NCBI GenBank assembly: GCA_050014195.1
Contig: JBEKDT010000013.1
Coordinates: 32,001-96,000 of the forward strand
Length of the DNA stretch: 64,000 nt
Origin: Desulfomonilia bacterium
Lineage (GTDB): Bacteria > Desulfobacterota > Desulfomonilia > UBA1062
Direction: 5' to 3'
A model generated the notes under the pieces. The model saw only the letters and a program-made list of their open reading frames with translations. It was not told where the DNA came from and did no database searches. This document shows positions 1 through 64,000 of the stretch, in pieces; the stretch's first letter is position 1, and every line of letters starts with the position of its first letter. Position numbers and translations under genes: made by a program.

Positions 1-2946
1 AATGATGTCGTTGAGGTTCGATTCCAATATTTCGACGTATGCCCCCTGCTTTTCGTCAAGATTACCCAGTTTCAATTTATCCAGATAGGGGAGGGCAAGC
101 TCTTTTATGTTTGAGAGCACCTTCTCCTCAAGCTCATTCTTGTCCTGTTCGCCGCGCTTGAGAAGAACCTTCAGCGCGGTATTCGCTTCTTCGAGGTGAA
201 GCGATTCAAGTCTTAACTCTTCTTCTTTCTGCAAGAGGCTTTGCTCTGCCTGCTTGCGTTCTTCGATCTCCTTTTTAAGCCTGATATTTGCTTTAACCAG
301 CTCCTCTGTCCTTTCTTCCACCCGCTGCTCAAGGCTCTCATATGCCCTCTGGAGCTTCTGTTCGGTGATCTTGCGCTCTGTGATATCAACGAAAGAACAC
401 ATAAGGCAGATCGGTTTGCCGTCATCATTATTCACCATACTGGCAGTGATCTGCAAGGCGATGGGCTTGCCGTCCTTTCTGACTGCTATAATCTCGCCGA
501 ACCAATCCCCTTTCTCAAGGACGGAATGAAAAATCATATCCGCCTCATTCTTCGATTGGGCAAAACTCAAGGCTGATTTGCCAAGAACTTCTGATACGTC
601 ATTTCCACCCCAGAGACGCATGAAAGAATTGTTGACATAAGTGATGTTACCATTGAGATCGCCGATTGCGATCCCGTTGATAGAGGATGCAATGGCAAAG
701 TCCTTGATCTTGAGTTCCTCCTCCATGTGCTTGCGCTCTGTGATATCCACGAAAGAATCCATACCGTAGATGGGTTCACCTTTTTCATTGCGTACCATGT
801 TAACGGAGAGGTGGATGGTAATGGGTGAGCCGTCTTTCCGGTAACCTGATACCTCACCGGCCCAGCCTCCCTTCTCCCAGACAGTCTGATAGATCTCCAA
901 TGCCTCTTCTTGTGATTTGGCAAGGTTGAATGCAGATGTGCCGATTACCTCCGATGCATCATCGGCACCCCACATCTTAACTGCTGCATCGTTCACATAG
1001 ATGATATTACCTTCAACATCGGTAATACCGATGCCGACTATAGATGATGCAATAGCAAGATCCTTGATCCTGAGATCTTCCTCCATACGCTTGCGTTCGG
1101 TAACATCAACAAAGGAATCCATCAAACAGATCGGCTCGCCCTTTTCATTTCGCACAAGGCTCGCCGAGATGTGTACGGTTATGGGAGATCCGTCCTTCCT
1201 GTAGCCTGAAGCCTCGCCTGACCAGCTCCCTTTTTCAAAGATGGTCCTATAAATCTCGAGCGCCTCTTCCTCTGACTGAGCTAAGCTGAGCGCAGAGGTA
1301 CCGAGTACCTCTGCGGCATCTTCTGCCCCCCACATCTTAACTGCGGCGTTGTTCACATAAATAATGTTTCCTTCAAGATCACTGATCCCGATCCCATCGA
1401 TGGAAGATGCAATGGCAAAGTCTTTTATCCTGAATTCTTCCTCCATGCGTTTGCGTTCGGTAAGATCAACAAAGGAATCCATCATACAGATGGGCTCACC
1501 CTTTTCATTACGCACAAGGCTTGCGGTGAGATGTACTGTAATGGAGGACCCGTCCTTCCGGTACCCTGAAACCTCACCGGACCAACTTCCCTTTTCAAGG
1601 ACTGTCTGGTAGATCTCAATGGCCTCCTTTTCCGACTGGGCCAAGCTGAGTGCAGAGGTGCCGATCACCTCTGATATATTTTCTGCACCCCACATCTTGC
1701 GTGCAGCCTCATTGACATAGATGATGTTGCCTGCAAGGTCGCTGATGCCTATTCCATCGATAGAGGAAGCAATAGCGAAGTCTTTGACCTTGAGTTCTTC
1801 CTCCATTCGTTTGCGATCCGTTATGTCTACGAAGGAATCCATAGTGCAGATGGGTTCGCCTTTATCGTTGTGCACCAGGCTTGCGGTGAGGTGAACCGTG
1901 ATGGGGGAGCCATCTTTTCTTCTCCCAGTTATCTCACCTGACCATCCGCCCTTTTCCATGAATTCTTCAAACACCTTGAGTGCCTCTTCCTGGGAATCAG
2001 CGAATTCCAGGGCCGACATCCCGAGGACCTCGGAAGGATTATCCGCTCCCCACATCCTGAGGGCAGCCTCATTCATATAGATAATATTCCCCTCCAGATC
2101 ACCGAAGCCGATTCCATCGAGAGAGGAGGCTATAGCACTGTCTTTGATCCTCAGCTCGTTCTCAATACGCTTACGATCGGAGATATCGAGAAAGGAGCAC
2201 ATCAGGTTTATGGGTTCACCTTTTTCATTTCGCACGAGGCTTGCTGAAAGATGTACGGTAATCGGGGAACCGTCCATGATTTTACCGGTAATTTCTCCTG
2301 TCCAATAGCCTTGCTCATTGACAATATTCATGACCCGAATGGCCTCTTCCTCTGATTGAGCAAAAACGGTTATAGGTTTGCCCAGGATGTCAGCCGGGTT
2401 ATCTGTGCCCCACATCTTCAGCGCAGCTTTATTTACATAGGTGACATTTCCCTGGAGATCACCGATTGCTATTCCGTTGATGGATGATGCAATGGCGCTT
2501 TCTTTTATGCGGAGCTCTTCTTCGATATGCTTGCGGTCTGTTATATCAATAAAGGAGCACATCATACAGGTGGGCGTATCTGCCTCGTCGCGTACAAGGA
2601 ATGCAGACAGGAGAACGGTAATGGGCAAGCCATTCTTTCGTCTTCCAATGATCTCGCCTGACCACTCACCTTTTTCAAGAACGGTATGCATTATATTAAT
2701 CGCTTCCTGTTCTGACTGGGCAAAAACCGTAGCCGACTTGCCGATGATCTCGGATGGATCGTCAGTTCCCCACATCTTGAGGGCGGCATTATTCACATAA
2801 GTGACCACACCGTCGAGGCCGCCGATGGCGATACCATTTATGGAAGAAGCGATGGCATAGTCCTTGATGCGCGGGCCATCTTTATGAAATGATCTCTCGC
2901 TACCATTCATCAGTGAAATCTCTTTGGACGTTGATTCCTCAGCCAT
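1..2946 (-). CDS. Multi-PAS (7 x PAS/PAC) sensory transcriptional regulator, probably with a LuxR-type HTH beyond the window edge; 3' truncated
   Basis: Not in the ORF track. Read by hand: ATG at 2946 with GGAGG upstream; segments translated at the start, middle and end are all in one open frame. Seven 120-aa units of the type RIKDFAIASSIDGIGISDLEGNIIYVN..MWG..RKDGSPITVH..DVTERK. Ends LEEANTALKVLLKR..EEKVLSNIKELALPYL..ILESNLNDII, the linker I recognise from deltaproteobacterial PAS-LuxR proteins. Confidence 0.88.
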   Translation of the reverse strand, partial: MAEESTSKEISLMNGSERSFHKDGPRIKDYAIASSINGIAIGGLDGVVTYVNNAALKMWGTDDPSEIIGKSATVFAQSEQEAINIMHTVLEKGEWSGEIIGRRKNGLPITVLLSAFLVRDEADTPTCMMCSFIDITDRKHIEEELRIKESAIASSINGIAIGDLQGNVTYVNKAALKMWGTDNPADILGKPITVFAQSEEEAIRVMNIVNEQGYWTGEITGKIMDGSPITVHLSASLVRNEKGEPINLMCSFLDISDRKRIENELRIKDSAIASSLDGIGFGDLEGNIIYMNEAALRMWGADNPSEVLGMSALEFADSQEEALKVFEEFMEKGGWSGEITGRRKDGSPITVHLTASLVHNDKGEPICTMDSFVDITDRKRMEEELKVKDFAIASSIDGIGISDLAGNIIYVNEAARKMWGAENISEVIGTSALSLAQSEKEAIEIYQTVLEKGSWSGEVSGYRKDGSSITVHLTASLVRNEKGEPICMMDSFVDLTERKRMEEEFRIKDFAIASSIDGIGISDLEGNIIYVNNAAVKMWGAEDAAEVLGTSALSLAQSEEEALEIYRTIFEKGSWSGEASGYRKDGSPITVHISASLVRNEKGEPICLMDSFVDVTERKRMEEDLRIKDLAIASSIVGIGITDVEGNIIYVNDAAVKMWGADDASEVIGTSAFNLAKSQEEALEIYQTVWEKGGWAGEVSGYRKDGSPITIHLSVNMVRNEKGEPIYGMDSFVDITERKHMEEELKIKDFAIASSINGIAIGDLNGNITYVNNSFMRLWGGNDVSEVLGKSALSFAQSKNEADMIFHSVLEKGDWFGEIIAVRKDGKPIALQITASMVNNDDGKPICLMCSFVDITERKITEQKLQRAYESLEQRVEERTEELVKANIRLKKEIEERKQAEQSLLQKEEELRLESLHLEEANTALKVLLKRGEQDKNELEEKVLSNIKELALPYLDKLKLGNLDEKQGAYVEILESNLNDII
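361..2880 (-). repeat. Seven tandem 360-bp coding repeats (PAS domains)
   Basis: CACATC recurs at 971, 1331, 1691, 2051, 2411 and 2771. Units begin at 2880, 2520, 2160, 1800, 1440, 1080 and 720. Confidence 0.92.
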
Positions 2947-3131
2947 CAGTTTGTCCTCCGGGAAAAAGATACTATCTTTTCTTTTAACGAAACTCCATAT
3001 ACCTCTATAAATAGATTTTATTCTAAGTTGATATATACACAACAACTTGGAGATATGGGAAGTTTAACTTGAAGTTATGAAAGAAATCAGTTGTCTTACC
3101 CGATACCCTACGGCTGATTACCATATTCTTA

Positions 3132-4208
3132 TCAAAATGGCATGACAAGACCGACAGCAAAGTTTGCCACGAACACCTCGCTAAAGACTCCAACATGTTT
3201 GGGGTTCTCATAGCTATATGTGGTGACGTCATTACCGCCGATTGTTGGGGGGTTTGGGGTTGTTGCAATAGAGATCTGAAGGATCGGGTCGAATGTCTTC
3301 AGGTCATACCAGGTAGTACTCGCCTCTGCTACAAATTTAAGATTATTATATATTGGGACAGACATACCGCCAAGTAATTGCAGCAGCATGCCATTGACTG
3401 TCTGAGAATTATTCAGAGTGATTAAGTAATCAGGGCCTGCAAAATATTTATTTATTAGGTCCTTGCTGTCCGAGTGACGGGTTGCTATGCAGTACCCAAG
3501 GCCTCCACCCAAATAGGGACTGATCTTCCCGATTTGATCGAATTTGTACAGGGCGTTTAATGTGACAGGGAATATATAGAAGTCAGTGTGTACGTCGATC
3601 TGTTTCAGTGATTCGGAACTGGTGATCTGGTATACCCCTCCGCTACTGTACCCTATCCCAAGATTTTCCGCAGGCAAATCTTCGGCGTTAATAGTGGTTT
3701 GGCCTGCCTGGCCATAGTTACCTGGAGACCATTCCTCTGAGGCAACTTGAACGGATTTCCTGTCGCCCTTTATTGACCAATCGCCGGTAAGCATCATTGC
3801 ACCGAGACTAACACTTAGTGATAAATTTTCATCGATCTTTTGCCCAACACCGATTGATACGGATCCACCATAATTAAGGAATTCACGGAAAGTTCTGTCA
3901 AGGAGCGGTACAGCCACCCCGGTTTTCACAAAATAGAACATATTTTTTTCTTGAACAGTAGCCGCAAGAGCTTGATGAGATGGGTCAACCGTCTCGACCT
4001 GAGCTACCATAGTCCGGCTGTCTTTATCTTTGTGATCAATGGAGGTTGGTAATAAGGTATTACCGAGTGCATCAGTTGCTGGAGGCTGACCTATTGAGAT
4101 TGTTTGGCCATGCTGAGTTGCCGGGGTCGGTTGATCACCCTCTGATGCGGAAACAACCTGAGTTGAGGCTAAAATTAAAAATATTACAAATATGAGTTTT
4201 CTCTTCAT
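3132..4208 (-). CDS. Outer-membrane beta-barrel protein (OmpW/OmpA-like barrel with long insertions)
   Basis: Signal peptide MKRKLIFVIFLILASTQVVSA (start 4208; the ORF track starts at 4238), strand motif PVTLNALYKF..ISPYLGGGLGY, C-terminal Phe. Confidence 0.7.
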   Translation of the reverse strand: MKRKLIFVIFLILASTQVVSASEGDQPTPATQHGQTISIGQPPATDALGNTLLPTSIDHKDKDSRTMVAQVETVDPSHQALAATVQEKNMFYFVKTGVAVPLLDRTFREFLNYGGSVSIGVGQKIDENLSLSVSLGAMMLTGDWSIKGDRKSVQVASEEWSPGNYGQAGQTTINAEDLPAENLGIGYSSGGVYQITSSESLKQIDVHTDFYIFPVTLNALYKFDQIGKISPYLGGGLGYCIATRHSDSKDLINKYFAGPDYLITLNNSQTVNGMLLQLLGGMSVPIYNNLKFVAEASTTWYDLKTFDPILQISIATTPNPPTIGGNDVTTYSYENPKHVGVFSEVFVANFAVGLVMPF

Positions 4209-4487
4209 TCCCGAGACTCCAGAGTCTTGCACAGTCATTTCAATACCTTATATGGAATTATCGTTTATTATTATAATATACCACTAAAATTTATAGCAAA
4301 ATATGAGTATCTGTTAATGCATAGTTTTTTCATAGCAAAAAATATTCCTTAAATATGCATTTATAATTCATTGATATTGCGGTGATTATCTTATGATACT
4401 ATTACCTATTCATAACTGTAGGGAAAGTATATCCCTTATCAGGGAAAAACATTTCACACTCGGCACCCTGCCTAAAGAGGGTTTATG

Positions 4488-4515
4488 TTGACAAAAGACC
4501 AAGACTAAGGTCTTT
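4488..4515 (+). promoter_or_regulatory. Possible sigma70 -35 (TTGACA) abutting a palindromic operator AAAGACC-N8-GGTCTTT
   Basis: TTGACA at 4488-4493; perfect 7-bp inverted repeat at 4494-4500 and 4509-4515 in the divergent intergenic region. Confidence 0.35.
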
Positions 4516-4583
4516 AATGTCTTCAAATAAAGTTGTTCATATTATAAGAGAAAGAATTACTATGAAAACCTAACTGCGTAAAT

Positions 4584-5105
4584 ATGGAAATGAGTCTTCT
4601 TAAAAACTACACCATGCCGGGGCATACAGAAGGATCGTTTATGAAATTATATAAGTGGCCTGTTCGATTTATTATTATTGTGTTAGGATTATCGGTTTGT
4701 TTATATATTTTTTGGCCTAACGTAACGTTAGCTACAGGACAAAACCTCAACCCGAGAGAACCTTTTCATACATCATTTTTAATTCAAAACAAATCAATTT
4801 ATCCGATCTATGATGTTAAATGTGATTTTATATTTAATACTATTGAGGATGATAACCATCATGTATTCAGCAAATTGTCGGCCAATATCGATACGATGAA
4901 TTTAGAAAGTCTGGGCCGAACAGAAAGCAGGCCGATCATTTTCAAAGTGGCAATTAACGGGTTGGAAAAGGGCATACAAGGAGCTCATATTACTTTATTG
5001 TTATCATACAAATTACCAGTTATCGGCATAAAAATTTCAAAAATTATTCCTTTCACCGTTGAAAGAACCTCTACAAATACATACGAATGGTCCGAAAGCC
5101 ATTGA
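4584..5105 (+). CDS. Hypothetical membrane-anchored protein
   Basis: 173-aa ORF with one N-terminal hydrophobic helix and a beta-rich remainder; the true start may be later. Confidence 0.6.
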   Translation: MEMSLLKNYTMPGHTEGSFMKLYKWPVRFIIIVLGLSVCLYIFWPNVTLATGQNLNPREPFHTSFLIQNKSIYPIYDVKCDFIFNTIEDDNHHVFSKLSANIDTMNLESLGRTESRPIIFKVAINGLEKGIQGAHITLLLSYKLPVIGIKISKIIPFTVERTSTNTYEWSESH

Positions 5106-5216
5106 TGCTCATTACAAATTAGCTGTATTATAGATTTTGCTTGGTATGATGGTTTTGATTCTGTTAAACAATGGAGACGTTTCCTTGATAATATCTCTCA
5201 AAAAGGAGGGACTGAT

Positions 5217-6107
5217 ATGATAAAAGGTGGAAATAACAAAAGGTTCCTCGCTGTTTTTATTGTCTCTCTGCTCCTTATTGCAGGGTGCAGTTCAAGTAAT
5301 GGTACTGCGAACATTACCAACCCATATGAAACACAAGATGCTTCTGGTGTATGGCTGGGATATATAGGCAATGCTTTTGTTATAGGCATCATTACAACGG
5401 ATGATAATGAAAATTATTCGGGACGCTTTATGGGCCAATATAATGAAAGCAAAGTATTCACGCAATTTTTAACCCCGGATGGGTCTTATCTGACACAAAC
5501 ACCTGAGACGGCTATCTATACGGGAACTCTTGAAGAATGTGTATGGGACACTACTGGCCCTGATTACTACAATAAATTGCCACTTCAGACACTATCAATA
5601 TTAAGCAGTGTATCTGCGAAAAGTGTTTTTGGAGGGCCGCTTTTCAGTTCAGCAGTATATAATGAACAACCTTATATTCCAGAGCAAATACAGACAGGAG
5701 AATTGATATTATATTATAACACCACCTATGATCTATCGCCGAATGTCAACAATCTTTCTGGGCAGTGGGAAATAACGAATATATTAACGAAAGGTAATAC
5801 CCTAATCTTAACAATAACACCCGATACGGCAGGTACTAATGGGACAACGCATATTTCGGGTAGTGACACGAAGGGTAATCAATTCGACGGGACAATTACT
5901 ATTCATGTTACCCCGGTGCCTCATAACATATATGATGTGAGCCTCAAGATGAATAACAGTATTGACCTCACCGGCCTTGTCACGTATGTACTGGAAGAAA
6001 CATCGGCAGGAGAAGGAATATCACTCCCACAAAAGACACTTGTTATCGGTGCAACAGACAAGGATAAGAACTATTCCTTAAGCGGACTTGCAAATAAAAA
6101 GGAGTAA
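5217..6107 (+). CDS. Lipoprotein of unknown function
   Basis: AGGAGG RBS, lipobox LIAG-C followed by SSS, Thr/Gly-rich beta-type sequence. Confidence 0.8.
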   Translation: MIKGGNNKRFLAVFIVSLLLIAGCSSSNGTANITNPYETQDASGVWLGYIGNAFVIGIITTDDNENYSGRFMGQYNESKVFTQFLTPDGSYLTQTPETAIYTGTLEECVWDTTGPDYYNKLPLQTLSILSSVSAKSVFGGPLFSSAVYNEQPYIPEQIQTGELILYYNTTYDLSPNVNNLSGQWEITNILTKGNTLILTITPDTAGTNGTTHISGSDTKGNQFDGTITIHVTPVPHNIYDVSLKMNNSIDLTGLVTYVLEETSAGEGISLPQKTLVIGATDKDKNYSLSGLANKKE

Positions 6108-6150
6108 AATCAATCGGTGAGCAGAAGGTATCATCATAATGTAAAATATA

Positions 6151-6326
6151 TAGGGTATCTCTAAAAATTGATGATCTCGAAAAAGAATGAGCGATCTCAT
6201 CCTCAGTGTCATTCCCGCGGAAGCTTCGAATCCAGTTATTTTGAGTAGTTCTGGACCTCCGCTTTCGCGGGGGTGACAATAAAAATAAATTCGTATGAAA
6301 TCCCCTGCATTTTTAGAGGTACCTTA
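6151..6326. mobile_element. MITE/REP-like palindromic element, copy 1
   Basis: Outer inverted repeats TAGGGTATCTCTAAAAAT / ATTTTTAGAGGTACCTTA (16/18, TA ends) enclose core 6207-6278 TGTCATTCCCGCGGAAGCTTCGAATCCAG..CTGGACCTCCGCTTTCGCGGGGGTGACA. Confidence 0.7.
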
Positions 6327-6472
6327 TAGTGATTCAGTATGGTTGAAAGCCCGTGGTATCCGTGGAATGATGACCGGTTATAAGTAAAATATTTTTTGGA
6401 ACCCAGGTCACGTTAGTTGAAAAACTTTTCTCTGAAGCATGGCAATTTCTTTCCACTTTTCTTCGGCAGGAA

Positions 6473-6485
6473 CAATGCATTGATT
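6473..6485 (-). promoter_or_regulatory. IHF binding site
   Basis: Minus strand AATCAATGCATTG is a perfect WATCAA-N4-TTR, about 30 bp upstream of the sigma54 motif. Confidence 0.55.
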
Positions 6486-6515
6486 ATAACTAATTGAAAT
6501 ATAGATATTATTATA

Positions 6516-6531
6516 TGGCAAGCTTATTGCT
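6516..6531 (+). promoter_or_regulatory. Sigma54 (RpoN) -24/-12 promoter
   Basis: TGGCAAGCTTATTGCT: GG-N10-GC with TGGCA and TTGCT, directly upstream of the first operon gene. Confidence 0.72.
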
Positions 6532-6545
6532 ATTATCAAAGGCGT

Positions 6546-7268
6546 ATGACTATCAGACACCTTTTGGGCCTGTGGGTTTATAAGATGAATTGGAATAAGT
6601 GGATTAGAGGTTTCTTGACACTTATTCTTTCCATGGTTGTGATGATCATGTTATCCGCGCCCCTTTATGCTGATGTGAACGTCCAGGATCTGGAAATGGG
6701 GACCCACGATTATATCATTGACAAACAGCAGTCATTTAATTGTTCCATGGTCCAGATGAGTGATAATGAGCTTTCCGACGTGACTGCCGCCGGTTTTTCC
6801 AGTTTCACGTGGGATAATAGTATCCCAGATATTAGTGTCGCCACGGCATATCTCAATATCCAGACGAGCACGTTCACTGAGATCCAATCCCTTAAGATGG
6901 GTTATCATAATAGTGGCTGGGATGAAGACTGGACGAATGTTTCGCTTGGTTCATCAACGCAGGATCTTGTTTGCAAAGGGTTCACTATTCAGGCTAGTTT
7001 CTCAAACCTCACCGATCCGGCAACGAGAACACTCAACAGCCTCACAGTTGGCACCCCTTCGATGACCGGCCCCATCAGTGCCTACTTCAATTCGTTTACC
7101 GGGCATATAGGGAACGGTACAGATACAGGAGGGGTCGACTATACCCGGACAGACCTCTCAAGCTCCGGCACCGTCGTGAGGACGATCTATAGTAACAGTG
7201 ATAAGTTCTATATACAGCTTTCAAGCACAGGTTGGTTGTTTTACTGGAGAAATGGTACGCTCAATTGA
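6546..7268 (+). CDS. Secreted FilA/DUF6160-related minor subunit with C39-type leader
   Basis: Signal peptide ending APLYA; internal leader MVQMSDNELSDVTAA-G; Ser/Thr-rich beta sequence. Start may be 6585. Confidence 0.65.
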   Translation: MTIRHLLGLWVYKMNWNKWIRGFLTLILSMVVMIMLSAPLYADVNVQDLEMGTHDYIIDKQQSFNCSMVQMSDNELSDVTAAGFSSFTWDNSIPDISVATAYLNIQTSTFTEIQSLKMGYHNSGWDEDWTNVSLGSSTQDLVCKGFTIQASFSNLTDPATRTLNSLTVGTPSMTGPISAYFNSFTGHIGNGTDTGGVDYTRTDLSSSGTVVRTIYSNSDKFYIQLSSTGWLFYWRNGTLN

Positions 7269-7526
7269 GAAAGGCTTATAAAGAAGTTATGAAGACACAC
7301 AGGGCACTTACACTTAAAGTATGTAAATGCGATTCAATCGGGAGAGGGAGGTCTTTGCAGTGATTCTCCCAGCCCTGTGCATTTTATAAGGAAGGAAAAA
7401 TCGAAAAGGGGGTGATGCTTGGGTAGTAGGACTAAGTAGGACTAACCAATACAGACCAACAGGAAAAAAGGAAATGCATTAACAATGACGCAACTAAGAA
7501 AAAATAAAAAATGGAGGCAAAACGTT

Positions 7527-8756
7527 ATGAAGAGAGTATTGACTATTCTGGCTATTCTTCTCCTGCCCCTTTCCGTATGGGCAATGACCCCTGTCACTGA
7601 TTCCGACCTTTCCAATGTGACAGGCCAGGCTGGCGTGAGTATCAACCAGGATGTTATGATGAACATCCATATGGACGTCATGGCATGGGGTGATACTGAT
7701 GGCCTCGGTTTAGCAGGCATCGGCACCACTTCTGCACTTAAAACCGGTCTCAACCCATGGACCGACGTTACCACGGGCGGTTACATTGGTATCAAAGGCT
7801 TTGACATGGCTCTGAGGATAAAGGCACGTACCACTGATACATACGGTGCAGCCACTGGTTCAGACACGAACGCTGTTTATGGTGTTTATAACCCAACCAG
7901 TTATCCCGGCCTCAAGCCTCTGACCATCGATGTTGCGACTACGACTGCCGCCCAGGATCCCAACCTCTATGGCGCCGGCGTGACCTTTGTTCGCATCGGT
8001 CTTGGTTCCATGGAAATCGACGTGAGCGCAATGTCGTTTGATATCGGCCTCAGCTCACATGCTGGCGTTACTGCCACCAATGCCCCGACTCTTAATCAGA
8101 TTCTCGGCACCGTATCAATGGGTAACATCGGCATCTTCATCAGCCCCTACAGCTATGTTGACATCTACAATGGCGCCAGAGGAACAGGTTCTGGTGTAAC
8201 CTTCGGCATCCACTTCCAGATCGATCAGTTCAACATGGACTATATCTCATGGGGTGACAAGGATGGCTTTACCAACGTCGACACAAGCGATAATGCTGGT
8301 ATGCTACCAGGCTACACCAATACTAATCCGTTCCCCTGGGCCGCAGCAACTAAGGGCGGTTATATAGGGCTTGGCACGCTTAGGGTTGGTGGACCGATCA
8401 CGATCACAGGCACCGTGAATATTGACGTGGGTACTGTGACAACCGGTTACTATGCCTCGGCTGCCGCTATTCTGACCGGTGGTACAATAACAAATGTGCC
8501 GATGGTCCACATTACATTCGGGAATATGTCTGCTGCTGCTGGCGGACCCGCAGCGGGCCCAGCTTATGCTAACGGTGTAGGCCTTGAGGTGAATGTCCCC
8601 TCGATTATGGCAAACATAGCCCTTAGCGACACAGCAAATTTACTGAATAATTTTACTGGTTCCGTGCCGTCTGCAAATGTGTTGGGTGACATCTACATCA
8701 GCAACTTTAATTTCAAGATTATTAAAGGCAGCTGGGTAGACATCTTTGCCCACTAG
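7527..8756 (+). CDS. DUF6160/FilA-like secreted protein, probable major fibre subunit
   Basis: GGAGG RBS at 7513, start 7527 (ORF track 7485). Signal peptide LSVWA, then MTPVTDSDLSNVTGQAGVSI. Gly/Thr/Ala-rich, Cys-free, internal two-fold repeat, ends WVDIFAH. Confidence 0.8.
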   Translation: MKRVLTILAILLLPLSVWAMTPVTDSDLSNVTGQAGVSINQDVMMNIHMDVMAWGDTDGLGLAGIGTTSALKTGLNPWTDVTTGGYIGIKGFDMALRIKARTTDTYGAATGSDTNAVYGVYNPTSYPGLKPLTIDVATTTAAQDPNLYGAGVTFVRIGLGSMEIDVSAMSFDIGLSSHAGVTATNAPTLNQILGTVSMGNIGIFISPYSYVDIYNGARGTGSGVTFGIHFQIDQFNMDYISWGDKDGFTNVDTSDNAGMLPGYTNTNPFPWAAATKGGYIGLGTLRVGGPITITGTVNIDVGTVTTGYYASAAAILTGGTITNVPMVHITFGNMSAAAGGPAAGPAYANGVGLEVNVPSIMANIALSDTANLLNNFTGSVPSANVLGDIYISNFNFKIIKGSWVDIFAH

Positions 8757-8768
8757 TTGATTACTTGC

Positions 8769-8811
8769 GAGGAAACAGGGGGGCTTTGTCTCCCCTGTTC
8801 CTCCTTTTATT
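8769..8811 (+). terminator. Intrinsic terminator/attenuator after the major subunit gene
   Basis: GAGGAAACAGGGG..CCCCTGTTCCTC stem followed by CTTTTATT. Confidence 0.7.
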
Positions 8812-8859
8812 GATATGGAATGAAATGAGGATAAAGCGGAGGGATAATAAAAGGACATT

Positions 8860-9738
8860 ATGAAAAAAAACATTCTCCTATTTCTCGCAATCCTGATGCT
8901 GCCGGTTACCGCAGGTGCCATGACGCCTATCAGCGATCACGAGCTTTCGAATGTGACAGGCCAGGCCGGGGTGAGTATCAGCATGGATGTTATGATGAAC
9001 AGCACCTTTGGTTCATTCAAGTTTTCAGACACCGACAACGATCCTGTAAACTGGATCGAGTTCAACAACATAACAATCACAAGCCGATGGGAAACACTTC
9101 AGGGCAGCCCCCCAATTACCTTAGATATAGCTACCGGGAACAACATAGATAATACCGAGAGGACATGGGTTAACCTGGTTTTATCTCAGTATTCGCAGCC
9201 TGAAACATGGGATATCGGTAATTTCGTTTTCGTCAACCAGGACATCGGCAATCTCCAACTTGAAAATATGATGATGGCAGAGCCTGCTGTTTTGCGTTTC
9301 TCCGCGCATCCCGGCGTTGGAACATCAGGACTGGAATTTGAGTATTTGAGCAGTTGGATGGCCCAGGATATTTCCTATAATTATAATACATCTGGGGGCA
9401 ATCTCCAACTATCCGGCATACATTTTGCGGCATCAGCGAGCAGCCCCACCGATGACCCGAGCAATCCTTCTACCTGGCAGTTCACCGGATCGTTCCGCGT
9501 GGGAGATCTAATGGGAGGTAACATCCCTGTTGACAGCACCAACGCCTCTGTTCCTAACCCTGCAACCTTTGATGTAGGCACCACTTCAGACGGGTATACA
9601 TCCGTGTATCTTAATCTTCCGCTCAAGGGTACGATCAGGGTTGCGGATGTACAGTTCGGAGGTCAAGATCTCGGTCCTATCGCCATTGACGGTATTGTTG
9701 CGCACCATCTTTTTGTAAAGATCGGTGGAGCTAACTGA
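8860..9738 (+). CDS. DUF6160/FilA-like secreted protein, second paralogue
   Basis: Signal peptide VTAGA, then MTPISDHELSNVTGQAGVSI, nearly identical to the previous gene's N-terminus. Confidence 0.78.
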   Translation: MKKNILLFLAILMLPVTAGAMTPISDHELSNVTGQAGVSISMDVMMNSTFGSFKFSDTDNDPVNWIEFNNITITSRWETLQGSPPITLDIATGNNIDNTERTWVNLVLSQYSQPETWDIGNFVFVNQDIGNLQLENMMMAEPAVLRFSAHPGVGTSGLEFEYLSSWMAQDISYNYNTSGGNLQLSGIHFAASASSPTDDPSNPSTWQFTGSFRVGDLMGGNIPVDSTNASVPNPATFDVGTTSDGYTSVYLNLPLKGTIRVADVQFGGQDLGPIAIDGIVAHHLFVKIGGAN

Positions 9739-9758
9739 CCATTCATTAGTCAGACCTG

Positions 9759-10523
9759 ATGCCTATTGTTATCGGCTTTTTTATCATATTGACTTTCCTT
9801 GGAACCATGTATCCCCTCAGAGACATTCCCAAGGGAGACATGCAGATTTTTCCCCATATGGCCGGGATAGAGAACCTCCCGCTTAGATATAATGTACAAC
9901 CATTTACTGAAGAATTCAATTTCAAGAATGTTGTGAAACAGCAATATGATTATAGCTGTGGCTCCGCTGCCCTTGCCACGCTTCTCAACTATTACCTTGG
10001 GGAGCAATTCAGCGAGCAGCAGGTAATTCAGGGCCTCATGCACTATGGCGATGCCGAGAAAATCCAGGAGCGAAGGGCGTTCTCACTGCTCGATATGAAA
10101 CGTTTTTGTGAGGTGCTCGGGTATAAAGCTGAAGGGTATAAAGCGGATCTCGATGATCTCAAGGCCTTACATAAGTCTGCAATTGTCCCCATAGAATTAA
10201 CAGGATACAAACATTTCGTCGTATTCCGCGGCTTCTATAAAGACCACATTTTTTTTGCAGATCCATACAGAGGCAATTCAAGCTTTACTATTGATAAATT
10301 TCTTGAGATATGGAGCCAGAATGTCATCTTCGTTGTATCGAGTGAGACCGTGCAGACGAATGCCCTTCGGTTGAAGAACGAAGACTTGCGAATCATCGAC
10401 TATGACTTCACAAAAGATGCAATAGCACAAATACCCATTCCCCAAACCATCACGGAGCAGCAGCGATTGATCGAATCTCTGGGCGGGAAAGTATTTAAGA
10501 CCCAAAATGGGAATGTATATTGA
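9759..10523 (+). CDS. Stand-alone C39 family cysteine peptidase (FapD/FilB-like)
   Basis: QQYDYSCGSAALATLL (catalytic Cys), YKHFVV (His), FADP (Asp), FSLLDMKR; N-terminal hydrophobic segment; no ABC domain. Confidence 0.9.
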   Translation: MPIVIGFFIILTFLGTMYPLRDIPKGDMQIFPHMAGIENLPLRYNVQPFTEEFNFKNVVKQQYDYSCGSAALATLLNYYLGEQFSEQQVIQGLMHYGDAEKIQERRAFSLLDMKRFCEVLGYKAEGYKADLDDLKALHKSAIVPIELTGYKHFVVFRGFYKDHIFFADPYRGNSSFTIDKFLEIWSQNVIFVVSSETVQTNALRLKNEDLRIIDYDFTKDAIAQIPIPQTITEQQRLIESLGGKVFKTQNGNVY

Positions 10524-10611
10524 CGACACTTGATATTGTAAGATTAACGCTTTGTATTCGCAATTAAATAATGTATTAAATAAAATATTCATACTATGCG
10601 AGGGTCTATCA

Positions 10612-11679
10612 GTGAGACAAGCTTTGTTAGTAGGACTGATGGTCATGTTCATAATGGGTTCAAGCAGGGTTTTATATGCAGATGATCAGCCAAAGAATGA
10701 TAACTCCCAACAGGAGCTGCTTGATCGGATAGATACGCTGGAAAAGGAGCTGCAAAAGCTCGAGGAGGAAGGCAAGGCAAGAAAGAGCCTGGAAGTCACC
10801 GAAGAGGAAAAGGGTGAGAAAGAAAAAGAGGTGCTGGAGGCAGTAAGCAGGGAATATACCCTTTCGGCCAAAGGCACCTTGTCAATAGATTATGGTCTCA
10901 ATTATTCCTATTCCCCGAGTGAAACTATTTATACTACGGCACAGGCGCTCCAGTTGCAACGTGCTGTAAATCATACTATTACAAATTCCATTTACACCTC
11001 ATACAGTTTTCTGGACAACCTCACGACAAGCCTTAGCCTGCCCATTGTTTACCGTTATGACAAGGTGGGGACAGACCAAAGCCTTAGTGAAACAGATATC
11101 GGAGATATATCATTTGGGTTTGCCTTCCAACTCCCCCATCAGCTTAAAATACCTGGAGGTATTACTAGCACCTACAGCTTTGGCGCCGCATTTCCCACAG
11201 GCCGGAGCCCATACAAAATCAACCCGAATACCGAGCTCTCTACAGGTAGCGGAGAGTACTCGTATTCATTAGGGGGCAGCTTCAGCAAACAGATTGATCC
11301 TGTAGTTGTATTCTGGAGCCTTGGAATAGGATACCCATTAGGTCTCAAGAATCTCAATTACAAGATATCGGACACGTACACATTGGTTAAAGTAGACCCC
11401 CCACTTTCCTATAGTCTCAGCATGGGTATGGGGTATGCTCTATCATATGCCAACTCCATCAATATGTCATTCTCTTACGCATATGCACAATCAACAAAAC
11501 TGACCTATAAGGAATTAACATCACCTGTTAAAACGGGAGACAGTGTTTCTGCTTCATTTGGAGTGGGTATGGGCTTTATGGTTACACCCAAGACGACTGT
11601 ATCGGTCTCGCTTGCATACAGTCTGGTAAGTGCAGGGTTCTCGTTGTCCACCAGAATACCTTTTGATTTTGTGTTGTGA
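10612..11679 (+). CDS. FapF/FilC-like outer-membrane beta-barrel secretion channel
   Basis: Probable GTG start at 10612 (ORF track 10552). Signal peptide, acidic coiled coil (ELLDRIDTLEKELQKLEEE), barrel with GDISFG, FPTGRSPY, TGSG and KQIDPVV motifs. Confidence 0.78.
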   Translation: MRQALLVGLMVMFIMGSSRVLYADDQPKNDNSQQELLDRIDTLEKELQKLEEEGKARKSLEVTEEEKGEKEKEVLEAVSREYTLSAKGTLSIDYGLNYSYSPSETIYTTAQALQLQRAVNHTITNSIYTSYSFLDNLTTSLSLPIVYRYDKVGTDQSLSETDIGDISFGFAFQLPHQLKIPGGITSTYSFGAAFPTGRSPYKINPNTELSTGSGEYSYSLGGSFSKQIDPVVVFWSLGIGYPLGLKNLNYKISDTYTLVKVDPPLSYSLSMGMGYALSYANSINMSFSYAYAQSTKLTYKELTSPVKTGDSVSASFGVGMGFMVTPKTTVSVSLAYSLVSAGFSLSTRIPFDFVL

Positions 11680-11692
11680 GGAGGTTAGTCAG

Positions 11693-13390
11693 ATGAAGAG
11701 ATTCCGCTTTACCTTCCTTTTCATCCTGATTTTAATGACATATTTACCTTCCACACTGTTTGCAGCCCTGTACGAACAGCTTGCCATCTCGGCCCTTGGC
11801 GGCTCCATGGGCAATGCTGTGACCGCATATCCGGAAGAAGCCGGTGCTTTGTCTATACATTACAACCCGGCAGGACTTGCGGATATCCCGGGTACGCGTT
11901 TTGATAACGGTCTTGGGATAGTCGAAACTTATCGACAGGTTACCTTTCATCAGGCCATCGACCCCATTACAGGCAAGCCCTGGGCACCGTTCGGTCAGAA
12001 TAACATTCCTGGGTTCAATAATGGGGTAGATCCGCTTAACGGTGTGAAAGCCAAGCAGTCAAGCGGATTTATGATTGTACCTTATATTGATTTTGATTTG
12101 CCATATCTTATAACACCCTCTATGGGCATCTCATATAAGCCGCCTGAGCCGCAATACTCCCGATGGACCTTTGGGTTTGGTCAGTTTGCTCCCTTTGGGG
12201 CAGGGCTCAAGAACTCAGCAAACAGTCCGTTGAGCTTCTTGGGCCAGGAGGCCTGGTTTGTGAGGATGAGCTTCATAACACCTGCTGTTGCCTATAAGCT
12301 TTCTGATACTGTCTCAATAGGGGCATCGGTGGGGGTTGGTCCGTCAATGTTCATGCTCGAGACAAATTTAAGGACCCCCAACACCATGGTCGCACTGACC
12401 GGTGCCCTTGGAAATGCGACGAAAGGTCTCGAGATCCCGGTGGTATCCGAGCTCACATTACCACCGCCCTGGTTCAACGGCGGAATGACACCATATACAC
12501 CCCAGGGTCATCTCATGCTGCAAGTGGAAGACTATATCACCACCTCTTACAACTTAGGTATTCTCTGGAAACCCTACGATTGGTTCTCCTTTGGGGCATG
12601 TTACCAGAGCGAGTCCGAAGCCAATATGACAGGAACTTTCAAGTTATCATACGGTTACCAATTCCGCAGGACGGTTGACTGGTTTGGCAGATCACCTCTG
12701 ACGATTGTTACAGCAGCCATTTTTGACTTGCCGACCCAGTCGGTACCTTACCAGGCAGGTAACGCCTCCATGGACCTGACTTGGCCGGCCCGCCTCCAGA
12801 TGGGCATAATGCTCAATCCCATTAAACAGGTGAAATTTACTTGTGATGCAAACTGGACAGACTGGGCCGTGCAGCCGGATTGGAAGTTCGTTTTTGATCA
12901 AAAGATCCAACTCTACCGTTTCGCTCGGATGCTTGGGTATCGGTATTCAACTGATACCCAGGTAATAACGCAAGACTTTAAGGACACCTGGAACTTGAGT
13001 TATGGCTGTGAGCTCAAGCCCGATGCAAAGCACACACTGCGTTTCGGGTATGACGCACGGCCGACGTCAGTCAGGAACAATCTCTTCGGGCCTTTGCCCT
13101 TCTCGGATATCACGATCTACTCTGCAGGCCTCGGGATCGTGGTAGATGACAAGCCCAAGCCCAAACCGCGGAACTTCAATGAACGCTTGCAACAGCTCAA
13201 TAATCCAAATGAAATAAACATTACGGTGAGTTACATAAAACTTGCTGATAAGACCGTCTTGAGCAACACCAGTAAAAACCTCAACTCCACGACTTTCACC
13301 GACATTGTTTATAATCCCTATTCAGGGCTCGATTGGACTCAGAAGATGCACCTATGGTGGTTTTCAATAGATCAGGTTTTCAAGTGGTAG
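11693..13390 (+). CDS. FadL-family (FilD/AupA-like) outer-membrane transporter
   Basis: GAGGAGG RBS, start 11693. SMGNAVTA..SIHYNPAGL hatch motif, PAVAYKLSDTVSIGASVG, C-terminal FKW. Confidence 0.85.
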   Translation: MKRFRFTFLFILILMTYLPSTLFAALYEQLAISALGGSMGNAVTAYPEEAGALSIHYNPAGLADIPGTRFDNGLGIVETYRQVTFHQAIDPITGKPWAPFGQNNIPGFNNGVDPLNGVKAKQSSGFMIVPYIDFDLPYLITPSMGISYKPPEPQYSRWTFGFGQFAPFGAGLKNSANSPLSFLGQEAWFVRMSFITPAVAYKLSDTVSIGASVGVGPSMFMLETNLRTPNTMVALTGALGNATKGLEIPVVSELTLPPPWFNGGMTPYTPQGHLMLQVEDYITTSYNLGILWKPYDWFSFGACYQSESEANMTGTFKLSYGYQFRRTVDWFGRSPLTIVTAAIFDLPTQSVPYQAGNASMDLTWPARLQMGIMLNPIKQVKFTCDANWTDWAVQPDWKFVFDQKIQLYRFARMLGYRYSTDTQVITQDFKDTWNLSYGCELKPDAKHTLRFGYDARPTSVRNNLFGPLPFSDITIYSAGLGIVVDDKPKPKPRNFNERLQQLNNPNEINITVSYIKLADKTVLSNTSKNLNSTTFTDIVYNPYSGLDWTQKMHLWWFSIDQVFKW

Positions 13391-13458
13391 ATTGAATTTA
13401 GATATAAGGTTCATCACCGTAAAGCATACTCGGATCATTGAGGAGCACACAGAGGGAT

Positions 13459-13668
13459 TTCTCACCACGAAGGACACGAAGCATCAATTTGATGAACTCT
13501 CGACCCGGGTCATTGGCTGTGCCATCGAGGTACATCATATTCTAAATGAAGTTGGCAGGTGTTAAGACCGGCCTGCTGATCAACTTCAATGTGAAAGTGC
13601 TTCGGACGGGTGTTAAGCGTTTTGTCCTATGATCTTCTTCGTGCTCTTCGTGTCCTTCGTGGTGAGAA
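13459..13668 (+). pseudogene. Internally deleted GxxExxY-family gene bounded by perfect 23-bp inverted repeats
   Basis: N-terminal fragment FDELSTRVIGCAIEVHHIL (from 13488) joined out of frame to C-terminal fragment MKLAGVKTGLLINFNVKVLRTGVKRFVL* (13546-13632). Ends are TTCTCACCACGAAGGACACGAAG and its exact reverse complement at 13646-13668. Confidence 0.8.
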
Positions 13669-13795
13669 CAATAGGTTGGGAAAGGATGCAAACCATATTT
13701 CATGAGCTTGCTTCACAATAGCAAAACCTGTATAGGATAAATTGATCGTTATATCTGGTCATACTGAACTATCTGAGAAAAGGAGAAGGTCCAGC

Positions 13796-15304
13796 ATGAA
13801 AATTTCAATACACTATCTGGTTATAATCTGTGTATTTCTCTTTATGGTAAACGGGCCGGGCTTTGCGGCCGATAACACGATAATCAAAGAAGATGTATAT
13901 GTTGTTATAAAACCGATTCCGGGGTTTGGAATATATGCCAATTCAATGGTCCCTAGTCCCGATTCCAATCATTTGGCATGCGTTGCAAAGAAAGGGGATA
14001 AATATTGCACTATCTACGATGGAAAACCACTTACACTTTATGATTCGATTGCGAAAGGTACACCTACCTTCAGTCTTGATTCTGAACACATGTTATATAA
14101 AGCAAAAAAAAGGAATAAATGGGTAGTTAATCTAGATTCTAAAGAAGGAAAAACATACGCTGAGATCGGGATACCGTTTTTTACCCCCGATTGTAAACGG
14201 GTATATTATGTGGTTGAGGATTTGGGAAAACAATTTGTAGTCTTGGATGGGAAAGAGGGTGCCAAATATGATGGCATACCTCAAGAAAGGAACCTCACAT
14301 TCAGTCCGGATTCCAAACACATTGCTTATGCAGCATTTAAAAATAAGAAAATGATCGTTGTGTCGGACGGGAAGGAAGGGACGAGTTATGACCAGGTGTC
14401 TTCACCCCGCTTTAGTCCTGATTCAAAGGTATTAGTCTATCCTGCAGAGAAGAGTAAGAAGTGGCTTTTTGTAAAGAATGGAGTGGAGGATGGGAAGCAG
14501 TATGATACGATCGGCACATACACTTTTAGCCTTGATTCATCACATTTTGCATACTCTGCTAAAAAAGGTGACAAAAAATTCATGGTGCTTGACGGGAAAG
14601 AAGGGATTCCGTTCGATGATGTTGCAATGCCCATATTCAGTCCCGACTCTAAACAGCTGGCCTATCTCGGGATAGAAAATAAAAAATGGTTCATGGTATT
14701 CAACAATGAAAAAGGAAAGCCATATGATGAAATAAAAGACCTTAGCTTCAGCAGGGACTCGCTGCACCACAGCCTGACAGTAAGAAAAGGAAACAAGTGG
14801 TCCATTATTTCTGATGGCAAAGTAGGACCGAATTATGATGATATCGCTTTGCCGCTATATACCACTGATTCCAAACATCTGATTTATCTCACGAGTAACA
14901 ATAAAAAGGGGAGGATTGTTTTTGATGGGAAAGAAAGTCAACCGTATGATGTAGTATCACTCGTCGTATTCAGCAAAGACTCTCAACATATGATGTACAT
15001 GGCTAAAAAAGATGAGAAATGGTTTATCGTAAAGGATGGAAAAGAATCGGCCCACTATGATGGGGTTGCACTCCCTACATTCAGTCCTGATTCAAAGCAC
15101 TATGCATTTATCTGTTTGAAAAAAGGTGTATGGTCTATAGTATGTGACGGAGTGGAGGGGAAAGCGGAATTTGCCGGCTTCCTTAAAGACTCAAGTATCG
15201 AATTTGATTCGCCAACGCATATTCATATTCTTGCAATGCAGGTGGCGTCAGGAGGCACAACCCCTGAACTTAAATTTGTCAAGCTTACAGTAGATATAAA
15301 ATAG
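13796..15304 (+). CDS. Secreted WD40/PD40-like (TolB-type) beta-propeller repeat protein
   Basis: Start 13796 (ORF track 13742), signal peptide, about 11-12 repeats of DGKEGxxYDxIxxPxFSPDSKHxAY. Confidence 0.82.
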   Translation: MKISIHYLVIICVFLFMVNGPGFAADNTIIKEDVYVVIKPIPGFGIYANSMVPSPDSNHLACVAKKGDKYCTIYDGKPLTLYDSIAKGTPTFSLDSEHMLYKAKKRNKWVVNLDSKEGKTYAEIGIPFFTPDCKRVYYVVEDLGKQFVVLDGKEGAKYDGIPQERNLTFSPDSKHIAYAAFKNKKMIVVSDGKEGTSYDQVSSPRFSPDSKVLVYPAEKSKKWLFVKNGVEDGKQYDTIGTYTFSLDSSHFAYSAKKGDKKFMVLDGKEGIPFDDVAMPIFSPDSKQLAYLGIENKKWFMVFNNEKGKPYDEIKDLSFSRDSLHHSLTVRKGNKWSIISDGKVGPNYDDIALPLYTTDSKHLIYLTSNNKKGRIVFDGKESQPYDVVSLVVFSKDSQHMMYMAKKDEKWFIVKDGKESAHYDGVALPTFSPDSKHYAFICLKKGVWSIVCDGVEGKAEFAGFLKDSSIEFDSPTHIHILAMQVASGGTTPELKFVKLTVDIK

Positions 15305-15343
15305 AAACAGCTCCGATCTGGTCGCATAATTTTACATTACTCT

Positions 15344-15467
15344 AGAGGCAATTGCAAAACTTAAAAAAGGTGTCACCCCCGCGAAAGCGGGGGTCCAGAA
15401 GTTTTTGAAAAGACTGGATTCGAAGCTTCCGCGGGAATGACGATCTTGGTCTTTTGCAATCGGCTCT
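15344..15467. mobile_element. MITE/REP-like palindromic element, copy 2 (inverted relative to copy 1)
   Basis: Core 15371-15441 is the reverse complement of 6208-6278 apart from the loop and one stem base. Outer inverted repeat AGAGGCAATTGCAAAA / TTTTGCAATCGGCTCT. Confidence 0.72.
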
Positions 15468-15531
15468 TTATATTATTCAATATTATATAAAACGGAGCAA
15501 TACTATATTTTATTATATACCAACTATAAAG

Positions 15532-17835
15532 ATGCGCAGTTATCGTTTTAGTACCCTATTATTTCTTATTTTTCTTGCTATTGTAGTTCTTGCTACAATT
15601 GCTCTTAGATATGCAGAACCTATAAATGATGGAGATATCTGGTTTCACCTCGCATATGGCAGATATTTTATTGAACATCATACCTTGACGGTAGATCATT
15701 CCATTTTCAGCTGGACCCCTGCTAAAAGCCATTGGATATATTGTGCATGGATACCCCAGACCATTTTTTATCTGCTCTATGAAACATGCGGATTCTCTAG
15801 TCTATATGCATTGCGGTATCTGGTCATTATCACGTTTCTATTTTTTGTATTTTTAATAGCAGGAAAGAATCGGGCTAAATTTTTACCATACATCTTGCTC
15901 ATATGCCTTATAGGCTTACTGATGGCTCCTGCAGGTCTGCGCATCAAGGCTGATCTCTTTTCATTTTTATTCATGACCACCCTTGTATTCCTGTGGTTCA
16001 GATTCAAGATCAACCCTGATAAAAGCTGGCCTGTTCTTTATTTGTTGCCAGTGCTGTTCTTGTTCTGGGTGAATTCCCATCCTGGTTTCATCTTCGGGGC
16101 AATATTTCTCAGTCTTGTCTTTACAGGAGAGATTATTAATCGACTTGCCGGATCATCAGAAAAAATCCATCAGAAGATCTTGATCCATTTATTCATCGCC
16201 TGTGTTTTAAGCATGGTTTCAGTCTTTATAACCCCTTATGGATGGGAATATCCGATTTCTCTGGTAAATGAGCTTATTTTCAATTCAAAAGCTTTTTCCA
16301 GGGATATCCGGTCAATCGCTGAATATCAGTCTATCTTTTTACCCCAAGCATCTCATTTTCACTTCATCGATTACCTCACGGCTTCATCGGTCGTGCTTGC
16401 AATGCTTTTACTTGCCCAACTGAAAAGACATCGCATCGATTGGGGGGTTTTGCTTGTAACCGCCTTCTTCATGATCCTTTATATGAAATACATGAGATTA
16501 ACCTATTACTGGGCAATTATCTTTGTATTTTTAGCAAGTTACTTAGCAAGACAGGTTTACCAGAATGATCCAGGACCTTTAATAAAAAAACCGCTGAAAA
16601 TTGCAATCCATGGCATTACCTTTATTCTTTTGCTATTTTTTGCCGTGCGAGCGCAATATGAAACTTTCTGCGCCCCAACTATTGGATTTAACCCTAATTA
16701 TATAAGCCCAGAATCAGAAGCAGGCTATATACGCCAGAACTTCCCACATATGCTCATGGGGAATGATTACTATTGTGGCTCTTATCTTCTTTGGTCACTA
16801 TGGCCCACAAAAAAAGTATTCATTGATGCACGATATTTTCCCTATAGTGAATGGTATGATGAAGCACATAAATTCGAAGGTAGTAAAGATAAAGCCACAA
16901 TAGAATCTCTATTAAAAAAGTATAAATGCGATCTATGGTGCCTCTCCTATTATACGCCGGTACTCCAATATTTCATTACATCGCCGGATTGGAGGCTTGT
17001 TTACTATGGGCCTTCAGCCTGCATTTTCCTGTCAAATAGAGTAGATATATCTCAACAAACCCGTTCCGTTGCTGAATCTATATCTAAAGTCGGCATATAT
17101 CAGGCCTATCTTATCACCATGTTTGCATTACGAGTAGGTGATCTTGAAGTTGCGAATAATATCGTGAAGGCAATGAAGCCAAATCCGATTTGTCCCTTGC
17201 AGGCTAGTTGGGCAATTAATGCCAAGCTCAATGTCGGCGATAACCTTCTCAACCAAGGGAAATATTATGATGCTATCGGAGTTTACTCTGATGCTATCAT
17301 GCAAGTTCAGCAGCATCCTTTACTCAGTCATCTTTGGGGCCATGACTTTTATACTGATCTTGTCATGATTCACCAGAATCTTGGCAATTCACTTATGAAG
17401 GTAAATCAAATTGGTGAGGCAATCAAGCAGTACAATCAGGCCTTGAAAATAAAACCCGACCTTGCCACTGCCCAAAGTAATCTTGCTCTTGCAATGGCTC
17501 AGATGACAAAGATTGATGAATCCATATCAAAGCTCGAATACATCTTAAAAAACAATCCCTATCCTCTGAAGATACTTAACTCTTTGGCTGTATATTATTC
17601 AATGAAGGGACAATACGATAGAAGTATAGATTATTTAATGAAAGAGCTAAACATAACCCCCGAGAACCCTGGGGTCTATTATAATTTAGCATGTATATAC
17701 TCCAGACAGAATAGATTGGAGGAGTCAAAAATATTTCTGGATAAGGCTATCAAGAAAGGTTTCAATGATTGGGATATGCTGAAAAAAGATCATGATCTGG
17801 ACAACTTGAGGAATACAACAAACTATAAAAACTAA
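15532..17835 (+). CDS. Multi-TM GT-C-like membrane protein with C-terminal TPRs
   Basis: Likely start 15532 (ORF track 15454). DGDIWFHLAYGRY first loop, many TM helices, WVNSHPGF, VFIDARYFPY, TPRs and YYNLAC..KKGF..DLDNLR cap. Paralogue of 44910..47090. Confidence 0.72.
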   Translation: MRSYRFSTLLFLIFLAIVVLATIALRYAEPINDGDIWFHLAYGRYFIEHHTLTVDHSIFSWTPAKSHWIYCAWIPQTIFYLLYETCGFSSLYALRYLVIITFLFFVFLIAGKNRAKFLPYILLICLIGLLMAPAGLRIKADLFSFLFMTTLVFLWFRFKINPDKSWPVLYLLPVLFLFWVNSHPGFIFGAIFLSLVFTGEIINRLAGSSEKIHQKILIHLFIACVLSMVSVFITPYGWEYPISLVNELIFNSKAFSRDIRSIAEYQSIFLPQASHFHFIDYLTASSVVLAMLLLAQLKRHRIDWGVLLVTAFFMILYMKYMRLTYYWAIIFVFLASYLARQVYQNDPGPLIKKPLKIAIHGITFILLLFFAVRAQYETFCAPTIGFNPNYISPESEAGYIRQNFPHMLMGNDYYCGSYLLWSLWPTKKVFIDARYFPYSEWYDEAHKFEGSKDKATIESLLKKYKCDLWCLSYYTPVLQYFITSPDWRLVYYGPSACIFLSNRVDISQQTRSVAESISKVGIYQAYLITMFALRVGDLEVANNIVKAMKPNPICPLQASWAINAKLNVGDNLLNQGKYYDAIGVYSDAIMQVQQHPLLSHLWGHDFYTDLVMIHQNLGNSLMKVNQIGEAIKQYNQALKIKPDLATAQSNLALAMAQMTKIDESISKLEYILKNNPYPLKILNSLAVYYSMKGQYDRSIDYLMKELNITPENPGVYYNLACIYSRQNRLEESKIFLDKAIKKGFNDWDMLKKDHDLDNLRNTTNYKN

Positions 17836-17870
17836 ACGACCCTCGCCTTCCAGGAGAGGGTCGTTTAGTT
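17830..17870. terminator. Bidirectional terminator hairpin between convergent genes
   Basis: Perfect 15-bp stem AACTAAACGACCCTC / GAGGGTCGTTTAGTT. Confidence 0.75.
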
Positions 17871-17887
17871 AAAGTGCAGAATAAATT

Positions 17888-18958
17888 TTAGGTTTCTTGT
17901 CTTGCAATGCTCACCCAGAATAATCTTTTTTCGAGCAGATTATACAAGACCCATGCAATAAATATGGACAAGGAAAAGGATATAAGTGAAAAAATTGTAA
18001 GCCCTAAATATGGATGATCGATCATCATCCCTGCTCTGTTAAATATCGACTTCATAGGGTGCATAACAAAGGTATGTACGAGGAAAAAACTGTAGCTTAT
18101 ATTGCCAAGGAATATCATTACTGCATTATTAAAATTCGTGTTAATAGCCCATAAAAAGAAGACATACGCAAATACAGAAGAAGGAAAGATTAACAGTTCA
18201 TGGTTGGGCGCATAGCTGAAAATGCCAAGAGATAGCATGGAAAGCATTACCATGAGTGATATAATTCCTACCCAGGGATTAATCTTCTGCCGTGGGGTAT
18301 AATATACCAATATCCCCACAATGAAATATATAAACCTTGGAAACTGATAAATAAGAAGGGATACGATAAACAACAGTAAGGTCATCTGGACATAATATAT
18401 CCATGATTGCTTTCTGGTATTATAAGCCCTGTAAACAAGTCCCCATAAAATATAGAACATAAATATATAGCTTATGCACCATGCAACCGGTATCGCAATA
18501 GGAAAATCAAAGACACCAGGAAGCAGCAGAAGATTTATAAAAAGGCCCTTAAGCCATCCTGCTAATGAAACCTTACTCAACCAACTATGATCGGTAATAG
18601 GCCCTATAGAAAATATGAAGATGAGCATGGTAAGGTAAACGGGATAGATTCTCGCTATCCTTCTCCGTAAATAAAAGAAAAGGCCGCTTGACCTCTTTAT
18701 ACTTCCTACAGCAAGATACCCTGCAATGATGAAGAATATATCTACACCTGCGGCTCCACTCCCGAAAATGTAATAGAGCCAATAGCTTGAGGGTAAAAGG
18801 TTTGACCATACTCCAGTTGTACCAGCTCCATAGATATGGAACAGAAAAATAATGAGTATTGCAAACCCCCTCCAAAATTGAATTGAATTATTCATAATGC
18901 CTTTATATTGAGGTTTTGGACGAGAGTCTATATCCTGATATCTTTGCATATTCCGCAT
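17888..18958 (-). CDS. Acyltransferase family 3 (OafA-like O-acyltransferase)
   Basis: RGFAILIIFLFH, GVDIFFIIAGYL, RRIARIYP, LGNISYSFFLVH, LLEK. Likely start 18895. Confidence 0.88.
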   Translation of the reverse strand: MRNMQRYQDIDSRPKPQYKGIMNNSIQFWRGFAILIIFLFHIYGAGTTGVWSNLLPSSYWLYYIFGSGAAGVDIFFIIAGYLAVGSIKRSSGLFFYLRRRIARIYPVYLTMLIFIFSIGPITDHSWLSKVSLAGWLKGLFINLLLLPGVFDFPIAIPVAWCISYIFMFYILWGLVYRAYNTRKQSWIYYVQMTLLLFIVSLLIYQFPRFIYFIVGILVYYTPRQKINPWVGIISLMVMLSMLSLGIFSYAPNHELLIFPSSVFAYVFFLWAINTNFNNAVMIFLGNISYSFFLVHTFVMHPMKSIFNRAGMMIDHPYLGLTIFSLISFSLSIFIAWVLYNLLEKRLFWVSIARQET

Positions 18959-19201
18959 TTAAGATCGGGCCAAATATTTCAGGGTTATTTTTCATTCAAA
19001 ACTCTTGGATATGAGCTGTAGTAGCTCCGATCCGATCTGACAGAGTGTATCCTTTTAGTTCTCCTCTTGGTAACAGTTCAGTCCCCATTCTCAAGGCGGA
19101 TGAGTGAGGGCGCACCTGGGGGACGTCCATAAGCAATTAAGTTCTGAGCTTTTTACTTACATCAACAAATCTCATTTGAAAAGAGTAGTTAACTCAAATT
19201 A

Positions 19202-20365
19202 TCAATGTGTTGAGAAAATCGTTTTAAGTCTGATTTGCCATTTTCCGTTAGTAGTATAGCGGTCTCTTAATTTTTCATATATGAAATCTAAACACATAGG
19301 AATCGTTATACCTAAGGTTAAATAGGCAATCCACCAATAATGTTGTGATGTGATAACAGGAAATTTAGCCAAATAGATTAAAGGTTCTTTTTTATATAAT
19401 ACATAAAACAGATTTACTGCTTTGAAAGCAACAAACTGAAGAGCCATTATAGAAAGACTCCTCCGCCCTATATCTGAAAATAGGTTGGCAACATACTTAT
19501 ATCTTTGAATAATATTAGCCAAATACAGATTTACATATATGCCTGTAAAAGAACCTACAATAAAAACTAGTGGATTATTTAAGTTTCGATATACTAAAGC
19601 CAAGTATACGCTGCCATATTTATTGCAAGTATAAATTAATAGAAAAAAACTGATAACAGCAGGAAACCAGTGAATATATTTATTAAGATCTAGTCTCTTA
19701 AGGATATAACCAGCATAAAATACAAGCAAAGTTATAAATGCAACAAGTAAATGAAAATGATCACACCAATGATACTTTTCATGATCTAAATAGTAACCTA
19801 TAATGAATGCAAATAATACGACCCATGGAATAATATTGAGGTTATATCTTTTATTGATTTTAACATTAATAATTGATAAGATTAAAAACATAATATTAAC
19901 AACAAACAATGCAACCAAAAACCACAGAGCACCCACTAATGGCTCACCACTATGAAACACCATTATGCCTATAAATTTATAGAAAAACTTAAAGCAGTTA
20001 TACTTGTATACTCCCTCCGCATATCCATATAGATGAAGATTGTATAATATATTATGAAGAATGAGAAAAATAACATTATAAATCCAGTATGGGAAAAGAA
20101 GCCTTTTACATTTCTTTATTATAAACTCTCTTGGTTTATATGTATATTTATCTTCAAATAGATATCCGGAAACAAAAAAGAACAAAGACAAATGATACAT
20201 GTATAGATATGGTCCTATCGGTGTTCCAATATGACCAATAACAATAGCTATAATTCCTAAACCTTTTAAGATATCCCAATAATTGTTTCTATTCATATGA
20301 GCATTATACATATAAAAAGATTCACCTTTTGCAGGATAATACCATTCCTTTGAAATCGATATCAT
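19202..20365 (-). CDS. Acyltransferase family 3 (AT-rich gene)
   Basis: DILKGLGIIAIVIGH, LFFFVSGYLF, KRLLFPY, LWFLVALF, GRRSLSIMAL. Confidence 0.85.
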   Translation of the reverse strand: MISISKEWYYPAKGESFYMYNAHMNRNNYWDILKGLGIIAIVIGHIGTPIGPYLYMYHLSLFFFVSGYLFEDKYTYKPREFIIKKCKRLLFPYWIYNVIFLILHNILYNLHLYGYAEGVYKYNCFKFFYKFIGIMVFHSGEPLVGALWFLVALFVVNIMFLILSIINVKINKRYNLNIIPWVVLFAFIIGYYLDHEKYHWCDHFHLLVAFITLLVFYAGYILKRLDLNKYIHWFPAVISFFLLIYTCNKYGSVYLALVYRNLNNPLVFIVGSFTGIYVNLYLANIIQRYKYVANLFSDIGRRSLSIMALQFVAFKAVNLFYVLYKKEPLIYLAKFPVITSQHYWWIAYLTLGITIPMCLDFIYEKLRDRYTTNGKWQIRLKTIFSTH

Positions 20366-20508
20366 TTCTTGGGTAATGCATTTTACAGATAATATTTATG
20401 GACAAATCGTTCATTCATGGATGCTTGGATGGTTGACTGTAAATCACATTATCATTTATTGTACTATCTCTTATTAAAGAATAAAATGCAAAGTGAGAGG
20501 AAGATGTA

Positions 20509-21429
20509 ATGCAGAAGGAATTTTACTACGATGACAACCCTGAATGCAAGTTGTGGGATAACATGTGGGCATCCAGGACTATTGAACAGGAACTGGAAGC
20601 TTGTAGTATGGAGACCCCTCCCAGGGAATTATTTTTGAAGTATCTCACAAAGAAAGATAAGATTGTAGAGGCCGGGTGCGGGTTTGCAAAGTGGGTGATT
20701 TATCTGCATAGGCGCGGGTTTGACATTATAGGCATAGACAACAATGAGTTCGCAATATCCAAGCTGAAAGAGTTCGATGCATCGCTTCAGGTGGAAGTGG
20801 GAGACATACTGAATATCAAGTATCCTGACAACTATTTTGATGCGTACATATCAATGGGGGTGATTGAACACTTTGAAGAAGGGCCGCATGCGGCATTGAA
20901 TGAGGCATACCGGCTGCTGAAGCCGGGCGGTTTGGTCTTTGTATCAGTGCCGACGGTAAATACTATCAGGAGATTCTACAGACGGCCTGTCCGCAATGCT
21001 CTGAACATGTTTCTCAGATCCCTCATAATAGTCAAGAAAGGTTGGTCAGAATCCAAATCTAAAGCATGTATTGATGCGATTGATAATTTACTTCCCGAAA
21101 AGGTGAAAAATAACTTATTAGGAAGGAAAGATATATATTACCATTTCACCGAGTACCGGTATACGAAGGATGAGCTGGAGAATTTTTTGAGACAGTCCGG
21201 ATTTGAAATAATAAAAACCATACCTCATGACTTCTATGAATCCAATGACCATGCGATCGGGTTGTGGTTGGACTTTCCTTTTTTAAGGAATTTCAAGGGG
21301 GGGGCAAATTTCAGGCTCAATCCCATTGGGAAAGTATTTTCGCGAGTTCTAGACAGTATATCCCCATGGATTGCCTGTGCCAGTGTCATATGTGTAGCCA
21401 GGTCATTGAAGAATGCCCAGCCAAGATGA
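20509..21429 (+). CDS. Class I SAM-dependent methyltransferase
   Basis: IVEAGCGFAK, GIDNN, FDAYISMGVIEH, RLLKPGG. Confidence 0.88.
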   Translation: MQKEFYYDDNPECKLWDNMWASRTIEQELEACSMETPPRELFLKYLTKKDKIVEAGCGFAKWVIYLHRRGFDIIGIDNNEFAISKLKEFDASLQVEVGDILNIKYPDNYFDAYISMGVIEHFEEGPHAALNEAYRLLKPGGLVFVSVPTVNTIRRFYRRPVRNALNMFLRSLIIVKKGWSESKSKACIDAIDNLLPEKVKNNLLGRKDIYYHFTEYRYTKDELENFLRQSGFEIIKTIPHDFYESNDHAIGLWLDFPFLRNFKGGANFRLNPIGKVFSRVLDSISPWIACASVICVARSLKNAQPR

Positions 21430-21507
21430 ACTTCAACCCTGCCTAATGAAGGACAAAACTAATCTCCAGTCGCTGTAATAGTTTGATTGGAAAAGTGTTA
21501 GTCAATT

Positions 21508-24474
21508 ATGAATAAGTTCTTGCTCAAAAGGAAAATCAAGGCACTCCTAAGGCGGTTCTTAAAGGGTGTTAGTCAATATTCGACTATCCTATGGATAGGA
21601 CCACTCTCTATTCGAATTAATCGTTCCAGGAAAATCTGCTCTACGATAGCGAGCATGAACGGGGGTTGGTTGCATGGAATCAGGAAGGCACTGGAGATTG
21701 TCCTTACTGAAGGACTTGCAGGAATAGGCCCGTACATACTGAATGTCAAGATGCAAATACTGAAACAAAGTCTGGAGCCTCATTTCGGCAGACATTACAG
21801 AGAGGTTTATCACTCTGAAGCTGATTTTCTCTCTCATCCACCAGGGAAAATCGGTATATGTATCCGGTTAGGTCAAATGGAAATACTTGATGCGATGCTT
21901 GGATCTTTATCAGATGTGCCTTTTGAATACGACTTATATATAGCTGTTCCAGATAGGAAATCTAAATCTATAGCAAAAGGTAAACTGAATAAATTAATAA
22001 AGATCAAAAAGCTAAGGATATCAATCGTACCAGACCAGGCAAAAGATACAGTGCCCATGCTTCTGACATTTGCAAAAAGTATCCGGAACAATGATTTTAT
22101 TTGTCATATTCATACAACTGATTCATCACATGAAGTCAAAGGGCAGATTGACTGGCTAAATCATGCAGCAGATTATCTCTTGGGGTCGCAAAAGAATATT
22201 ATTAACATCTTCAAAATATTCGAAGATCATCCTGAGGTCGGGCTCATATACCCGGAGCCTTATCGGGACATGCCATATTGGAAGTATACCTGGCTTTCGA
22301 ATACCAAAGCAGCCGGGTTACTATTCAGCAGATTGGGGATGCATGCAGATTTTACTGGTTATACTGATTTTCCTGTAGGATCGATATTCTGGGCAAGGGT
22401 CAAAGCAATTGAACCATTGCTAAGCACGGGTTTAGCCGATAAAGATTTTTCCAGAGAAATGGAAAAAGCTGATGGAACTTTCGTCCATACAATGGAAAGA
22501 TCACTGGTCCATGTTCTCAGAAGCAGGGGGATGTCATTCAGCGAGATCAATCCTGAAAATAATTGTTACAGAATAAATTTTGGCTCAAAGAATCTATGGC
22601 AGTATTGGAACAAGAGCAGTGAAGAGCTTTGTAAAGCCATGGATAAGTTTGAAGTCATTTCATTTGACATATTCGATACGTTGATAACCAGGCCGGTGCT
22701 TGTCCCTGATACAGCGTTCGAGATTGTGGGGATTACAATCAACAAAAGTCTCATGTTGAAACTCGACTATGTCAAATGCAGGAAGCAGGCTGAATTCCGT
22801 ATCAGGATTAACAATGATTTCACCGGCGATTGTTCCATCGATGACATCTATGAAGAGTTCCGGAAAACAACCGGACTATCCGAGGCACAGTGCGAAGCGA
22901 TAAAGAAGATCGAGATACAAAATGAGATCGATCTCTGCACCCCGAGAGAAGAAATGATCGACATATTCAATTATGCAAGATCAAAAGGTAAACGAATAGT
23001 ACTAATCTCTGACATATATCTGAGAACACAAGACATCGAGGCAATGCTGTCAAAATGCGGAATCAGCGGCTATGATAAGATCCTTTTGTCTTCAGAATTG
23101 AATAAAAGAAAAGATACGGGCGAATTATGGGACTATTACAAGCACTGGATCAATACTCCCGGCTGCCTGCACATCGGAGACAATGAGTACTCCGACCAAT
23201 GTCTTGCAGCAGCTAGGGGGTTGGCCTGTTATCACGTGATGTCAGGCAGAAACATGTTTTATAACATTCATCTCGGGAATGGTTTTCACGGAAAATTTCA
23301 TGATGGAATCCATAGTGGAGATTCAGCCAGTGTAGGCACAATTATTTCGAAAGAGTTCAACAGCCCGTTTGCTTTGCATTTAACAGACGGGAGATATGCA
23401 ATAAATAGTTTAAAGAAACTAGGATACGTAATATTCGGGCCGATATTCATTACATTCATCACATGGCTTATCAGAAATGTCATGAATGATAAAAGAGATC
23501 TGCTGCTGTTCTTGGCCAGGGAAGGGTATGTCTTCGAGAAGTTTTATAATACGATAATTAAGAGCTATGGCCGCTATAACATTCCTTTCACCAAGATTGA
23601 CAGTAGATATCTTTTAGCTTCCAGGAGGGCTGTTTCTGTTGCTTCAATTATGAAAGAGGATGATATTCTGGATTTGATAGAAGCACCCTACAAGGGGACG
23701 GTTTCAAATCTGTTAGTTTCAAGATTCGGAATAACCAACGATAATACTCTTGATGGAAGCGAGAGTATTTCTTTGCCTGAGGATTACGGGAAAGTTAAGG
23801 ATATAATCGGGTTATATAAGGGTGAGATACTGCGGAACGCAAAAAGTGAAAGAGATAATTATATAAGCTATTGCCGGGAGCTGGGCTTGTTCAAATATGA
23901 CAATATTGCAGTAGTTGATCTGGGATATTCAGGCTCCATGCAGTATTATCTTTCGAAAATAATAAGCAAGCCCACTATCGGCTATTATTTTATGACGAGA
24001 AGCGACACTTTAAAAGGCATTCGATATGAAGGCAACTTGATGAAGGAATGTTTCAGTAATATTGATAAAGATGCCAACCACAGCATTAATACCATTTATG
24101 CCTTTATACTCATATTTGAAGGTTTGCTGACTTCTCCGGCCGGCCAATTCATAAAATTCAACTACGACAATGATGTGCTGAAACCGATATTCGACACGCC
24201 CGGGCATTCACAAAAAGTATTTGATTCATTAAATCAGATATATGAAGGGACCCTGGATTTTATGGAAGACATGGTGAAGTATCACGGCAACTATTTATTA
24301 GACCTCACATTCACACAAAAAATAACACAATTCATGTTGGAACATATAATGCTGGAGCACAACACAATTTCAGATGAAATAAAGAGTCTGTTTGCTGTCG
24401 AAGACAAGTATTGTTCTGATGGTGATATTTCGGTCTTTGACTATTATGCAAAATACTATGGTAAGACTGGATGA
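21508..24474 (+). CDS. RgpF-like (rhamnan synthesis F) glycosyltransferase fused to HAD phosphatase and PRT-like domain (probable ribofuranosyltransferase)
   Basis: N-terminal part FPVGSIFWAR..DGTFVHTMER (RgpF-like); HAD motifs SFDIFDTLI and HIGDNEYSD; C-terminal part FLAREG and VVDLGYSGS. Confidence 0.72.
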   Translation: MNKFLLKRKIKALLRRFLKGVSQYSTILWIGPLSIRINRSRKICSTIASMNGGWLHGIRKALEIVLTEGLAGIGPYILNVKMQILKQSLEPHFGRHYREVYHSEADFLSHPPGKIGICIRLGQMEILDAMLGSLSDVPFEYDLYIAVPDRKSKSIAKGKLNKLIKIKKLRISIVPDQAKDTVPMLLTFAKSIRNNDFICHIHTTDSSHEVKGQIDWLNHAADYLLGSQKNIINIFKIFEDHPEVGLIYPEPYRDMPYWKYTWLSNTKAAGLLFSRLGMHADFTGYTDFPVGSIFWARVKAIEPLLSTGLADKDFSREMEKADGTFVHTMERSLVHVLRSRGMSFSEINPENNCYRINFGSKNLWQYWNKSSEELCKAMDKFEVISFDIFDTLITRPVLVPDTAFEIVGITINKSLMLKLDYVKCRKQAEFRIRINNDFTGDCSIDDIYEEFRKTTGLSEAQCEAIKKIEIQNEIDLCTPREEMIDIFNYARSKGKRIVLISDIYLRTQDIEAMLSKCGISGYDKILLSSELNKRKDTGELWDYYKHWINTPGCLHIGDNEYSDQCLAAARGLACYHVMSGRNMFYNIHLGNGFHGKFHDGIHSGDSASVGTIISKEFNSPFALHLTDGRYAINSLKKLGYVIFGPIFITFITWLIRNVMNDKRDLLLFLAREGYVFEKFYNTIIKSYGRYNIPFTKIDSRYLLASRRAVSVASIMKEDDILDLIEAPYKGTVSNLLVSRFGITNDNTLDGSESISLPEDYGKVKDIIGLYKGEILRNAKSERDNYISYCRELGLFKYDNIAVVDLGYSGSMQYYLSKIISKPTIGYYFMTRSDTLKGIRYEGNLMKECFSNIDKDANHSINTIYAFILIFEGLLTSPAGQFIKFNYDNDVLKPIFDTPGHSQKVFDSLNQIYEGTLDFMEDMVKYHGNYLLDLTFTQKITQFMLEHIMLEHNTISDEIKSLFAVEDKYCSDGDISVFDYYAKYYGKTG

Positions 24475-24518
24475 ATGTATCAGATTGTGATGTGCTGAAA
24501 TTATCTGTTAAAAAGAGC

Positions 24519-25397
24519 TCAATGGTCATTTGGTCTCGGGATGAACACATAGTTGAATACATTCTGTGAGGCCCCTTTATTGGCAAGCGAGTTTTTAAAA
24601 CCTGCGGGAGTAATAAGGCTGTTATCTTTGTTTGCCAGTCGTACTTCATAATTATGTTGCCAGAACAGATCGAACGTGGCTTCATAATTCGGATTCCGCC
24701 CACCTGGACAAAATAAGCTCTGATTCACTTCTATGAACCAGGTAGGGCGTGGGTGCATGGTTAAGGTTTCCTCAGCACCCCTCAATACATCGAACTCTGC
24801 ACCTTCCACATCGATCTTTATGAACAGCTTTTTCCCCTGGAACCGATCACCGAGGATATTATCCAATGTGTTGACAGGAATAATCTGTTTGAATCTTTCG
24901 GAATAACCTGCCCAACCTTTGACCAGAGAAGCGCAGAGACCTGAAGCACCATATAATGTCAGCATGCCAGGCTTGCTGCTTAATCCTATAGGAAAAACCT
25001 CTGCATCCGTCCAGCCGTTGTTGCTTAAGTTGGCATAAAGGCATTCGAGGTTCTGCCATTGTGGCTCAACTGCAATGACATGTTTCCCAAGGGACAGGGC
25101 AACACAGGAATAATATCCGATGTTGGCCCCGACATCCACGAATACATCGGCAGTGTTCAAATGGTTTCTGATTATATCCAGCTCATCACTCTCGAATTTC
25201 CCCTTTAACATTAACCGGTGTTCCTTATAGTTTTTTGATACCAAGTCAAACCCGAAGGGTGTTGATGCTTTTATTTTTGATTTAAAAACATATGTATACA
25301 TAAAGTCAGAAAAGATATGTATTTTCCATCGCGTCGATAAGCGGAGATTATTTATATATGAAAACAGCCTGAAACGCTTCAATATTGACTTAATCAC
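24519..25397 (-). CDS. FkbM family methyltransferase
   Basis: FVDVGANIGYY, AVEP, IKIDVEGAEFDVLRG. Confidence 0.92.
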   Translation of the reverse strand: MIKSILKRFRLFSYINNLRLSTRWKIHIFSDFMYTYVFKSKIKASTPFGFDLVSKNYKEHRLMLKGKFESDELDIIRNHLNTADVFVDVGANIGYYSCVALSLGKHVIAVEPQWQNLECLYANLSNNGWTDAEVFPIGLSSKPGMLTLYGASGLCASLVKGWAGYSERFKQIIPVNTLDNILGDRFQGKKLFIKIDVEGAEFDVLRGAEETLTMHPRPTWFIEVNQSLFCPGGRNPNYEATFDLFWQHNYEVRLANKDNSLITPAGFKNSLANKGASQNVFNYVFIPRPNDH

Positions 25398-25533
25398 AAT
25401 AACGTCCCTCAGAGGATTTTAAACTTATTCTGGTTTCTATACTCCGTATAGACAGGTGTAGTAAAGAAACTGCTCTATCCAGGGCTTTAATAATAGGATC
25501 AACAGCAGAAGTAATCGCCTGAAAGCCTCATAT

Positions 25534-26406
25534 TCAAGGCTGTTCAACTGCCTTATGTATGAAGACCATCTTCTGTGTAATAATCATTTTCGAAAATTTT
25601 GATTTGACTGAGGGCTTACCCCTTGTGAGATCACCTGCCCCTTGTTCATCGATTAACTGTTTGACAAACCCCACCATCCCATAACCGTGTGATTCAAATG
25701 GAACTTTGAGTAAAAGATTATAAGGGGGAAGCAACCCTGATCTTATTGCTGCTGGGTTTATTTTATAGAGAATTTTGCTCAAAATTAAAAAGATTATTTT
25801 TGTTATCATATTGAAGAGGTGCATCAGTCCAGATCGTTTACCGGAAAATATTCTTCTTTCAATTATAAGAGGAATCTTTATTAAAAAGTTAATGCGGGGC
25901 CGCAAGCCTGATCGCAGTTTTGATAGAAGTCCTTCTTTCAGTTTATAATTTTTCCCATCCGCACAAAAGTCAAAATAACCGGTTATCCAATCTTCTATGA
26001 CAAATATGCCACCAGGCTTCAAATGATTATCAAAGAGATGCCAGAACGACTGTTTTGTATACTCTCCAATATGAGATGCATCGTCAATGATGATGTCAAA
26101 ACCTCCCGGAGTCATCTTGGTGGCAACTTCTGATAAGAACACTGTATCAGTCTGACTGCCCTCGAAGAGGGATATCCGTTCTTCCTGGGGGAAGTCTTTC
26201 GGGACGTTAATATCAATACCTACGATAGTCCCTTTTGGGAAGTAGTCTCTCCATAACAAGAGTGATTCTCCCTTATAAATACCAAGCTCGAGAAGCTTTA
26301 TATTTTCATTAACCCACGGTTCAAGAACTTGATCATAGTCTTCCATAAGTCGGCTTGAAATTTTATCGGAATTATATTTTTCCAAGGTCAGCTGCTTGCT
26401 TCGCAT
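25534..26406 (-). CDS. Class I SAM-dependent (sugar O-) methyltransferase
   Basis: LLELGIYKGESLLLWRDYFP, GIDI, GSQ, FDIIIDDASH, LKPGGIFVIED. Confidence 0.85.
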   Translation of the reverse strand: MRSKQLTLEKYNSDKISSRLMEDYDQVLEPWVNENIKLLELGIYKGESLLLWRDYFPKGTIVGIDINVPKDFPQEERISLFEGSQTDTVFLSEVATKMTPGGFDIIIDDASHIGEYTKQSFWHLFDNHLKPGGIFVIEDWITGYFDFCADGKNYKLKEGLLSKLRSGLRPRINFLIKIPLIIERRIFSGKRSGLMHLFNMITKIIFLILSKILYKINPAAIRSGLLPPYNLLLKVPFESHGYGMVGFVKQLIDEQGAGDLTRGKPSVKSKFSKMIITQKMVFIHKAVEQP

Positions 26407-26504
26407 CTTTAAAACCCCCTTCTAGGAATAGATCTAAATTTTCATAATAAAAGTTAATAAAAATAAACATCATGAGTATATCATTAAAAGGCATATGATT
26501 TCAT

Positions 26505-27341
26505 TTAATCTTTTCTCCAATACCTGCCGGTCCAGTCAATTTCCTTTATCTCAGAAACTATCCCGTTCTCCGTTCTAAAATCATCTACCGCTTTTCTGCA
26601 TCTGCCTATGCAACCATAATCGTCAATGATACAGAATCCACCTTTGGAGAGTTTTGGATACAGATTTGTAAGGGCATCCATGGTGGAGCTGTACATATCA
26701 CCATCAAGCCTGAGGACTGCAAGTTTGTCTATGAGTGCGTTTGGAAGTGTATCTTTGAACCATCCCTTCAGGAAAACAACCTGGTTATCAAGGAGGCCAT
26801 ATTTTTTGAAGTTGTCTTCGACATCCTTCTGAGCCACTGAAAAGTATTTCATTGTGTACATCTCATCACCTTTATCATCAAGATATCTCTCTGTATCCGG
26901 CTTCGGCAATCCTTCGAAAGAATCTGCCACATAGACTTTGCGGTCATTCACTCCATAGGCTGCAAGAACAGCACGCATAAATATGCAGGCTCCACCCCTC
27001 CACACACCTGTTTCAATCAGGTCGCCTTCTATCTTTTCTCTTATCGCTGTCTCAATACAGAATTGTATATTATCAAGGCGCTTTATTCCGATCATCGTAT
27101 CAGCATATCCTGGGTATGAAATAGTTCCATCTATTCTTTGAGATTGAGTATACGAAATTTCATGGACAAGTATCAGTTGTTTCAATTTGAGGATCCGATG
27201 AACAGTGGATAAGATCATTCTCATGATCGGGTTCAACCTGCTGTTGTAGAAAGAAAGAGGCCTTGGCGGTTCAGGCCATAAGGTAAAGGCAAGGGTCTTT
27301 TTCATTAAGTCCAGATAGAGTTCCGCAGGTGTTTTTTCCAT
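26505..27341 (-). CDS. TylF/MycF/NovP-family sugar O-methyltransferase
   Basis: TMIGIKRLDN, GDLIETGVWRGGA, ADSFEGLP, KGWFKDTL, LRLDGDMYSST, IIDDY. Confidence 0.93.
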   Translation of the reverse strand: MEKTPAELYLDLMKKTLAFTLWPEPPRPLSFYNSRLNPIMRMILSTVHRILKLKQLILVHEISYTQSQRIDGTISYPGYADTMIGIKRLDNIQFCIETAIREKIEGDLIETGVWRGGACIFMRAVLAAYGVNDRKVYVADSFEGLPKPDTERYLDDKGDEMYTMKYFSVAQKDVEDNFKKYGLLDNQVVFLKGWFKDTLPNALIDKLAVLRLDGDMYSSTMDALTNLYPKLSKGGFCIIDDYGCIGRCRKAVDDFRTENGIVSEIKEIDWTGRYWRKD

Positions 27342-27367
27342 TATAGTTTCCTTATGAATTAAAAAGG

Positions 27368-28150
27368 TTACTGCTTCAGACTCCTTAGTTTCCCGATCAG
27401 GTGAATGATGATAGGAGGAACAAAGAGCCTTAAGATATTAAGTATTGATGACTTATCTATCCTCATCATGGTTCGTTTCGGATAATCTGTATATACAGGG
27501 ATGGCATTGGAAGATATCCGTTTCAGATAACCCTTGGGGTTCCAGGTTATAAAAAAGTGTTCTCTGTCCCTATCGATCATGAAATCCTCATTTTCAGCTA
27601 TGAAAGTCGTAATCGCTTCATAAGGGCCTGGATCCGGTCCATGATCGAGCCCGTGATGGATGATGCTGTCTTCGACTATGAGATAGTCCCCGGGCTTAAT
27701 GAATGTTGAGTATGCTCGTAATACGTTTAACGTATTGTCATATGTGTGTGAGCTGTCTTCGATCACCAGAACCCTCTCTTCATTTGAAATAATCTTCTTT
27801 ACATCATCAAGCCTTTGACACGCATCTCCTTCGATCAGAGTTATTCTGGGATGGTTTTTTATAAATTCCGGTACCGTTTCATGAGATAGGTCGAGACCGA
27901 TAACCCTGCCTTTGCCGAGCAGGTCACAAAGATGTGCCAGGAACAGGGTGCTCCCGCCATTGAAGTTGCCGATTTCAATTATTACATCAGGCTGGGTTTC
28001 GTATATAATCTCCTGATAAACCCATGAATCCATGGGGCTCTTCATCGTCCATACGCCGAAATATTTTGTTTTCCCCAGTATACCATTACCGATGATTTGA
28101 AGGATGTTGCGCAGAGGTACAGCCAGGCCATCTTCCATATATTGAGCCAT
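27368..28150 (-). CDS. CmcI-family (rhamnosyl) O-methyltransferase
   Basis: KSPMDSWVYQEII..PDVIIEIG..GGS, VIEDSSHT, GDYLIVED, TWNPKGYLKR. Confidence 0.9.
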   Translation of the reverse strand: MAQYMEDGLAVPLRNILQIIGNGILGKTKYFGVWTMKSPMDSWVYQEIIYETQPDVIIEIGNFNGGSTLFLAHLCDLLGKGRVIGLDLSHETVPEFIKNHPRITLIEGDACQRLDDVKKIISNEERVLVIEDSSHTYDNTLNVLRAYSTFIKPGDYLIVEDSIIHHGLDHGPDPGPYEAITTFIAENEDFMIDRDREHFFITWNPKGYLKRISSNAIPVYTDYPKRTMMRIDKSSILNILRLFVPPIIIHLIGKLRSLKQ

Positions 28151-28295
28151 GCTTATGATCTCCTTTTACCTAATGATCAGGAAGCCAATTGGAAATGTGT
28201 ATATTCTATCAATTGATTGTATGAGGATAAATTCCTGGTTATTCTTGAATCGAGTAGTTTAAGATATTCTCAGATACTGATGAGAAGCCAGCCTA

Positions 28296-29309
28296 TTAAC
28301 ATTGGTCCTTTAAAAACTTTACTTGAAGTCCTCTGGCTATAATGTAGAATTGAATCAGATTCGGAGAAAATCCCGGCTGGCGGACCTTGAGAAATAACAT
28401 GAGGTTAAGGGTTTTCAGTACCCCACCTTTTTGAAGGGTATCAATAAAACTGTTCAGGTAGGGCGGGACATCACAGGAAAGGTCTATCAGGCGCTGTTTC
28501 AGTGCCTTTGCCTGATGATGGAGTTGCACCAGTATTCTTACAATCCAGTCAGTGTTCAATTGGATTCTTCTGGAAGCTTTTATAATTGTTTGAATAATCC
28601 CTTCTATATTTAAAATGAAAAGGGGGCGCGCCCTTCCCGTGACATTGTTTTCGTGCTGCCTGTAGAGGACTGTGGCTTCGGGTATGAATAGAATCTTCCC
28701 AATGCTTGCTGCAATCATGGCAATCCAGCCGTCATGGTTCATTAGGACATCAGGGAAGGGGAGGCTTTTCTTTATTAAAAGCCTGTTGCAGAGCATCGTA
28801 CAGCCTGAAACATAATTCTGTACCAACAGGGTCTTCAGGGGGTCGATATCACTATGTTTCCAACGCTTTACTATCATGTGGGAAGGGGCAATAACATGGT
28901 TCTCTTCATCAATGAGGCTAAGGTCGCTATGGACCAGCAAGGGAATATCCGGGCCGTACTTCTCCTCAGCCATTCTCATTCTCCGGCAACACGCCTCGAG
29001 CTTATCATGGAGCCAGATGTCGTCCTGGTCGGAAAATGCTACATAATCACCAGTGCAGAGGCTTGCTGCCTGTGAGAAATTTTTTATGAGGCCAAGTGTT
29101 TTCTCATTCCGGAAGATTCTCACCGGGAATGGCGCCGTTTTCGAGAATTCTTCCAATATATCAACTGTCGAGTCAGAAGAGGCATCGTCACAAGCAACCA
29201 GCTCATAGGGAGGCAATGTCTGCCTCACATAGCTTTCCAGCTGTTCTTTTAAATATCTTTCACCCTTATAGGTGGCTAGTGCAATGGATATCCTCGGATG
29301 TATGCTCAT
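28296..29309 (-). CDS. GT2 glycosyltransferase (rhamnosyltransferase-like)
   Basis: ALATYKGERYLKEQLES, DDASSD, FSDQDDIW, VSGCTM, HDGW, LYRQH. Confidence 0.9.
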   Translation of the reverse strand: MSIHPRISIALATYKGERYLKEQLESYVRQTLPPYELVACDDASSDSTVDILEEFSKTAPFPVRIFRNEKTLGLIKNFSQAASLCTGDYVAFSDQDDIWLHDKLEACCRRMRMAEEKYGPDIPLLVHSDLSLIDEENHVIAPSHMIVKRWKHSDIDPLKTLLVQNYVSGCTMLCNRLLIKKSLPFPDVLMNHDGWIAMIAASIGKILFIPEATVLYRQHENNVTGRARPLFILNIEGIIQTIIKASRRIQLNTDWIVRILVQLHHQAKALKQRLIDLSCDVPPYLNSFIDTLQKGGVLKTLNLMLFLKVRQPGFSPNLIQFYIIARGLQVKFLKDQC

Positions 29310-29361
29310 AGTTATTTCGTTTACATTCTTTTCAATACATTACTCAACTCATATTAATAGG

Positions 29362-30720
29362 TTATCTTGATCGATCGCCGTAGAATCTGGCTATATAGAG
29401 CATGTCACACAAAACATGCAGTACATAAGCTGCTGCCATTGCCAGGCTCAAGCCGATAGCTCCATAAAGCGGTACCAGAAAATACGATGCCGTGATTGAT
29501 GTTATTGCCCAGACCGCGGCTGTCGCAACCAAGAACCACATTTTCCCTATACTAAGTATGGCAACCCCGACAAAATTATCGATCACAATAATGACAGCAG
29601 AAAAAGACATGAACATCAATACGTACTTGCCGGACAAAAACCCAGCTCCATAAATCTTCATGATAAAGGGCGATGCCACCGCTATCGCTATTGCAACCCC
29701 CAGGGCGCTTATTCCAATCAATATAATACTATACCAGAATGTTTTCAGATATTGAATGCGCTGTTTTGTGCCATGGAAGTCCGAGAGCATAGGCAGGGCA
29801 ATTGCATTCAGGCATTGCGGAATGAAAAATATCACCTTTTGCCAGGAACCTGCAACGCCGAAGATTCCCATTTCCGCATACCCTTTTGGTATATTGACAA
29901 GCATTGCCATGCAGGCCCAGTTTGCCGGGGTGAACATAACACCTCCCAGCACAGCCGGCAGACTGAATTCAAGCAGGATGTACAGCTCCTTGGTGCAGCC
30001 GGTAAAGCGAATGGGCACACCAGCTTCCCGCGCCGCCTTATGGATCTCTATATTGCTGATGATACAGCCCACGGCCCCGGAAATGACATATCCTACAACT
30101 GCCCCGGGCAAGCCGAAAAAATAGACCCCTCCGACAAGGAGGGGGAACAAGAGCACTCCGTTCAGGATAGTTATCCAAGCGATGGTTCGAAATGCCTCAA
30201 GGCCTGCAAGGGTACCCATCTGGACGCTGCTGAAGGCACCGAAAAATATAATACCGGCTCCAATGCGCATGAGGTTTGCAAGGTGCGGGGCGGCAAGTGT
30301 CCTTTCAGCAAGCCAGGGTGCAGCAGGGATAAGGGCACCAATCATCAGGACCGCTGATCCTGCTGCCAGCAGATAGAAAAGTGCAATGATTCGCCCTGCC
30401 TTGGCCGGGTCATTTTTTCGGAATTCCGCTACATGTTTAATCGACGTCATTCCAATGCCGAAGAAAGCGAACATGTTGAACAGGCCGACAGTGCTTATGA
30501 CCATACCGTACTCGCCGAGAAGCTCTTTGCCGAGCAACCGCGCCACAAAGATCGATGAGATCATGGTAAGGGCCTGGGGTATCCCGGTGCCGATCATGGA
30601 CCAGAATGCCCCATGGGCGATTCGATATCCGACCGGGGAGGTGCTCCTGTTGTCCCAGTAGTACCGCAGGGGGGCAGGCATAAGTTTATCTGCTATTTTA
30701 CCAAAATCCAATTTCTTCAT
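29362..30720 (-). CDS. Wzx-type oligosaccharide flippase
   Basis: About 12 TM helices; ARLLGKELLGEYG, MATE-like pattern, FSLPAVL. Confidence 0.85.
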   Translation of the reverse strand: MKKLDFGKIADKLMPAPLRYYWDNRSTSPVGYRIAHGAFWSMIGTGIPQALTMISSIFVARLLGKELLGEYGMVISTVGLFNMFAFFGIGMTSIKHVAEFRKNDPAKAGRIIALFYLLAAGSAVLMIGALIPAAPWLAERTLAAPHLANLMRIGAGIIFFGAFSSVQMGTLAGLEAFRTIAWITILNGVLLFPLLVGGVYFFGLPGAVVGYVISGAVGCIISNIEIHKAAREAGVPIRFTGCTKELYILLEFSLPAVLGGVMFTPANWACMAMLVNIPKGYAEMGIFGVAGSWQKVIFFIPQCLNAIALPMLSDFHGTKQRIQYLKTFWYSIILIGISALGVAIAIAVASPFIMKIYGAGFLSGKYVLMFMSFSAVIIVIDNFVGVAILSIGKMWFLVATAAVWAITSITASYFLVPLYGAIGLSLAMAAAYVLHVLCDMLYIARFYGDRSR

Positions 30721-30799
30721 TGGGTCGCTAGTAAAACTTAGAAGTTGATACCATACTCAGTTTGTGGGATTGGAGAGATGATGCCTGCTCGACCGGTTA

Positions 30800-31663
30800 T
30801 TATTGATTGAAATGAGATGTCCTGCCTGTTAAACCGTCAAAGACACCACGAAGGGCAAAGGTAGCTATATATACTCCACGGATCACATGTATACCCGCAT
30901 AATGTATCAGGATATGTGCCATGACCATAGGCATGTATCTCAGATTATATTTTTTTGAAAGCAGCACCAGATTCCTGCTTGCATAGTACCACAATGCTTT
31001 GCCTGGTATACTTGGCACGATATAGTGGGTTACCAGCTTGTCGGAAAAGGTGCAGAGCCGGTAGTTTGTTTTTTTTCTTACCCTGAGCCCGAACTCAATA
31101 TCCTCATGATACATGATATAGTTCTCATCGAAAGATCCTATCCTGTCGAACACATCCTTCCTGTAGAAAGCCGCGGTGCCTGCTATAAACTCAACTGTGC
31201 GCACCCCTTGGAAGTCATCATGAAGGTTGTGTGGCACCCCACGCACATAGCGTCCACCGGTGAACCAGTTTTTTCCGGATTGATCCACCACAATACAGGT
31301 GACCCCGCCGATGGAGCTGTCTGAGTCCAGGATCTCCACATTCCTCTGGACGAACGTGCTCTCCACCCCGGTGTCGCTGTTGAGGAAGCATAGATATTCT
31401 CCTTTTGCCAATTTTATCCCCCTGTTGCAGGTCTTCACAAAGCGCAGGTTAACCTCATTGTGAACCAGTTTCATGTAGGGTCTATCCTTGATATATTCCT
31501 GCACAAATGAGATCGTTTCCTTGTCCGGTGTACAGTCGTCTATGATAATGACCTCAAAGTCTTTGTAGGTCTGGTTATCTAATGTGGGGAAGAGCCTCTG
31601 CAGGCATTCCTTCTGATTGTAGTGTGGGATTATGATGCTGACCTTGACCTTCTTATCTCCCAT
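30800..31663 (-). CDS. GT2 glycosyltransferase
   Basis: VSIIIPHYN, IIIDDC, FLNSDT, FDENYIMYHEDIEF. Confidence 0.88.
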   Translation of the reverse strand: MGDKKVKVSIIIPHYNQKECLQRLFPTLDNQTYKDFEVIIIDDCTPDKETISFVQEYIKDRPYMKLVHNEVNLRFVKTCNRGIKLAKGEYLCFLNSDTGVESTFVQRNVEILDSDSSIGGVTCIVVDQSGKNWFTGGRYVRGVPHNLHDDFQGVRTVEFIAGTAAFYRKDVFDRIGSFDENYIMYHEDIEFGLRVRKKTNYRLCTFSDKLVTHYIVPSIPGKALWYYASRNLVLLSKKYNLRYMPMVMAHILIHYAGIHVIRGVYIATFALRGVFDGLTGRTSHFNQ

Positions 31664-31725
31664 TCCTGCCTCCGATTATGGCGTATATTAATATTGAGAT
31701 AGGGGCATAATGTTGGCTAAGTATA

Positions 31726-32598
31726 TTAAACCTTGAGCGCTCCGATACCGTCCATATACCGTTTCAGCCCATCCTGCCAATCGGGCATGAGGTCTTTGCC
31801 CAGGGCCTTCAACCCAGCGTTCTCGAGGACCGAGTACTTTGGCCTTGGTACCTTCATCGGAAACTCATCCGGACCTGCGATCGACAGCTTTATCTGAATA
31901 CCCGACAGTTCGAAGATCTTAGCTGCGAACCTGTACCACGAGCAGCTCCCCTGCGCTGTAGCGTGATAGAGGCCGTATGTGTCCATATCGGTCATGGCAA
32001 CGATCTGCCTAGCGACATCACCGGTGAAGGTGGGAGTCAACACCTCGTCGTCAACGACCCGGATCTCATCTCTTTCATTGCCCAGTTTCAGCATCAGCTT
32101 GACGAAGTTGTTTCCGCCTTTTGCGCGGCAAGGGTTTGCACCGTAAAGTCCCGATACCCTGACAACAAAGTGTTTCTTCGCCATCGTCCTTACAAAGGAC
32201 TCGCCGGCAAGCTTGCTGTTCCCGTACGCGTTGAGGGGAAGGGGATAATCGGTCTCTACGTAGGGCGCCTTTTTTTTGCCGTCGAATACGTAGTCAGTGC
32301 TCAGGTAAAACAGGATAGCATCGAGCTCGTTGGCTATCAGAGACAGATTCCTCGCCCCCAGCCCGTTCACCTGGAATGACTTCAAGGGGTCGTCCTCGCA
32401 CTTCTCCACATTGTGCATGGCAGCAGTATTCACGATCACACCCGCATCAGCCTGCTGTAAGGCGGTCCTTATAGATGCATAGTCTGCAATATCGATAGTT
32501 TCATGGTTCAATGGAATTACATCGCGGCCGCCGGCTGAGAATGCTGCACACACATCACACCCCAGTTGACCGTTTGCTCCGATCACGGCTACTCTCAT
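31726..32598 (-). CDS. rfbD: dTDP-4-dehydrorhamnose reductase
   Basis: GANGQLG, STDYVFDG, YGNSKLAGE, PRPKYSVL. Confidence 0.93.
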   Translation of the reverse strand: MRVAVIGANGQLGCDVCAAFSAGGRDVIPLNHETIDIADYASIRTALQQADAGVIVNTAAMHNVEKCEDDPLKSFQVNGLGARNLSLIANELDAILFYLSTDYVFDGKKKAPYVETDYPLPLNAYGNSKLAGESFVRTMAKKHFVVRVSGLYGANPCRAKGGNNFVKLMLKLGNERDEIRVVDDEVLTPTFTGDVARQIVAMTDMDTYGLYHATAQGSCSWYRFAAKIFELSGIQIKLSIAGPDEFPMKVPRPKYSVLENAGLKALGKDLMPDWQDGLKRYMDGIGALKV

Positions 32599-32602
32599 AT
32601 TC

Positions 32603-33568
32603 TTATCTCTTAGCCTCGTCCATCATCTTGAAAACTTTAATATTGTAGTAGTTGGGGTTGTCCACGTCTTTGAACTTTTCCATATTTTCCGCCAGGTTTT
32701 TTACGATGTCCTTGACAGTGTATCGCGGGTTGAAGCTCAAGACGTTGCGTGCCTTTTCCAGGCTGACCTTGTAGTTCCTGAAGTCCTCCAGAAACTTGAT
32801 GTTCAATTTGGCATCAATACCCAGATGCTCCTTGACTCCTTCTCTGACATAGTCGGCTATCTCGCCGATGGTATAGTTGGCGGATGCCACGTTGAATATG
32901 CCGGAAAGATGGTAATCCGCATCGATGGAGCGTATGTATGCCGAGGCTGCATCCCGGATATCCAGCATGGGCCTCCAGATCGAGGCATTGTTGACCGTGA
33001 TCGTTCTGTCTGCGATGGCGCTCTTGAACATGGTGTTCACCACCAGGTCCAGACGCATCCTTGGACTGTAACCGCTGATAGTACCTTTTCGCAGGCAGAT
33101 GGCAGAGAATGTATCGTCCTGAAGGCTCAGGCAGGCAAACTCCCCCTGGAGCTTGGAGATTCCATAGGGATAGCTGGATACGGCAAGAGAATCCTCGTCG
33201 CAGAGCTTATCAACGGAATAGCCGTAAACCGAACATGAGCTCCCGAAAATGAAGCGTTTGATTCCGGCTTTCTTGGATATATATGCAAGATAGGCAGGTG
33301 TTGCGGCATTACCCGTGAAGTTCTGGGACGGAGAATATTCAGCCATAGGGTCATTGGACAGTCCGCCAAGGAAGACCACCTGATCGTACCCTGTGATATC
33401 CTTCTCTCCCAGTGACATGATATCCCGTTTCATGACATTGACTTCCTTGGGCAGATGGTTCCCGAACCACAATAAATCGACAACATCCACCTGGTAATCG
33501 CGTTCCAAGAGACGAGGTACCAAGACCGACCCGACATAGCCGGCTCCGCCTGCAACCAGTATCTTCAT
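32603..33568 (-). CDS. NAD-dependent epimerase/dehydratase (extended SDR)
   Basis: GGAGYVG, LSNDP, SSCSVYG, YGISK, RMRLDLVVN. Confidence 0.85.
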   Translation of the reverse strand: MKILVAGGAGYVGSVLVPRLLERDYQVDVVDLLWFGNHLPKEVNVMKRDIMSLGEKDITGYDQVVFLGGLSNDPMAEYSPSQNFTGNAATPAYLAYISKKAGIKRFIFGSSCSVYGYSVDKLCDEDSLAVSSYPYGISKLQGEFACLSLQDDTFSAICLRKGTISGYSPRMRLDLVVNTMFKSAIADRTITVNNASIWRPMLDIRDAASAYIRSIDADYHLSGIFNVASANYTIGEIADYVREGVKEHLGIDAKLNIKFLEDFRNYKVSLEKARNVLSFNPRYTVKDIVKNLAENMEKFKDVDNPNYYNIKVFKMMDEAKR

Positions 33569-33635
33569 TGTCTAAACTCCTTTTGGGATTTCAATTATGT
33601 TTCGAGCGCTTTTTAGCCCGCGAGTATCAGCGCCT

Positions 33636-34202
33636 CTAGTAGGGAAAGAAGCGCGACTCATCTCTCTGCAGCCAATCTGCCAGGGTCTGCGCGGACTGGT
33701 CCTTCTGGGATAGGATTGGGGTTTGTGTCGGCCACTTGATCCCGATCGCCGGATCGTCCCAGCGGATACCCGATTCAGCCTTATTACTGTATATACCCGT
33801 ACAGAGATACTGTACTTCCGCATAATCACTGAGCACACAGAAACCCCTGGCGCAACCGGCAGGCGCCCAGACCTGCAGCCGGTTCTCGCTGGATGCCTCG
33901 ACCCCGAACCATTTCCCCAAGGTGGGAGACCCCTTGCGGATGTCGACAGCTACGAGAAAGGCCTTCCCGTTTGTTACCCGCATCAGCTTACCCATTGGCG
34001 GGTCCCATTGAAAATGCAGCCCTCGGACGATGTCTTTCGCTGAGCCTGAATGGTTGAGTTGAACAAAAACCTCGGGGAGACCCAGCGCCTTGAATTTGTC
34101 CTGGCGGTATACCTCGCTGAAGAAGCCCCGGTGGTCCCCGAAGACTTCCGGTTTGACGATGATTACGTCCCGTATCGGCGTTTTCTCAACAGTGAACTCC
34201 AT
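33636..34202 (-). CDS. rfbC: dTDP-4-dehydrorhamnose 3,5-epimerase
   Basis: DHRGFFSE, RGLHFQ, AVDIRKGSPT, IRWDDP, LSQKD. Confidence 0.93.
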   Translation of the reverse strand: MEFTVEKTPIRDVIIVKPEVFGDHRGFFSEVYRQDKFKALGLPEVFVQLNHSGSAKDIVRGLHFQWDPPMGKLMRVTNGKAFLVAVDIRKGSPTLGKWFGVEASSENRLQVWAPAGCARGFCVLSDYAEVQYLCTGIYSNKAESGIRWDDPAIGIKWPTQTPILSQKDQSAQTLADWLQRDESRFFPY

Positions 34203-34557
34203 GAATCTTTCCTCCTACGTATTAAAGGACTTCGAGATAGTCTGATGTATATATGTGAGCATTACTTTTTATCCATCCTGCACGGCTTGTGTCTGATCGT
34301 TTCTCAGCACGCTTGTCATGTTGTTGTTTCAAGTAACCTCGCATGCCCCCGTCTTATATGGGAAGACCGTATAGTCCCACCGCTAGCTGATAAAACCGAG
34401 ATCCTTAATTTAGCGGTCTCACCGCCATCCAGGATGAATTGTACTGCAAATCCAATATATACAGTTTATTATAGGATCCATTTCTTGTCAAGCGCCCGTG
34501 CTTCTCTTCGTCGGGGCAGGTCAAAGCAGAGAGGGAAAGGCTCCTTAAGTTGTACTG

Positions 34558-35241
34558 CTATGGTTCCCATATAACGTTATCCTTGATCTTTCTTGCCGGT
34601 ACACCGGCAACCATGGTATGGGCTTCCACATCCTTTGTCACAACCGAATGCGCTCCGACTATGGAGCCTTCTCCTATGGTAACTCCCTTGAGAATGGTCA
34701 CGTTGTGCCCGACCCAGCAATGGTCTTTGATTATGATCTCTTTTGCGATGTCCTGAGGTGTCTCACCGGCGAAGGCATGTTTATGCATATCGCAATCCAA
34801 TATTGTTGTGTTCATGGCAATATGACAATGTTCCCCAATCCTTACTCCGCCTTTTGATATTATACTTGTTGGACCGTTTATCACAGTACCATTACCGATC
34901 ATCACAGTCGAATTCTGCGCTCCAATGGCAGCGTGAGGATGTAATTTAACACTGCCCATGATATGTAGGGTAGAGTTGTCCAGACCAATACCACAAACGC
35001 CTTTTGATTCAAAAACTGTGTCGTAACCTACAGATAAGACACCATTCTCCACAATTATCCTTGAGTTGTGAATATTTAGGCGAGTTGAAGGATGTATTCT
35101 GATACCTGAATTCCCAATGAGTACAATGTTACTGCCGTAGAAAAACCTGAAAAAGAACCGATTGTACAGTCTATCATAGGCATGGCTCACCAGCCTTGGC
35201 TGTAACCGAAGCAGCTTTAGGAGAGACTCCCGATAACTCAT
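34558..35241 (-). CDS. Hexapeptide-repeat (LbH) O-acetyltransferase
   Basis: DCDMH, WVGHNVTILKGVTIGEGSIVGAHSVVTKDV..AGVPA. Confidence 0.88.
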   Translation of the reverse strand: MSYRESLLKLLRLQPRLVSHAYDRLYNRFFFRFFYGSNIVLIGNSGIRIHPSTRLNIHNSRIIVENGVLSVGYDTVFESKGVCGIGLDNSTLHIMGSVKLHPHAAIGAQNSTVMIGNGTVINGPTSIISKGGVRIGEHCHIAMNTTILDCDMHKHAFAGETPQDIAKEIIIKDHCWVGHNVTILKGVTIGEGSIVGAHSVVTKDVEAHTMVAGVPARKIKDNVIWEP

Positions 35242-35502
35242 ATGATCACCATTACCCCAGATTACCTAAATTGAAGTTGTAGTGAGTAAATAGATGGAAC
35301 ATGATAATAGCTAAGGCCGAGATTCCACGCAAAGCTGATATGTATTCAGAACATTTAATGTTGGTTTCCGCCATACGGTATTTCCTCAAAAAGTGTGTAA
35401 AAGTCTCCTTATCTGGTGGATATATGCTGCTCTATATTGTATGACATCCATACATTTCCTAAATATAATAAGTTTGAGTTGTTGAAAAAAGGTGCGCCTC
35501 AC

Positions 35503-36492
35503 ATGATAAAAAGTATTCAATCCCTTCGTGCAATTGCTGCTATCAGTGTTGTCCTTTTCCACTGCGGTGCAAAAATTGCTGAGATATCTCCTGGAGTACA
35601 TTACAATCTATTTCACTTGTTTGATAGTGGGGTGGATCTCTTTTACATAATAAGCGGGTTTGTCATACCGCTTTCAATAAAATCAAACTCTTCAGACAGT
35701 GCCTGGAGATTCCTGATACATCGATTCATCCGGATTGTTCCTCTCTACTGGTTTACTACATCCCTTTTCATTGGATTATTACTTTTTTCCCCTCATATCT
35801 TTCAAACCTATAAGTTTGATTTCTGGCATAGTATATATTCATATCTTTTCTTGCCCCAATTACGTCGCCCAGTAATAAGTATTGGTTGGACCCTTGTATA
35901 TTTAATGTATTTTTATATAGTATTCGCTCTCACTCTTGCGATAGTCGGTAAGTCAAAGGTAAACTGGTTAATATTTGTATTCGTATGTTCTTACTTAATC
36001 GGCCTGTATTTTCCTTATTATAAAAGATATCCCGCATTTGAGTTGATAACTTCAGAACTGCTTTTAGAGTTTGGCATGGGTTTATTATTTTATTTCCTCT
36101 ATCAAAAGAATATTAGGATCAACTTTACGGTAGCAGCAGGGATGATAATATCAGGCATATTCTTATGTTATTTGTTGCAAGGTATGCCTCGGTTATACAG
36201 CTATGGCATGCCTATGGCGCTCATTTTCTGCGGAGTTGTTTTAAGCCCGAAAGAACTTCTCAATGTAACTTTACTCCAATACATGGGTAATTTATCTTAT
36301 TCTCTTTATTTAGTACAGGTCTTCACCGTACCGGCTTGCGGTATATTGACTAAAAAACTATCATTTAATCCTGTGGGCCTTTCGATTCCCTATTTTATTT
36401 TCTACTTATGTGTGACAGTATTCGCAGGCATGGTTTTATATATTCTTATTGAAAGACCTGCCACGAACTATCTCAGAAAATGTTTTTACTAA
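35503..36492 (+). CDS. Acyltransferase family 3 (ExoZ-like)
   Basis: Start 35503 (ORF track 35416). SIQSLRAIAA..FH, GVDLFYIISGF, RFIRIVPLYW, GNLSYSLYL, IERP. Confidence 0.88.
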   Translation: MIKSIQSLRAIAAISVVLFHCGAKIAEISPGVHYNLFHLFDSGVDLFYIISGFVIPLSIKSNSSDSAWRFLIHRFIRIVPLYWFTTSLFIGLLLFSPHIFQTYKFDFWHSIYSYLFLPQLRRPVISIGWTLVYLMYFYIVFALTLAIVGKSKVNWLIFVFVCSYLIGLYFPYYKRYPAFELITSELLLEFGMGLLFYFLYQKNIRINFTVAAGMIISGIFLCYLLQGMPRLYSYGMPMALIFCGVVLSPKELLNVTLLQYMGNLSYSLYLVQVFTVPACGILTKKLSFNPVGLSIPYFIFYLCVTVFAGMVLYILIERPATNYLRKCFY

Positions 36493-36586
36493 GGCTATGG
36501 AAGTTTTTTTGAGGTTAACTTTCAAGAATATTCTTGTTAAGCCGTTTTCAACATATAATTGCACGCCCATTCCATTATCAGTTCCA

Positions 36587-37591
36587 TCATCTCCTTGAAT
36601 CCAAGACTTCCTCAAATAACTGTTTATAACCTTCAACCATCTGATCCAGCCGGAACATTCTTACGGCCTTATCGCGGTTATATTCACCCATCTCTTTTCT
36701 AAGTGAGGGATTGGCTGCAAGGAAGTTGATTTTTTCTGCAAATGCACCAACGTCTCCAACAGGGCATAGATAGCCGCCTTCTCCGTTATCAACAAGCTCC
36801 GGTATAGAGGAACAGTCGCTCGCCACCACCGGTAGTGCTGTTGCCATGGCTTCCGCTACACTAAGACCGAATCCTTCACGAACCGTGGGCATGAGGAGGA
36901 TGTCCATCTCGCGATATCTATCCGGCATGTTCTCATAGGTGACTGCACCTATGGGTTGCAGATTCGGTGCGGCAGGGATGTCATTTTTTCCCCGAAGCCC
37001 CTGGGTGTAATAGATCGTGATGTTCTTGTCCAGACGTTGTGCAATTTCCGGAAGCCATTGCGCGCCCTTGCGGAGACTAATATTCCCCGAGAAAAATACC
37101 TTTATTTCTCTTTGGGGGGAGGCAGGGCGTATTGGTGGGGTAAAACGGTCAGTGTCGATTCCATCGTATATCACCCTGATGGGTTTGGAAATCCGAAGGT
37201 CTTCTTGTGCGATCGCGGCGGTATAGTGGCTCACTGCAGTTATTGCATCCGCATGATTGAGTGATATCCATGTGAACAGGCGAAGATCGGTGGAGTAATG
37301 AACACGTTGGGCCCATGTGCTGTAAGAATGCATCCAGTGGTCAAGGACATAGTTGTGAAGTGTGAGTACTAAAGGGACGTTTCTCTTTTGAAAGAACAAC
37401 CCATAATCCGGGTTTGTATGAATAAGGGCTGCGCCCTTTGTTGGGGCGGCCATTCTTAGGGCAAACGGGAATAGCGTCCAATAGGGGTGATATGATACGA
37501 CCCGATAGTTCGGCAGATGAGCTTCCAGAAGTTTGTGCACTACATATGCCCCATTCCCCCAGCCCATAGGTGAAATAATCTTGGGATTCAT
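36587..37591 (-). CDS. GT4 glycosyltransferase
   Basis: GIDTDRF, EGFGLSVAEAMATALPVVAS. Confidence 0.9.
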   Translation of the reverse strand: MNPKIISPMGWGNGAYVVHKLLEAHLPNYRVVSYHPYWTLFPFALRMAAPTKGAALIHTNPDYGLFFQKRNVPLVLTLHNYVLDHWMHSYSTWAQRVHYSTDLRLFTWISLNHADAITAVSHYTAAIAQEDLRISKPIRVIYDGIDTDRFTPPIRPASPQREIKVFFSGNISLRKGAQWLPEIAQRLDKNITIYYTQGLRGKNDIPAAPNLQPIGAVTYENMPDRYREMDILLMPTVREGFGLSVAEAMATALPVVASDCSSIPELVDNGEGGYLCPVGDVGAFAEKINFLAANPSLRKEMGEYNRDKAVRMFRLDQMVEGYKQLFEEVLDSRR

Positions 37592-37686
37592 CGGTACGAT
37601 CTTATGGTTGTTTAGTATACACCTAAGTACAAGGTGAAGAGGCTGCTATTTTTTGGTAACCCGGCATGCAGAAGAAACCAGGTTTG

Positions 37687-38553
37687 TCAGTATTTGACAA
37701 GATTCTTCAAATACCGACCGTATCCTGTATTCTTCATCGGTTCGGCAATCTTCAACAGCTTTTCAGTGTCTATATACCCGAGGAGATATGCAATCTCCTC
37801 TACACAGGCTATCTTCAGGCCTTGCCTTCTCTCGATAGTCTCGATAAACATGCCCGCTTCGAGAAGCGATTCATGAGTGCCCGTATCCAGCCATGCATAT
37901 CCTCTTCCCAGCTTTTCAACCTGAAATTCGCCCATCCGGAGGTAGGCCCTGTTTACATCGGTTATCTCAAGCTCTCCCCGCTTGGACGGTTTGAGGTTTT
38001 TTGCAATGTCCAGGACTTGATTGTCGTAGAAGTACAGTCCTGTTACGGCCCAGTTTGATTTCGGGCTGGCAGGTTTTTCAACGATTTCGATGGGATTACC
38101 TGATTCATCGAAGCTAACGACACCGTAGCGTTCGGGATCATTAACCCAATATCCAAAGACAAGACATCCTTTCTTTAAAGAACCGGAACTCTGAAGTTTG
38201 TTATATAAACCACTGCCATAGAAGATATTGTCACCAAGCACCAGGCAGACATTATCATTCCTGACAAAATTGCGGCCTAAGATGAATGCCTGTGCGATAC
38301 CCTCCGGTTTAGGCTGTTCTTCAAAGGAAAATGATATCCCCCACTGAGAGCCATCACCCAGCAATTCTTCAAATCGTGGAAGGTCGGCCGGGGTTGAAAT
38401 TATGAGAATGTCCCGAATCCCTGCCAGCATAAGTACTGAGAGGGGGTAGTATATCATCGGTTTATCGAATATAGGTAAAAGCTGTTTGCTGATTACCTTG
38501 GTTATCGGGTAGAGGCGCGTACCTGAACCCCCGGCCAGGATAATTCCTTTCAT
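37687..38553 (-). CDS. rfbA: Glucose-1-phosphate thymidylyltransferase
   Basis: [46 protein letters not shown]; GGAGG RBS before 38553. Confidence 0.96.
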
Positions 38554-38619
38554 GTTACCTCCTGGTTTGATCAAAGATCAGAAAGTCTATCATCATGATC
38601 TATCTTAAGGAAATGAATG

Positions 38620-39495
38620 CTATCCCCGCTTGTTTTTTATTTCCAAAGGGAACCAGCATAAGAAGAAGGCCGTGATCGGTATAAGGTTGCGGTATCTTAA
38701 TGAACGAATGATTGAGCGGGATGATAGATAGAGCATTCTCCCTATGATGAAGAGAGGAAGCTCATGCAAGTGCTCCCAGGTTTTCAATGCCATCAGGATA
38801 TGTCCGCGCGAGACATGATATTCATAAAATAACCCACCTTGAGATGAAGAGCCGATGCCCTCGTGAATAATGTGGATGCCAACCGCGCTGTATATTTTAA
38901 GTCCCTTACTATGCAGCCTCCACGACAAGAAAGCATCCTCACCATACATGAAGAAATCTTCATCGAATAAGAGTTCTCGATCTATAAGGCTTCTTCTGAA
39001 TAATAGGCAGGAGCCGCTAAGAAAGGCAAAGCAAAATGGTCTTTCTTTAAGTGTGACGCTACCGAACAGCTTATTGTACCAGAAGTAACCTATTTCACCA
39101 TGTCCGGTCACTATCCGCGGTGCTATCAAAGAAATATCAGGGTTCTGGTCCATTTTATCCAGCAGTTTTCGGACCATATCCGGAGTTGCTTCAGTATCGT
39201 TGTTCAAAAGCATATAAAAGTCATGGCCCCCGAATTCCTTGATATCGTGTTCCAAGGCTTTATTCATTGCCTTGCCGAATCCAAGATTCTCATCATTGAA
39301 AAGGAGCCTGAGTTCCGCATGAGAAACTGTATTGGAGAACTTCTCAACCAGTTTTGTGAGCTTTTGTGCTTCAGGGCCGGAAGCTGAATTGTCCACGATA
39401 TAAATGGTGTCGAGGAGCTGATTTACAAGTGATCTGATACACTTCTCTGTTTTATGCACACCGAAATAATTAAGAACGATTGCGCAGACTTTCAT
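38620..39495 (-). CDS. GT2 glycosyltransferase
   Basis: IVDNS, NLGFGKAMN, LLNND, FDEDFFMYGED. Confidence 0.88.
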   Translation of the reverse strand: MKVCAIVLNYFGVHKTEKCIRSLVNQLLDTIYIVDNSASGPEAQKLTKLVEKFSNTVSHAELRLLFNDENLGFGKAMNKALEHDIKEFGGHDFYMLLNNDTEATPDMVRKLLDKMDQNPDISLIAPRIVTGHGEIGYFWYNKLFGSVTLKERPFCFAFLSGSCLLFRRSLIDRELLFDEDFFMYGEDAFLSWRLHSKGLKIYSAVGIHIIHEGIGSSSQGGLFYEYHVSRGHILMALKTWEHLHELPLFIIGRMLYLSSRSIIRSLRYRNLIPITAFFLCWFPLEIKNKRG

Positions 39496-39586
39496 TCAGT
39501 GAGTTTTCTCCCACGTATTATATGCTTCTTCAAAAACATCTTAAAACAGTACTTCTAAATTTCCCAAAGACATCGTTTTTTGATAT

Positions 39587-40783
39587 CTATTTCTGAACAA
39601 TCAGATTTTTATAAATTTCAATAAGTTCTTTGGCTTTTGTATCCCAGGAGTAGTTGTTTTCCACAAAGCGTCTAGCGTTTTTACCCATTTCTCTTCGTAG
39701 ACGTTCATCCCTCAGAAGGATCGTGATGCTTTCGGCAAGCTGGGTGGGGTCAGCAGGATCAACTAGAAACCCATTCTCTCCATCTTTAATAATGTCGAGG
39801 ATACCACCGACCCTGGAACCTATACAGGGTTTCTCACAAGCCATAGCCTCGAGCAGTGTCACTCCAAGACCTTCCGTGGTACCATCCCTATCGATTATGG
39901 AAGGCTGAACATAGATATCCGCCAGTGAAAAATATTTGGAAATGAGATTTCCGGGTATGTGACCAAGAAAGGTGACTCTATCAGATAGATTCATTTTCTG
40001 AACCTTGGTTGTCAATTCTTGATAAAGGGTGCCTTCACCCCCGATCAGAAGATGGGGCAGGGGGACTTCGTTCATAAGGCTTATTGCATCGATAAGATAT
40101 GTATGGCCTTTCCACTCCACTAATCTTCCGAGTGAAAAGATTATGAATTTATCTCTCGATTTCTCTGGCAGCAGATTTTTATCTTCCTCTTGCATGATAT
40201 GTGGCTGGAATTTCGTGATATCAACGCTGGGCGGGATAATCTTGATACGTTTCGGCTGTGCCGACTTGAGTACATGAGATTGAGTATATGAGCTGTTACA
40301 TATTACATAGTCGACTTGTTCAAGCAGGATTTTTTCAATCTTTGAAAGTGAACGAGTTGTACCCTGATGCATGAAAAGAACTATGGGCTTTCCATACAGT
40401 TTTGCTGCAATAAACCCTGCCAGTCCGGCGATAGACCAATGAGCATTTACAACATCACAATCACGTGCATGGATTATTGCCTGGATAGTGAACAATGCAA
40501 GGAGGATCGGCAGTTGAACCCTGGTCCAGGGAAATTCTCTTATATTATTTGGTATGCCGCTTCCATAACATAATTTTTGGAGAGTCTCCGGGAAAAAGTA
40601 TCTGAAACGGCGAACTTCAATCCCATCGATTACCTCATTGAGAGGGGCACCAGGGTAATGGGGTGTAATAACCCTGACCTTGATACCCTGCTTGGCAAGA
40701 TGCCGGCATTTTTCAAGAACAAACATTCCTGAGATATCGCCTTTACCTAGGGGAAATGAAGTGGTGAGTACGCATACTTTCAT
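39587..40783 (-). CDS. GT4 glycosyltransferase
   Basis: TTSFP, GRLVEWKG, EGLGVTLLEAMAC, GSRVGGI. Confidence 0.9.
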   Translation of the reverse strand: MKVCVLTTSFPLGKGDISGMFVLEKCRHLAKQGIKVRVITPHYPGAPLNEVIDGIEVRRFRYFFPETLQKLCYGSGIPNNIREFPWTRVQLPILLALFTIQAIIHARDCDVVNAHWSIAGLAGFIAAKLYGKPIVLFMHQGTTRSLSKIEKILLEQVDYVICNSSYTQSHVLKSAQPKRIKIIPPSVDITKFQPHIMQEEDKNLLPEKSRDKFIIFSLGRLVEWKGHTYLIDAISLMNEVPLPHLLIGGEGTLYQELTTKVQKMNLSDRVTFLGHIPGNLISKYFSLADIYVQPSIIDRDGTTEGLGVTLLEAMACEKPCIGSRVGGILDIIKDGENGFLVDPADPTQLAESITILLRDERLRREMGKNARRFVENNYSWDTKAKELIEIYKNLIVQK

Positions 40784-40848
40784 AAAACGATATCTCTTGA
40801 ATTAAACACGTTTATCAGCTGGAGCACTTGAGTACAAAAGAAAGAGGG

Positions 40849-41802
40849 TTATTTCCCTTTGAGATCTTTATTCGCTTCCATGTCGAACCACATGGCAAAA
40901 AGAATAAATAGGCTTGCAGACATGAACGAGAACATAGCAGCCAAGGCATTTAACGGTGGGATTCGTCCGAATTCGACCCAGACCCAGATGAGCCTTATAA
41001 AAAGGATGATCGTGAGAAAATTAAACATAATACCTATGGTATAAAAGAAAATGAGGGGGTGAAAATCACGTATGATGTACTTCTCCTTCATCCTCCACAA
41101 GAACATATTCAGCAACAGCCAACTTATTGTGAACATTACCTTAAGTATATTTATACTCGACCTTTCTCCTACATTGTAAACTGGTTCGATCGGGATGTCC
41201 GCAACACGAAAGTTGTAGACATTGAGCCGCACCAAGAGATCATTAGGCTGTCCGAATCGTTTGTACATCTTGTCCCAGTCAATGAGATGAAGTGCCCTCT
41301 TATTGATCACCGTGTACCCCGATTGGAAGTCTGCCACATGCCAATAACCGGATGCTATTTTGGTGAACAGGGAAAGTAAGGCATTTCCATAATACCTGAC
41401 CCTTGGGATTTTCTTATATGCCTCGCCGGTAAAGAGCCGATTACCCTTGGAGTAGTCGGCCTTGTCTTCCACCACCGGGTCGAGCAGGGCAGGGAGGTCG
41501 TCAGGATTCATCTGACCGTCACCTGCCATGACAGCTGCCGCATCGTATCCATTATCGCGGGCCCACTTATAACCGGAGGCGATGGCGCCGCCAACGCCCT
41601 GATTCTTATCATGAGCAATGAGTTCAAGCTTGGAATTATTTTGTTTATACCCCTTGATAATCTCTACTGTATGGTCTTTGCTGCTGTCATCGATGATGAC
41701 CATCTTGTCCACATATGATGGCATCGTCTCAATGACATTTCCAATCTGGGTCTCTTCATTATATGCCGGAATCACAACGCAGATTCTTTTGTCTTTGTAC
41801 AT
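40849..41802 (-). CDS. GT2 polyprenol-phosphate glycosyltransferase (DPM1-like, with C-terminal TMs)
   Basis: VIPAYNEE, IDDSSKD, NQGVGGAI, MAGDGQM, KGNRL, two C-terminal TM helices. Confidence 0.82.
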   Translation of the reverse strand: MYKDKRICVVIPAYNEETQIGNVIETMPSYVDKMVIIDDSSKDHTVEIIKGYKQNNSKLELIAHDKNQGVGGAIASGYKWARDNGYDAAAVMAGDGQMNPDDLPALLDPVVEDKADYSKGNRLFTGEAYKKIPRVRYYGNALLSLFTKIASGYWHVADFQSGYTVINKRALHLIDWDKMYKRFGQPNDLLVRLNVYNFRVADIPIEPVYNVGERSSINILKVMFTISWLLLNMFLWRMKEKYIIRDFHPLIFFYTIGIMFNFLTIILFIRLIWVWVEFGRIPPLNALAAMFSFMSASLFILFAMWFDMEANKDLKGK

Positions 41803-42230
41803 GATTTCTCCTGATAAATGGCGTTGGGCACGAAAGTATAAATAAAGGAATTCCTACTACGGGCTGGTCCCTTATGGTCATAGACCAGAACTGATACTAT
41901 TTTACGAATCCCACTCATTCGGCACCTTTCATTGACAAGGCAAACTCCGTGCCTTGCAGGTGAAATAAGTATAATTTCCGAAAAATCCCACAGCAGTCTA
42001 TTCGTTATAATTATCGAGCGAGATCATTAATAATCATTAACGATTATCAAATAGTTTCTCATGAGGAAAGCAGCTTTGTCCAATACTTTTTGAACAAGGT
42101 ATATAAATGAATTCACTTTCATATTGAATGATGCTAACACACATACAGGTGTGTAATATATAGGTTTGTGAATTAATAATGATAAGAGTACCTTTAACTA
42201 AGAAGGATATTGTGAGAATTCATTTTTGCT

Positions 42231-42260
42231 ATCACCCTTCGCAAAGCGGAGGGCCGGAAT
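42231..42260. repeat. Degenerate partial copy of the REP-like palindrome
   Basis: ATCACCCTTCGCAAAGCGGAGGGCCGGAA resembles GTCACCCCCGCGAAAGCGGGGGTCCAGAA at 15372. Confidence 0.4.
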
Positions 42261-42286
42261 TATTTTATAACAATTGAGAAAAAGCT

Positions 42287-44860
42287 ATGAATGAGATAAA
42301 CAAGCATCACGAATCTGTCGAAAAAGAGCTTTTGAACAATCAAACTCCATTTTCCATAAAGAATCCAGGTTTAAAATTGTTATACTTTCTTTTGGCATTA
42401 TTACCGGTAATTCTTGTCTTTGCCATATATGCCAATACTTTTGAAGGTCCATATATATTTGATGATTTGCCGAATATCACAGGCAACTATCATATTCGCC
42501 TTACCCAGATATCCCTTAAAGGCCTTATGGATGCGGGGTTTAAAAGTATTGCTTCAAACAGGCCGATACCCAACATCAGTTTTGCCCTTAATTTCTATTT
42601 TCACCAATACCATGTTTTTGGTTATCACCTGGTTAACATTATTATTCATCTCTTAGCAGGACTTTCCCTTTTTTTAGTTTTAAGAGAAACTTTAAGGATC
42701 AGCCTGAAAATACAGGCAGGCTCTTTTCCAGAATCAATAAAACCATCACTGCTGGCTTACATCGTAACAATTGTCTGGCTCGTTCACCCACTCCATACGC
42801 AGTCCATCACATATATTGTTCAAAGAATGAACAGCATGGCTTCTATGTTCTATGTATTGTCATTGTGGTTTTATATCAAAGGCCGCCTCACAAGCGGCAA
42901 TCGGAGATGGGGTTTCTTTGCAGGCTGTCTGATATCCGGGCTTCTTGCGTTTGGCTCTAAGGAGATGACTGCAACACTACCTATCTTTATATTTCTTTAT
43001 GAATGGTATTTCTTCCAGGATCTTGACAAGTCATGGATTACAAAAAAGATATTACCGGTCACATTCGTCTTGGTTTTATTATCATTGCTTACATTATTAT
43101 TTCATCCGCTGCTAGGTATTTTAGGAGGTTATAGTTTCAGGCCATTCACTCTTACGCAGAGATTATTTACCGAGTTGCGCGTAGTAATGCTCTACATCAG
43201 CCTAATCTTTTTCCCTCATCCGATGCGGCTTAATCTTGACTATGATTTTCCACTTTCCCTTTCTTTAGTAAATCCTGTTACCACGCTTTTCTCGTTTGTC
43301 TTTTTATTTTGTATTTTTGTTGCGGCAATTGTGTTGGCAAAGAAGGAAAGGTTGATTTCATTTTGCATACTTTGGTTTCTTGGTAACCTTGTTATAGAAT
43401 CATCCGTAATACCACTTGAATTAGTATATGAACATAGAACATATTTGCCATCAATGTTTTTTGTACTTCTTATTATCGTGGTATTTTATCGTTTCATCCG
43501 TATGGCAAAAGTAAGGATAGGAATTATTTGCATAATTGTTGTCATTTTCTCTGTATGGACATATCAGCGAAATACGGTTTGGAGCGATGAAGGTGACTTG
43601 CTGCGAGACATCGTAATGAAATCACCCTATAAAGCAAGATGTTATAATAATCTCGCTGCATCTTATATAAAAAAGTCAGAATATGAAAAGGCCCTCGATC
43701 AGCTTTATAAGGCGTTAGAACTCCCTAATAATAACGATTGTTTAGACCTTGTTTATGAGAACATAGGGCTTAGTTATCTTAATATGAAACAGTATGAGAA
43801 AGCGATATATTATCTAAACAAATCGATAGGAACAGTTGGCTACGATGCAAGGTTCAACCGTGCTCGGACATTACTTGGACTAGCCCTTGAAAAAACAGGA
43901 AGGGTTTCTGAGGCCATCGTTCAATATAAGGAGGCTGTCAAGGAATACCCGACTTCCCATGAAGCACAAAACTTTCTTGGTAAATATCTGGCAAAAAATG
44001 GGATGATTGAGGAAGGCAAGACTCATATCTTAGAAGCCTTGAGATTAGACCCTGCCTACAATGAAGCATATAATAATATTGCCAATATTCTTATACAAGA
44101 GGGCAAAACCGATGAGGCAATCAATTATTACAAGGAAGCATTAGCACATAATCCTCTTTATGCAGATGCATACTATAATCTTGGTATTGTAATGGCGGAG
44201 CAAGGAAGGGATATCGAAGCAATAGACTATTTCACTCATGCTATTCAGATAAGTAGATCATATTTCCCGAGTGCACGGGAAAATCTGGCAGTGCTTTTTT
44301 ACAAGAGGGGAGAATTACAGAAGGCCATTGAACAGTGCCGGCAGTTACAGCTTGCCAACCTTGCTGATGCAAAAGTTAAACAGATTCTCGCTGTCGCTGT
44401 TGATCGTAAAAATAAGATAGATACAAATATTAGCAAAGTACGCAATGCTGTTGAACGTAGCGCACAAGATCCTAAGTTATACTATCAACTCGGTGACTTA
44501 TTAAGAATGGAAGGCAATTTTGACGATGCAATTAAAAGCTATGAAAAAGCAATCTCATTTATGCCTGGTTTCTCTCAAGCATACCAACAGATCGCTATAG
44601 TTTATTCACTGAAAGGAGATAATAACAGAGCCGGATCGTATTTTCGAAAAAGCGTTGATATAGATCCTAATAACCCGGATTCATATTATAATTTAGCATG
44701 TTTGTATGCAAAGATGAACAATGTTGAAGAATCCACACGATGGTTGAAGATTGCAGTAGAAAAGGGGTTTCACAACATTGACTTGTTGAAAACAGATAGA
44801 GATCTCACAAACATAAGAAATACCTCATACTATAAGGAACTGATTCAACGCGGTGGTTGA
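42287..44860 (+). CDS. TMTC-like GT-C glycosyltransferase with long TPR array
   Basis: YIFDD, NRP, HLVNIIIH, HPLHTQSITYIVQR, SKE, EHRTYLPS, RNTVWSD, then about 10 TPRs and YYNLAC..KGF..DRDL cap. Confidence 0.8.
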   Translation: MNEINKHHESVEKELLNNQTPFSIKNPGLKLLYFLLALLPVILVFAIYANTFEGPYIFDDLPNITGNYHIRLTQISLKGLMDAGFKSIASNRPIPNISFALNFYFHQYHVFGYHLVNIIIHLLAGLSLFLVLRETLRISLKIQAGSFPESIKPSLLAYIVTIVWLVHPLHTQSITYIVQRMNSMASMFYVLSLWFYIKGRLTSGNRRWGFFAGCLISGLLAFGSKEMTATLPIFIFLYEWYFFQDLDKSWITKKILPVTFVLVLLSLLTLLFHPLLGILGGYSFRPFTLTQRLFTELRVVMLYISLIFFPHPMRLNLDYDFPLSLSLVNPVTTLFSFVFLFCIFVAAIVLAKKERLISFCILWFLGNLVIESSVIPLELVYEHRTYLPSMFFVLLIIVVFYRFIRMAKVRIGIICIIVVIFSVWTYQRNTVWSDEGDLLRDIVMKSPYKARCYNNLAASYIKKSEYEKALDQLYKALELPNNNDCLDLVYENIGLSYLNMKQYEKAIYYLNKSIGTVGYDARFNRARTLLGLALEKTGRVSEAIVQYKEAVKEYPTSHEAQNFLGKYLAKNGMIEEGKTHILEALRLDPAYNEAYNNIANILIQEGKTDEAINYYKEALAHNPLYADAYYNLGIVMAEQGRDIEAIDYFTHAIQISRSYFPSARENLAVLFYKRGELQKAIEQCRQLQLANLADAKVKQILAVAVDRKNKIDTNISKVRNAVERSAQDPKLYYQLGDLLRMEGNFDDAIKSYEKAISFMPGFSQAYQQIAIVYSLKGDNNRAGSYFRKSVDIDPNNPDSYYNLACLYAKMNNVEESTRWLKIAVEKGFHNIDLLKTDRDLTNIRNTSYYKELIQRGG

Positions 44861-44909
44861 TAGAACATTTATAAAATGAGCAGGCATATTCTCCCTAGAT
44901 GATAACACT

Positions 44910-47090
44910 ATGACACAAGGTGATTTACCTTATAGTTATACGAGAGCATGGATCTGTCCTTTTCTCATAATACTTATTTTCATAACACTTGCAGTGAAAT
45001 ATGCAGAACCTCTCAAGGATGGGGACCTTTGGTTTCAAATGGCTTATGGCCAATATTTATTAGAGAACCATACATTAGTACCCGACCATACAATCTATAG
45101 CTGGACTCCAACAGATGGAAAACAGATATACTGTGCATGGATAGCAGAAATTTTATTTTATACTTTATACAAAATTGGTGGTTTAAACCTTCTCTTTGCT
45201 TTCAGATATATATGTTTATTGGTTTTTCTTGTTTTCGTTATTCTTCATGCCCAAAGATACAAGGTTGCCCAAAATCCTGTTACTTGGCTGATCTGCCTGA
45301 TAGGGTCATTTATGATTCAGGCTGGTGTTCAAATCAAACCCGAAATATTCTCTTTATTATTCATGACCTTCACAGTATGGACCTGGTGGTTCGTAAAGAT
45401 TTCTCCTGAAAAAGGGTGGATGCGATGTTATCTATTCCCAGCAATTGTATTGGTCTGGGTAAACACCCATGGTGGTGTGATATTCGGCATCGCATACCTG
45501 GGCCTGCTTTTCATCGGAGAAGTATTGAATGGTTTCATATCTCAAAAGGAGAAACTTACATCAAAGACAAGAAAGCATTTTTTCATATCAATGTCTCTGT
45601 GCGTTATTGCCGTATTTCTTACCCCCTATGGATGGAGATATCCATATGATATAATCCAGAATTTTATTATAAATAGTGAATCTCAAGTTAGAGATTTCAA
45701 GACAGTCTTGGCTTATCAGACAATTTTCTTTCAAGGGGCAAGATGGCAGCATTATTTAGAATACTTCATTCTAGGAAGTGCAATCCTGGGTATTCTTTTA
45801 TGGCCAAGCCTTAAAAAGGGAAAGCTTGATTGGCCATTGGTCCTGACAAATATTGGTTTCGGATTTCTTTATATGGAATTTGTCAGAACTACCTACTTCT
45901 GGGGAATAATTTTTATATTCAGTGCAATATATCTCATTCATGACGGGTTTGTATGGTGGAGCAGGAATAAAGTCTTTTCAAAATATGCCACGATCATCAG
46001 TATCATTTTGTGTATAATCCTTTCTGGAAGAGAGATGATAGAATCAATTTGTAAACCATTATTCGGATTCTGGATCAATTATAACAGCCCTATAGAGGAG
46101 GCTGAATATATACGGAAAAACTTTGAAGGTCATCATATAGGTAATGATTATGATACAGGTTCTTATTTATTATGGTCTCTTAAGCCAGAGAAAAAGGTAT
46201 TTATTGATGCCCGTTATTTTCCTTATAAACCATGGTATCATGAATATGCTGAGTTTGAGTATGGAAGAAGTAAGAAATATAAAGATCAATTTATCAACAA
46301 GTATCGATGTGATTTGTGGTGTGTAACATATGATTTCCCTCAACTTTCTTATTTTCTAAAATCACCGGATTGGAAGTTGGTGCATTACGGCCCCGCGGCT
46401 TGTATTTTTGTTCGCAAGGATATGAATATAACCCAAGATGGTTTTGATCTAAGCAAGATTTCTCATGATAATTTACAACCTCATCAAGCATATAAACTCA
46501 TACATTTCTCATTGCAGGTCGGTGAGATAGACACAGCAGTTGCAATAGCCCAAAAAATAAATACCAGCTATTTCTGTCCCCAAAAGGAGAAGCTTATTGC
46601 TTATGCTTATATAGAATTGGGAGAGGCATTTTCAAGGAAGGGCTCTGTTGATAGATCCATAGAATATTACTTAAAAGCCCTGCATATCGGGAAAATCAAT
46701 GATCCTGAAATTTATAACAGGTTAGGCGGGTTATATTGTAAAAAGCAGGAATTTATCAAAGCCATTGAACAATATAACAAAGCATTAGCATATAAAAAGG
46801 ATTATACCCCGGCACTCCATAACTTGTCTGTTGTCTATTCACAGATGGGTAAATTTAACTATGCACTCTATTACCTGCAAAGAATGATCGAGTTGCAACC
46901 CAATGATTCTGAAGCCTATTACAATGTTGCCTGCATATATTCCAGGCAGAAAAAGGTTGATGAAGCAATCGATTGGTTGAATAAAGCTATAGAGAGAGGA
47001 TTTAACAATTGGAATCTTATGAAGTCAGATAATGATTTGGCCAATATTAGGCAATCATTGTACTATCAAAATATTATAAAGAATCATTGA
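44910..47090 (+). CDS. Multi-TM GT-C-like membrane protein with TPRs (paralogue of 15532..17835)
   Basis: DGDLWFQMAYGQY, WVNTHGG, LTPYGW, VFIDARYFPY, CDLWC, TPRs and cap. Confidence 0.75.
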   Translation: MTQGDLPYSYTRAWICPFLIILIFITLAVKYAEPLKDGDLWFQMAYGQYLLENHTLVPDHTIYSWTPTDGKQIYCAWIAEILFYTLYKIGGLNLLFAFRYICLLVFLVFVILHAQRYKVAQNPVTWLICLIGSFMIQAGVQIKPEIFSLLFMTFTVWTWWFVKISPEKGWMRCYLFPAIVLVWVNTHGGVIFGIAYLGLLFIGEVLNGFISQKEKLTSKTRKHFFISMSLCVIAVFLTPYGWRYPYDIIQNFIINSESQVRDFKTVLAYQTIFFQGARWQHYLEYFILGSAILGILLWPSLKKGKLDWPLVLTNIGFGFLYMEFVRTTYFWGIIFIFSAIYLIHDGFVWWSRNKVFSKYATIISIILCIILSGREMIESICKPLFGFWINYNSPIEEAEYIRKNFEGHHIGNDYDTGSYLLWSLKPEKKVFIDARYFPYKPWYHEYAEFEYGRSKKYKDQFINKYRCDLWCVTYDFPQLSYFLKSPDWKLVHYGPAACIFVRKDMNITQDGFDLSKISHDNLQPHQAYKLIHFSLQVGEIDTAVAIAQKINTSYFCPQKEKLIAYAYIELGEAFSRKGSVDRSIEYYLKALHIGKINDPEIYNRLGGLYCKKQEFIKAIEQYNKALAYKKDYTPALHNLSVVYSQMGKFNYALYYLQRMIELQPNDSEAYYNVACIYSRQKKVDEAIDWLNKAIERGFNNWNLMKSDNDLANIRQSLYYQNIIKNH

Positions 47091-47108
47091 AAGATATAGG
47101 GGGATACA

Positions 47109-47858
47109 TTGTATCGCAATAAAAAAGTTATTGTCGTAATGCCGGCATATGAGGCAGAGGAGACTTTGAAGAGGACTTATGATGAGGTGATGGCGCAGGG
47201 GGTAGTGGACCTGGTGATCATAGTGGATGACAATAGCAAAGACCAAACTGTCGAGATTGCCAAATCCCTTGCCGACACCATGGTTCACAAGCATAATAAA
47301 AATTCCGGTTATGGCGGCAACCAAAAGACCTGTTATAAACTTGCACTTCAACAGGGTGGAGACATTGTTATTATGGTGCATCCCGACTATCAGTATACCC
47401 CCAAGCTCATACCCAGTATGGTTTCGATGATCGGTAGCGGCCTGTATCACTGTGTGCTCGGTTCGCGAATCCTTGGCGGATACGCTCTCAATGGTGGAAT
47501 GCCCTTGTGGAGGTATGTCTCAAACCGGTTTCTCACATTTGTTGAGAATATCCTTATGAATGCAAAACTCTCGGAGTATCATACCGGTTATCGGGCATTT
47601 TCACGAGAGTTGCTTGAAAGGGTTCCATTTCAGAAGAACTCCGACGACTTTGTATTTGATAACCAGATGCTCGCTCAAATTCTCTGGTTAGGCTATACTA
47701 TTGCAGAAGTAAGTTGTCCCACGAATTATTTTGAAGAAGCATCTTCCATTAATTTTATGAGAAGCATCAAGTACGGTTTCAGTTGCTTAAATACTGCACT
47801 TTCTTTCAGGCTTGCCAGAATGGGGCTTATCAAATCCGCTCTTTTTACTTCTGCTTAA
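47109..47858 (+). CDS. DPM1-like GT2 polyprenol-phosphate glycosyltransferase
   Basis: TTG start; VVMPAY, VDDNSKD, GYGGNQK, MVHPDYQY, VLGSR, HTGYRAFS, FVFD. Confidence 0.88.
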   Translation: MYRNKKVIVVMPAYEAEETLKRTYDEVMAQGVVDLVIIVDDNSKDQTVEIAKSLADTMVHKHNKNSGYGGNQKTCYKLALQQGGDIVIMVHPDYQYTPKLIPSMVSMIGSGLYHCVLGSRILGGYALNGGMPLWRYVSNRFLTFVENILMNAKLSEYHTGYRAFSRELLERVPFQKNSDDFVFDNQMLAQILWLGYTIAEVSCPTNYFEEASSINFMRSIKYGFSCLNTALSFRLARMGLIKSALFTSA

Positions 47859-47895
47859 TACTTTTTGCATTCAGAGTAGATTAAAGAGCGTACTC

Positions 47896-49779
47896 ATGAA
47901 TAAATATTGGATCAAGAGTATTATTGTCATAATCATCGCTGCATGTGTGTTTACAGCATATTGGCAAGTTAATGGATTTAATTTTGTTAACTTCGATGAT
48001 CCAGTGTACATAACTACAAACAAGGACATCAGACACGGGTTGACCCTCGATGGCCTTGAGTTTGCTTTCACCTGTGTTTATGCCTCCAACTGGCACCCCC
48101 TCACATGGATCTCCCATATGCTGGATGTTGAAATGTTCGGGCTTAATCCAGGCATGCATCACCTTACCAATGTGTTTCTTCACATCTTAAACAGCATTCT
48201 CTTGTTTCTTGTGTTCGAACGTATGACAGGTGCGATCTGGAGGAGCGCTGCAGTCGCAGCCCTGTTCGCGCTCCATCCTATCCATGTCGAGTCAGTAGCG
48301 TGGATATCTGAACGTAAGGATGTGCTGAGCACTTTCTTCTGGATGCTCACCATGTTGGCCTATCATTGGTATGTCATGAATAAAACAATCTCAAGATACC
48401 TTCTGGTAGCATTGCTCTTCGGGCTTGGACTTATGGCAAAACCCATGTTGGTAACGCTTCCCTTTGTACTGCTGCTCCTGGATTTCTGGCCGCTTAGGAG
48501 AAATGAACTCGCCTTTCGATTGATTGCGACCGATTCCAAGCATGAACAAAACATATGGTCTCATATAAACCTGCATGGAGCATTACCGTTGATTCTTGAG
48601 AAGATCCCTCTCATAATTATGGCCATCATAGCCGGCAGTGAGACTTTCTATGCACAGTGGGTAGGCGGGGCGGTAAATTCCTTAGGGCAAGTGCATTTAG
48701 CAATGAGGGTACAAAACGCCATTACCTCTTATGTGGCCTACCTCTGGAAAATGATATGGCCGATGCATTTGTCGGTTTTTTATCCATATCCGTGGCACTT
48801 CAACATCGCTGTCGTGGCTTCATGCCTTATATTCCTCACCGTAGTAACCTTTACTGTTCTTATTGTTGGAAAGAAAATGCCCTATCTTGCAACAGGCTGG
48901 CTTTGGTATCTGGGTACACTGGTGCCTGTTATCGGCATCATAAAGGTCGGCTCTCAGGCGATGGCTGACCGATATACCTATATCCCGCTCATTGGAATAT
49001 TTGTCATGGTTGTTTGGGGTTTAAGAGACATATTCTATAGATGGAGTTATGGTAAAGTTGCCCTTGGATCGCTGGCATTGATTATCCTGGCGTTGCTCAC
49101 TTGGGCAACATCAATCCAGGTGGCTACCTGGAAGAACAGTGAAATTCTGTTCAGTCATGCCCTGGCTGTAACCGGAGACAACTACTTAGCCCATGATAAT
49201 CTTGGGGTGGCTCTTTTTGATAGGGGTGATGTGGATGGTGCTATCAAACATTATAGGGAATCCATCAGGCTCAGAAAAAATTACGTGAATGCACAATGCA
49301 ACCTGGGGGTGGCACTGGCGAAGAAGAAGCAGTATGCCGAGGCATTTACCCACTATCGCGAATGCCTGAGGATCAAACCGGGATATTCAGAGGCATATTA
49401 CAACATGGGAGTAGCTCTTGCTGACCTTGGCAGGAAAGATGAAGCCGTCAAACAATACACAGAGGTCCTGAAGAACTATCCCCAGCATGAAAATGCCCAC
49501 AGAAATTTAGGCCTTCTGCTGGCTGAAAAGGGCAATTTTGATGAGGCAATAGCGCATTATTATAAGGCCCTTGATGCTAATCCTGACAACGTCGGGACAC
49601 GTATCAACCTTGCCGATTCACTATTGAAGCAGGGCAATATTGAAAGAGCACTGATTCAAATTGAAGAGGCTCTCAAAATCGATCCCAAAAACCTGAACCT
49701 GCATACAAAGTTCGAAGAGATTCAAATGAAGAAAAGAGGCTCTTGCACGACCTACAAAAATTTGCCGCCACCCAAGTGA
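47896..49779 (+). CDS. TMTC-like GT-C glycosyltransferase with TPRs
   Basis: Likely start 47896 (ORF track 47812). FVNFDD, WHPLTWISH, HPIHVESVAWISERKD, AKPM, EKIP, ADRYTYIP, WKNS, about 5 TPRs. Confidence 0.82.
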   Translation: MNKYWIKSIIVIIIAACVFTAYWQVNGFNFVNFDDPVYITTNKDIRHGLTLDGLEFAFTCVYASNWHPLTWISHMLDVEMFGLNPGMHHLTNVFLHILNSILLFLVFERMTGAIWRSAAVAALFALHPIHVESVAWISERKDVLSTFFWMLTMLAYHWYVMNKTISRYLLVALLFGLGLMAKPMLVTLPFVLLLLDFWPLRRNELAFRLIATDSKHEQNIWSHINLHGALPLILEKIPLIIMAIIAGSETFYAQWVGGAVNSLGQVHLAMRVQNAITSYVAYLWKMIWPMHLSVFYPYPWHFNIAVVASCLIFLTVVTFTVLIVGKKMPYLATGWLWYLGTLVPVIGIIKVGSQAMADRYTYIPLIGIFVMVVWGLRDIFYRWSYGKVALGSLALIILALLTWATSIQVATWKNSEILFSHALAVTGDNYLAHDNLGVALFDRGDVDGAIKHYRESIRLRKNYVNAQCNLGVALAKKKQYAEAFTHYRECLRIKPGYSEAYYNMGVALADLGRKDEAVKQYTEVLKNYPQHENAHRNLGLLLAEKGNFDEAIAHYYKALDANPDNVGTRINLADSLLKQGNIERALIQIEEALKIDPKNLNLHTKFEEIQMKKRGSCTTYKNLPPPK

Positions 49780-49801
49780 GTTGGAATTTACGGTTCATCA
49801 C

Positions 49802-50908
49802 TTACTGTTGAAGGGGTTCTTCTTTTGCTATGTTTTCTTGAGAATGCAACCCGGTCTGCATGATGTTCACCCCTATCACCCATGCAGATAATATCCCAAC
49901 GAAGATAAGTGGGATAACAGCTATGAAATGAAAGGTGAGAGCCAACCCTGCAGCCTCCGTTTTCGGTATCCCAAAAATCATCAAACCATAGATACCCCCA
50001 ACCTCCCAGATGCCCCAATACCCGGGCACCGAAGGTAGCATGATAAAAAAGCACACAATGATGATCGATGCGGAAGCCTGAAGAAAGGTAAGGCTTACCC
50101 CCTTGCAGCCAAATAAAAAGACATAGAATGATAAAAAGGTCAGAAGCCACACCCCAGCTGAAAGCAGAAGACAGGTCATGATCTTAGATGGATCTTTCAG
50201 AACCTCAAAACCGAGAGCGATGTTGTCAAGAATGGCATGAGACCTGGCATGAAGCCTTTCAGACAGGTGCTGTCTGAAATGGGTCGTTGTGAAGAAAAGC
50301 AATCGGGGAAACCAGGATATGCTCCGGCTGATTGCACGTCTGGTAATGGGTAACATGAATAGAAAGATAAAACCTAATAATATAAAGCTGGCAATAATGG
50401 TTTTTCCCCTTATATCTTGGAGTGTTTTTTGGTTTATTTGGTATCCGTTGAACGATAGGCTTAATGATGGGTCGATTTGAATACTTCCTATAATAAAGAT
50501 GAAGAACAAGAGCAAAGTAACGATATCGAAAATCCTCTCTACGGCAACGGTTGCAAGCACCTTCGAAAACTGAATGTTGTCTCTCTTGTAAAGTATGGCG
50601 GGCCTTGCAAGCTCGCCCATGCGACCGGGCAGGATGCAGTTGATGGTGAATGCGATAACAACAGGATGGAATGAATTCCAGAAGCCTATTTTTTTAATGG
50701 GTTTCAAGATCACCTTCCACCTCAGTGCCCTGACCAGATAGGTGGAGAGGGCTATGAGTGTTGCAGGGATGATCCACCAGAGATTTATCGTAGCTACATA
50801 GCCCAGGAGTTGCGCAAGAGGGACATTCCTGAAAGAGATGAAAATTGCCGTACCGGAGAAGGCAATGCCGATCATGAGTGAGAGTATGATTCTTCTATTC
50901 AGCTGCAT
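49802..50908 (-). CDS. Lysylphosphatidylglycerol-synthase TM-domain (UPF0104/AglD2-like) putative flippase
   Basis: RALRWKVIL, NCILPGRMGELARP, TVAVERIFD, LPSVPGYWGIWE. Confidence 0.85.
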   Translation of the reverse strand: MQLNRRIILSLMIGIAFSGTAIFISFRNVPLAQLLGYVATINLWWIIPATLIALSTYLVRALRWKVILKPIKKIGFWNSFHPVVIAFTINCILPGRMGELARPAILYKRDNIQFSKVLATVAVERIFDIVTLLLFFIFIIGSIQIDPSLSLSFNGYQINQKTLQDIRGKTIIASFILLGFIFLFMLPITRRAISRSISWFPRLLFFTTTHFRQHLSERLHARSHAILDNIALGFEVLKDPSKIMTCLLLSAGVWLLTFLSFYVFLFGCKGVSLTFLQASASIIIVCFFIMLPSVPGYWGIWEVGGIYGLMIFGIPKTEAAGLALTFHFIAVIPLIFVGILSAWVIGVNIMQTGLHSQENIAKEEPLQQ

Positions 50909-51202
50909 TTCCCGTCACAGTCTTGATAAGCAATCTTAATACAGAAGAGAAACAGTGTTGGCAAATAAAATGGTGATGAGATAGATAGAAGATGAAAGGA
51001 AATATTTCTTCCGCATAGTGGACAGAGTATACATTATGAAAATTGGTGATAAAGAAATTAATATGTTAGCCCTAATAGACGTCAACGTTATAGTGTTCGC
51101 AAAATACATTTACAAGTGTGTATTATTAGTAAGTAACAACAAATCAGTTAAATGATACCTGAAATAGTTCCGAGAAGATGGTGTGAGTGAAAGGGGTGTT
51201 AC

Positions 51203-52321
51203 ATGAAAAAAGCCTTAATTACCGGAGTCACCGGCCAAGATGGAGCATACCTGGCTGAGTTTCTCATGGATAAGGGTTATATGGTACACGGCATCAAGAG
51301 GAGATCCTCAAGTTTTAATACCTATCGTGTTGACCACCTCTATCAGGATCCGCATGAGAAGGATGTACGGTTCATCATGCACTATGGTGACCTTACCGAT
51401 TCCACCAACATTATTCGCATCATCCAGGATGTTGAGCCTGATGAGATATATAATCTGGGGGCACAAAGTCATGTCCAGGTCTCCTTTGAGACCCCGGAGT
51501 ATACGGCCCAGGCTGATGCCCTTGGAACATTACGGGTTCTCGAAGCATTACGTATCCTTAAAATGGAGAAGAAGGTGAGGTTTTATCAGGCATCCACCAG
51601 TGAACTCTTCGGCAAGGTACAGAAGATTCCCCAGGATGAAGAAACACCGTTTTATCCCCGTAGCCCTTACGGTGTGGCGAAGCTTTACGCCTTTTGGATA
51701 ACAGTGAATTACCGCGAAGCCTATGGCATGTATGCATGCAATGGCATACTTTTTAATCACGAGTCCCCCATACGTGGTGAGACCTTTGTTACACGCAAGG
51801 TAACCAGAGCAGCCAGCAGGATAGCCCTGGGGTTACAGACAAGACTCTATGTAGGGAACTTGGATTCGCTTCGCGACTGGGGCCATGCAAAAGATTTTGT
51901 AAGAGCCCAGTGGCTCATGCTTCAACAGGACAAGCCTGAAGACTATGTAATCGCAACAGGAAAACAGTATTCGGTGCGACAATTATGCACACTCGCTTTT
52001 ACAAACGTCGGTATCGAGATCAATTGGCAAGGAAAAGGAGTTGATGAGAAAGGTGTGGTAAACTCAGTAACGCCCCTGGATGGGAAGAAAAATGTCAAAT
52101 CGGGAGATGTGGTTGTTCAGGTGGATCCACACTACTTCAGACCTACCGAAGTGGAAACTTTGCTTGGAGACCCGTCAAAGGCACGAAAGAAACTTGGATG
52201 GGAACCAGTGATTACCTTTGAGGAAATGATCGCCGAGATGGTGGAGCACGATATAAAAGAAGCCCAAATGGATGTCCTATGTAAAAACAGCGGGTATAGA
52301 GTGATGGAGAGGCATGAGTAG
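51203..52321 (+). CDS. gmd: GDP-mannose 4,6-dehydratase
   Basis: [57 protein letters not shown]. Confidence 0.97.
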
Positions 52322-52395
52322 GATGTATTTCGAATTTAAAAATCCGAAATAGTAGCAAGTTGATCAGCACCACAACGTGTTATGAGTGAAAAGCA

Positions 52396-53343
52396 ATGGA
52401 TAAGAATGATAAGATATTTATTGCCGGACATGCCGGTCTTGTAGGCTCTGCGGTAAAACGGAAACTTGAGAGCGAGGGGTATGGGAATGTGATTGTTCGT
52501 TCCTATCCTGACCTCGACCTTACGAACCAGCAGGATGTCGAATCATTTTTCTCAAGCGAGCACCCTGAATACGTATTCCTTTGTGCAGCCAAGGTCGGGG
52601 GGATTCTCGCAAACAGTATCTATCCGGCTGAGTTTATCTACGAGAATATTATGATCGCTGCAAATGTTATTCATGCAAGCTATAGGCATGATGTGAGAAA
52701 GCTTCTCAACCTAGGATCATCCTGCATCTATCCGAAGCTTGCACCTCAACCGCTCACGGAAGATTACCTCCTTACCGGTGAACTGGAACCGACAAACGAG
52801 CCCTATGCCATTGCCAAAATCGCTGCCATAAAATTGTGCAGATATTACAATAAACAGTATGAGACCGATTTCATATCGGTCATGCCTACGAACCTGTACG
52901 GCCCGGGAGACAACTTCGACCTCGAAACATCGCACGTGCTTCCTGCCCTGATCAGGAGATTTCATGAGGCAAAAGAACAAGGGAAGCCTGCAGTCACTCT
53001 ATGGGGGACAGGCAAGCCTAAGAGGGAATTTCTCTATGTTGACGACCTCGCAGAAGCCTTAGTGTATCTCATGAGTAGATGTGATGCCTCGACTATAGGA
53101 GAGTTTGTGAACATAGGCGTAGGCAAAGATATGACAATAATGGAACTTGCTGTGCTCGTTAAAGGTATTGTTGGATATCAAGGAGATATACAGTGGGATA
53201 CATCCAAACCCGATGGAACACCCCAAAAGTTACTCGATGTAACAAGGATTGAGGGACTGGGATGGAAAGCCAGGATCGGTCTTAAAGAGGGCATTCAAAA
53301 TACCTATAATTGGTATTTAGGGAAGATGAACAGCTCAAGGTGA
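52396..53343 (+). CDS. fcl: GDP-L-fucose synthase
   Basis: GHAGLVGSA, AAKVGGILAN, LGSSCIYP, EPTNEPYAIAK, MPTNLYGPGDNF, SHVLPAL, KPDGTP. Confidence 0.96.
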   Translation: MDKNDKIFIAGHAGLVGSAVKRKLESEGYGNVIVRSYPDLDLTNQQDVESFFSSEHPEYVFLCAAKVGGILANSIYPAEFIYENIMIAANVIHASYRHDVRKLLNLGSSCIYPKLAPQPLTEDYLLTGELEPTNEPYAIAKIAAIKLCRYYNKQYETDFISVMPTNLYGPGDNFDLETSHVLPALIRRFHEAKEQGKPAVTLWGTGKPKREFLYVDDLAEALVYLMSRCDASTIGEFVNIGVGKDMTIMELAVLVKGIVGYQGDIQWDTSKPDGTPQKLLDVTRIEGLGWKARIGLKEGIQNTYNWYLGKMNSSR

Positions 53344-53349
53344 TATAAA

Positions 53350-54801
53350 ATGAAATCAAGAGATGAAACCTTTGCAAAATTGAATGCCGCCCTGAAATAC
53401 CAAAAGAAGAGACAGACCCACTGGGACAATATCGCCCGAAAGAAAGACCATTGGCAGTCTATAGGTGCCTATTACCATTCAAGGTTAAGCCATATCTATA
53501 CCCACTTGGTCTCGCCTGGCCAAAAGGTGCTTGAGCTGGGCTGCGGCACAGGTGAATTGCTGGCTTCACTCAAACCATCCTTGGGTGTTGGTGTCGATCT
53601 TTCTGGTGAGATGGTGAAGCGTGCAGCCACGAAATTTCCTGATTTGCGTTTTATCCAGGCTGATTCCCATGATTTGGTATTGAATGAAACTTTTGATATT
53701 ATTATTTTATCAGACATTTTGAATGAGCTCTGGGATGTCCAGAGTGTATTCGAGAGACTTCAGAGTGTGTCGGACTCGAGGACACGCATTATAATTAACA
53801 GCTATAGCCAAGTATGGCAGCTTCCCTTGGCATTCGGTCAAATATTTGGTCTATCCACACCGCTTTTGACCCAGAATTGGCTTACCGTAGATGACATTGA
53901 GAATATGCTTGGTCTAACGGGGTTTGAGGTGATAAGGCACTGGCCTGAGATTCTCTGGCCATTCAATACTCCGATTGTTTCAGAAATATTTAACAAATAT
54001 GTTGTAAGATTGTGGCCGTTTTTTTACCTTGCACTCACCAATTTCATTATTGCACGGAAGCGGCAAGTTCCTTCTGAAAAGGAAAGCCTTGTCTCCGTGA
54101 TCATACCCGCCCGAAATGAGGCGGGTAATATCGAGGAGATCATCCGACGTACACCTGAGATGGGTAGGGAAACCGAATTGGTCTTTGTAGAAGGCAATTC
54201 CAGAGACCACACCTATGAAGCAATCGAGAGGGCCATCGCTCACCATCCTGAGAAAAAAATCAAACTTTTTAAGCAAAAGGGCAAGGGGAAGGGTGATGCC
54301 GTTCGTCTAGGCTTTCAGAATGCATCGGGGGATATCTTTATGATCCTTGATGCTGATATGACTGTACCACCTGAAGATCTCCCTAGGTTCTATAATGCCA
54401 TTATCTCAGGTGAAGGGGAATTCATCAACGGAGTAAGACTGATCTATCCCATGGAAAAACAGGCCATGCGTTATTTGAACCTTGTGGGAAACAAATTCTT
54501 CTCCATGGCCTTTTCCTGGTTGCTTGGCCAGCCCATCAAAGACACCTTATGCGGAACGAAGGTGCTCAGAAAACAGGACTATGAGAAGATAGTACGAAAT
54601 AGGTCTTACTTTGGTGACTTCGATCCTTTCGGTGACTTCGACCTCCTTTTTGGTGCAGCCAAACAGAATCTGAAGATAGTCGAGATGCCTATCCGCTATG
54701 CAGAGAGGATGTACGGTACGACGAATATTGATCGTTGGCGACACGGCTTAGTCCTTCTCAGGATGGTGTTGTTTGCATTAAAACGTATCAAATTCTTATG
54801 A
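53350..54801 (+). CDS. Bifunctional SAM-methyltransferase / DPM-like GT2 glycosyltransferase fusion
   Basis: N-terminal VLELGCGTG, GVDLS; C-terminal VSVIIPARNE, GKGDAV, ILDADM, DTLCGTK. Confidence 0.88.
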   Translation: MKSRDETFAKLNAALKYQKKRQTHWDNIARKKDHWQSIGAYYHSRLSHIYTHLVSPGQKVLELGCGTGELLASLKPSLGVGVDLSGEMVKRAATKFPDLRFIQADSHDLVLNETFDIIILSDILNELWDVQSVFERLQSVSDSRTRIIINSYSQVWQLPLAFGQIFGLSTPLLTQNWLTVDDIENMLGLTGFEVIRHWPEILWPFNTPIVSEIFNKYVVRLWPFFYLALTNFIIARKRQVPSEKESLVSVIIPARNEAGNIEEIIRRTPEMGRETELVFVEGNSRDHTYEAIERAIAHHPEKKIKLFKQKGKGKGDAVRLGFQNASGDIFMILDADMTVPPEDLPRFYNAIISGEGEFINGVRLIYPMEKQAMRYLNLVGNKFFSMAFSWLLGQPIKDTLCGTKVLRKQDYEKIVRNRSYFGDFDPFGDFDLLFGAAKQNLKIVEMPIRYAERMYGTTNIDRWRHGLVLLRMVLFALKRIKFL

Positions 54802-54895
54802 GCCGAGTAAACATACTCATGGTAGGTAATAAGCTCACACGCCGATACACTTCTGAGCATTTATATAAATTTTTTTAAGGGAAAAGAACTGATAG

Positions 54896-56911
54896 ATGAA
54901 CTTACTTCATAGCCTTAAGGACAGGAATGTTCCGGCATCAGTCATACCAATCTTGATTGTTCTGCTCATTATTGTCAGCATCCTATTCGTATATGCACAG
55001 GTCGGAAGCCATGAATTTATTAATTTTGATGATCAATTGTATGTAACGGACAATCCTATAGTAAAAGCCGGTGTTACTTGGAATGGTATTAAATGGGCAT
55101 TCAGTTTTTCTGATAGAACATATTGGCATCCGCTCACATGGCTTTCCCATATGGTGGACTGTGAGTTGTTCGGCCTTAACCCTGGAAAGCATCATCTCGT
55201 GAATGTTTTCTTGCATATCATCAACAGTATTTTGTTGTTTTTGGTTTTTATGATGATGACAGGAACTCTTTGGAGGAGTGCTTTTGTAGCTTTTTTATTT
55301 GCTTTGCATCCTATCAATGTAGATTCTGTGGCTTGGATTGCCGAAAGAAAAAATCTATTAAGCACATTATTCTGCATGTTAACCATAATGGCATATATCT
55401 ATTACTCACGCAGACCTTCTTTTTATAAATATATTCTCATTCTATTTGTTTTCACGCTTGGACTTCTTTCAAAACCCATGCTTATCTCTATTCCTTTTGT
55501 TCTCATATTACTTGATTTTTGGCCGCTTAAAAGAATTAATTTTGATTCTTTGTTGACCAGAGAACAAATATCAATAGGAATCAGCAATGGAAGACGAGCC
55601 CAAAGAACACAAGCGCTCAAATTGATAATTGAAAAAATTCCACTTCTCATTCTATCTCTTGTAATTATCGGTACATCTATCATCTCATTTCAGCACCATA
55701 GTGATGTTATTTCATCAAACTTAATAAGTACAAAGTTACGTGTGGCTAATGCCATGGTTTCTTATGTTAACTATATGGGTAAACTGATTTGGCCGAGAAA
55801 CTTGACAATATACTATCCATATCCAGCCAGTCTGCCCATGTGGGAAGTGATTGGAGCCAGTGTTTTTATTTGTACTGTGACTATTCTGGCGGGCCTTTAT
55901 GCAAAAAAATTACCATACCTAATCGTTGGGTGGCTCTGGTACCTAGGAACTTTGGTGCCTGTGAGTGGGTTGATCCAGGTGGGGCTCTGGCCTGCCATGG
56001 CTGAGCGATGGGTTTACATCCCTGCAATTGGATTATTTATGCTGGTAGCATGGTTGATTCCCGACTTGGTTTCAGAGTTCAGGTTTAAAAAACTTGTCTT
56101 GAGTACACTGGCTGTTATGGTGATCTGTATACTAATGATCTTAACATGGAGGCAAACCGGATATTGGAAAAATGATTTTATATTGTTTTCCCATGCACTA
56201 CAGGTCAATGAAAGAAACAGTATTGCATACAGTAATTTGGGCGATTATTACTTAAATATCAATAGGCCTGGAGAAGCGATAGAATATTACGATAAATCTA
56301 TAAAAATAAATCCATATGACCCTCTCGTTCAGAACAACTTTGCAATAGCCTTGCTCAAAGAAGGGCGTTATGAAGAATCTATTAAATACTTTAAAAAAGC
56401 TATCTTGAGTTATCCCAGAGATCCGCAATTATATAGTGGTCTCGGGATTGCATCTGCTCATCAGAATAGAAATACAGAGGCAATAGAATATTTTTCGAAA
56501 TCCTTAGATATTGACCCCGGCAATGCTGAAGTACATTTTGAGCTTGCTTATATTCTCAGTGAAGAGAGAAGATTTGATGAAGCCATAATTAATTTTAAAA
56601 AAGTCCTTTCTATAAATTCTTCTCATGTTGGATCATTGTTTGGGCTATCAGCCGCATATAGCCAAAAAAAGGACTATAATGCATCGATGACTTTATTAAA
56701 GAAACTTCTTGATATTCAACCTGATAACCCCAATGTTTATTATAACATAGCCTGTATCTATGCTAAACAGAACAAGGCAGATGAATCTGTTAGTTGGTTG
56801 AATAAAGCTGTTCAGAAGGGATTCAACAAATGGAACCTTATGAAATCGGATAGTGATCTGGATAATATTCGGGGGAACAGGGAATATTTTGATATTATTA
56901 AGGGAAAATGA
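54896..56911 (+). CDS. TMTC-like GT-C glycosyltransferase with TPRs
   Basis: FINFDD, WHPLTWLSH, HPINVDSVAWIAERK, SKPM, AERWVYIP, TPRs and YYNIAC..KGF..DSDL cap. Paralogue of 47896..49779. Confidence 0.82.
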   Translation: MNLLHSLKDRNVPASVIPILIVLLIIVSILFVYAQVGSHEFINFDDQLYVTDNPIVKAGVTWNGIKWAFSFSDRTYWHPLTWLSHMVDCELFGLNPGKHHLVNVFLHIINSILLFLVFMMMTGTLWRSAFVAFLFALHPINVDSVAWIAERKNLLSTLFCMLTIMAYIYYSRRPSFYKYILILFVFTLGLLSKPMLISIPFVLILLDFWPLKRINFDSLLTREQISIGISNGRRAQRTQALKLIIEKIPLLILSLVIIGTSIISFQHHSDVISSNLISTKLRVANAMVSYVNYMGKLIWPRNLTIYYPYPASLPMWEVIGASVFICTVTILAGLYAKKLPYLIVGWLWYLGTLVPVSGLIQVGLWPAMAERWVYIPAIGLFMLVAWLIPDLVSEFRFKKLVLSTLAVMVICILMILTWRQTGYWKNDFILFSHALQVNERNSIAYSNLGDYYLNINRPGEAIEYYDKSIKINPYDPLVQNNFAIALLKEGRYEESIKYFKKAILSYPRDPQLYSGLGIASAHQNRNTEAIEYFSKSLDIDPGNAEVHFELAYILSEERRFDEAIINFKKVLSINSSHVGSLFGLSAAYSQKKDYNASMTLLKKLLDIQPDNPNVYYNIACIYAKQNKADESVSWLNKAVQKGFNKWNLMKSDSDLDNIRGNREYFDIIKGK

Positions 56912-57111
56912 ATATATATTACAATATAGCATGTGTTTATGCGAAGCAAAATATGGTTACTGAATCAGTGTCATGGTTAGGCAAGGCGATTCAAATGGGA
57001 TTCAGCAATTACGATTTGATAAAGACAGACCCTGATCTTGCTCATATCAGAGATACCGAACTCATGAATAATATTTTGAAATCTGTTAATGCCAAGAGTA
57101 TAATAAAATAG
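56908..57111 (+). CDS. Stand-alone copy of the TPR C-terminal cap domain (remnant or frameshift extension)
   Basis: NIYYNIACVYAKQN..ESVSWL.KA...GF..YDLIKTDPDL repeats the last about 55 aa of the upstream gene; ATGA overlap. Confidence 0.6.
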   Translation: MNIYYNIACVYAKQNMVTESVSWLGKAIQMGFSNYDLIKTDPDLAHIRDTELMNNILKSVNAKSIIK

Positions 57112-57210
57112 TAAGCAGAGAATAATTTTCTTATTGATGTTCTATTAAAAGGTTTGAATGGAATTAACCGATTAGAAGGATGAGAGCCATTTAAAACTGC
57201 AGGTGGAATA

Positions 57211-58158
57211 ATGAATGTCACAATAGTCGTACCTGTCTACAACAGCAGTACCATACTTCCCGATCTCGTAGTACGGCTGAATCCTGTCCTAGCAGCCAAC
57301 TATGAAACATATGAGCTTATTCTTGTGAATGATGGGAGTAGGGATGAAAGCTGGAATGTTATATGCTCTTTGGTTTCCCAGCATTCTTGGATCCGGGGAG
57401 TAAATCTCATGAGGAACTATGGACAGCACAATGCTATTCTCTGCGGCATCCGTTTGGCTCAATTTGAAGCCATCGTGACCATGGATGATGACCTTCAGCA
57501 TCCGCCCGAAGAGATTCCTCGGCTCACAAATAAGCTGAGCGAAGGATATGATGTCGTTTACGGAACGCCCATAGAACAGAAGCATGGATTATGGAGGGAC
57601 ATGGCCTCCATCATCACGAAGGCATCACTGCAAGCCGCTATCGGGGCTGAAACGGCAAGAATGGTAAGCGCGTTCAGGGTATTTCGAACACAAGTCAGAA
57701 AAGCCTTTGAAGATTATCGTGGGTCTTTTGTTTCATTGGATGTTTTGCTCACCTGGGGCACGACGCACTTTACTGCTGTTCCGGTCAGACATGACCAAAG
57801 AAAGAAGGGGATCTCAAACTATACTATCTGGAAATTGATTAACCATGCCGTGAACATGATGACCGGATTCAGCCCTGTGCCGCTTCAGCTTGCAAGCATT
57901 ATAGGGTTCCTGTTCACAATCTTTGGATTTGTAATACTCGTATATGTAGTAGGGAATTATTTTATTCATGGAGGCAGTGTACCGGGATTCTCCTTCCTGG
58001 CATGCATGATAGCCATATTCTCCGGGGTTCAGCTCCTGATGCTTGGCATCTTCGGCGAGTACCTTGCCCGTGTCCATTTCCGCACCATGGATCGGCCCAG
58101 CAGCATCATCCGAGAAATCAGAGAGCCGCGATCTAACGTTGAAGAAGACCGTATATGA
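57211..58158 (+). CDS. ArnC/GtrB-like undecaprenyl-phosphate glycosyltransferase
   Basis: VVPVYN, VNDGSRD, RNYGQHNA, TMDDDLQHPPEEI, two C-terminal TMs, GEYLAR. Confidence 0.9.
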   Translation: MNVTIVVPVYNSSTILPDLVVRLNPVLAANYETYELILVNDGSRDESWNVICSLVSQHSWIRGVNLMRNYGQHNAILCGIRLAQFEAIVTMDDDLQHPPEEIPRLTNKLSEGYDVVYGTPIEQKHGLWRDMASIITKASLQAAIGAETARMVSAFRVFRTQVRKAFEDYRGSFVSLDVLLTWGTTHFTAVPVRHDQRKKGISNYTIWKLINHAVNMMTGFSPVPLQLASIIGFLFTIFGFVILVYVVGNYFIHGGSVPGFSFLACMIAIFSGVQLLMLGIFGEYLARVHFRTMDRPSSIIREIREPRSNVEEDRI

Positions 58159-58925
58159 GTAAAGAACAAAACCCGATCTCGCTCTCAGTCCTTGATGAAG
58201 AACGTTTCGGTATAAGGATTGCTAAGGCTCCACTGGTGAAGATCGAGGCCATCCCCCATATGCTGGATTTTTGCAAAGCGAATCAGGTGGAACTCCTTAT
58301 TTCCCGCTGCTCCACAGAAGACCTGAAAGCAGCCCAGGAAATGGAGAGATTAGGTTTCTCTCTCATGGACACGCTCATATATTTTATCCGCGACCTTAAT
58401 ATAAAACCGATTTCCAATGAAGATCCAGAAGTTCATGTGAGGAATTTTGAACAGGGTGAAGAACATTCAGTCAAGTCCATAGCCAGAGAATCCTTCCATG
58501 GCTATCTCAGCCATTATCATGCAGACAGCAGGCTCGATAAAAAGAAATGTGATGAAGTCTATACTGACTGGGCTTACAGGTCTTGTGTCTCTACAATGGT
58601 AGCCGATCAAGTACTTGTTGCAGAGAAAAATGGAGAGATAATCGGTTTTGGAACCATGCGTATGAACAACGCGATAGAAGGGGAAGGCCTTCTCTTCGGG
58701 GTTGTCCCTTCATTACAGAGGCAAGGTGTTTATCGGTCAATTATAGTGAAATGCTTGCAATGGTGTACTGTAAGAAAACTTCATGTCATGACTATCTCAA
58801 CACAGATCACTAATTTGGCTAGTCAGAAGGTATGGATCCGCCTTGGATTCGAGCCGAACCATTCATACTATACTTTTCACAAGTGGTTTTCTGAGCTTGA
58901 AAACAGAGACTTTAAGAGGTCATGA
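58155..58925 (+). CDS. GNAT N-acetyltransferase, WecD/RffC-like (dTDP-4-amino-sugar acetylase)
   Basis: SHYHADSRL..Y.DW, GV.PSLQRQG, STQITN; adjacent to wecE. Confidence 0.75.
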   Translation: MSKEQNPISLSVLDEERFGIRIAKAPLVKIEAIPHMLDFCKANQVELLISRCSTEDLKAAQEMERLGFSLMDTLIYFIRDLNIKPISNEDPEVHVRNFEQGEEHSVKSIARESFHGYLSHYHADSRLDKKKCDEVYTDWAYRSCVSTMVADQVLVAEKNGEIIGFGTMRMNNAIEGEGLLFGVVPSLQRQGVYRSIIVKCLQWCTVRKLHVMTISTQITNLASQKVWIRLGFEPNHSYYTFHKWFSELENRDFKRS

Positions 58926-59803
58926 GAGTCTGTACCTTCTGTGGGCAGCGATTTGCATCGAATGACTGGCAGTGCCCCCGGTGTGGATGGGCACCTTTAA
59001 TTCGCAAGGGGTTCATTTCTTTTCTTAATGAAGATCCACTATCCGGAGAGTCCTTTGATTCAGAATATTTTGCCAGGTTACACCATCTAGAAAAGGAAAA
59101 TTTCTGGTTTCAGCACCGCACAAGGCTCATTATCAGGGCTATCGAGGAGTACTTCCCCTATAGTAAGAAAATTCTTGAGATCGGATGTGGTACAGGTCTT
59201 GTCCTCTCCGAGGTCGGACGAAGTTTCTCGGATGTGTCCCTGTCAGGAAGCGATTTATTTGTGGAAGGGCTCCATTTTGCTAAGTCAAGGATGCCGGATG
59301 CTGCCTTCTACCAGATGGATGCTTGCTGCATGCCCTTTGAAGATGAATTTGACCTTATCTTGGCACTGGATGTACTCGAACATATTGAAGACGATTCCAG
59401 GGCGATAAATGAGTTATGCAGATCGCTTAAATATGGTGGAGGGTTGATCATAACTGTTCCCCAGCACCAGTGGCTCTGGTCGATTCAGGATGAGAAGGCT
59501 TATCATAAAAGAAGATATGCCAGGAAAGAGTTAATGGATAAGTTGGTAAAAAACGGATTCCAGGTTATTTATGCAACTTCCTTTATTACACTATTGCTTC
59601 CAGTATTGGTCTTTTCAAGGATTTATGGCAGGATTATTACAAGAACCCAGTATGAGTATGACCCAATGAGGGAATTAAAGATTGCTTATTCACTCAATAG
59701 GATTCTTTGTATCATATCCAAGACTGAAGAACTTTTATTGAGAGCTGGTATTTCTTTTCCTGCTGGGGGGTCGCTGCTCTGCATTGGGAGAAAAGGACGT
59801 TGA
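58922..59803 (+). CDS. Class I SAM methyltransferase with N-terminal zinc-ribbon
   Basis: CTFC..CPRC, NFWF..R, LEIGCGTG, LDVLEHIEDD, TVP..WS..D...H.RRY. Confidence 0.88.
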   Translation: MRVCTFCGQRFASNDWQCPRCGWAPLIRKGFISFLNEDPLSGESFDSEYFARLHHLEKENFWFQHRTRLIIRAIEEYFPYSKKILEIGCGTGLVLSEVGRSFSDVSLSGSDLFVEGLHFAKSRMPDAAFYQMDACCMPFEDEFDLILALDVLEHIEDDSRAINELCRSLKYGGGLIITVPQHQWLWSIQDEKAYHKRRYARKELMDKLVKNGFQVIYATSFITLLLPVLVFSRIYGRIITRTQYEYDPMRELKIAYSLNRILCIISKTEELLLRAGISFPAGGSLLCIGRKGR

Positions 59804-59804
59804 T

Positions 59805-60953
59805 ATGGGAGATGAAAGGATAAGGATACCGTTTAACAAACCCTTCATTGCAGGCAAGGAGCTCTACAACATCGCCCAGGCAGTGCTCAAGGGACACCTT
59901 GCCGGAGATGGGCACTTTACAAAACTCTGTCATACTTGGCTAGAAGAAAAGCTTGGCACAAGGAAAGCCCTGCTTACCCATTCTTGTACAGCAGCCCTTG
60001 AGATGTGCGCGATCCTGTGTGACATCACCCCGGGTGATGAGATCATAGTGCCATCATTCACTTTTGTTTCAACGGTCAATGCCTTTGTGCTCAGGGGAGG
60101 TGTACCGGTATTCGTAGATATAAGGTCCGATACCCTGAACATAGATGAAAAGAGGATTGATGACGCAATCACCAGGAAAACCAAGGTGATCGTTCCTGTA
60201 CATTACGCAGGTGTCCCTTGTGCCATGGATGAGATAATGCGCCTGGCCGAAAAACATAATCTGCTCGTTGTGGAAGATGCTGCACAGGCCCTGCTTTCTA
60301 CCTACAAGGGAAAGTGTCTGGGTGCAATAGGGCATTTGGGTGCATTGAGTTTTCACGAAACAAAGAACATTATCAGCGGAGAGGGTGGGGCGCTGCTGGT
60401 GAACGATGATCGATTCATAAAACGTTCTGAGATCATCAGGGAAAAAGGCACTGACAGGGCACAGTTTTTCAGGGGGGAGATCGACAAATACAGTTGGGTG
60501 GACATTGGCTCCTCATATCTTCCCAGTGAACTTATTGGCGCATTCCTCTATGCACAGATGGAACAGGCTGAGCAAATTATAGCCAAACGCCGAGGTATTT
60601 TCGATCTGTATTATTCTTTGCTAAGACCCCTTGAAGAGAAGGAACTTATCCGACTTCCATATATAACAACCAGTGATTGCTCATGTAACGGGCACATATT
60701 CTATATCATCATGAATTCTCTTGGAGACCGCACTAAACTTATAAAATATTTGAAGAAGAATGACATATTATCAGTCTTTCACTATGTGCCCTTACATTCA
60801 TCTCCTGCCGGAATTAAATATGGCAGAATTGCTGGGAGTATGGATGTTACGAATGACATCAGCGAAAGATTGCTCAGGTTGCCAATTTATTATGAGATGG
60901 AAGATGTTGATGTCATATATGTTGTTGATAGGGTTAAGAACTTTTTTAGCTGA
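59805..60953 (+). CDS. rffA: dTDP-4-amino-4,6-dideoxygalactose transaminase (WecE/RffA)
   Basis: IPFNKP, GDGHFT, SCTAALEM, PSFTFVST, VHYAG, EDAAQ, SFHETKN, GSSYLPSE, VFHYVPLH. Start 59805 (ORF track 59784). Confidence 0.92.
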   Translation: MGDERIRIPFNKPFIAGKELYNIAQAVLKGHLAGDGHFTKLCHTWLEEKLGTRKALLTHSCTAALEMCAILCDITPGDEIIVPSFTFVSTVNAFVLRGGVPVFVDIRSDTLNIDEKRIDDAITRKTKVIVPVHYAGVPCAMDEIMRLAEKHNLLVVEDAAQALLSTYKGKCLGAIGHLGALSFHETKNIISGEGGALLVNDDRFIKRSEIIREKGTDRAQFFRGEIDKYSWVDIGSSYLPSELIGAFLYAQMEQAEQIIAKRRGIFDLYYSLLRPLEEKELIRLPYITTSDCSCNGHIFYIIMNSLGDRTKLIKYLKKNDILSVFHYVPLHSSPAGIKYGRIAGSMDVTNDISERLLRLPIYYEMEDVDVIYVVDRVKNFFS

Positions 60954-60979
60954 ATGGTCAAATTTTAATAGAATATATA

Positions 60980-63742
60980 ATGGTGGGATCACCAAGTACT
61001 AGTATTAGTGAGAAGAATTTATGTTATGAGGGGATATGCTTGGACAATAGCCATAGTAGCAAAGAAATGAATAATTCTAATTCTATCTTACCCAAGCCCT
61101 TCATTTTCTATTTCATTATCATTATTCTTCCTTTTCTAATGTTTTTTTGGATGATACCTTTTATTGGCAACATTACTTTAGGTAATGATTATACTCTTTA
61201 CCCAACTGCACATCAAATGGAGCTTATGTTCTCCATAAAGACTGGATCTTTTCCTCTTTACATTCCTGGCTTCGCAGGTGGTCAATCTTCTTCAGCACTA
61301 ACTCTAGGGCAAATATTTCATCCCATATCCTGGATCTCTGCGCATATGCCTGGATATTGGGATGGGAAAGCCTTGGAATGGAATACTCTTTTCCGATTGC
61401 TCTCTCTCGGTTTAACCCAATTATTGTTATTTGAATTTTTACGGAGATTGAAATTTAATAACCTTGTCTCTTTTTTACTTTCCTTTGTGACAGTTTATAA
61501 TCTTCGAATGCTCGATTTATTTCGTTATGGAGCATCACTTGAAAGTTGGACAGGGCATCTGCTTCTTTGTACTGCAATCGGATTATATTATCTTAACCAG
61601 AAGGGCGGTTGGAAAGAACCTTTATTTATCATCGGATCAACGTACTGGCTTGTCTGTAGTGGTCATCCACAAATGATGTATTACGGTTTGCTCGGTGCCG
61701 GTCTTTTTGCTTTAATAATACCATATTTTGTGTCGATTTTCTTGCCGGAAAAAGGTGTTGAGATAAAAAATCTGATCAGATTTTGGGGGAAGACGGCCCT
61801 TTTTTGTTGTGCAGGGATTGTACTATCATCTGCATACATAGTTCCCTTTTATTTTGACTTTATGACAACTTCAGCAAGGATTGGAAAGAGTTATGAATGG
61901 GCCAATATGTATTATACTGACACATTTATAGGAACAATAAACAATTTTTTCCAGCCCCTCAGGACTACAGTGGACGGGAATTTCGGTGGAACATCATTAT
62001 TCATCATTCCTGCACTAATACCTTTATTATTATTTCTTCGTGTAAGAGTTCCACGTGTCATTTGGGCAACATGGATATTAGTCCTTTTTGCATTTTTACA
62101 TATGCAGGGTGATAGAACACCGGTTCATTATATTGTTTGGAAATGCTTGCCCTTAGCTTCTTCATTTAGGGTTGCAGGTAGGATCGCAATGATCATCCCT
62201 ATATTGTTAATGTTAATGCTTGCTTGGTTATTTCGATCAAATTCTCCTGCATCAACATCAATAAATAAAAAATTAAAAGTTAATCCTGTAATGATCTTAG
62301 CTTGCATAGGTATGCTATTAATCACAGTGTACAACTTAATCCCAAACTCTATTACTTCGAATACACATGAGTTCTGTCCGGCAAATATACATCTAATTCC
62401 AAACAGTATAATGATACTTTACATTATATTGGGGATGCTTGCTCTCCTAACATTTTGTATACATAATATCTTTAGTAACAAAAAATACATTACAGAATTT
62501 ATATTGTGCATAATTACTTGCATACAGGTTATGATACTTTTGGGATGTGGTACATGGATGGAATACAAGAAGGATACTCCCAATTTCCAGTCGATGACCT
62601 TTCAAAAAATTAAGGGGCTTGATTACCAAGGTAAAACAGGGGTGGGATTAAATCAAGCCATCATTATGAAGCAAGTAGAACGATCATATCTGGAACCCTT
62701 TCTTGGGAAGTTTTATTCTCAGCATATTAATGCTCAAAGCAATGAAGATGCCTATTCAATAATGGAAAGAGGTCGTACTCCAGATCAAGTTGTTTTAGAA
62801 GGATATAACCCTAAGAATAATAAACTAGAAAATAGGCAATTAGCTGAGAAAACTTCAGGCCATGTGAAATTGATTTATAGTTCTTTTAACCGGTTGATCT
62901 TTGAAGTCTCTTCCTTAAAACCTGGCTTTTTAGGCCTTTCCTACCCATACAATGGGCATTGGAGAGCAATACTTAAGAAGCAGTATGTTCCAGTTTATAG
63001 GGCTAATGGTGCTTCACATGCTGTATATGTACCTGCTGGTACCAATCTTGTTGAATTCAGATATTGGAGCACTGCTGCTTTTGTTGGAATAGTTTTAAGC
63101 TGTTCTATGATTATCATTATTGGATTTATTTTCATGCATAGATTTTCAACAAAAAATGTAGGATATGTATTCACAATTTTATCCCTTATTTTTAGTATAA
63201 GTATTTTTATTATTTGGTATTATAGCTTGTATACAGGCAAAAACCTTAATACGGTTTATACATGGGAATCTTCTCCTGAAACTTATAATAATCTTGCTTA
63301 TAGTAAGAGGACTGAAATGTCGTCTTCAACACTAATACCTGATTCTTTACTCAATGATCCAGGTACAGCTTATCTAAAACAATATCCATATCTGTATACT
63401 AGTGGCAAAGCTGTCGATGGTGATCGATCTCCAAAATCTGGTTTTATTACAGCTTTAGTAAACCAACCATGGTGGAGGGTAGATCTAAATCGTGTAGAGA
63501 ATATTGGTTCTATCGTTATTTATGAATCTCTTATAGGCGATAACTGGAATGTACGTCCGTTGATGTTGGCATATTCAAATGATAAAATCACATGGGGAGT
63601 AATGAAATTTTCTAATTCTGGGCCAAAAATTTGGCTTCATTTTAATAAACCTATAACTGCTCGATATGTTGAGATAATGTCTTCTGGATATTGTAAGCTC
63701 TCCTTTGATGAAGTAGAGATTTATCCCCTAATTGAAAGATAA
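60980..63742 (+). CDS. YfhO-like GT-C membrane protein with C-terminal discoidin (F5/8 type C)-like domain
   Basis: Multi-TM with GND, SGHPQ; YfhO-like YNGHWRA..VYRAN..AVYVPAGTNLVEFRY; C-terminal KAVDGD..PWWRVDL..ARYV..EVEIY. Start uncertain (possibly 61067). Confidence 0.72.
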   Translation: MVGSPSTSISEKNLCYEGICLDNSHSSKEMNNSNSILPKPFIFYFIIIILPFLMFFWMIPFIGNITLGNDYTLYPTAHQMELMFSIKTGSFPLYIPGFAGGQSSSALTLGQIFHPISWISAHMPGYWDGKALEWNTLFRLLSLGLTQLLLFEFLRRLKFNNLVSFLLSFVTVYNLRMLDLFRYGASLESWTGHLLLCTAIGLYYLNQKGGWKEPLFIIGSTYWLVCSGHPQMMYYGLLGAGLFALIIPYFVSIFLPEKGVEIKNLIRFWGKTALFCCAGIVLSSAYIVPFYFDFMTTSARIGKSYEWANMYYTDTFIGTINNFFQPLRTTVDGNFGGTSLFIIPALIPLLLFLRVRVPRVIWATWILVLFAFLHMQGDRTPVHYIVWKCLPLASSFRVAGRIAMIIPILLMLMLAWLFRSNSPASTSINKKLKVNPVMILACIGMLLITVYNLIPNSITSNTHEFCPANIHLIPNSIMILYIILGMLALLTFCIHNIFSNKKYITEFILCIITCIQVMILLGCGTWMEYKKDTPNFQSMTFQKIKGLDYQGKTGVGLNQAIIMKQVERSYLEPFLGKFYSQHINAQSNEDAYSIMERGRTPDQVVLEGYNPKNNKLENRQLAEKTSGHVKLIYSSFNRLIFEVSSLKPGFLGLSYPYNGHWRAILKKQYVPVYRANGASHAVYVPAGTNLVEFRYWSTAAFVGIVLSCSMIIIIGFIFMHRFSTKNVGYVFTILSLIFSISIFIIWYYSLYTGKNLNTVYTWESSPETYNNLAYSKRTEMSSSTLIPDSLLNDPGTAYLKQYPYLYTSGKAVDGDRSPKSGFITALVNQPWWRVDLNRVENIGSIVIYESLIGDNWNVRPLMLAYSNDKITWGVMKFSNSGPKIWLHFNKPITARYVEIMSSGYCKLSFDEVEIYPLIER

Positions 63743-63831
63743 AAATGATATGGGATTCATCATAATCTAGCATGAAACTCAGGCCATCACCTATCAAGTA
63801 ATAATTGTTTTATGAAGCTAAGGATGCAGAG

Positions 63832-64000
63832 ATGCCAGGTTCCTATCTGAAAGATAAGAAAATGTTATTTCACGATGAGCTGGGATCGAAAAAAATTTGG
63901 GATGATTTTGCAAACAACTATGAGACAGTTCGAAGGTTGCATCTAGTCTTTGGAACATTTATTAACCCATCTGATTTGAATGGGAGTCTTTTCCTTGATG
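63832..64000 (+). CDS. Partial ORF, probable class I methyltransferase, cut by the window edge
   Basis: MPGSYLKDKKMLFHDELGSKKIWDDFANNYETVRRLHLVFGTFINPSDLNGSLFLD.. stays open to the end and stops where a motif I (LDxG) would begin. Confidence 0.5.
   Translation, partial: MPGSYLKDKKMLFHDELGSKKIWDDFANNYETVRRLHLVFGTFINPSDLNGSLFLD

Follow-up and report, generated by a model that had tools for sequence, protein, structure and literature searches.

A locus for lipid-linked sugars and GT-C-type transferases in a Desulfomonilia bacterium, including TPR-bearing enzymes that may act on secreted proteins

The window, that is, the whole 64-kb stretch of DNA that was analyzed, carries 14 ORFs between positions 42287 and 63742 (labeled O1 to O14; all positions are those of the window), and all 14 lie where an earlier note on this DNA had placed them. 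On the forward strand, O1 (42287..44860) encodes a GT-C-type membrane domain with a long TPR array, O2 (44910..47090) a GT-C domain with a periplasmic alpha/beta domain and TPR, O3 (47109..47858) a soluble DPM1/AglJ-type GT2, and O4 (47893..49779, its ORF open from 47812) a TPR-bearing GT-C protein of the same class as O9. O5, on the reverse strand (49802..50908), is a UPF0104/LPG_synthase_TM membrane protein. The forward strand continues with gmd, GDP-mannose 4,6-dehydratase (51203..52321), fcl, GDP-L-fucose synthase (52396..53343), which ends 6 bp before O8, a methyltransferase fused to a DPM1/AglJ-type GT2 (53350..54801), and O9, a TPR-GT-C protein (54896..56911). Next are O10, an ArnC/GtrB/PgfS-type GT2 with two C-terminal TM helices (57211..58158), O11, a GNAT N-acetyltransferase (58155..58925), O12, a class I methyltransferase with an N-terminal CxxC..CxxC (58922..59803; Methyltransf_11, 60 bits), O13, a WecE-type dTDP-4-amino-4,6-dideoxyhexose transaminase (59784..60953), and O14, a YfhO-like GT-C protein with a C-terminal F5/8 type C (discoidin) domain (60980..63742). 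The overlaps from O10 through O13 are 4, 4 and 20 bp, an operon structure, and all ORFs of the locus are intact.

The locus is larger than these 14 genes. A further GT2 of the polyprenyl-P-sugar synthase type lies upstream on the reverse strand (40849..41802), outside the range of the earlier note. Downstream, the 5' part of a methyltransferase gene (63805..64000, forward strand; ORFs and Pfam) opens a fourth unit, which runs past the window to ~68.3 kb and in which the methyltransferase is followed by a GtrB/PgfS-type GT2 and a 753-aa TPR-GT-C protein, the latter recovered at C13:98111-100099 by the genome paralog search. An outlier at 15.5-17.8 kb is a second O2-class gene encoding a GT-C domain and TPR (15454..17835, forward strand, 793 aa). 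The locus thus holds at least five lipid-sugar loaders and eight GT-C genes of three kinds, among them four of TMTC architecture, two oligosaccharyltransferase-like (O2 and its paralog) and one YfhO-like. Within ~28 kb of a 4.2-Mb genome are found 4 of the 10 genomic TPR-GT-C paralogs, one of the two O2-class genes and 5 of the ~9 polyprenyl-P-type GT2 genes, so the clustering is far from random. By gene content, the parts of a periplasmic glycosylation system dependent on polyprenyl-phosphate sugars are present, as the earlier note had proposed, and the region 40.8-63.7 kb very probably encodes a toolbox of lipid-linked sugars and GT-C enzymes for glycosylation on the periplasmic side of the inner membrane.

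Scores over the curated cut-offs were obtained for the GT2 domains, for the methyltransferase-GT2 fusion and for the TPR arrays. In all five GT2s of the locus the best-scoring model is that of a polyprenyl-P or dolichyl-P sugar synthase, in each case under the equivalog cut-off, and the sugar specificities of the loaders are therefore guesses. Among four other GT2s of the window used as a control, three rank EpsE, EpsD or rhamnosyltransferase models first, and the fourth is the AglJ-type gene abutting O1 at 40849..41802 (AglJ 76, PpgS 63 and PgfS 47 bits in NCBIfam). The latter is divergent from O1 and has three C-terminal hydrophobic segments in a TM scan, and its relatives adjoin TPR-GT-C genes in two loci of other genomes (L029 and L082). 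The description of O3 and O8 as DPM1-like holds at the family level, but their best models are AglJ, dolichyl-P-hexose transferase and PpgS, all under equivalog cut-offs (O3: PF00535 81.8 bits, AglJ 61, dolichyl-P-hexose transferase 51, PpgS 44, with no TM segment predicted; O8: Methyltransf_31/25, PF00535 and AglJ 107 bits). O8 is found in 34 of the 301 genomes of the phylum. Likewise, O10 is ArnC-like at the family level, with 181.8 bits against a cut-off of 529; on the PgfS model, whose cut-off is 500 bits, the GT2 past the window scores 295 and O10 150.9 (rounded, 151) bits.

Two routes to sugar nucleotides can be recognized. The assignment of gmd is secure (TIGR01472, 584 bits against a cut-off of 415), and fcl belongs to its family while falling just short of the specific model (NF047922, 488.7 bits against 500). 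For the dTDP route, O13 exceeds the cut-offs of both WecE models (NF008687, 597 against 375; TIGR02379, 583 against 435), whereas the WecD-like O11 can be placed only in the GNAT family (NF008212, 67 bits against 219). An rmlA gene upstream (37687..38574, reverse strand; TIGR01207, 484 bits against 361) is proposed to supply dTDP-glucose to the WecE branch, and rmlB lies elsewhere in the genome (C3:178580-179542; TIGR01181, 466 bits against 365). The genome also has a separate pair of DegT and ArnC-like genes (C4:181191-183255). No flippase of the GtrA, SMR or MATE type was found among the ORFs scanned, which leaves O5 as the sole candidate; it matches PF03706 (154 bits) and the "flippase-like domain" model TIGR00374 (89 bits against 43), and its relatives adjoin O2-class genes in four loci (L140, L143, L144 and G209). 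By these family matches, O5 is possibly the flippase for lipid-linked sugar. The logic is shared with the three-component systems (GtrA/GtrB/Gtr*; GT136; CsbB/YfhO), in which a GT2 polyprenyl-P-sugar synthase, a flippase and a GT-C enzyme cooperate, and the two C-terminal TM helices of GtrB/ArnC recur in O10 and in the downstream GT2. The locus differs from these systems in having UPF0104 only, many loaders and GT-Cs, and GT-Cs that mostly bear TPR.

The earlier note had assigned a GT-C fold to the membrane domains and had named its absence as the first ground for rejecting the reading; the fold is present in the predicted models of both domains examined, O9 and O2, and that objection therefore fails. 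When the O9 model (pLDDT 80.7, pTM 0.86) was compared with 48161 chains (VIA), the best 20 were all GT-C, with Z from 18.3 to 9.6 (AglB 18.3, Pmt1/2 18.2, Pmt4 17.8, ArnT 17.3), and the next unrelated chain had 5.7; the Foldseek matches are GT-C as well. O4 is 47% identical to the N-terminal domain of O9, and O1 is more distant (BLASTP E 5e-12, 22% identity over 425 columns). TPR_1, TPR_2 and TPR_8 match O1, O4 and O9 with scores far over their cut-offs. Since two TM helices come after the (E/D)RxxY loop, the TPR array would lie on the periplasmic side.

The description of O1, O4 and O9 as TMTC-like stands as far as GT-C plus TPR and the DD motif are concerned, but the TMTC_DUF1736 segment (PF08409, TM7-TM8) is not detected: the N-terminal domains have no match at E<=1, the whole genome has none at E<=10 with 14 candidates scored, and PF08409 is not among the matches listed in precomputed, partly truncated Pfam tables for 240 homologs. 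Of the three motifs quoted for the family, FDD in the first extracytoplasmic loop is found in O1, O4 and O9, whereas HPxHxExV..R is literal in O4 only, reading HPINVDSV..R in O9 and HPLHTQSI..R in O1, and ERxxYxPS varies as ERWVYIPA, DRYTYIPL and, in O1, EHRTYLPS. In 42 aligned sequences D45 and D46 of O9 are invariant, as are, with few or no exceptions, the lysine that precedes TM7 and the arginine of (E/D)RxxY. Likeness to TMTC was judged by eye from the motifs quoted in PMC7801869. O1, which has FDD, SNRPIPNISFALN, KEMTAT, LDYDF and EHRTYLPS, shows an M2-like motif (SNRPIPNISFALN), M4 (KEMTAT), an M5-like motif (DY of LDY) and M7 in a shifted position; in O4 and O9 the lysine and (E/D)RxxY are kept but the M5 aspartate is not, and YYPYP stands in place of the TMTC "DW" metal motif. 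Judged by motifs, O1 is the most TMTC-like paralog, and some of the 3493 matches of its family carry the JGI/NCBI name "protein O-mannosyl-transferase." With the animal TMTC1-4 (CAZy GT105, ER O-mannosyltransferases of cadherins), the locus enzymes share a multi-pass GT-C domain at the N terminus, a TPR array after it on the side of the active site, two TM helices behind the (E/D)RxxY loop, the DD of the first loop and the presence of several paralogs per genome. They differ in lacking TMTC_DUF1736 and, in O4 and O9, the DW aspartate, and in being bacterial and periplasmic with donors that are probably not mannose. Bacterial TMTC homologs, and full-length prokaryotic ones, are already in print (PMC7801869).

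O2 is a different enzyme and not TMTC-like. The earlier note had listed it as a GT-C-TPR gene, and its predicted model (pLDDT 92.6, pTM 0.93) is closest in fold to the oligosaccharyltransferase catalytic subunits STT3/AglB/PglB. In VIA the best 20 matches are all GT-C, with STT3B at Z 19.1 over 468 aligned residues, and each of the best 8 in Foldseek is an STT3 or AglB protein (E 1e-6 to 3e-5). The similarity of the model includes the C-terminal extramembrane domain, which aligns with its counterparts in AglB, PglB and STT3, residues 389-503 matching that of AglB-S2 (Z 6.9, rmsd 2.8). O2 differs from these subunits in having a TPR tail and no Pfam match at E<=1, STT3 included, and in the motif WWDYG, which defines oligosaccharyltransferase catalytic subunits and is not in O2; O2 reads NDYDTGSYLLW, within a conserved stretch NDYxxGxYLxW. 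Because the neighbors of O2 point there, its donor would be a monosaccharide-P-lipid rather than a PP-linked oligosaccharide. The product of 15454..17835 aligns with the O2 family by hhalign (probability 100, 43% identity over 410 columns), and the two are the only O2-class genes in the genome. The class is a large unnamed bacterial family, with 8257 representatives at E<=1e-3 and 293 at E<=1e-30.

O14 represents the third kind of GT-C protein. Pfam YfhO (PF09586) gives no match at E<=0.01; O14 is called YfhO-like because PF09586 occurs in 33% of its own Atlas cluster and its Atlas structure matches YfhO clusters (TM 0.64-0.73, residues 35-727). O14 has no TPR, and its residues 806-899 match PF22633 and PF00754 (F5/8 type C). 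Glycans are the acceptors of GT-C enzymes that carry carbohydrate-binding modules (PMC11127046), and O14 more likely acts on a glycan. In the streptococcal Pgf system, PgfS and the YfhO-type PgfM1 glycosylate proteins (PMC12041528). The PgfS-model scores of O10 and the downstream GT2 and the YfhO-like O14 recall that system (PgfS with PgfM1/PgtC2); the scores under 500 bits, the Gram-negative host, the discoidin domain of O14 and another sugar set the locus apart.

The gene neighborhoods were compared with those of relatives, whose counts overstate the support because the relatives are not independent. After 5 own or near-identical loci were dropped, 72 metagenome loci of the O2 class remained, with a polyprenyl-P-type GT2 in 32 (GtrB/ArnC type in 24), WecE in 13, rmlA in 6 and a GNAT in 2. 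One locus (L140) has the order O10-O11-O12-O13-O2 class, and another (L197) the order O2 class-RmlA-RmlB-x-GtrB-like, with both Rml proteins over cut-offs. O8-like loci have an adjacent TPR-GT-C gene in 7/29 and an adjacent fcl in 3/29. Around O9-class genes, a polyprenyl-P-type GT2 lies within 4 kb in 11/75 and tandem paralogs occur in 28/75; the 64/75 without a loader within 4 kb count against the toolbox explanation. A genome of the same genus has an O3 ortholog (79% identity) followed by two TPR-GT-C genes, and it lacks O9 between O8 and O10. The modules are shuffled even inside the genus, and loaders and transferases are mixed between genomes rather than fixed one-to-one.

Two further gene groups lie in the window. 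A Fil/Fap-like fiber system (7485..15304, forward strand) consists by Pfam of two FilA-like DUF6160 proteins, a FilB C39 peptidase, FilC, a FadL-like OMP and a PD40 protein, with NCBIfam scores all under cut-offs (FilB 212, FilC 153, FilA 35 and 22 bits). The second O2-class gene stands at the end of this gene string. A Wzx-type polysaccharide cluster with rmlACD, GT2, GT4 and O-methyltransferases abuts the locus at 17.9-41.8 kb. In two loci of other genomes (L148 and L154) the Fil-like system is contiguous with glycosylation genes and no polysaccharide cluster lies between. Of 11 Fil loci in other genomes, 4 have TPR-bearing GT-C genes in the flanks that were retrieved; the other seven have none nearby, which counts against a protein acceptor. 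A precedent is TfpW of Pseudomonas aeruginosa, which decorates pilin with D-arabinofuranose (10.1101/2020.04.19.049825); it is a GT-C protein with 11 TM helices, a C-terminal periplasmic TPR and a DDx motif, uses a polyprenyl-P-monosaccharide donor and is encoded beside the fiber subunit that it glycosylates. It differs in its DprE1/E2 arabinose donor route and in acting on a type IV pilin instead of a Fil/Fap-like subunit.

For the enzymes of the locus, we infer donors, flipping and acceptors as follows. In the cytoplasm, the five GT2s would transfer single sugars to polyprenyl phosphate. One sugar would be derived from GDP-fucose, gmd and fcl lying beside the methyltransferase-GT2 fusion O8; another would be a dTDP-4-amino- or 4-acetamido-4,6-dideoxyhexose from WecE, GNAT and methyltransferase, beside the ArnC-like O10, in a branch fed by the upstream RmlA and by an RmlB encoded elsewhere. 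The lipid-linked sugars would be flipped, possibly by the UPF0104 protein O5, and used by eight GT-C-fold transferases of three unrelated families. Our best guess is that secreted proteins are the targets of at least the TPR-bearing enzymes, the neighboring FilA-like fiber subunits being candidate acceptors. Protein acceptors, taken alone, are plausible at about even weight, and we hold with moderate confidence that the whole is best explained by a lipid-linked-sugar/GT-C toolbox whose TPR-bearing enzymes act on secreted proteins. Counted toward a protein acceptor are the solitary paralogs (6/10, beside housekeeping genes with flanks free of sugar genes), the contiguity in L148 and L154, the 4/11 Fil loci and the precedents of TfpW and PgfS/PgfM1; counted against this explanation are the lack of a GtrA-type flippase among the ORFs scanned, the abutting Wzx-type cluster and the carbohydrate-binding-type domain of O14.

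It is possible, with a lower probability, that the GT-Cs instead decorate glycans or lipids, by adding Gtr-type side-branch sugars to the neighboring polysaccharide or LPS or an Arn-like amino sugar to lipid A/core, the TPR and discoidin domains binding polymer or export machinery. TPR domains occur in polysaccharide export machinery too, which also counts against a protein acceptor, and the Wzx-type cluster with rmlA, rmlC, rmlD, GT2, GT4 and O-methyltransferases adjoins the locus. The ArnB/ArnC/ArnT system modifies lipid A. With it the locus shares a DegT-family aminotransferase, an N-acyl transferase, an ArnC-type loader and a GT-C encoded together, and the same trio is found again with O2-class genes elsewhere, where O2 class, WecE, GtrB/ArnC-type GT2 and RmlA/RmlB mirror ArnB/ArnC/ArnT. 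The sugar may often stay cationic, since GNAT is rare beside O2-class genes (2/72). The F5/8 type C domain of O14, in view of the glycan-acting GT-Cs of PMC11127046, together with this aminotransferase/loader/GT-C logic, fits glycan or lipid acceptors equally well. The locus differs from Arn in a sugar nucleotide based on dTDP-6-deoxyhexose (WecE, RmlA, RmlB) and in an O2-class GT-C that is not ArnT by sequence and has an alpha/beta domain and TPR; orthology with Arn was rejected, given the 181.8 against 529 bits of O10 and no GT-C match to ArnT/PMT models save a weak PMT_2 match of O4 (26.9 bits, cut-off 26.1). Against glycan or lipid acceptors stand the L148 and L154 arrangement, the six of ten paralogs scattered beside housekeeping genes, and the number of paralogs, ten with varied TPR arrays being many for one polymer. 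In addition, the closest characterized enzymes of the same architecture (TMTC, TMEM260, TfpW) all act on proteins.

The earlier note had favored three closed modules, each with its own sugar, loader and GT-C, in which the TPR arrays would select folded periplasmic proteins for O-glycosylation, on the model of TMTC1-4 and cadherins. The gene order in the window, the common GT-C plus TPR architecture with its DD motif and the published prokaryotic TMTC homologs (PMC7801869) agree with this, but it is improbable: the fifth loader (40849..41802), the fourth GT2/TPR-GT-C pair and the second O2-class gene (15454..17835) lie outside the modules, the pair of WecE and ArnC-like GT2 genes accompanies the O2 class elsewhere and O14 in 0/72 loci, the genome of the same genus has no O9 between O8 and O10, PF08409 is undetected and O14 has no TPR. 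It is less probable still that the TPR membrane proteins are not active transferases, whether they serve as scaffolds, resemble polymerases or ligases, or are degenerate paralogs. This would suit the YYPYP of O4 and O9 in place of the TMTC "DW" aspartate and the Wzy_C_2 match of O4, weak at 23.5 bits and under cut-off, yet the first-loop DD, the lysine that precedes TM7 and the arginine of (E/D)RxxY are wholly or almost invariant in the 42 sequences, the ORFs are all intact, and the family is very large and conserved.

A narrower version of the protein-acceptor explanation is tentative and rather unlikely as a whole. The O2 class would be new oligosaccharyltransferase-fold enzymes with a TPR arm that put a polyprenyl-P-linked 4-amino- or 4-acetamido-4,6-dideoxyhexose, made by RmlA, RmlB, WecE and a GtrB/ArnC-type loader, on Fil/Fap-like subunits in the periplasm, before secretion; further secreted proteins would receive different sugars from the TMTC-architecture paralogs of the locus. 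If true, this would be a bacterial counterpart of the client-specific O-glycosylation by animal TMTC/TMEM260. The locus, from an environmental relative of sulfate reducers, makes the targets of uncharacterized bacterial enzymes built like TMTC testable.

All 14 ORFs named in the earlier note (O1 to O14, 42287..63742) are present where it placed them, and much of their annotation was recovered by profile searches. The gmd gene (584 bits, cut-off 415) and the WecE gene O13 (597 bits, cut-off 375) were called as named. The UPF0104/LPG_synthase_TM protein O5 matched PF03706 (154 bits) and TIGR00374 "flippase-like" (89 bits), both above curated cut-offs, as were the GT2 domains, the methyltransferase-GT2 fusion (O8) and the TPR arrays (Pfam, NCBIfam). 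Other names hold at the family level only: fcl (488.7 bits, cut-off 500), the ArnC-like GT2 O10 (181.8 bits, cut-off 529) and the WecD-like GNAT protein (67 bits, cut-off 219) fall below their specific cut-offs, and the GT2 proteins described as DPM1-like, O3 and O8, are best matched by AglJ, dolichyl-P-hexose transferase and PpgS models. Overlaps of 4, 4 and 20 bp link the genes from O10 to O13, and 6 bp separate the end of fcl from the start of O8. O10 and the GT2 encoded past the window each carry two C-terminal hydrophobic segments, as in GtrB and ArnC; a transmembrane scan found no C-terminal hydrophobic segment in O3 and O8. Elsewhere in the genome (G000:C4:181191-183255), a separate DegT-family aminotransferase gene adjoins an ArnC-like GT2 gene whose product is 33% identical to O10, and these may be the genome's own Arn-type pair. 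The methyltransferase O12 (58922-59803) has an N-terminal CxxC..CxxC zinc-ribbon-like motif and one hydrophobic segment near residues 213-231; its relatives occur together with WecE next to the O2 class in 5 of 72 loci. Neither Pfam nor NCBIfam gives any match for the membrane domains of O1, O2, O9 and O14; that of O4 has a marginal Pfam match to PMT_2 (26.9 bits).

The TPR-bearing membrane proteins O1, O4 and O9 are alignable over their entire N-terminal domains and have in common FDD, HLxNxxxH, HPxxxxSxxxIxxR, a lysine before the next helix, and (E/D)RxxY. The kinship of O1 rests on pairwise BLASTP (E 5e-12 against O9); hhalign of O1 against the family alignment A2 and the O1 match in the genome paralog search are partly circular, as A2 contains O1. 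A model of O9 (residues 1-445, 41 homologues; pLDDT 80.7, pTM 0.86) was compared with 48161 representative PDB chains. GT-C enzymes take all of the first 20 places (AglB Z 18.3, Pmt1/2 18.2, Pmt4 17.8, ArnT 17.3, STT3B 16.8, down to EmbA 9.6), and the first match after the GT-C block is an unrelated designed repeat protein (Z 5.7); thus the GT-C fold on which the proposed glycosylation system hinges is present in the O9 model. Foldseek also returned GT-C enzymes, at modest E-values (best PglB, 4e-4). Sequence searches of the PDB turned up no relevant match for the membrane domains of O4 and O1. Profile searches of the PDB with the family alignments A3 and A2 retrieved TPR proteins only, since these alignments contained full-length rows, and are uninformative on the membrane domains.

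The TMTC likeness claimed for these proteins stands in architecture and in the DD motif, but not in PF08409 (TMTC_DUF1736), the TMTC-specific segment, which has no match in the locus proteins at E<=1 or in the whole genome at E<=10 (14 candidates scored). In O9-type proteins two helices separate the (E/D)RxxY loop from the start of the TPR, which would put the TPR array on the same side as the active site, the arrangement described for TMTC. Compared by eye, SNRPIPNISFALN, KEMTAT and LDY in O1 look like motifs M2, M4 and M5 as given in PMC7801869, and the M5 aspartate is absent from O4 and O9. That paper also states that essentially full-length TMTC homologues occur in many uncharacterised prokaryotes, with a Deltaproteobacteria example found with human TMTC3 (24% identity, E 3e-47), so the existence of the bacterial family is already in print. 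Some family members are named "protein O-mannosyl-transferase" by JGI and NCBI. In the literature searched, no characterised bacterial TMTC-like enzyme was found other than TfpW, an analogue by architecture. We file O1, O4 and O9 as TMTC-like in architecture and as candidate TMTC members, their motifs having been compared by eye with the published ones.

The O9 domain retrieved at least 7967 significant proteins among 8000 candidates scored, and the O1 domain 3493. A genome scan for the TPR-GT-C class gave at least 659 loci, in Thermodesulfobacteriota, Planctomycetota, Verrucomicrobiota, Nitrospinota, Acidobacteriota and other phyla; among the matches listed, the closest named relatives of O9 are from Desulfomonilia and Thermodesulfobacteriota MAGs. 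The 4.2 Mb genome itself encodes ten paralogs with the O9-type membrane domain, four of them in this locus (O1, O4, O9 and C13:98111-100099, just past the window) and six scattered elsewhere. No GT2 or sugar genes were found beside the scattered six among 41 neighbor ORFs scanned; these were for the most part the closest of the 78 that encode 100 aa or more within a distance of 9 kb. BLAST of all ORFs of these six loci against the cluster proteins gave just one weak methyltransferase match.

O2 stands apart from these TMTC-like proteins. When the O9 and O2 families were compared by hhalign, only the TPR and the C-terminal tail aligned, so their membrane domains are not detectably related at the profile level. 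The O2 model (pLDDT 92.6, pTM 0.93) again had GT-C enzymes as its 20 best PDB representatives, with human STT3B at the top (Z 19.1, 468 residues aligned across 7-504). Its soluble domain (389-503) by itself matched the C-terminal domains of AglB-S2 (Z 6.9, rmsd 2.8), PglB (5.2) and P. furiosus STT3 (5.0). The eight best Foldseek matches are all STT3 or AglB (E 1.2e-6 to 2.7e-5), with Pmt4 at just E 0.45. These matches indicate that O2, as modelled, is oligosaccharyltransferase-like in fold. The defining motif of oligosaccharyltransferases is WWDYG, whereas O2 has NDYxxGxYLxW at that place, and it has no STT3 match in Pfam. In the Atlas, O2 falls solely among unnamed "hypothetical protein" clusters, with a lead towards Dpy19 at 0.92. 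The family (N-terminal 550 residues) has 8257 representatives at E<=1e-3 and 293 at E<=1e-30. The genome has two O2-class genes only, O2 and that of a 793-aa paralog (15454-17835, 43% identical).

A C-terminal module of about 55 residues, YYN.AC.Y...W...A..KGF..W.L.K.D.DL.N.R....Y, is shared by five of seven membrane-plus-TPR proteins: O1 (44651-44860), O2 (46881-47090), O9 (56702-56911), the 793-aa protein (~17630-17835) and the protein past the window (L001:5100-5309). It is absent from O4. The membrane domains of its bearers belong to different families, and the tail is conserved in both the O9 and O2 family profiles. Its sole match is to PF22316, below threshold (20-22 bits against 27).

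The earlier note had divided the locus into three modules, each with sugar synthesis, loader and GT-C. In a control scan of the other GT2 genes of the window, three put EpsE, EpsD or rhamnosyltransferase models first; the GT2 at 40849-41802, divergent from O1, put AglJ and PpgS models first and for that reason belongs to the system. Past the window follow a methyltransferase, a GtrB/PgfS-type GT2 (PgfS model, 295 bits) and a 753-aa TPR-GT-C. With these additions, the locus has five loaders and eight GT-C genes instead of three such sets. Two small ORFs follow this fourth TPR-GT-C (L001:5677-6601, that is, C13:100677-101601, just past the window); both have lipoprotein-like signals judged by eye (..YAC, ..SGC), the 126-aa one with a CarboxypepD_reg/SdrD-B-type beta-sandwich and the 152-aa one with a TTTETTT stretch, and they could be acceptors. 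Candidate donors are a sugar derived from GDP-fucose and a lipid-linked one derived from a dTDP-4-amino-4,6-dideoxyhexose. The genes rmlA, rmlC and rmlD lie upstream of the glycosylation genes, and rmlB on another contig. The locus follows the same loader, flippase and GT-C logic as three-component systems.

We asked how these pairings fare in other genomes. Among 75 O9-class loci with 4 kb flanks, 11 have a polyprenyl-P-type GT2, which in 7 cases is an O8-type fusion (55-65% identity), and 28, counted from the listing, have two or more TPR-GT-C genes in tandem. Of 301 genomes sampled from the phylum, 34 have the O8-type fusion; with 1.5 kb flanks, 7 of 29 such loci in other genomes have an adjacent TPR-GT-C and 3 have fcl, one in a distant genome. 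In a genome of the same genus (G209:C15, L113/L114), gmd-fcl-O8 is followed directly by the O10 ortholog, and the O3 ortholog by two O4-like genes; O9 and O11 to O14 are absent, so cluster composition varies within the genus.

Around the O2 class, 77 metagenome loci were collected, leaving 72 after removal of 5 own or near-identical ones. Of the 72, 32 have a polyprenyl-P-type GT2 at a distance of up to 10 kb (24 of GtrB/ArnC type, 9 of DPM/AglJ type), 13 have WecE (at least 45% identity), 6 rmlA, 17 an O1/O4/O9-class gene, 3 UPF0104, 2 the GNAT, and none a YfhO-like gene. In one locus (L140) the order is O10-O11-O12-O13-O2class-O5, so that an O2-class gene occupies the place that O14 has in the window. 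Module C of the earlier note, from the ArnC-like GT2 to the YfhO-like GT-C, is not what is conserved. In another (L197), an O2-class gene about 30% identical is followed by RmlA, RmlB, one further gene and a GtrB-type GT2, with RmlA and RmlB both above their cut-offs. Distant metagenomes share the link between the O2 class and WecE and GtrB-type genes. Given these neighbors and the gene orders in L140 and L197, the best-supported donor for O2-class enzymes would be a lipid-linked sugar derived from a dTDP-6-deoxyhexose. The literature searched yielded nothing on a polyprenyl-P-linked Fuc4N or viosamine donor.

The YfhO-like label of O14 found no backing in Pfam but did in the Atlas, where PF09586 occurs in a third of its own cluster and TM scores to YfhO-domain clusters are 0.64-0.73 (residues 35-727); AftD-type GT-C plus F5/8 clusters come next in the ranking by features. 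The C-terminus of O14 is an F5/8 type C domain, and such domains bind carbohydrate in other GT-C enzymes, according to PMC11127046.

A Fil/Fap-like fibre secretion locus lies on the + strand at 7485-15304, with all matches below cut-offs. Its genes encode two FilA-like DUF6160 proteins, a FilB C39 peptidase (also FapD-like), FilC (also FapF-like), a FadL-like OMP and a PD40 protein, and the gene string ends in the O2-class 793-aa paralog. The FilA-like proteins are rich in Gly, Thr and Ser, have the common N-terminus MTP(V/I)xDxxLSNVTGQAGVSI, and are a candidate protein acceptor. Among 12 unannotated neighbors, searched for named secreted partners, no PEP-CTERM was found; the same search gave the Fil-like names. 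The FilB-FilC-FadL order is kept in 11 of 11 other genomes examined. Nothing useful on Fil systems was found in the literature searched. Between the Fil system and the glycosylation genes lies a 24-kb polysaccharide cluster (17888-41802) with three Acyl_transf_3, RgpF, TylF and CmcI O-methyltransferases, Wzx-like, GT2, GT4, rmlA, rmlC and rmlD genes, and no Wzy, ligase or initiating transferase among Pfam matches. It looks like an insertion, since two related contigs (L148 and L154) lack it. At the window start (1-3045, - strand), an open-ended ORF of >1015 aa, nearly all of it PAS domains (seven PAS_9 stretches), probably encodes a sensor protein.

The acceptors may be proteins, glycans or lipids. 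That at least some TPR-bearing enzymes act on protein has, in our judgment, an even chance. By analogy, the characterised enzymes of this architecture (TMTC, TMEM260, TfpW) are protein-directed, and streptococcal proteins are glycosylated by YfhO-type enzymes with PgfS or GtrB. The many scattered paralogs with differing TPR arrays point the same way, as does the Fil string ending in an O2-class gene. In L148 and L154 the Fil system is directly contiguous with the glycosylation genes; among the 301 sampled genomes, FilC is found in 12 and the O2 class in 11, both occurring together in four other genomes; and 4 of 11 Fil loci (G209, G082, G180 and G040) have a TPR-bearing GT-C in the flanks retrieved. 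However, the other 7 have none nearby, and these counts come from related genomes, not independent samples. Furthermore, the trio of aminotransferase, loader and GT-C parallels the aminoarabinose pathway for lipid A, a domain of carbohydrate-binding type is present in O14, and the locus abuts a Wzx-type polysaccharide cluster. These observations would fit acceptors that are glycan or lipid only, which we consider less likely.

Prokaryotic TMTC homologues (PMC7801869) and the three-component logic are already known. New here are a dense and varied set of parts brought together at a single locus, evidence for interchangeable modules, an unnamed oligosaccharyltransferase-fold family with TPR that is tied in distant metagenomes to dTDP-sugar and GtrB-type genes, and a named candidate protein acceptor; neither this family with its link nor the acceptor was found described in the searched literature. 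As the locus supplies candidate donors, five candidate loaders and a candidate acceptor, the acceptor question is testable. Should the acceptors be proteins, O-glycosylation of specific clients by GT-C plus TPR enzymes would be older than eukaryotes; should they be lipid A or glycans, the O2 class would represent a new route of envelope remodelling akin to Arn.
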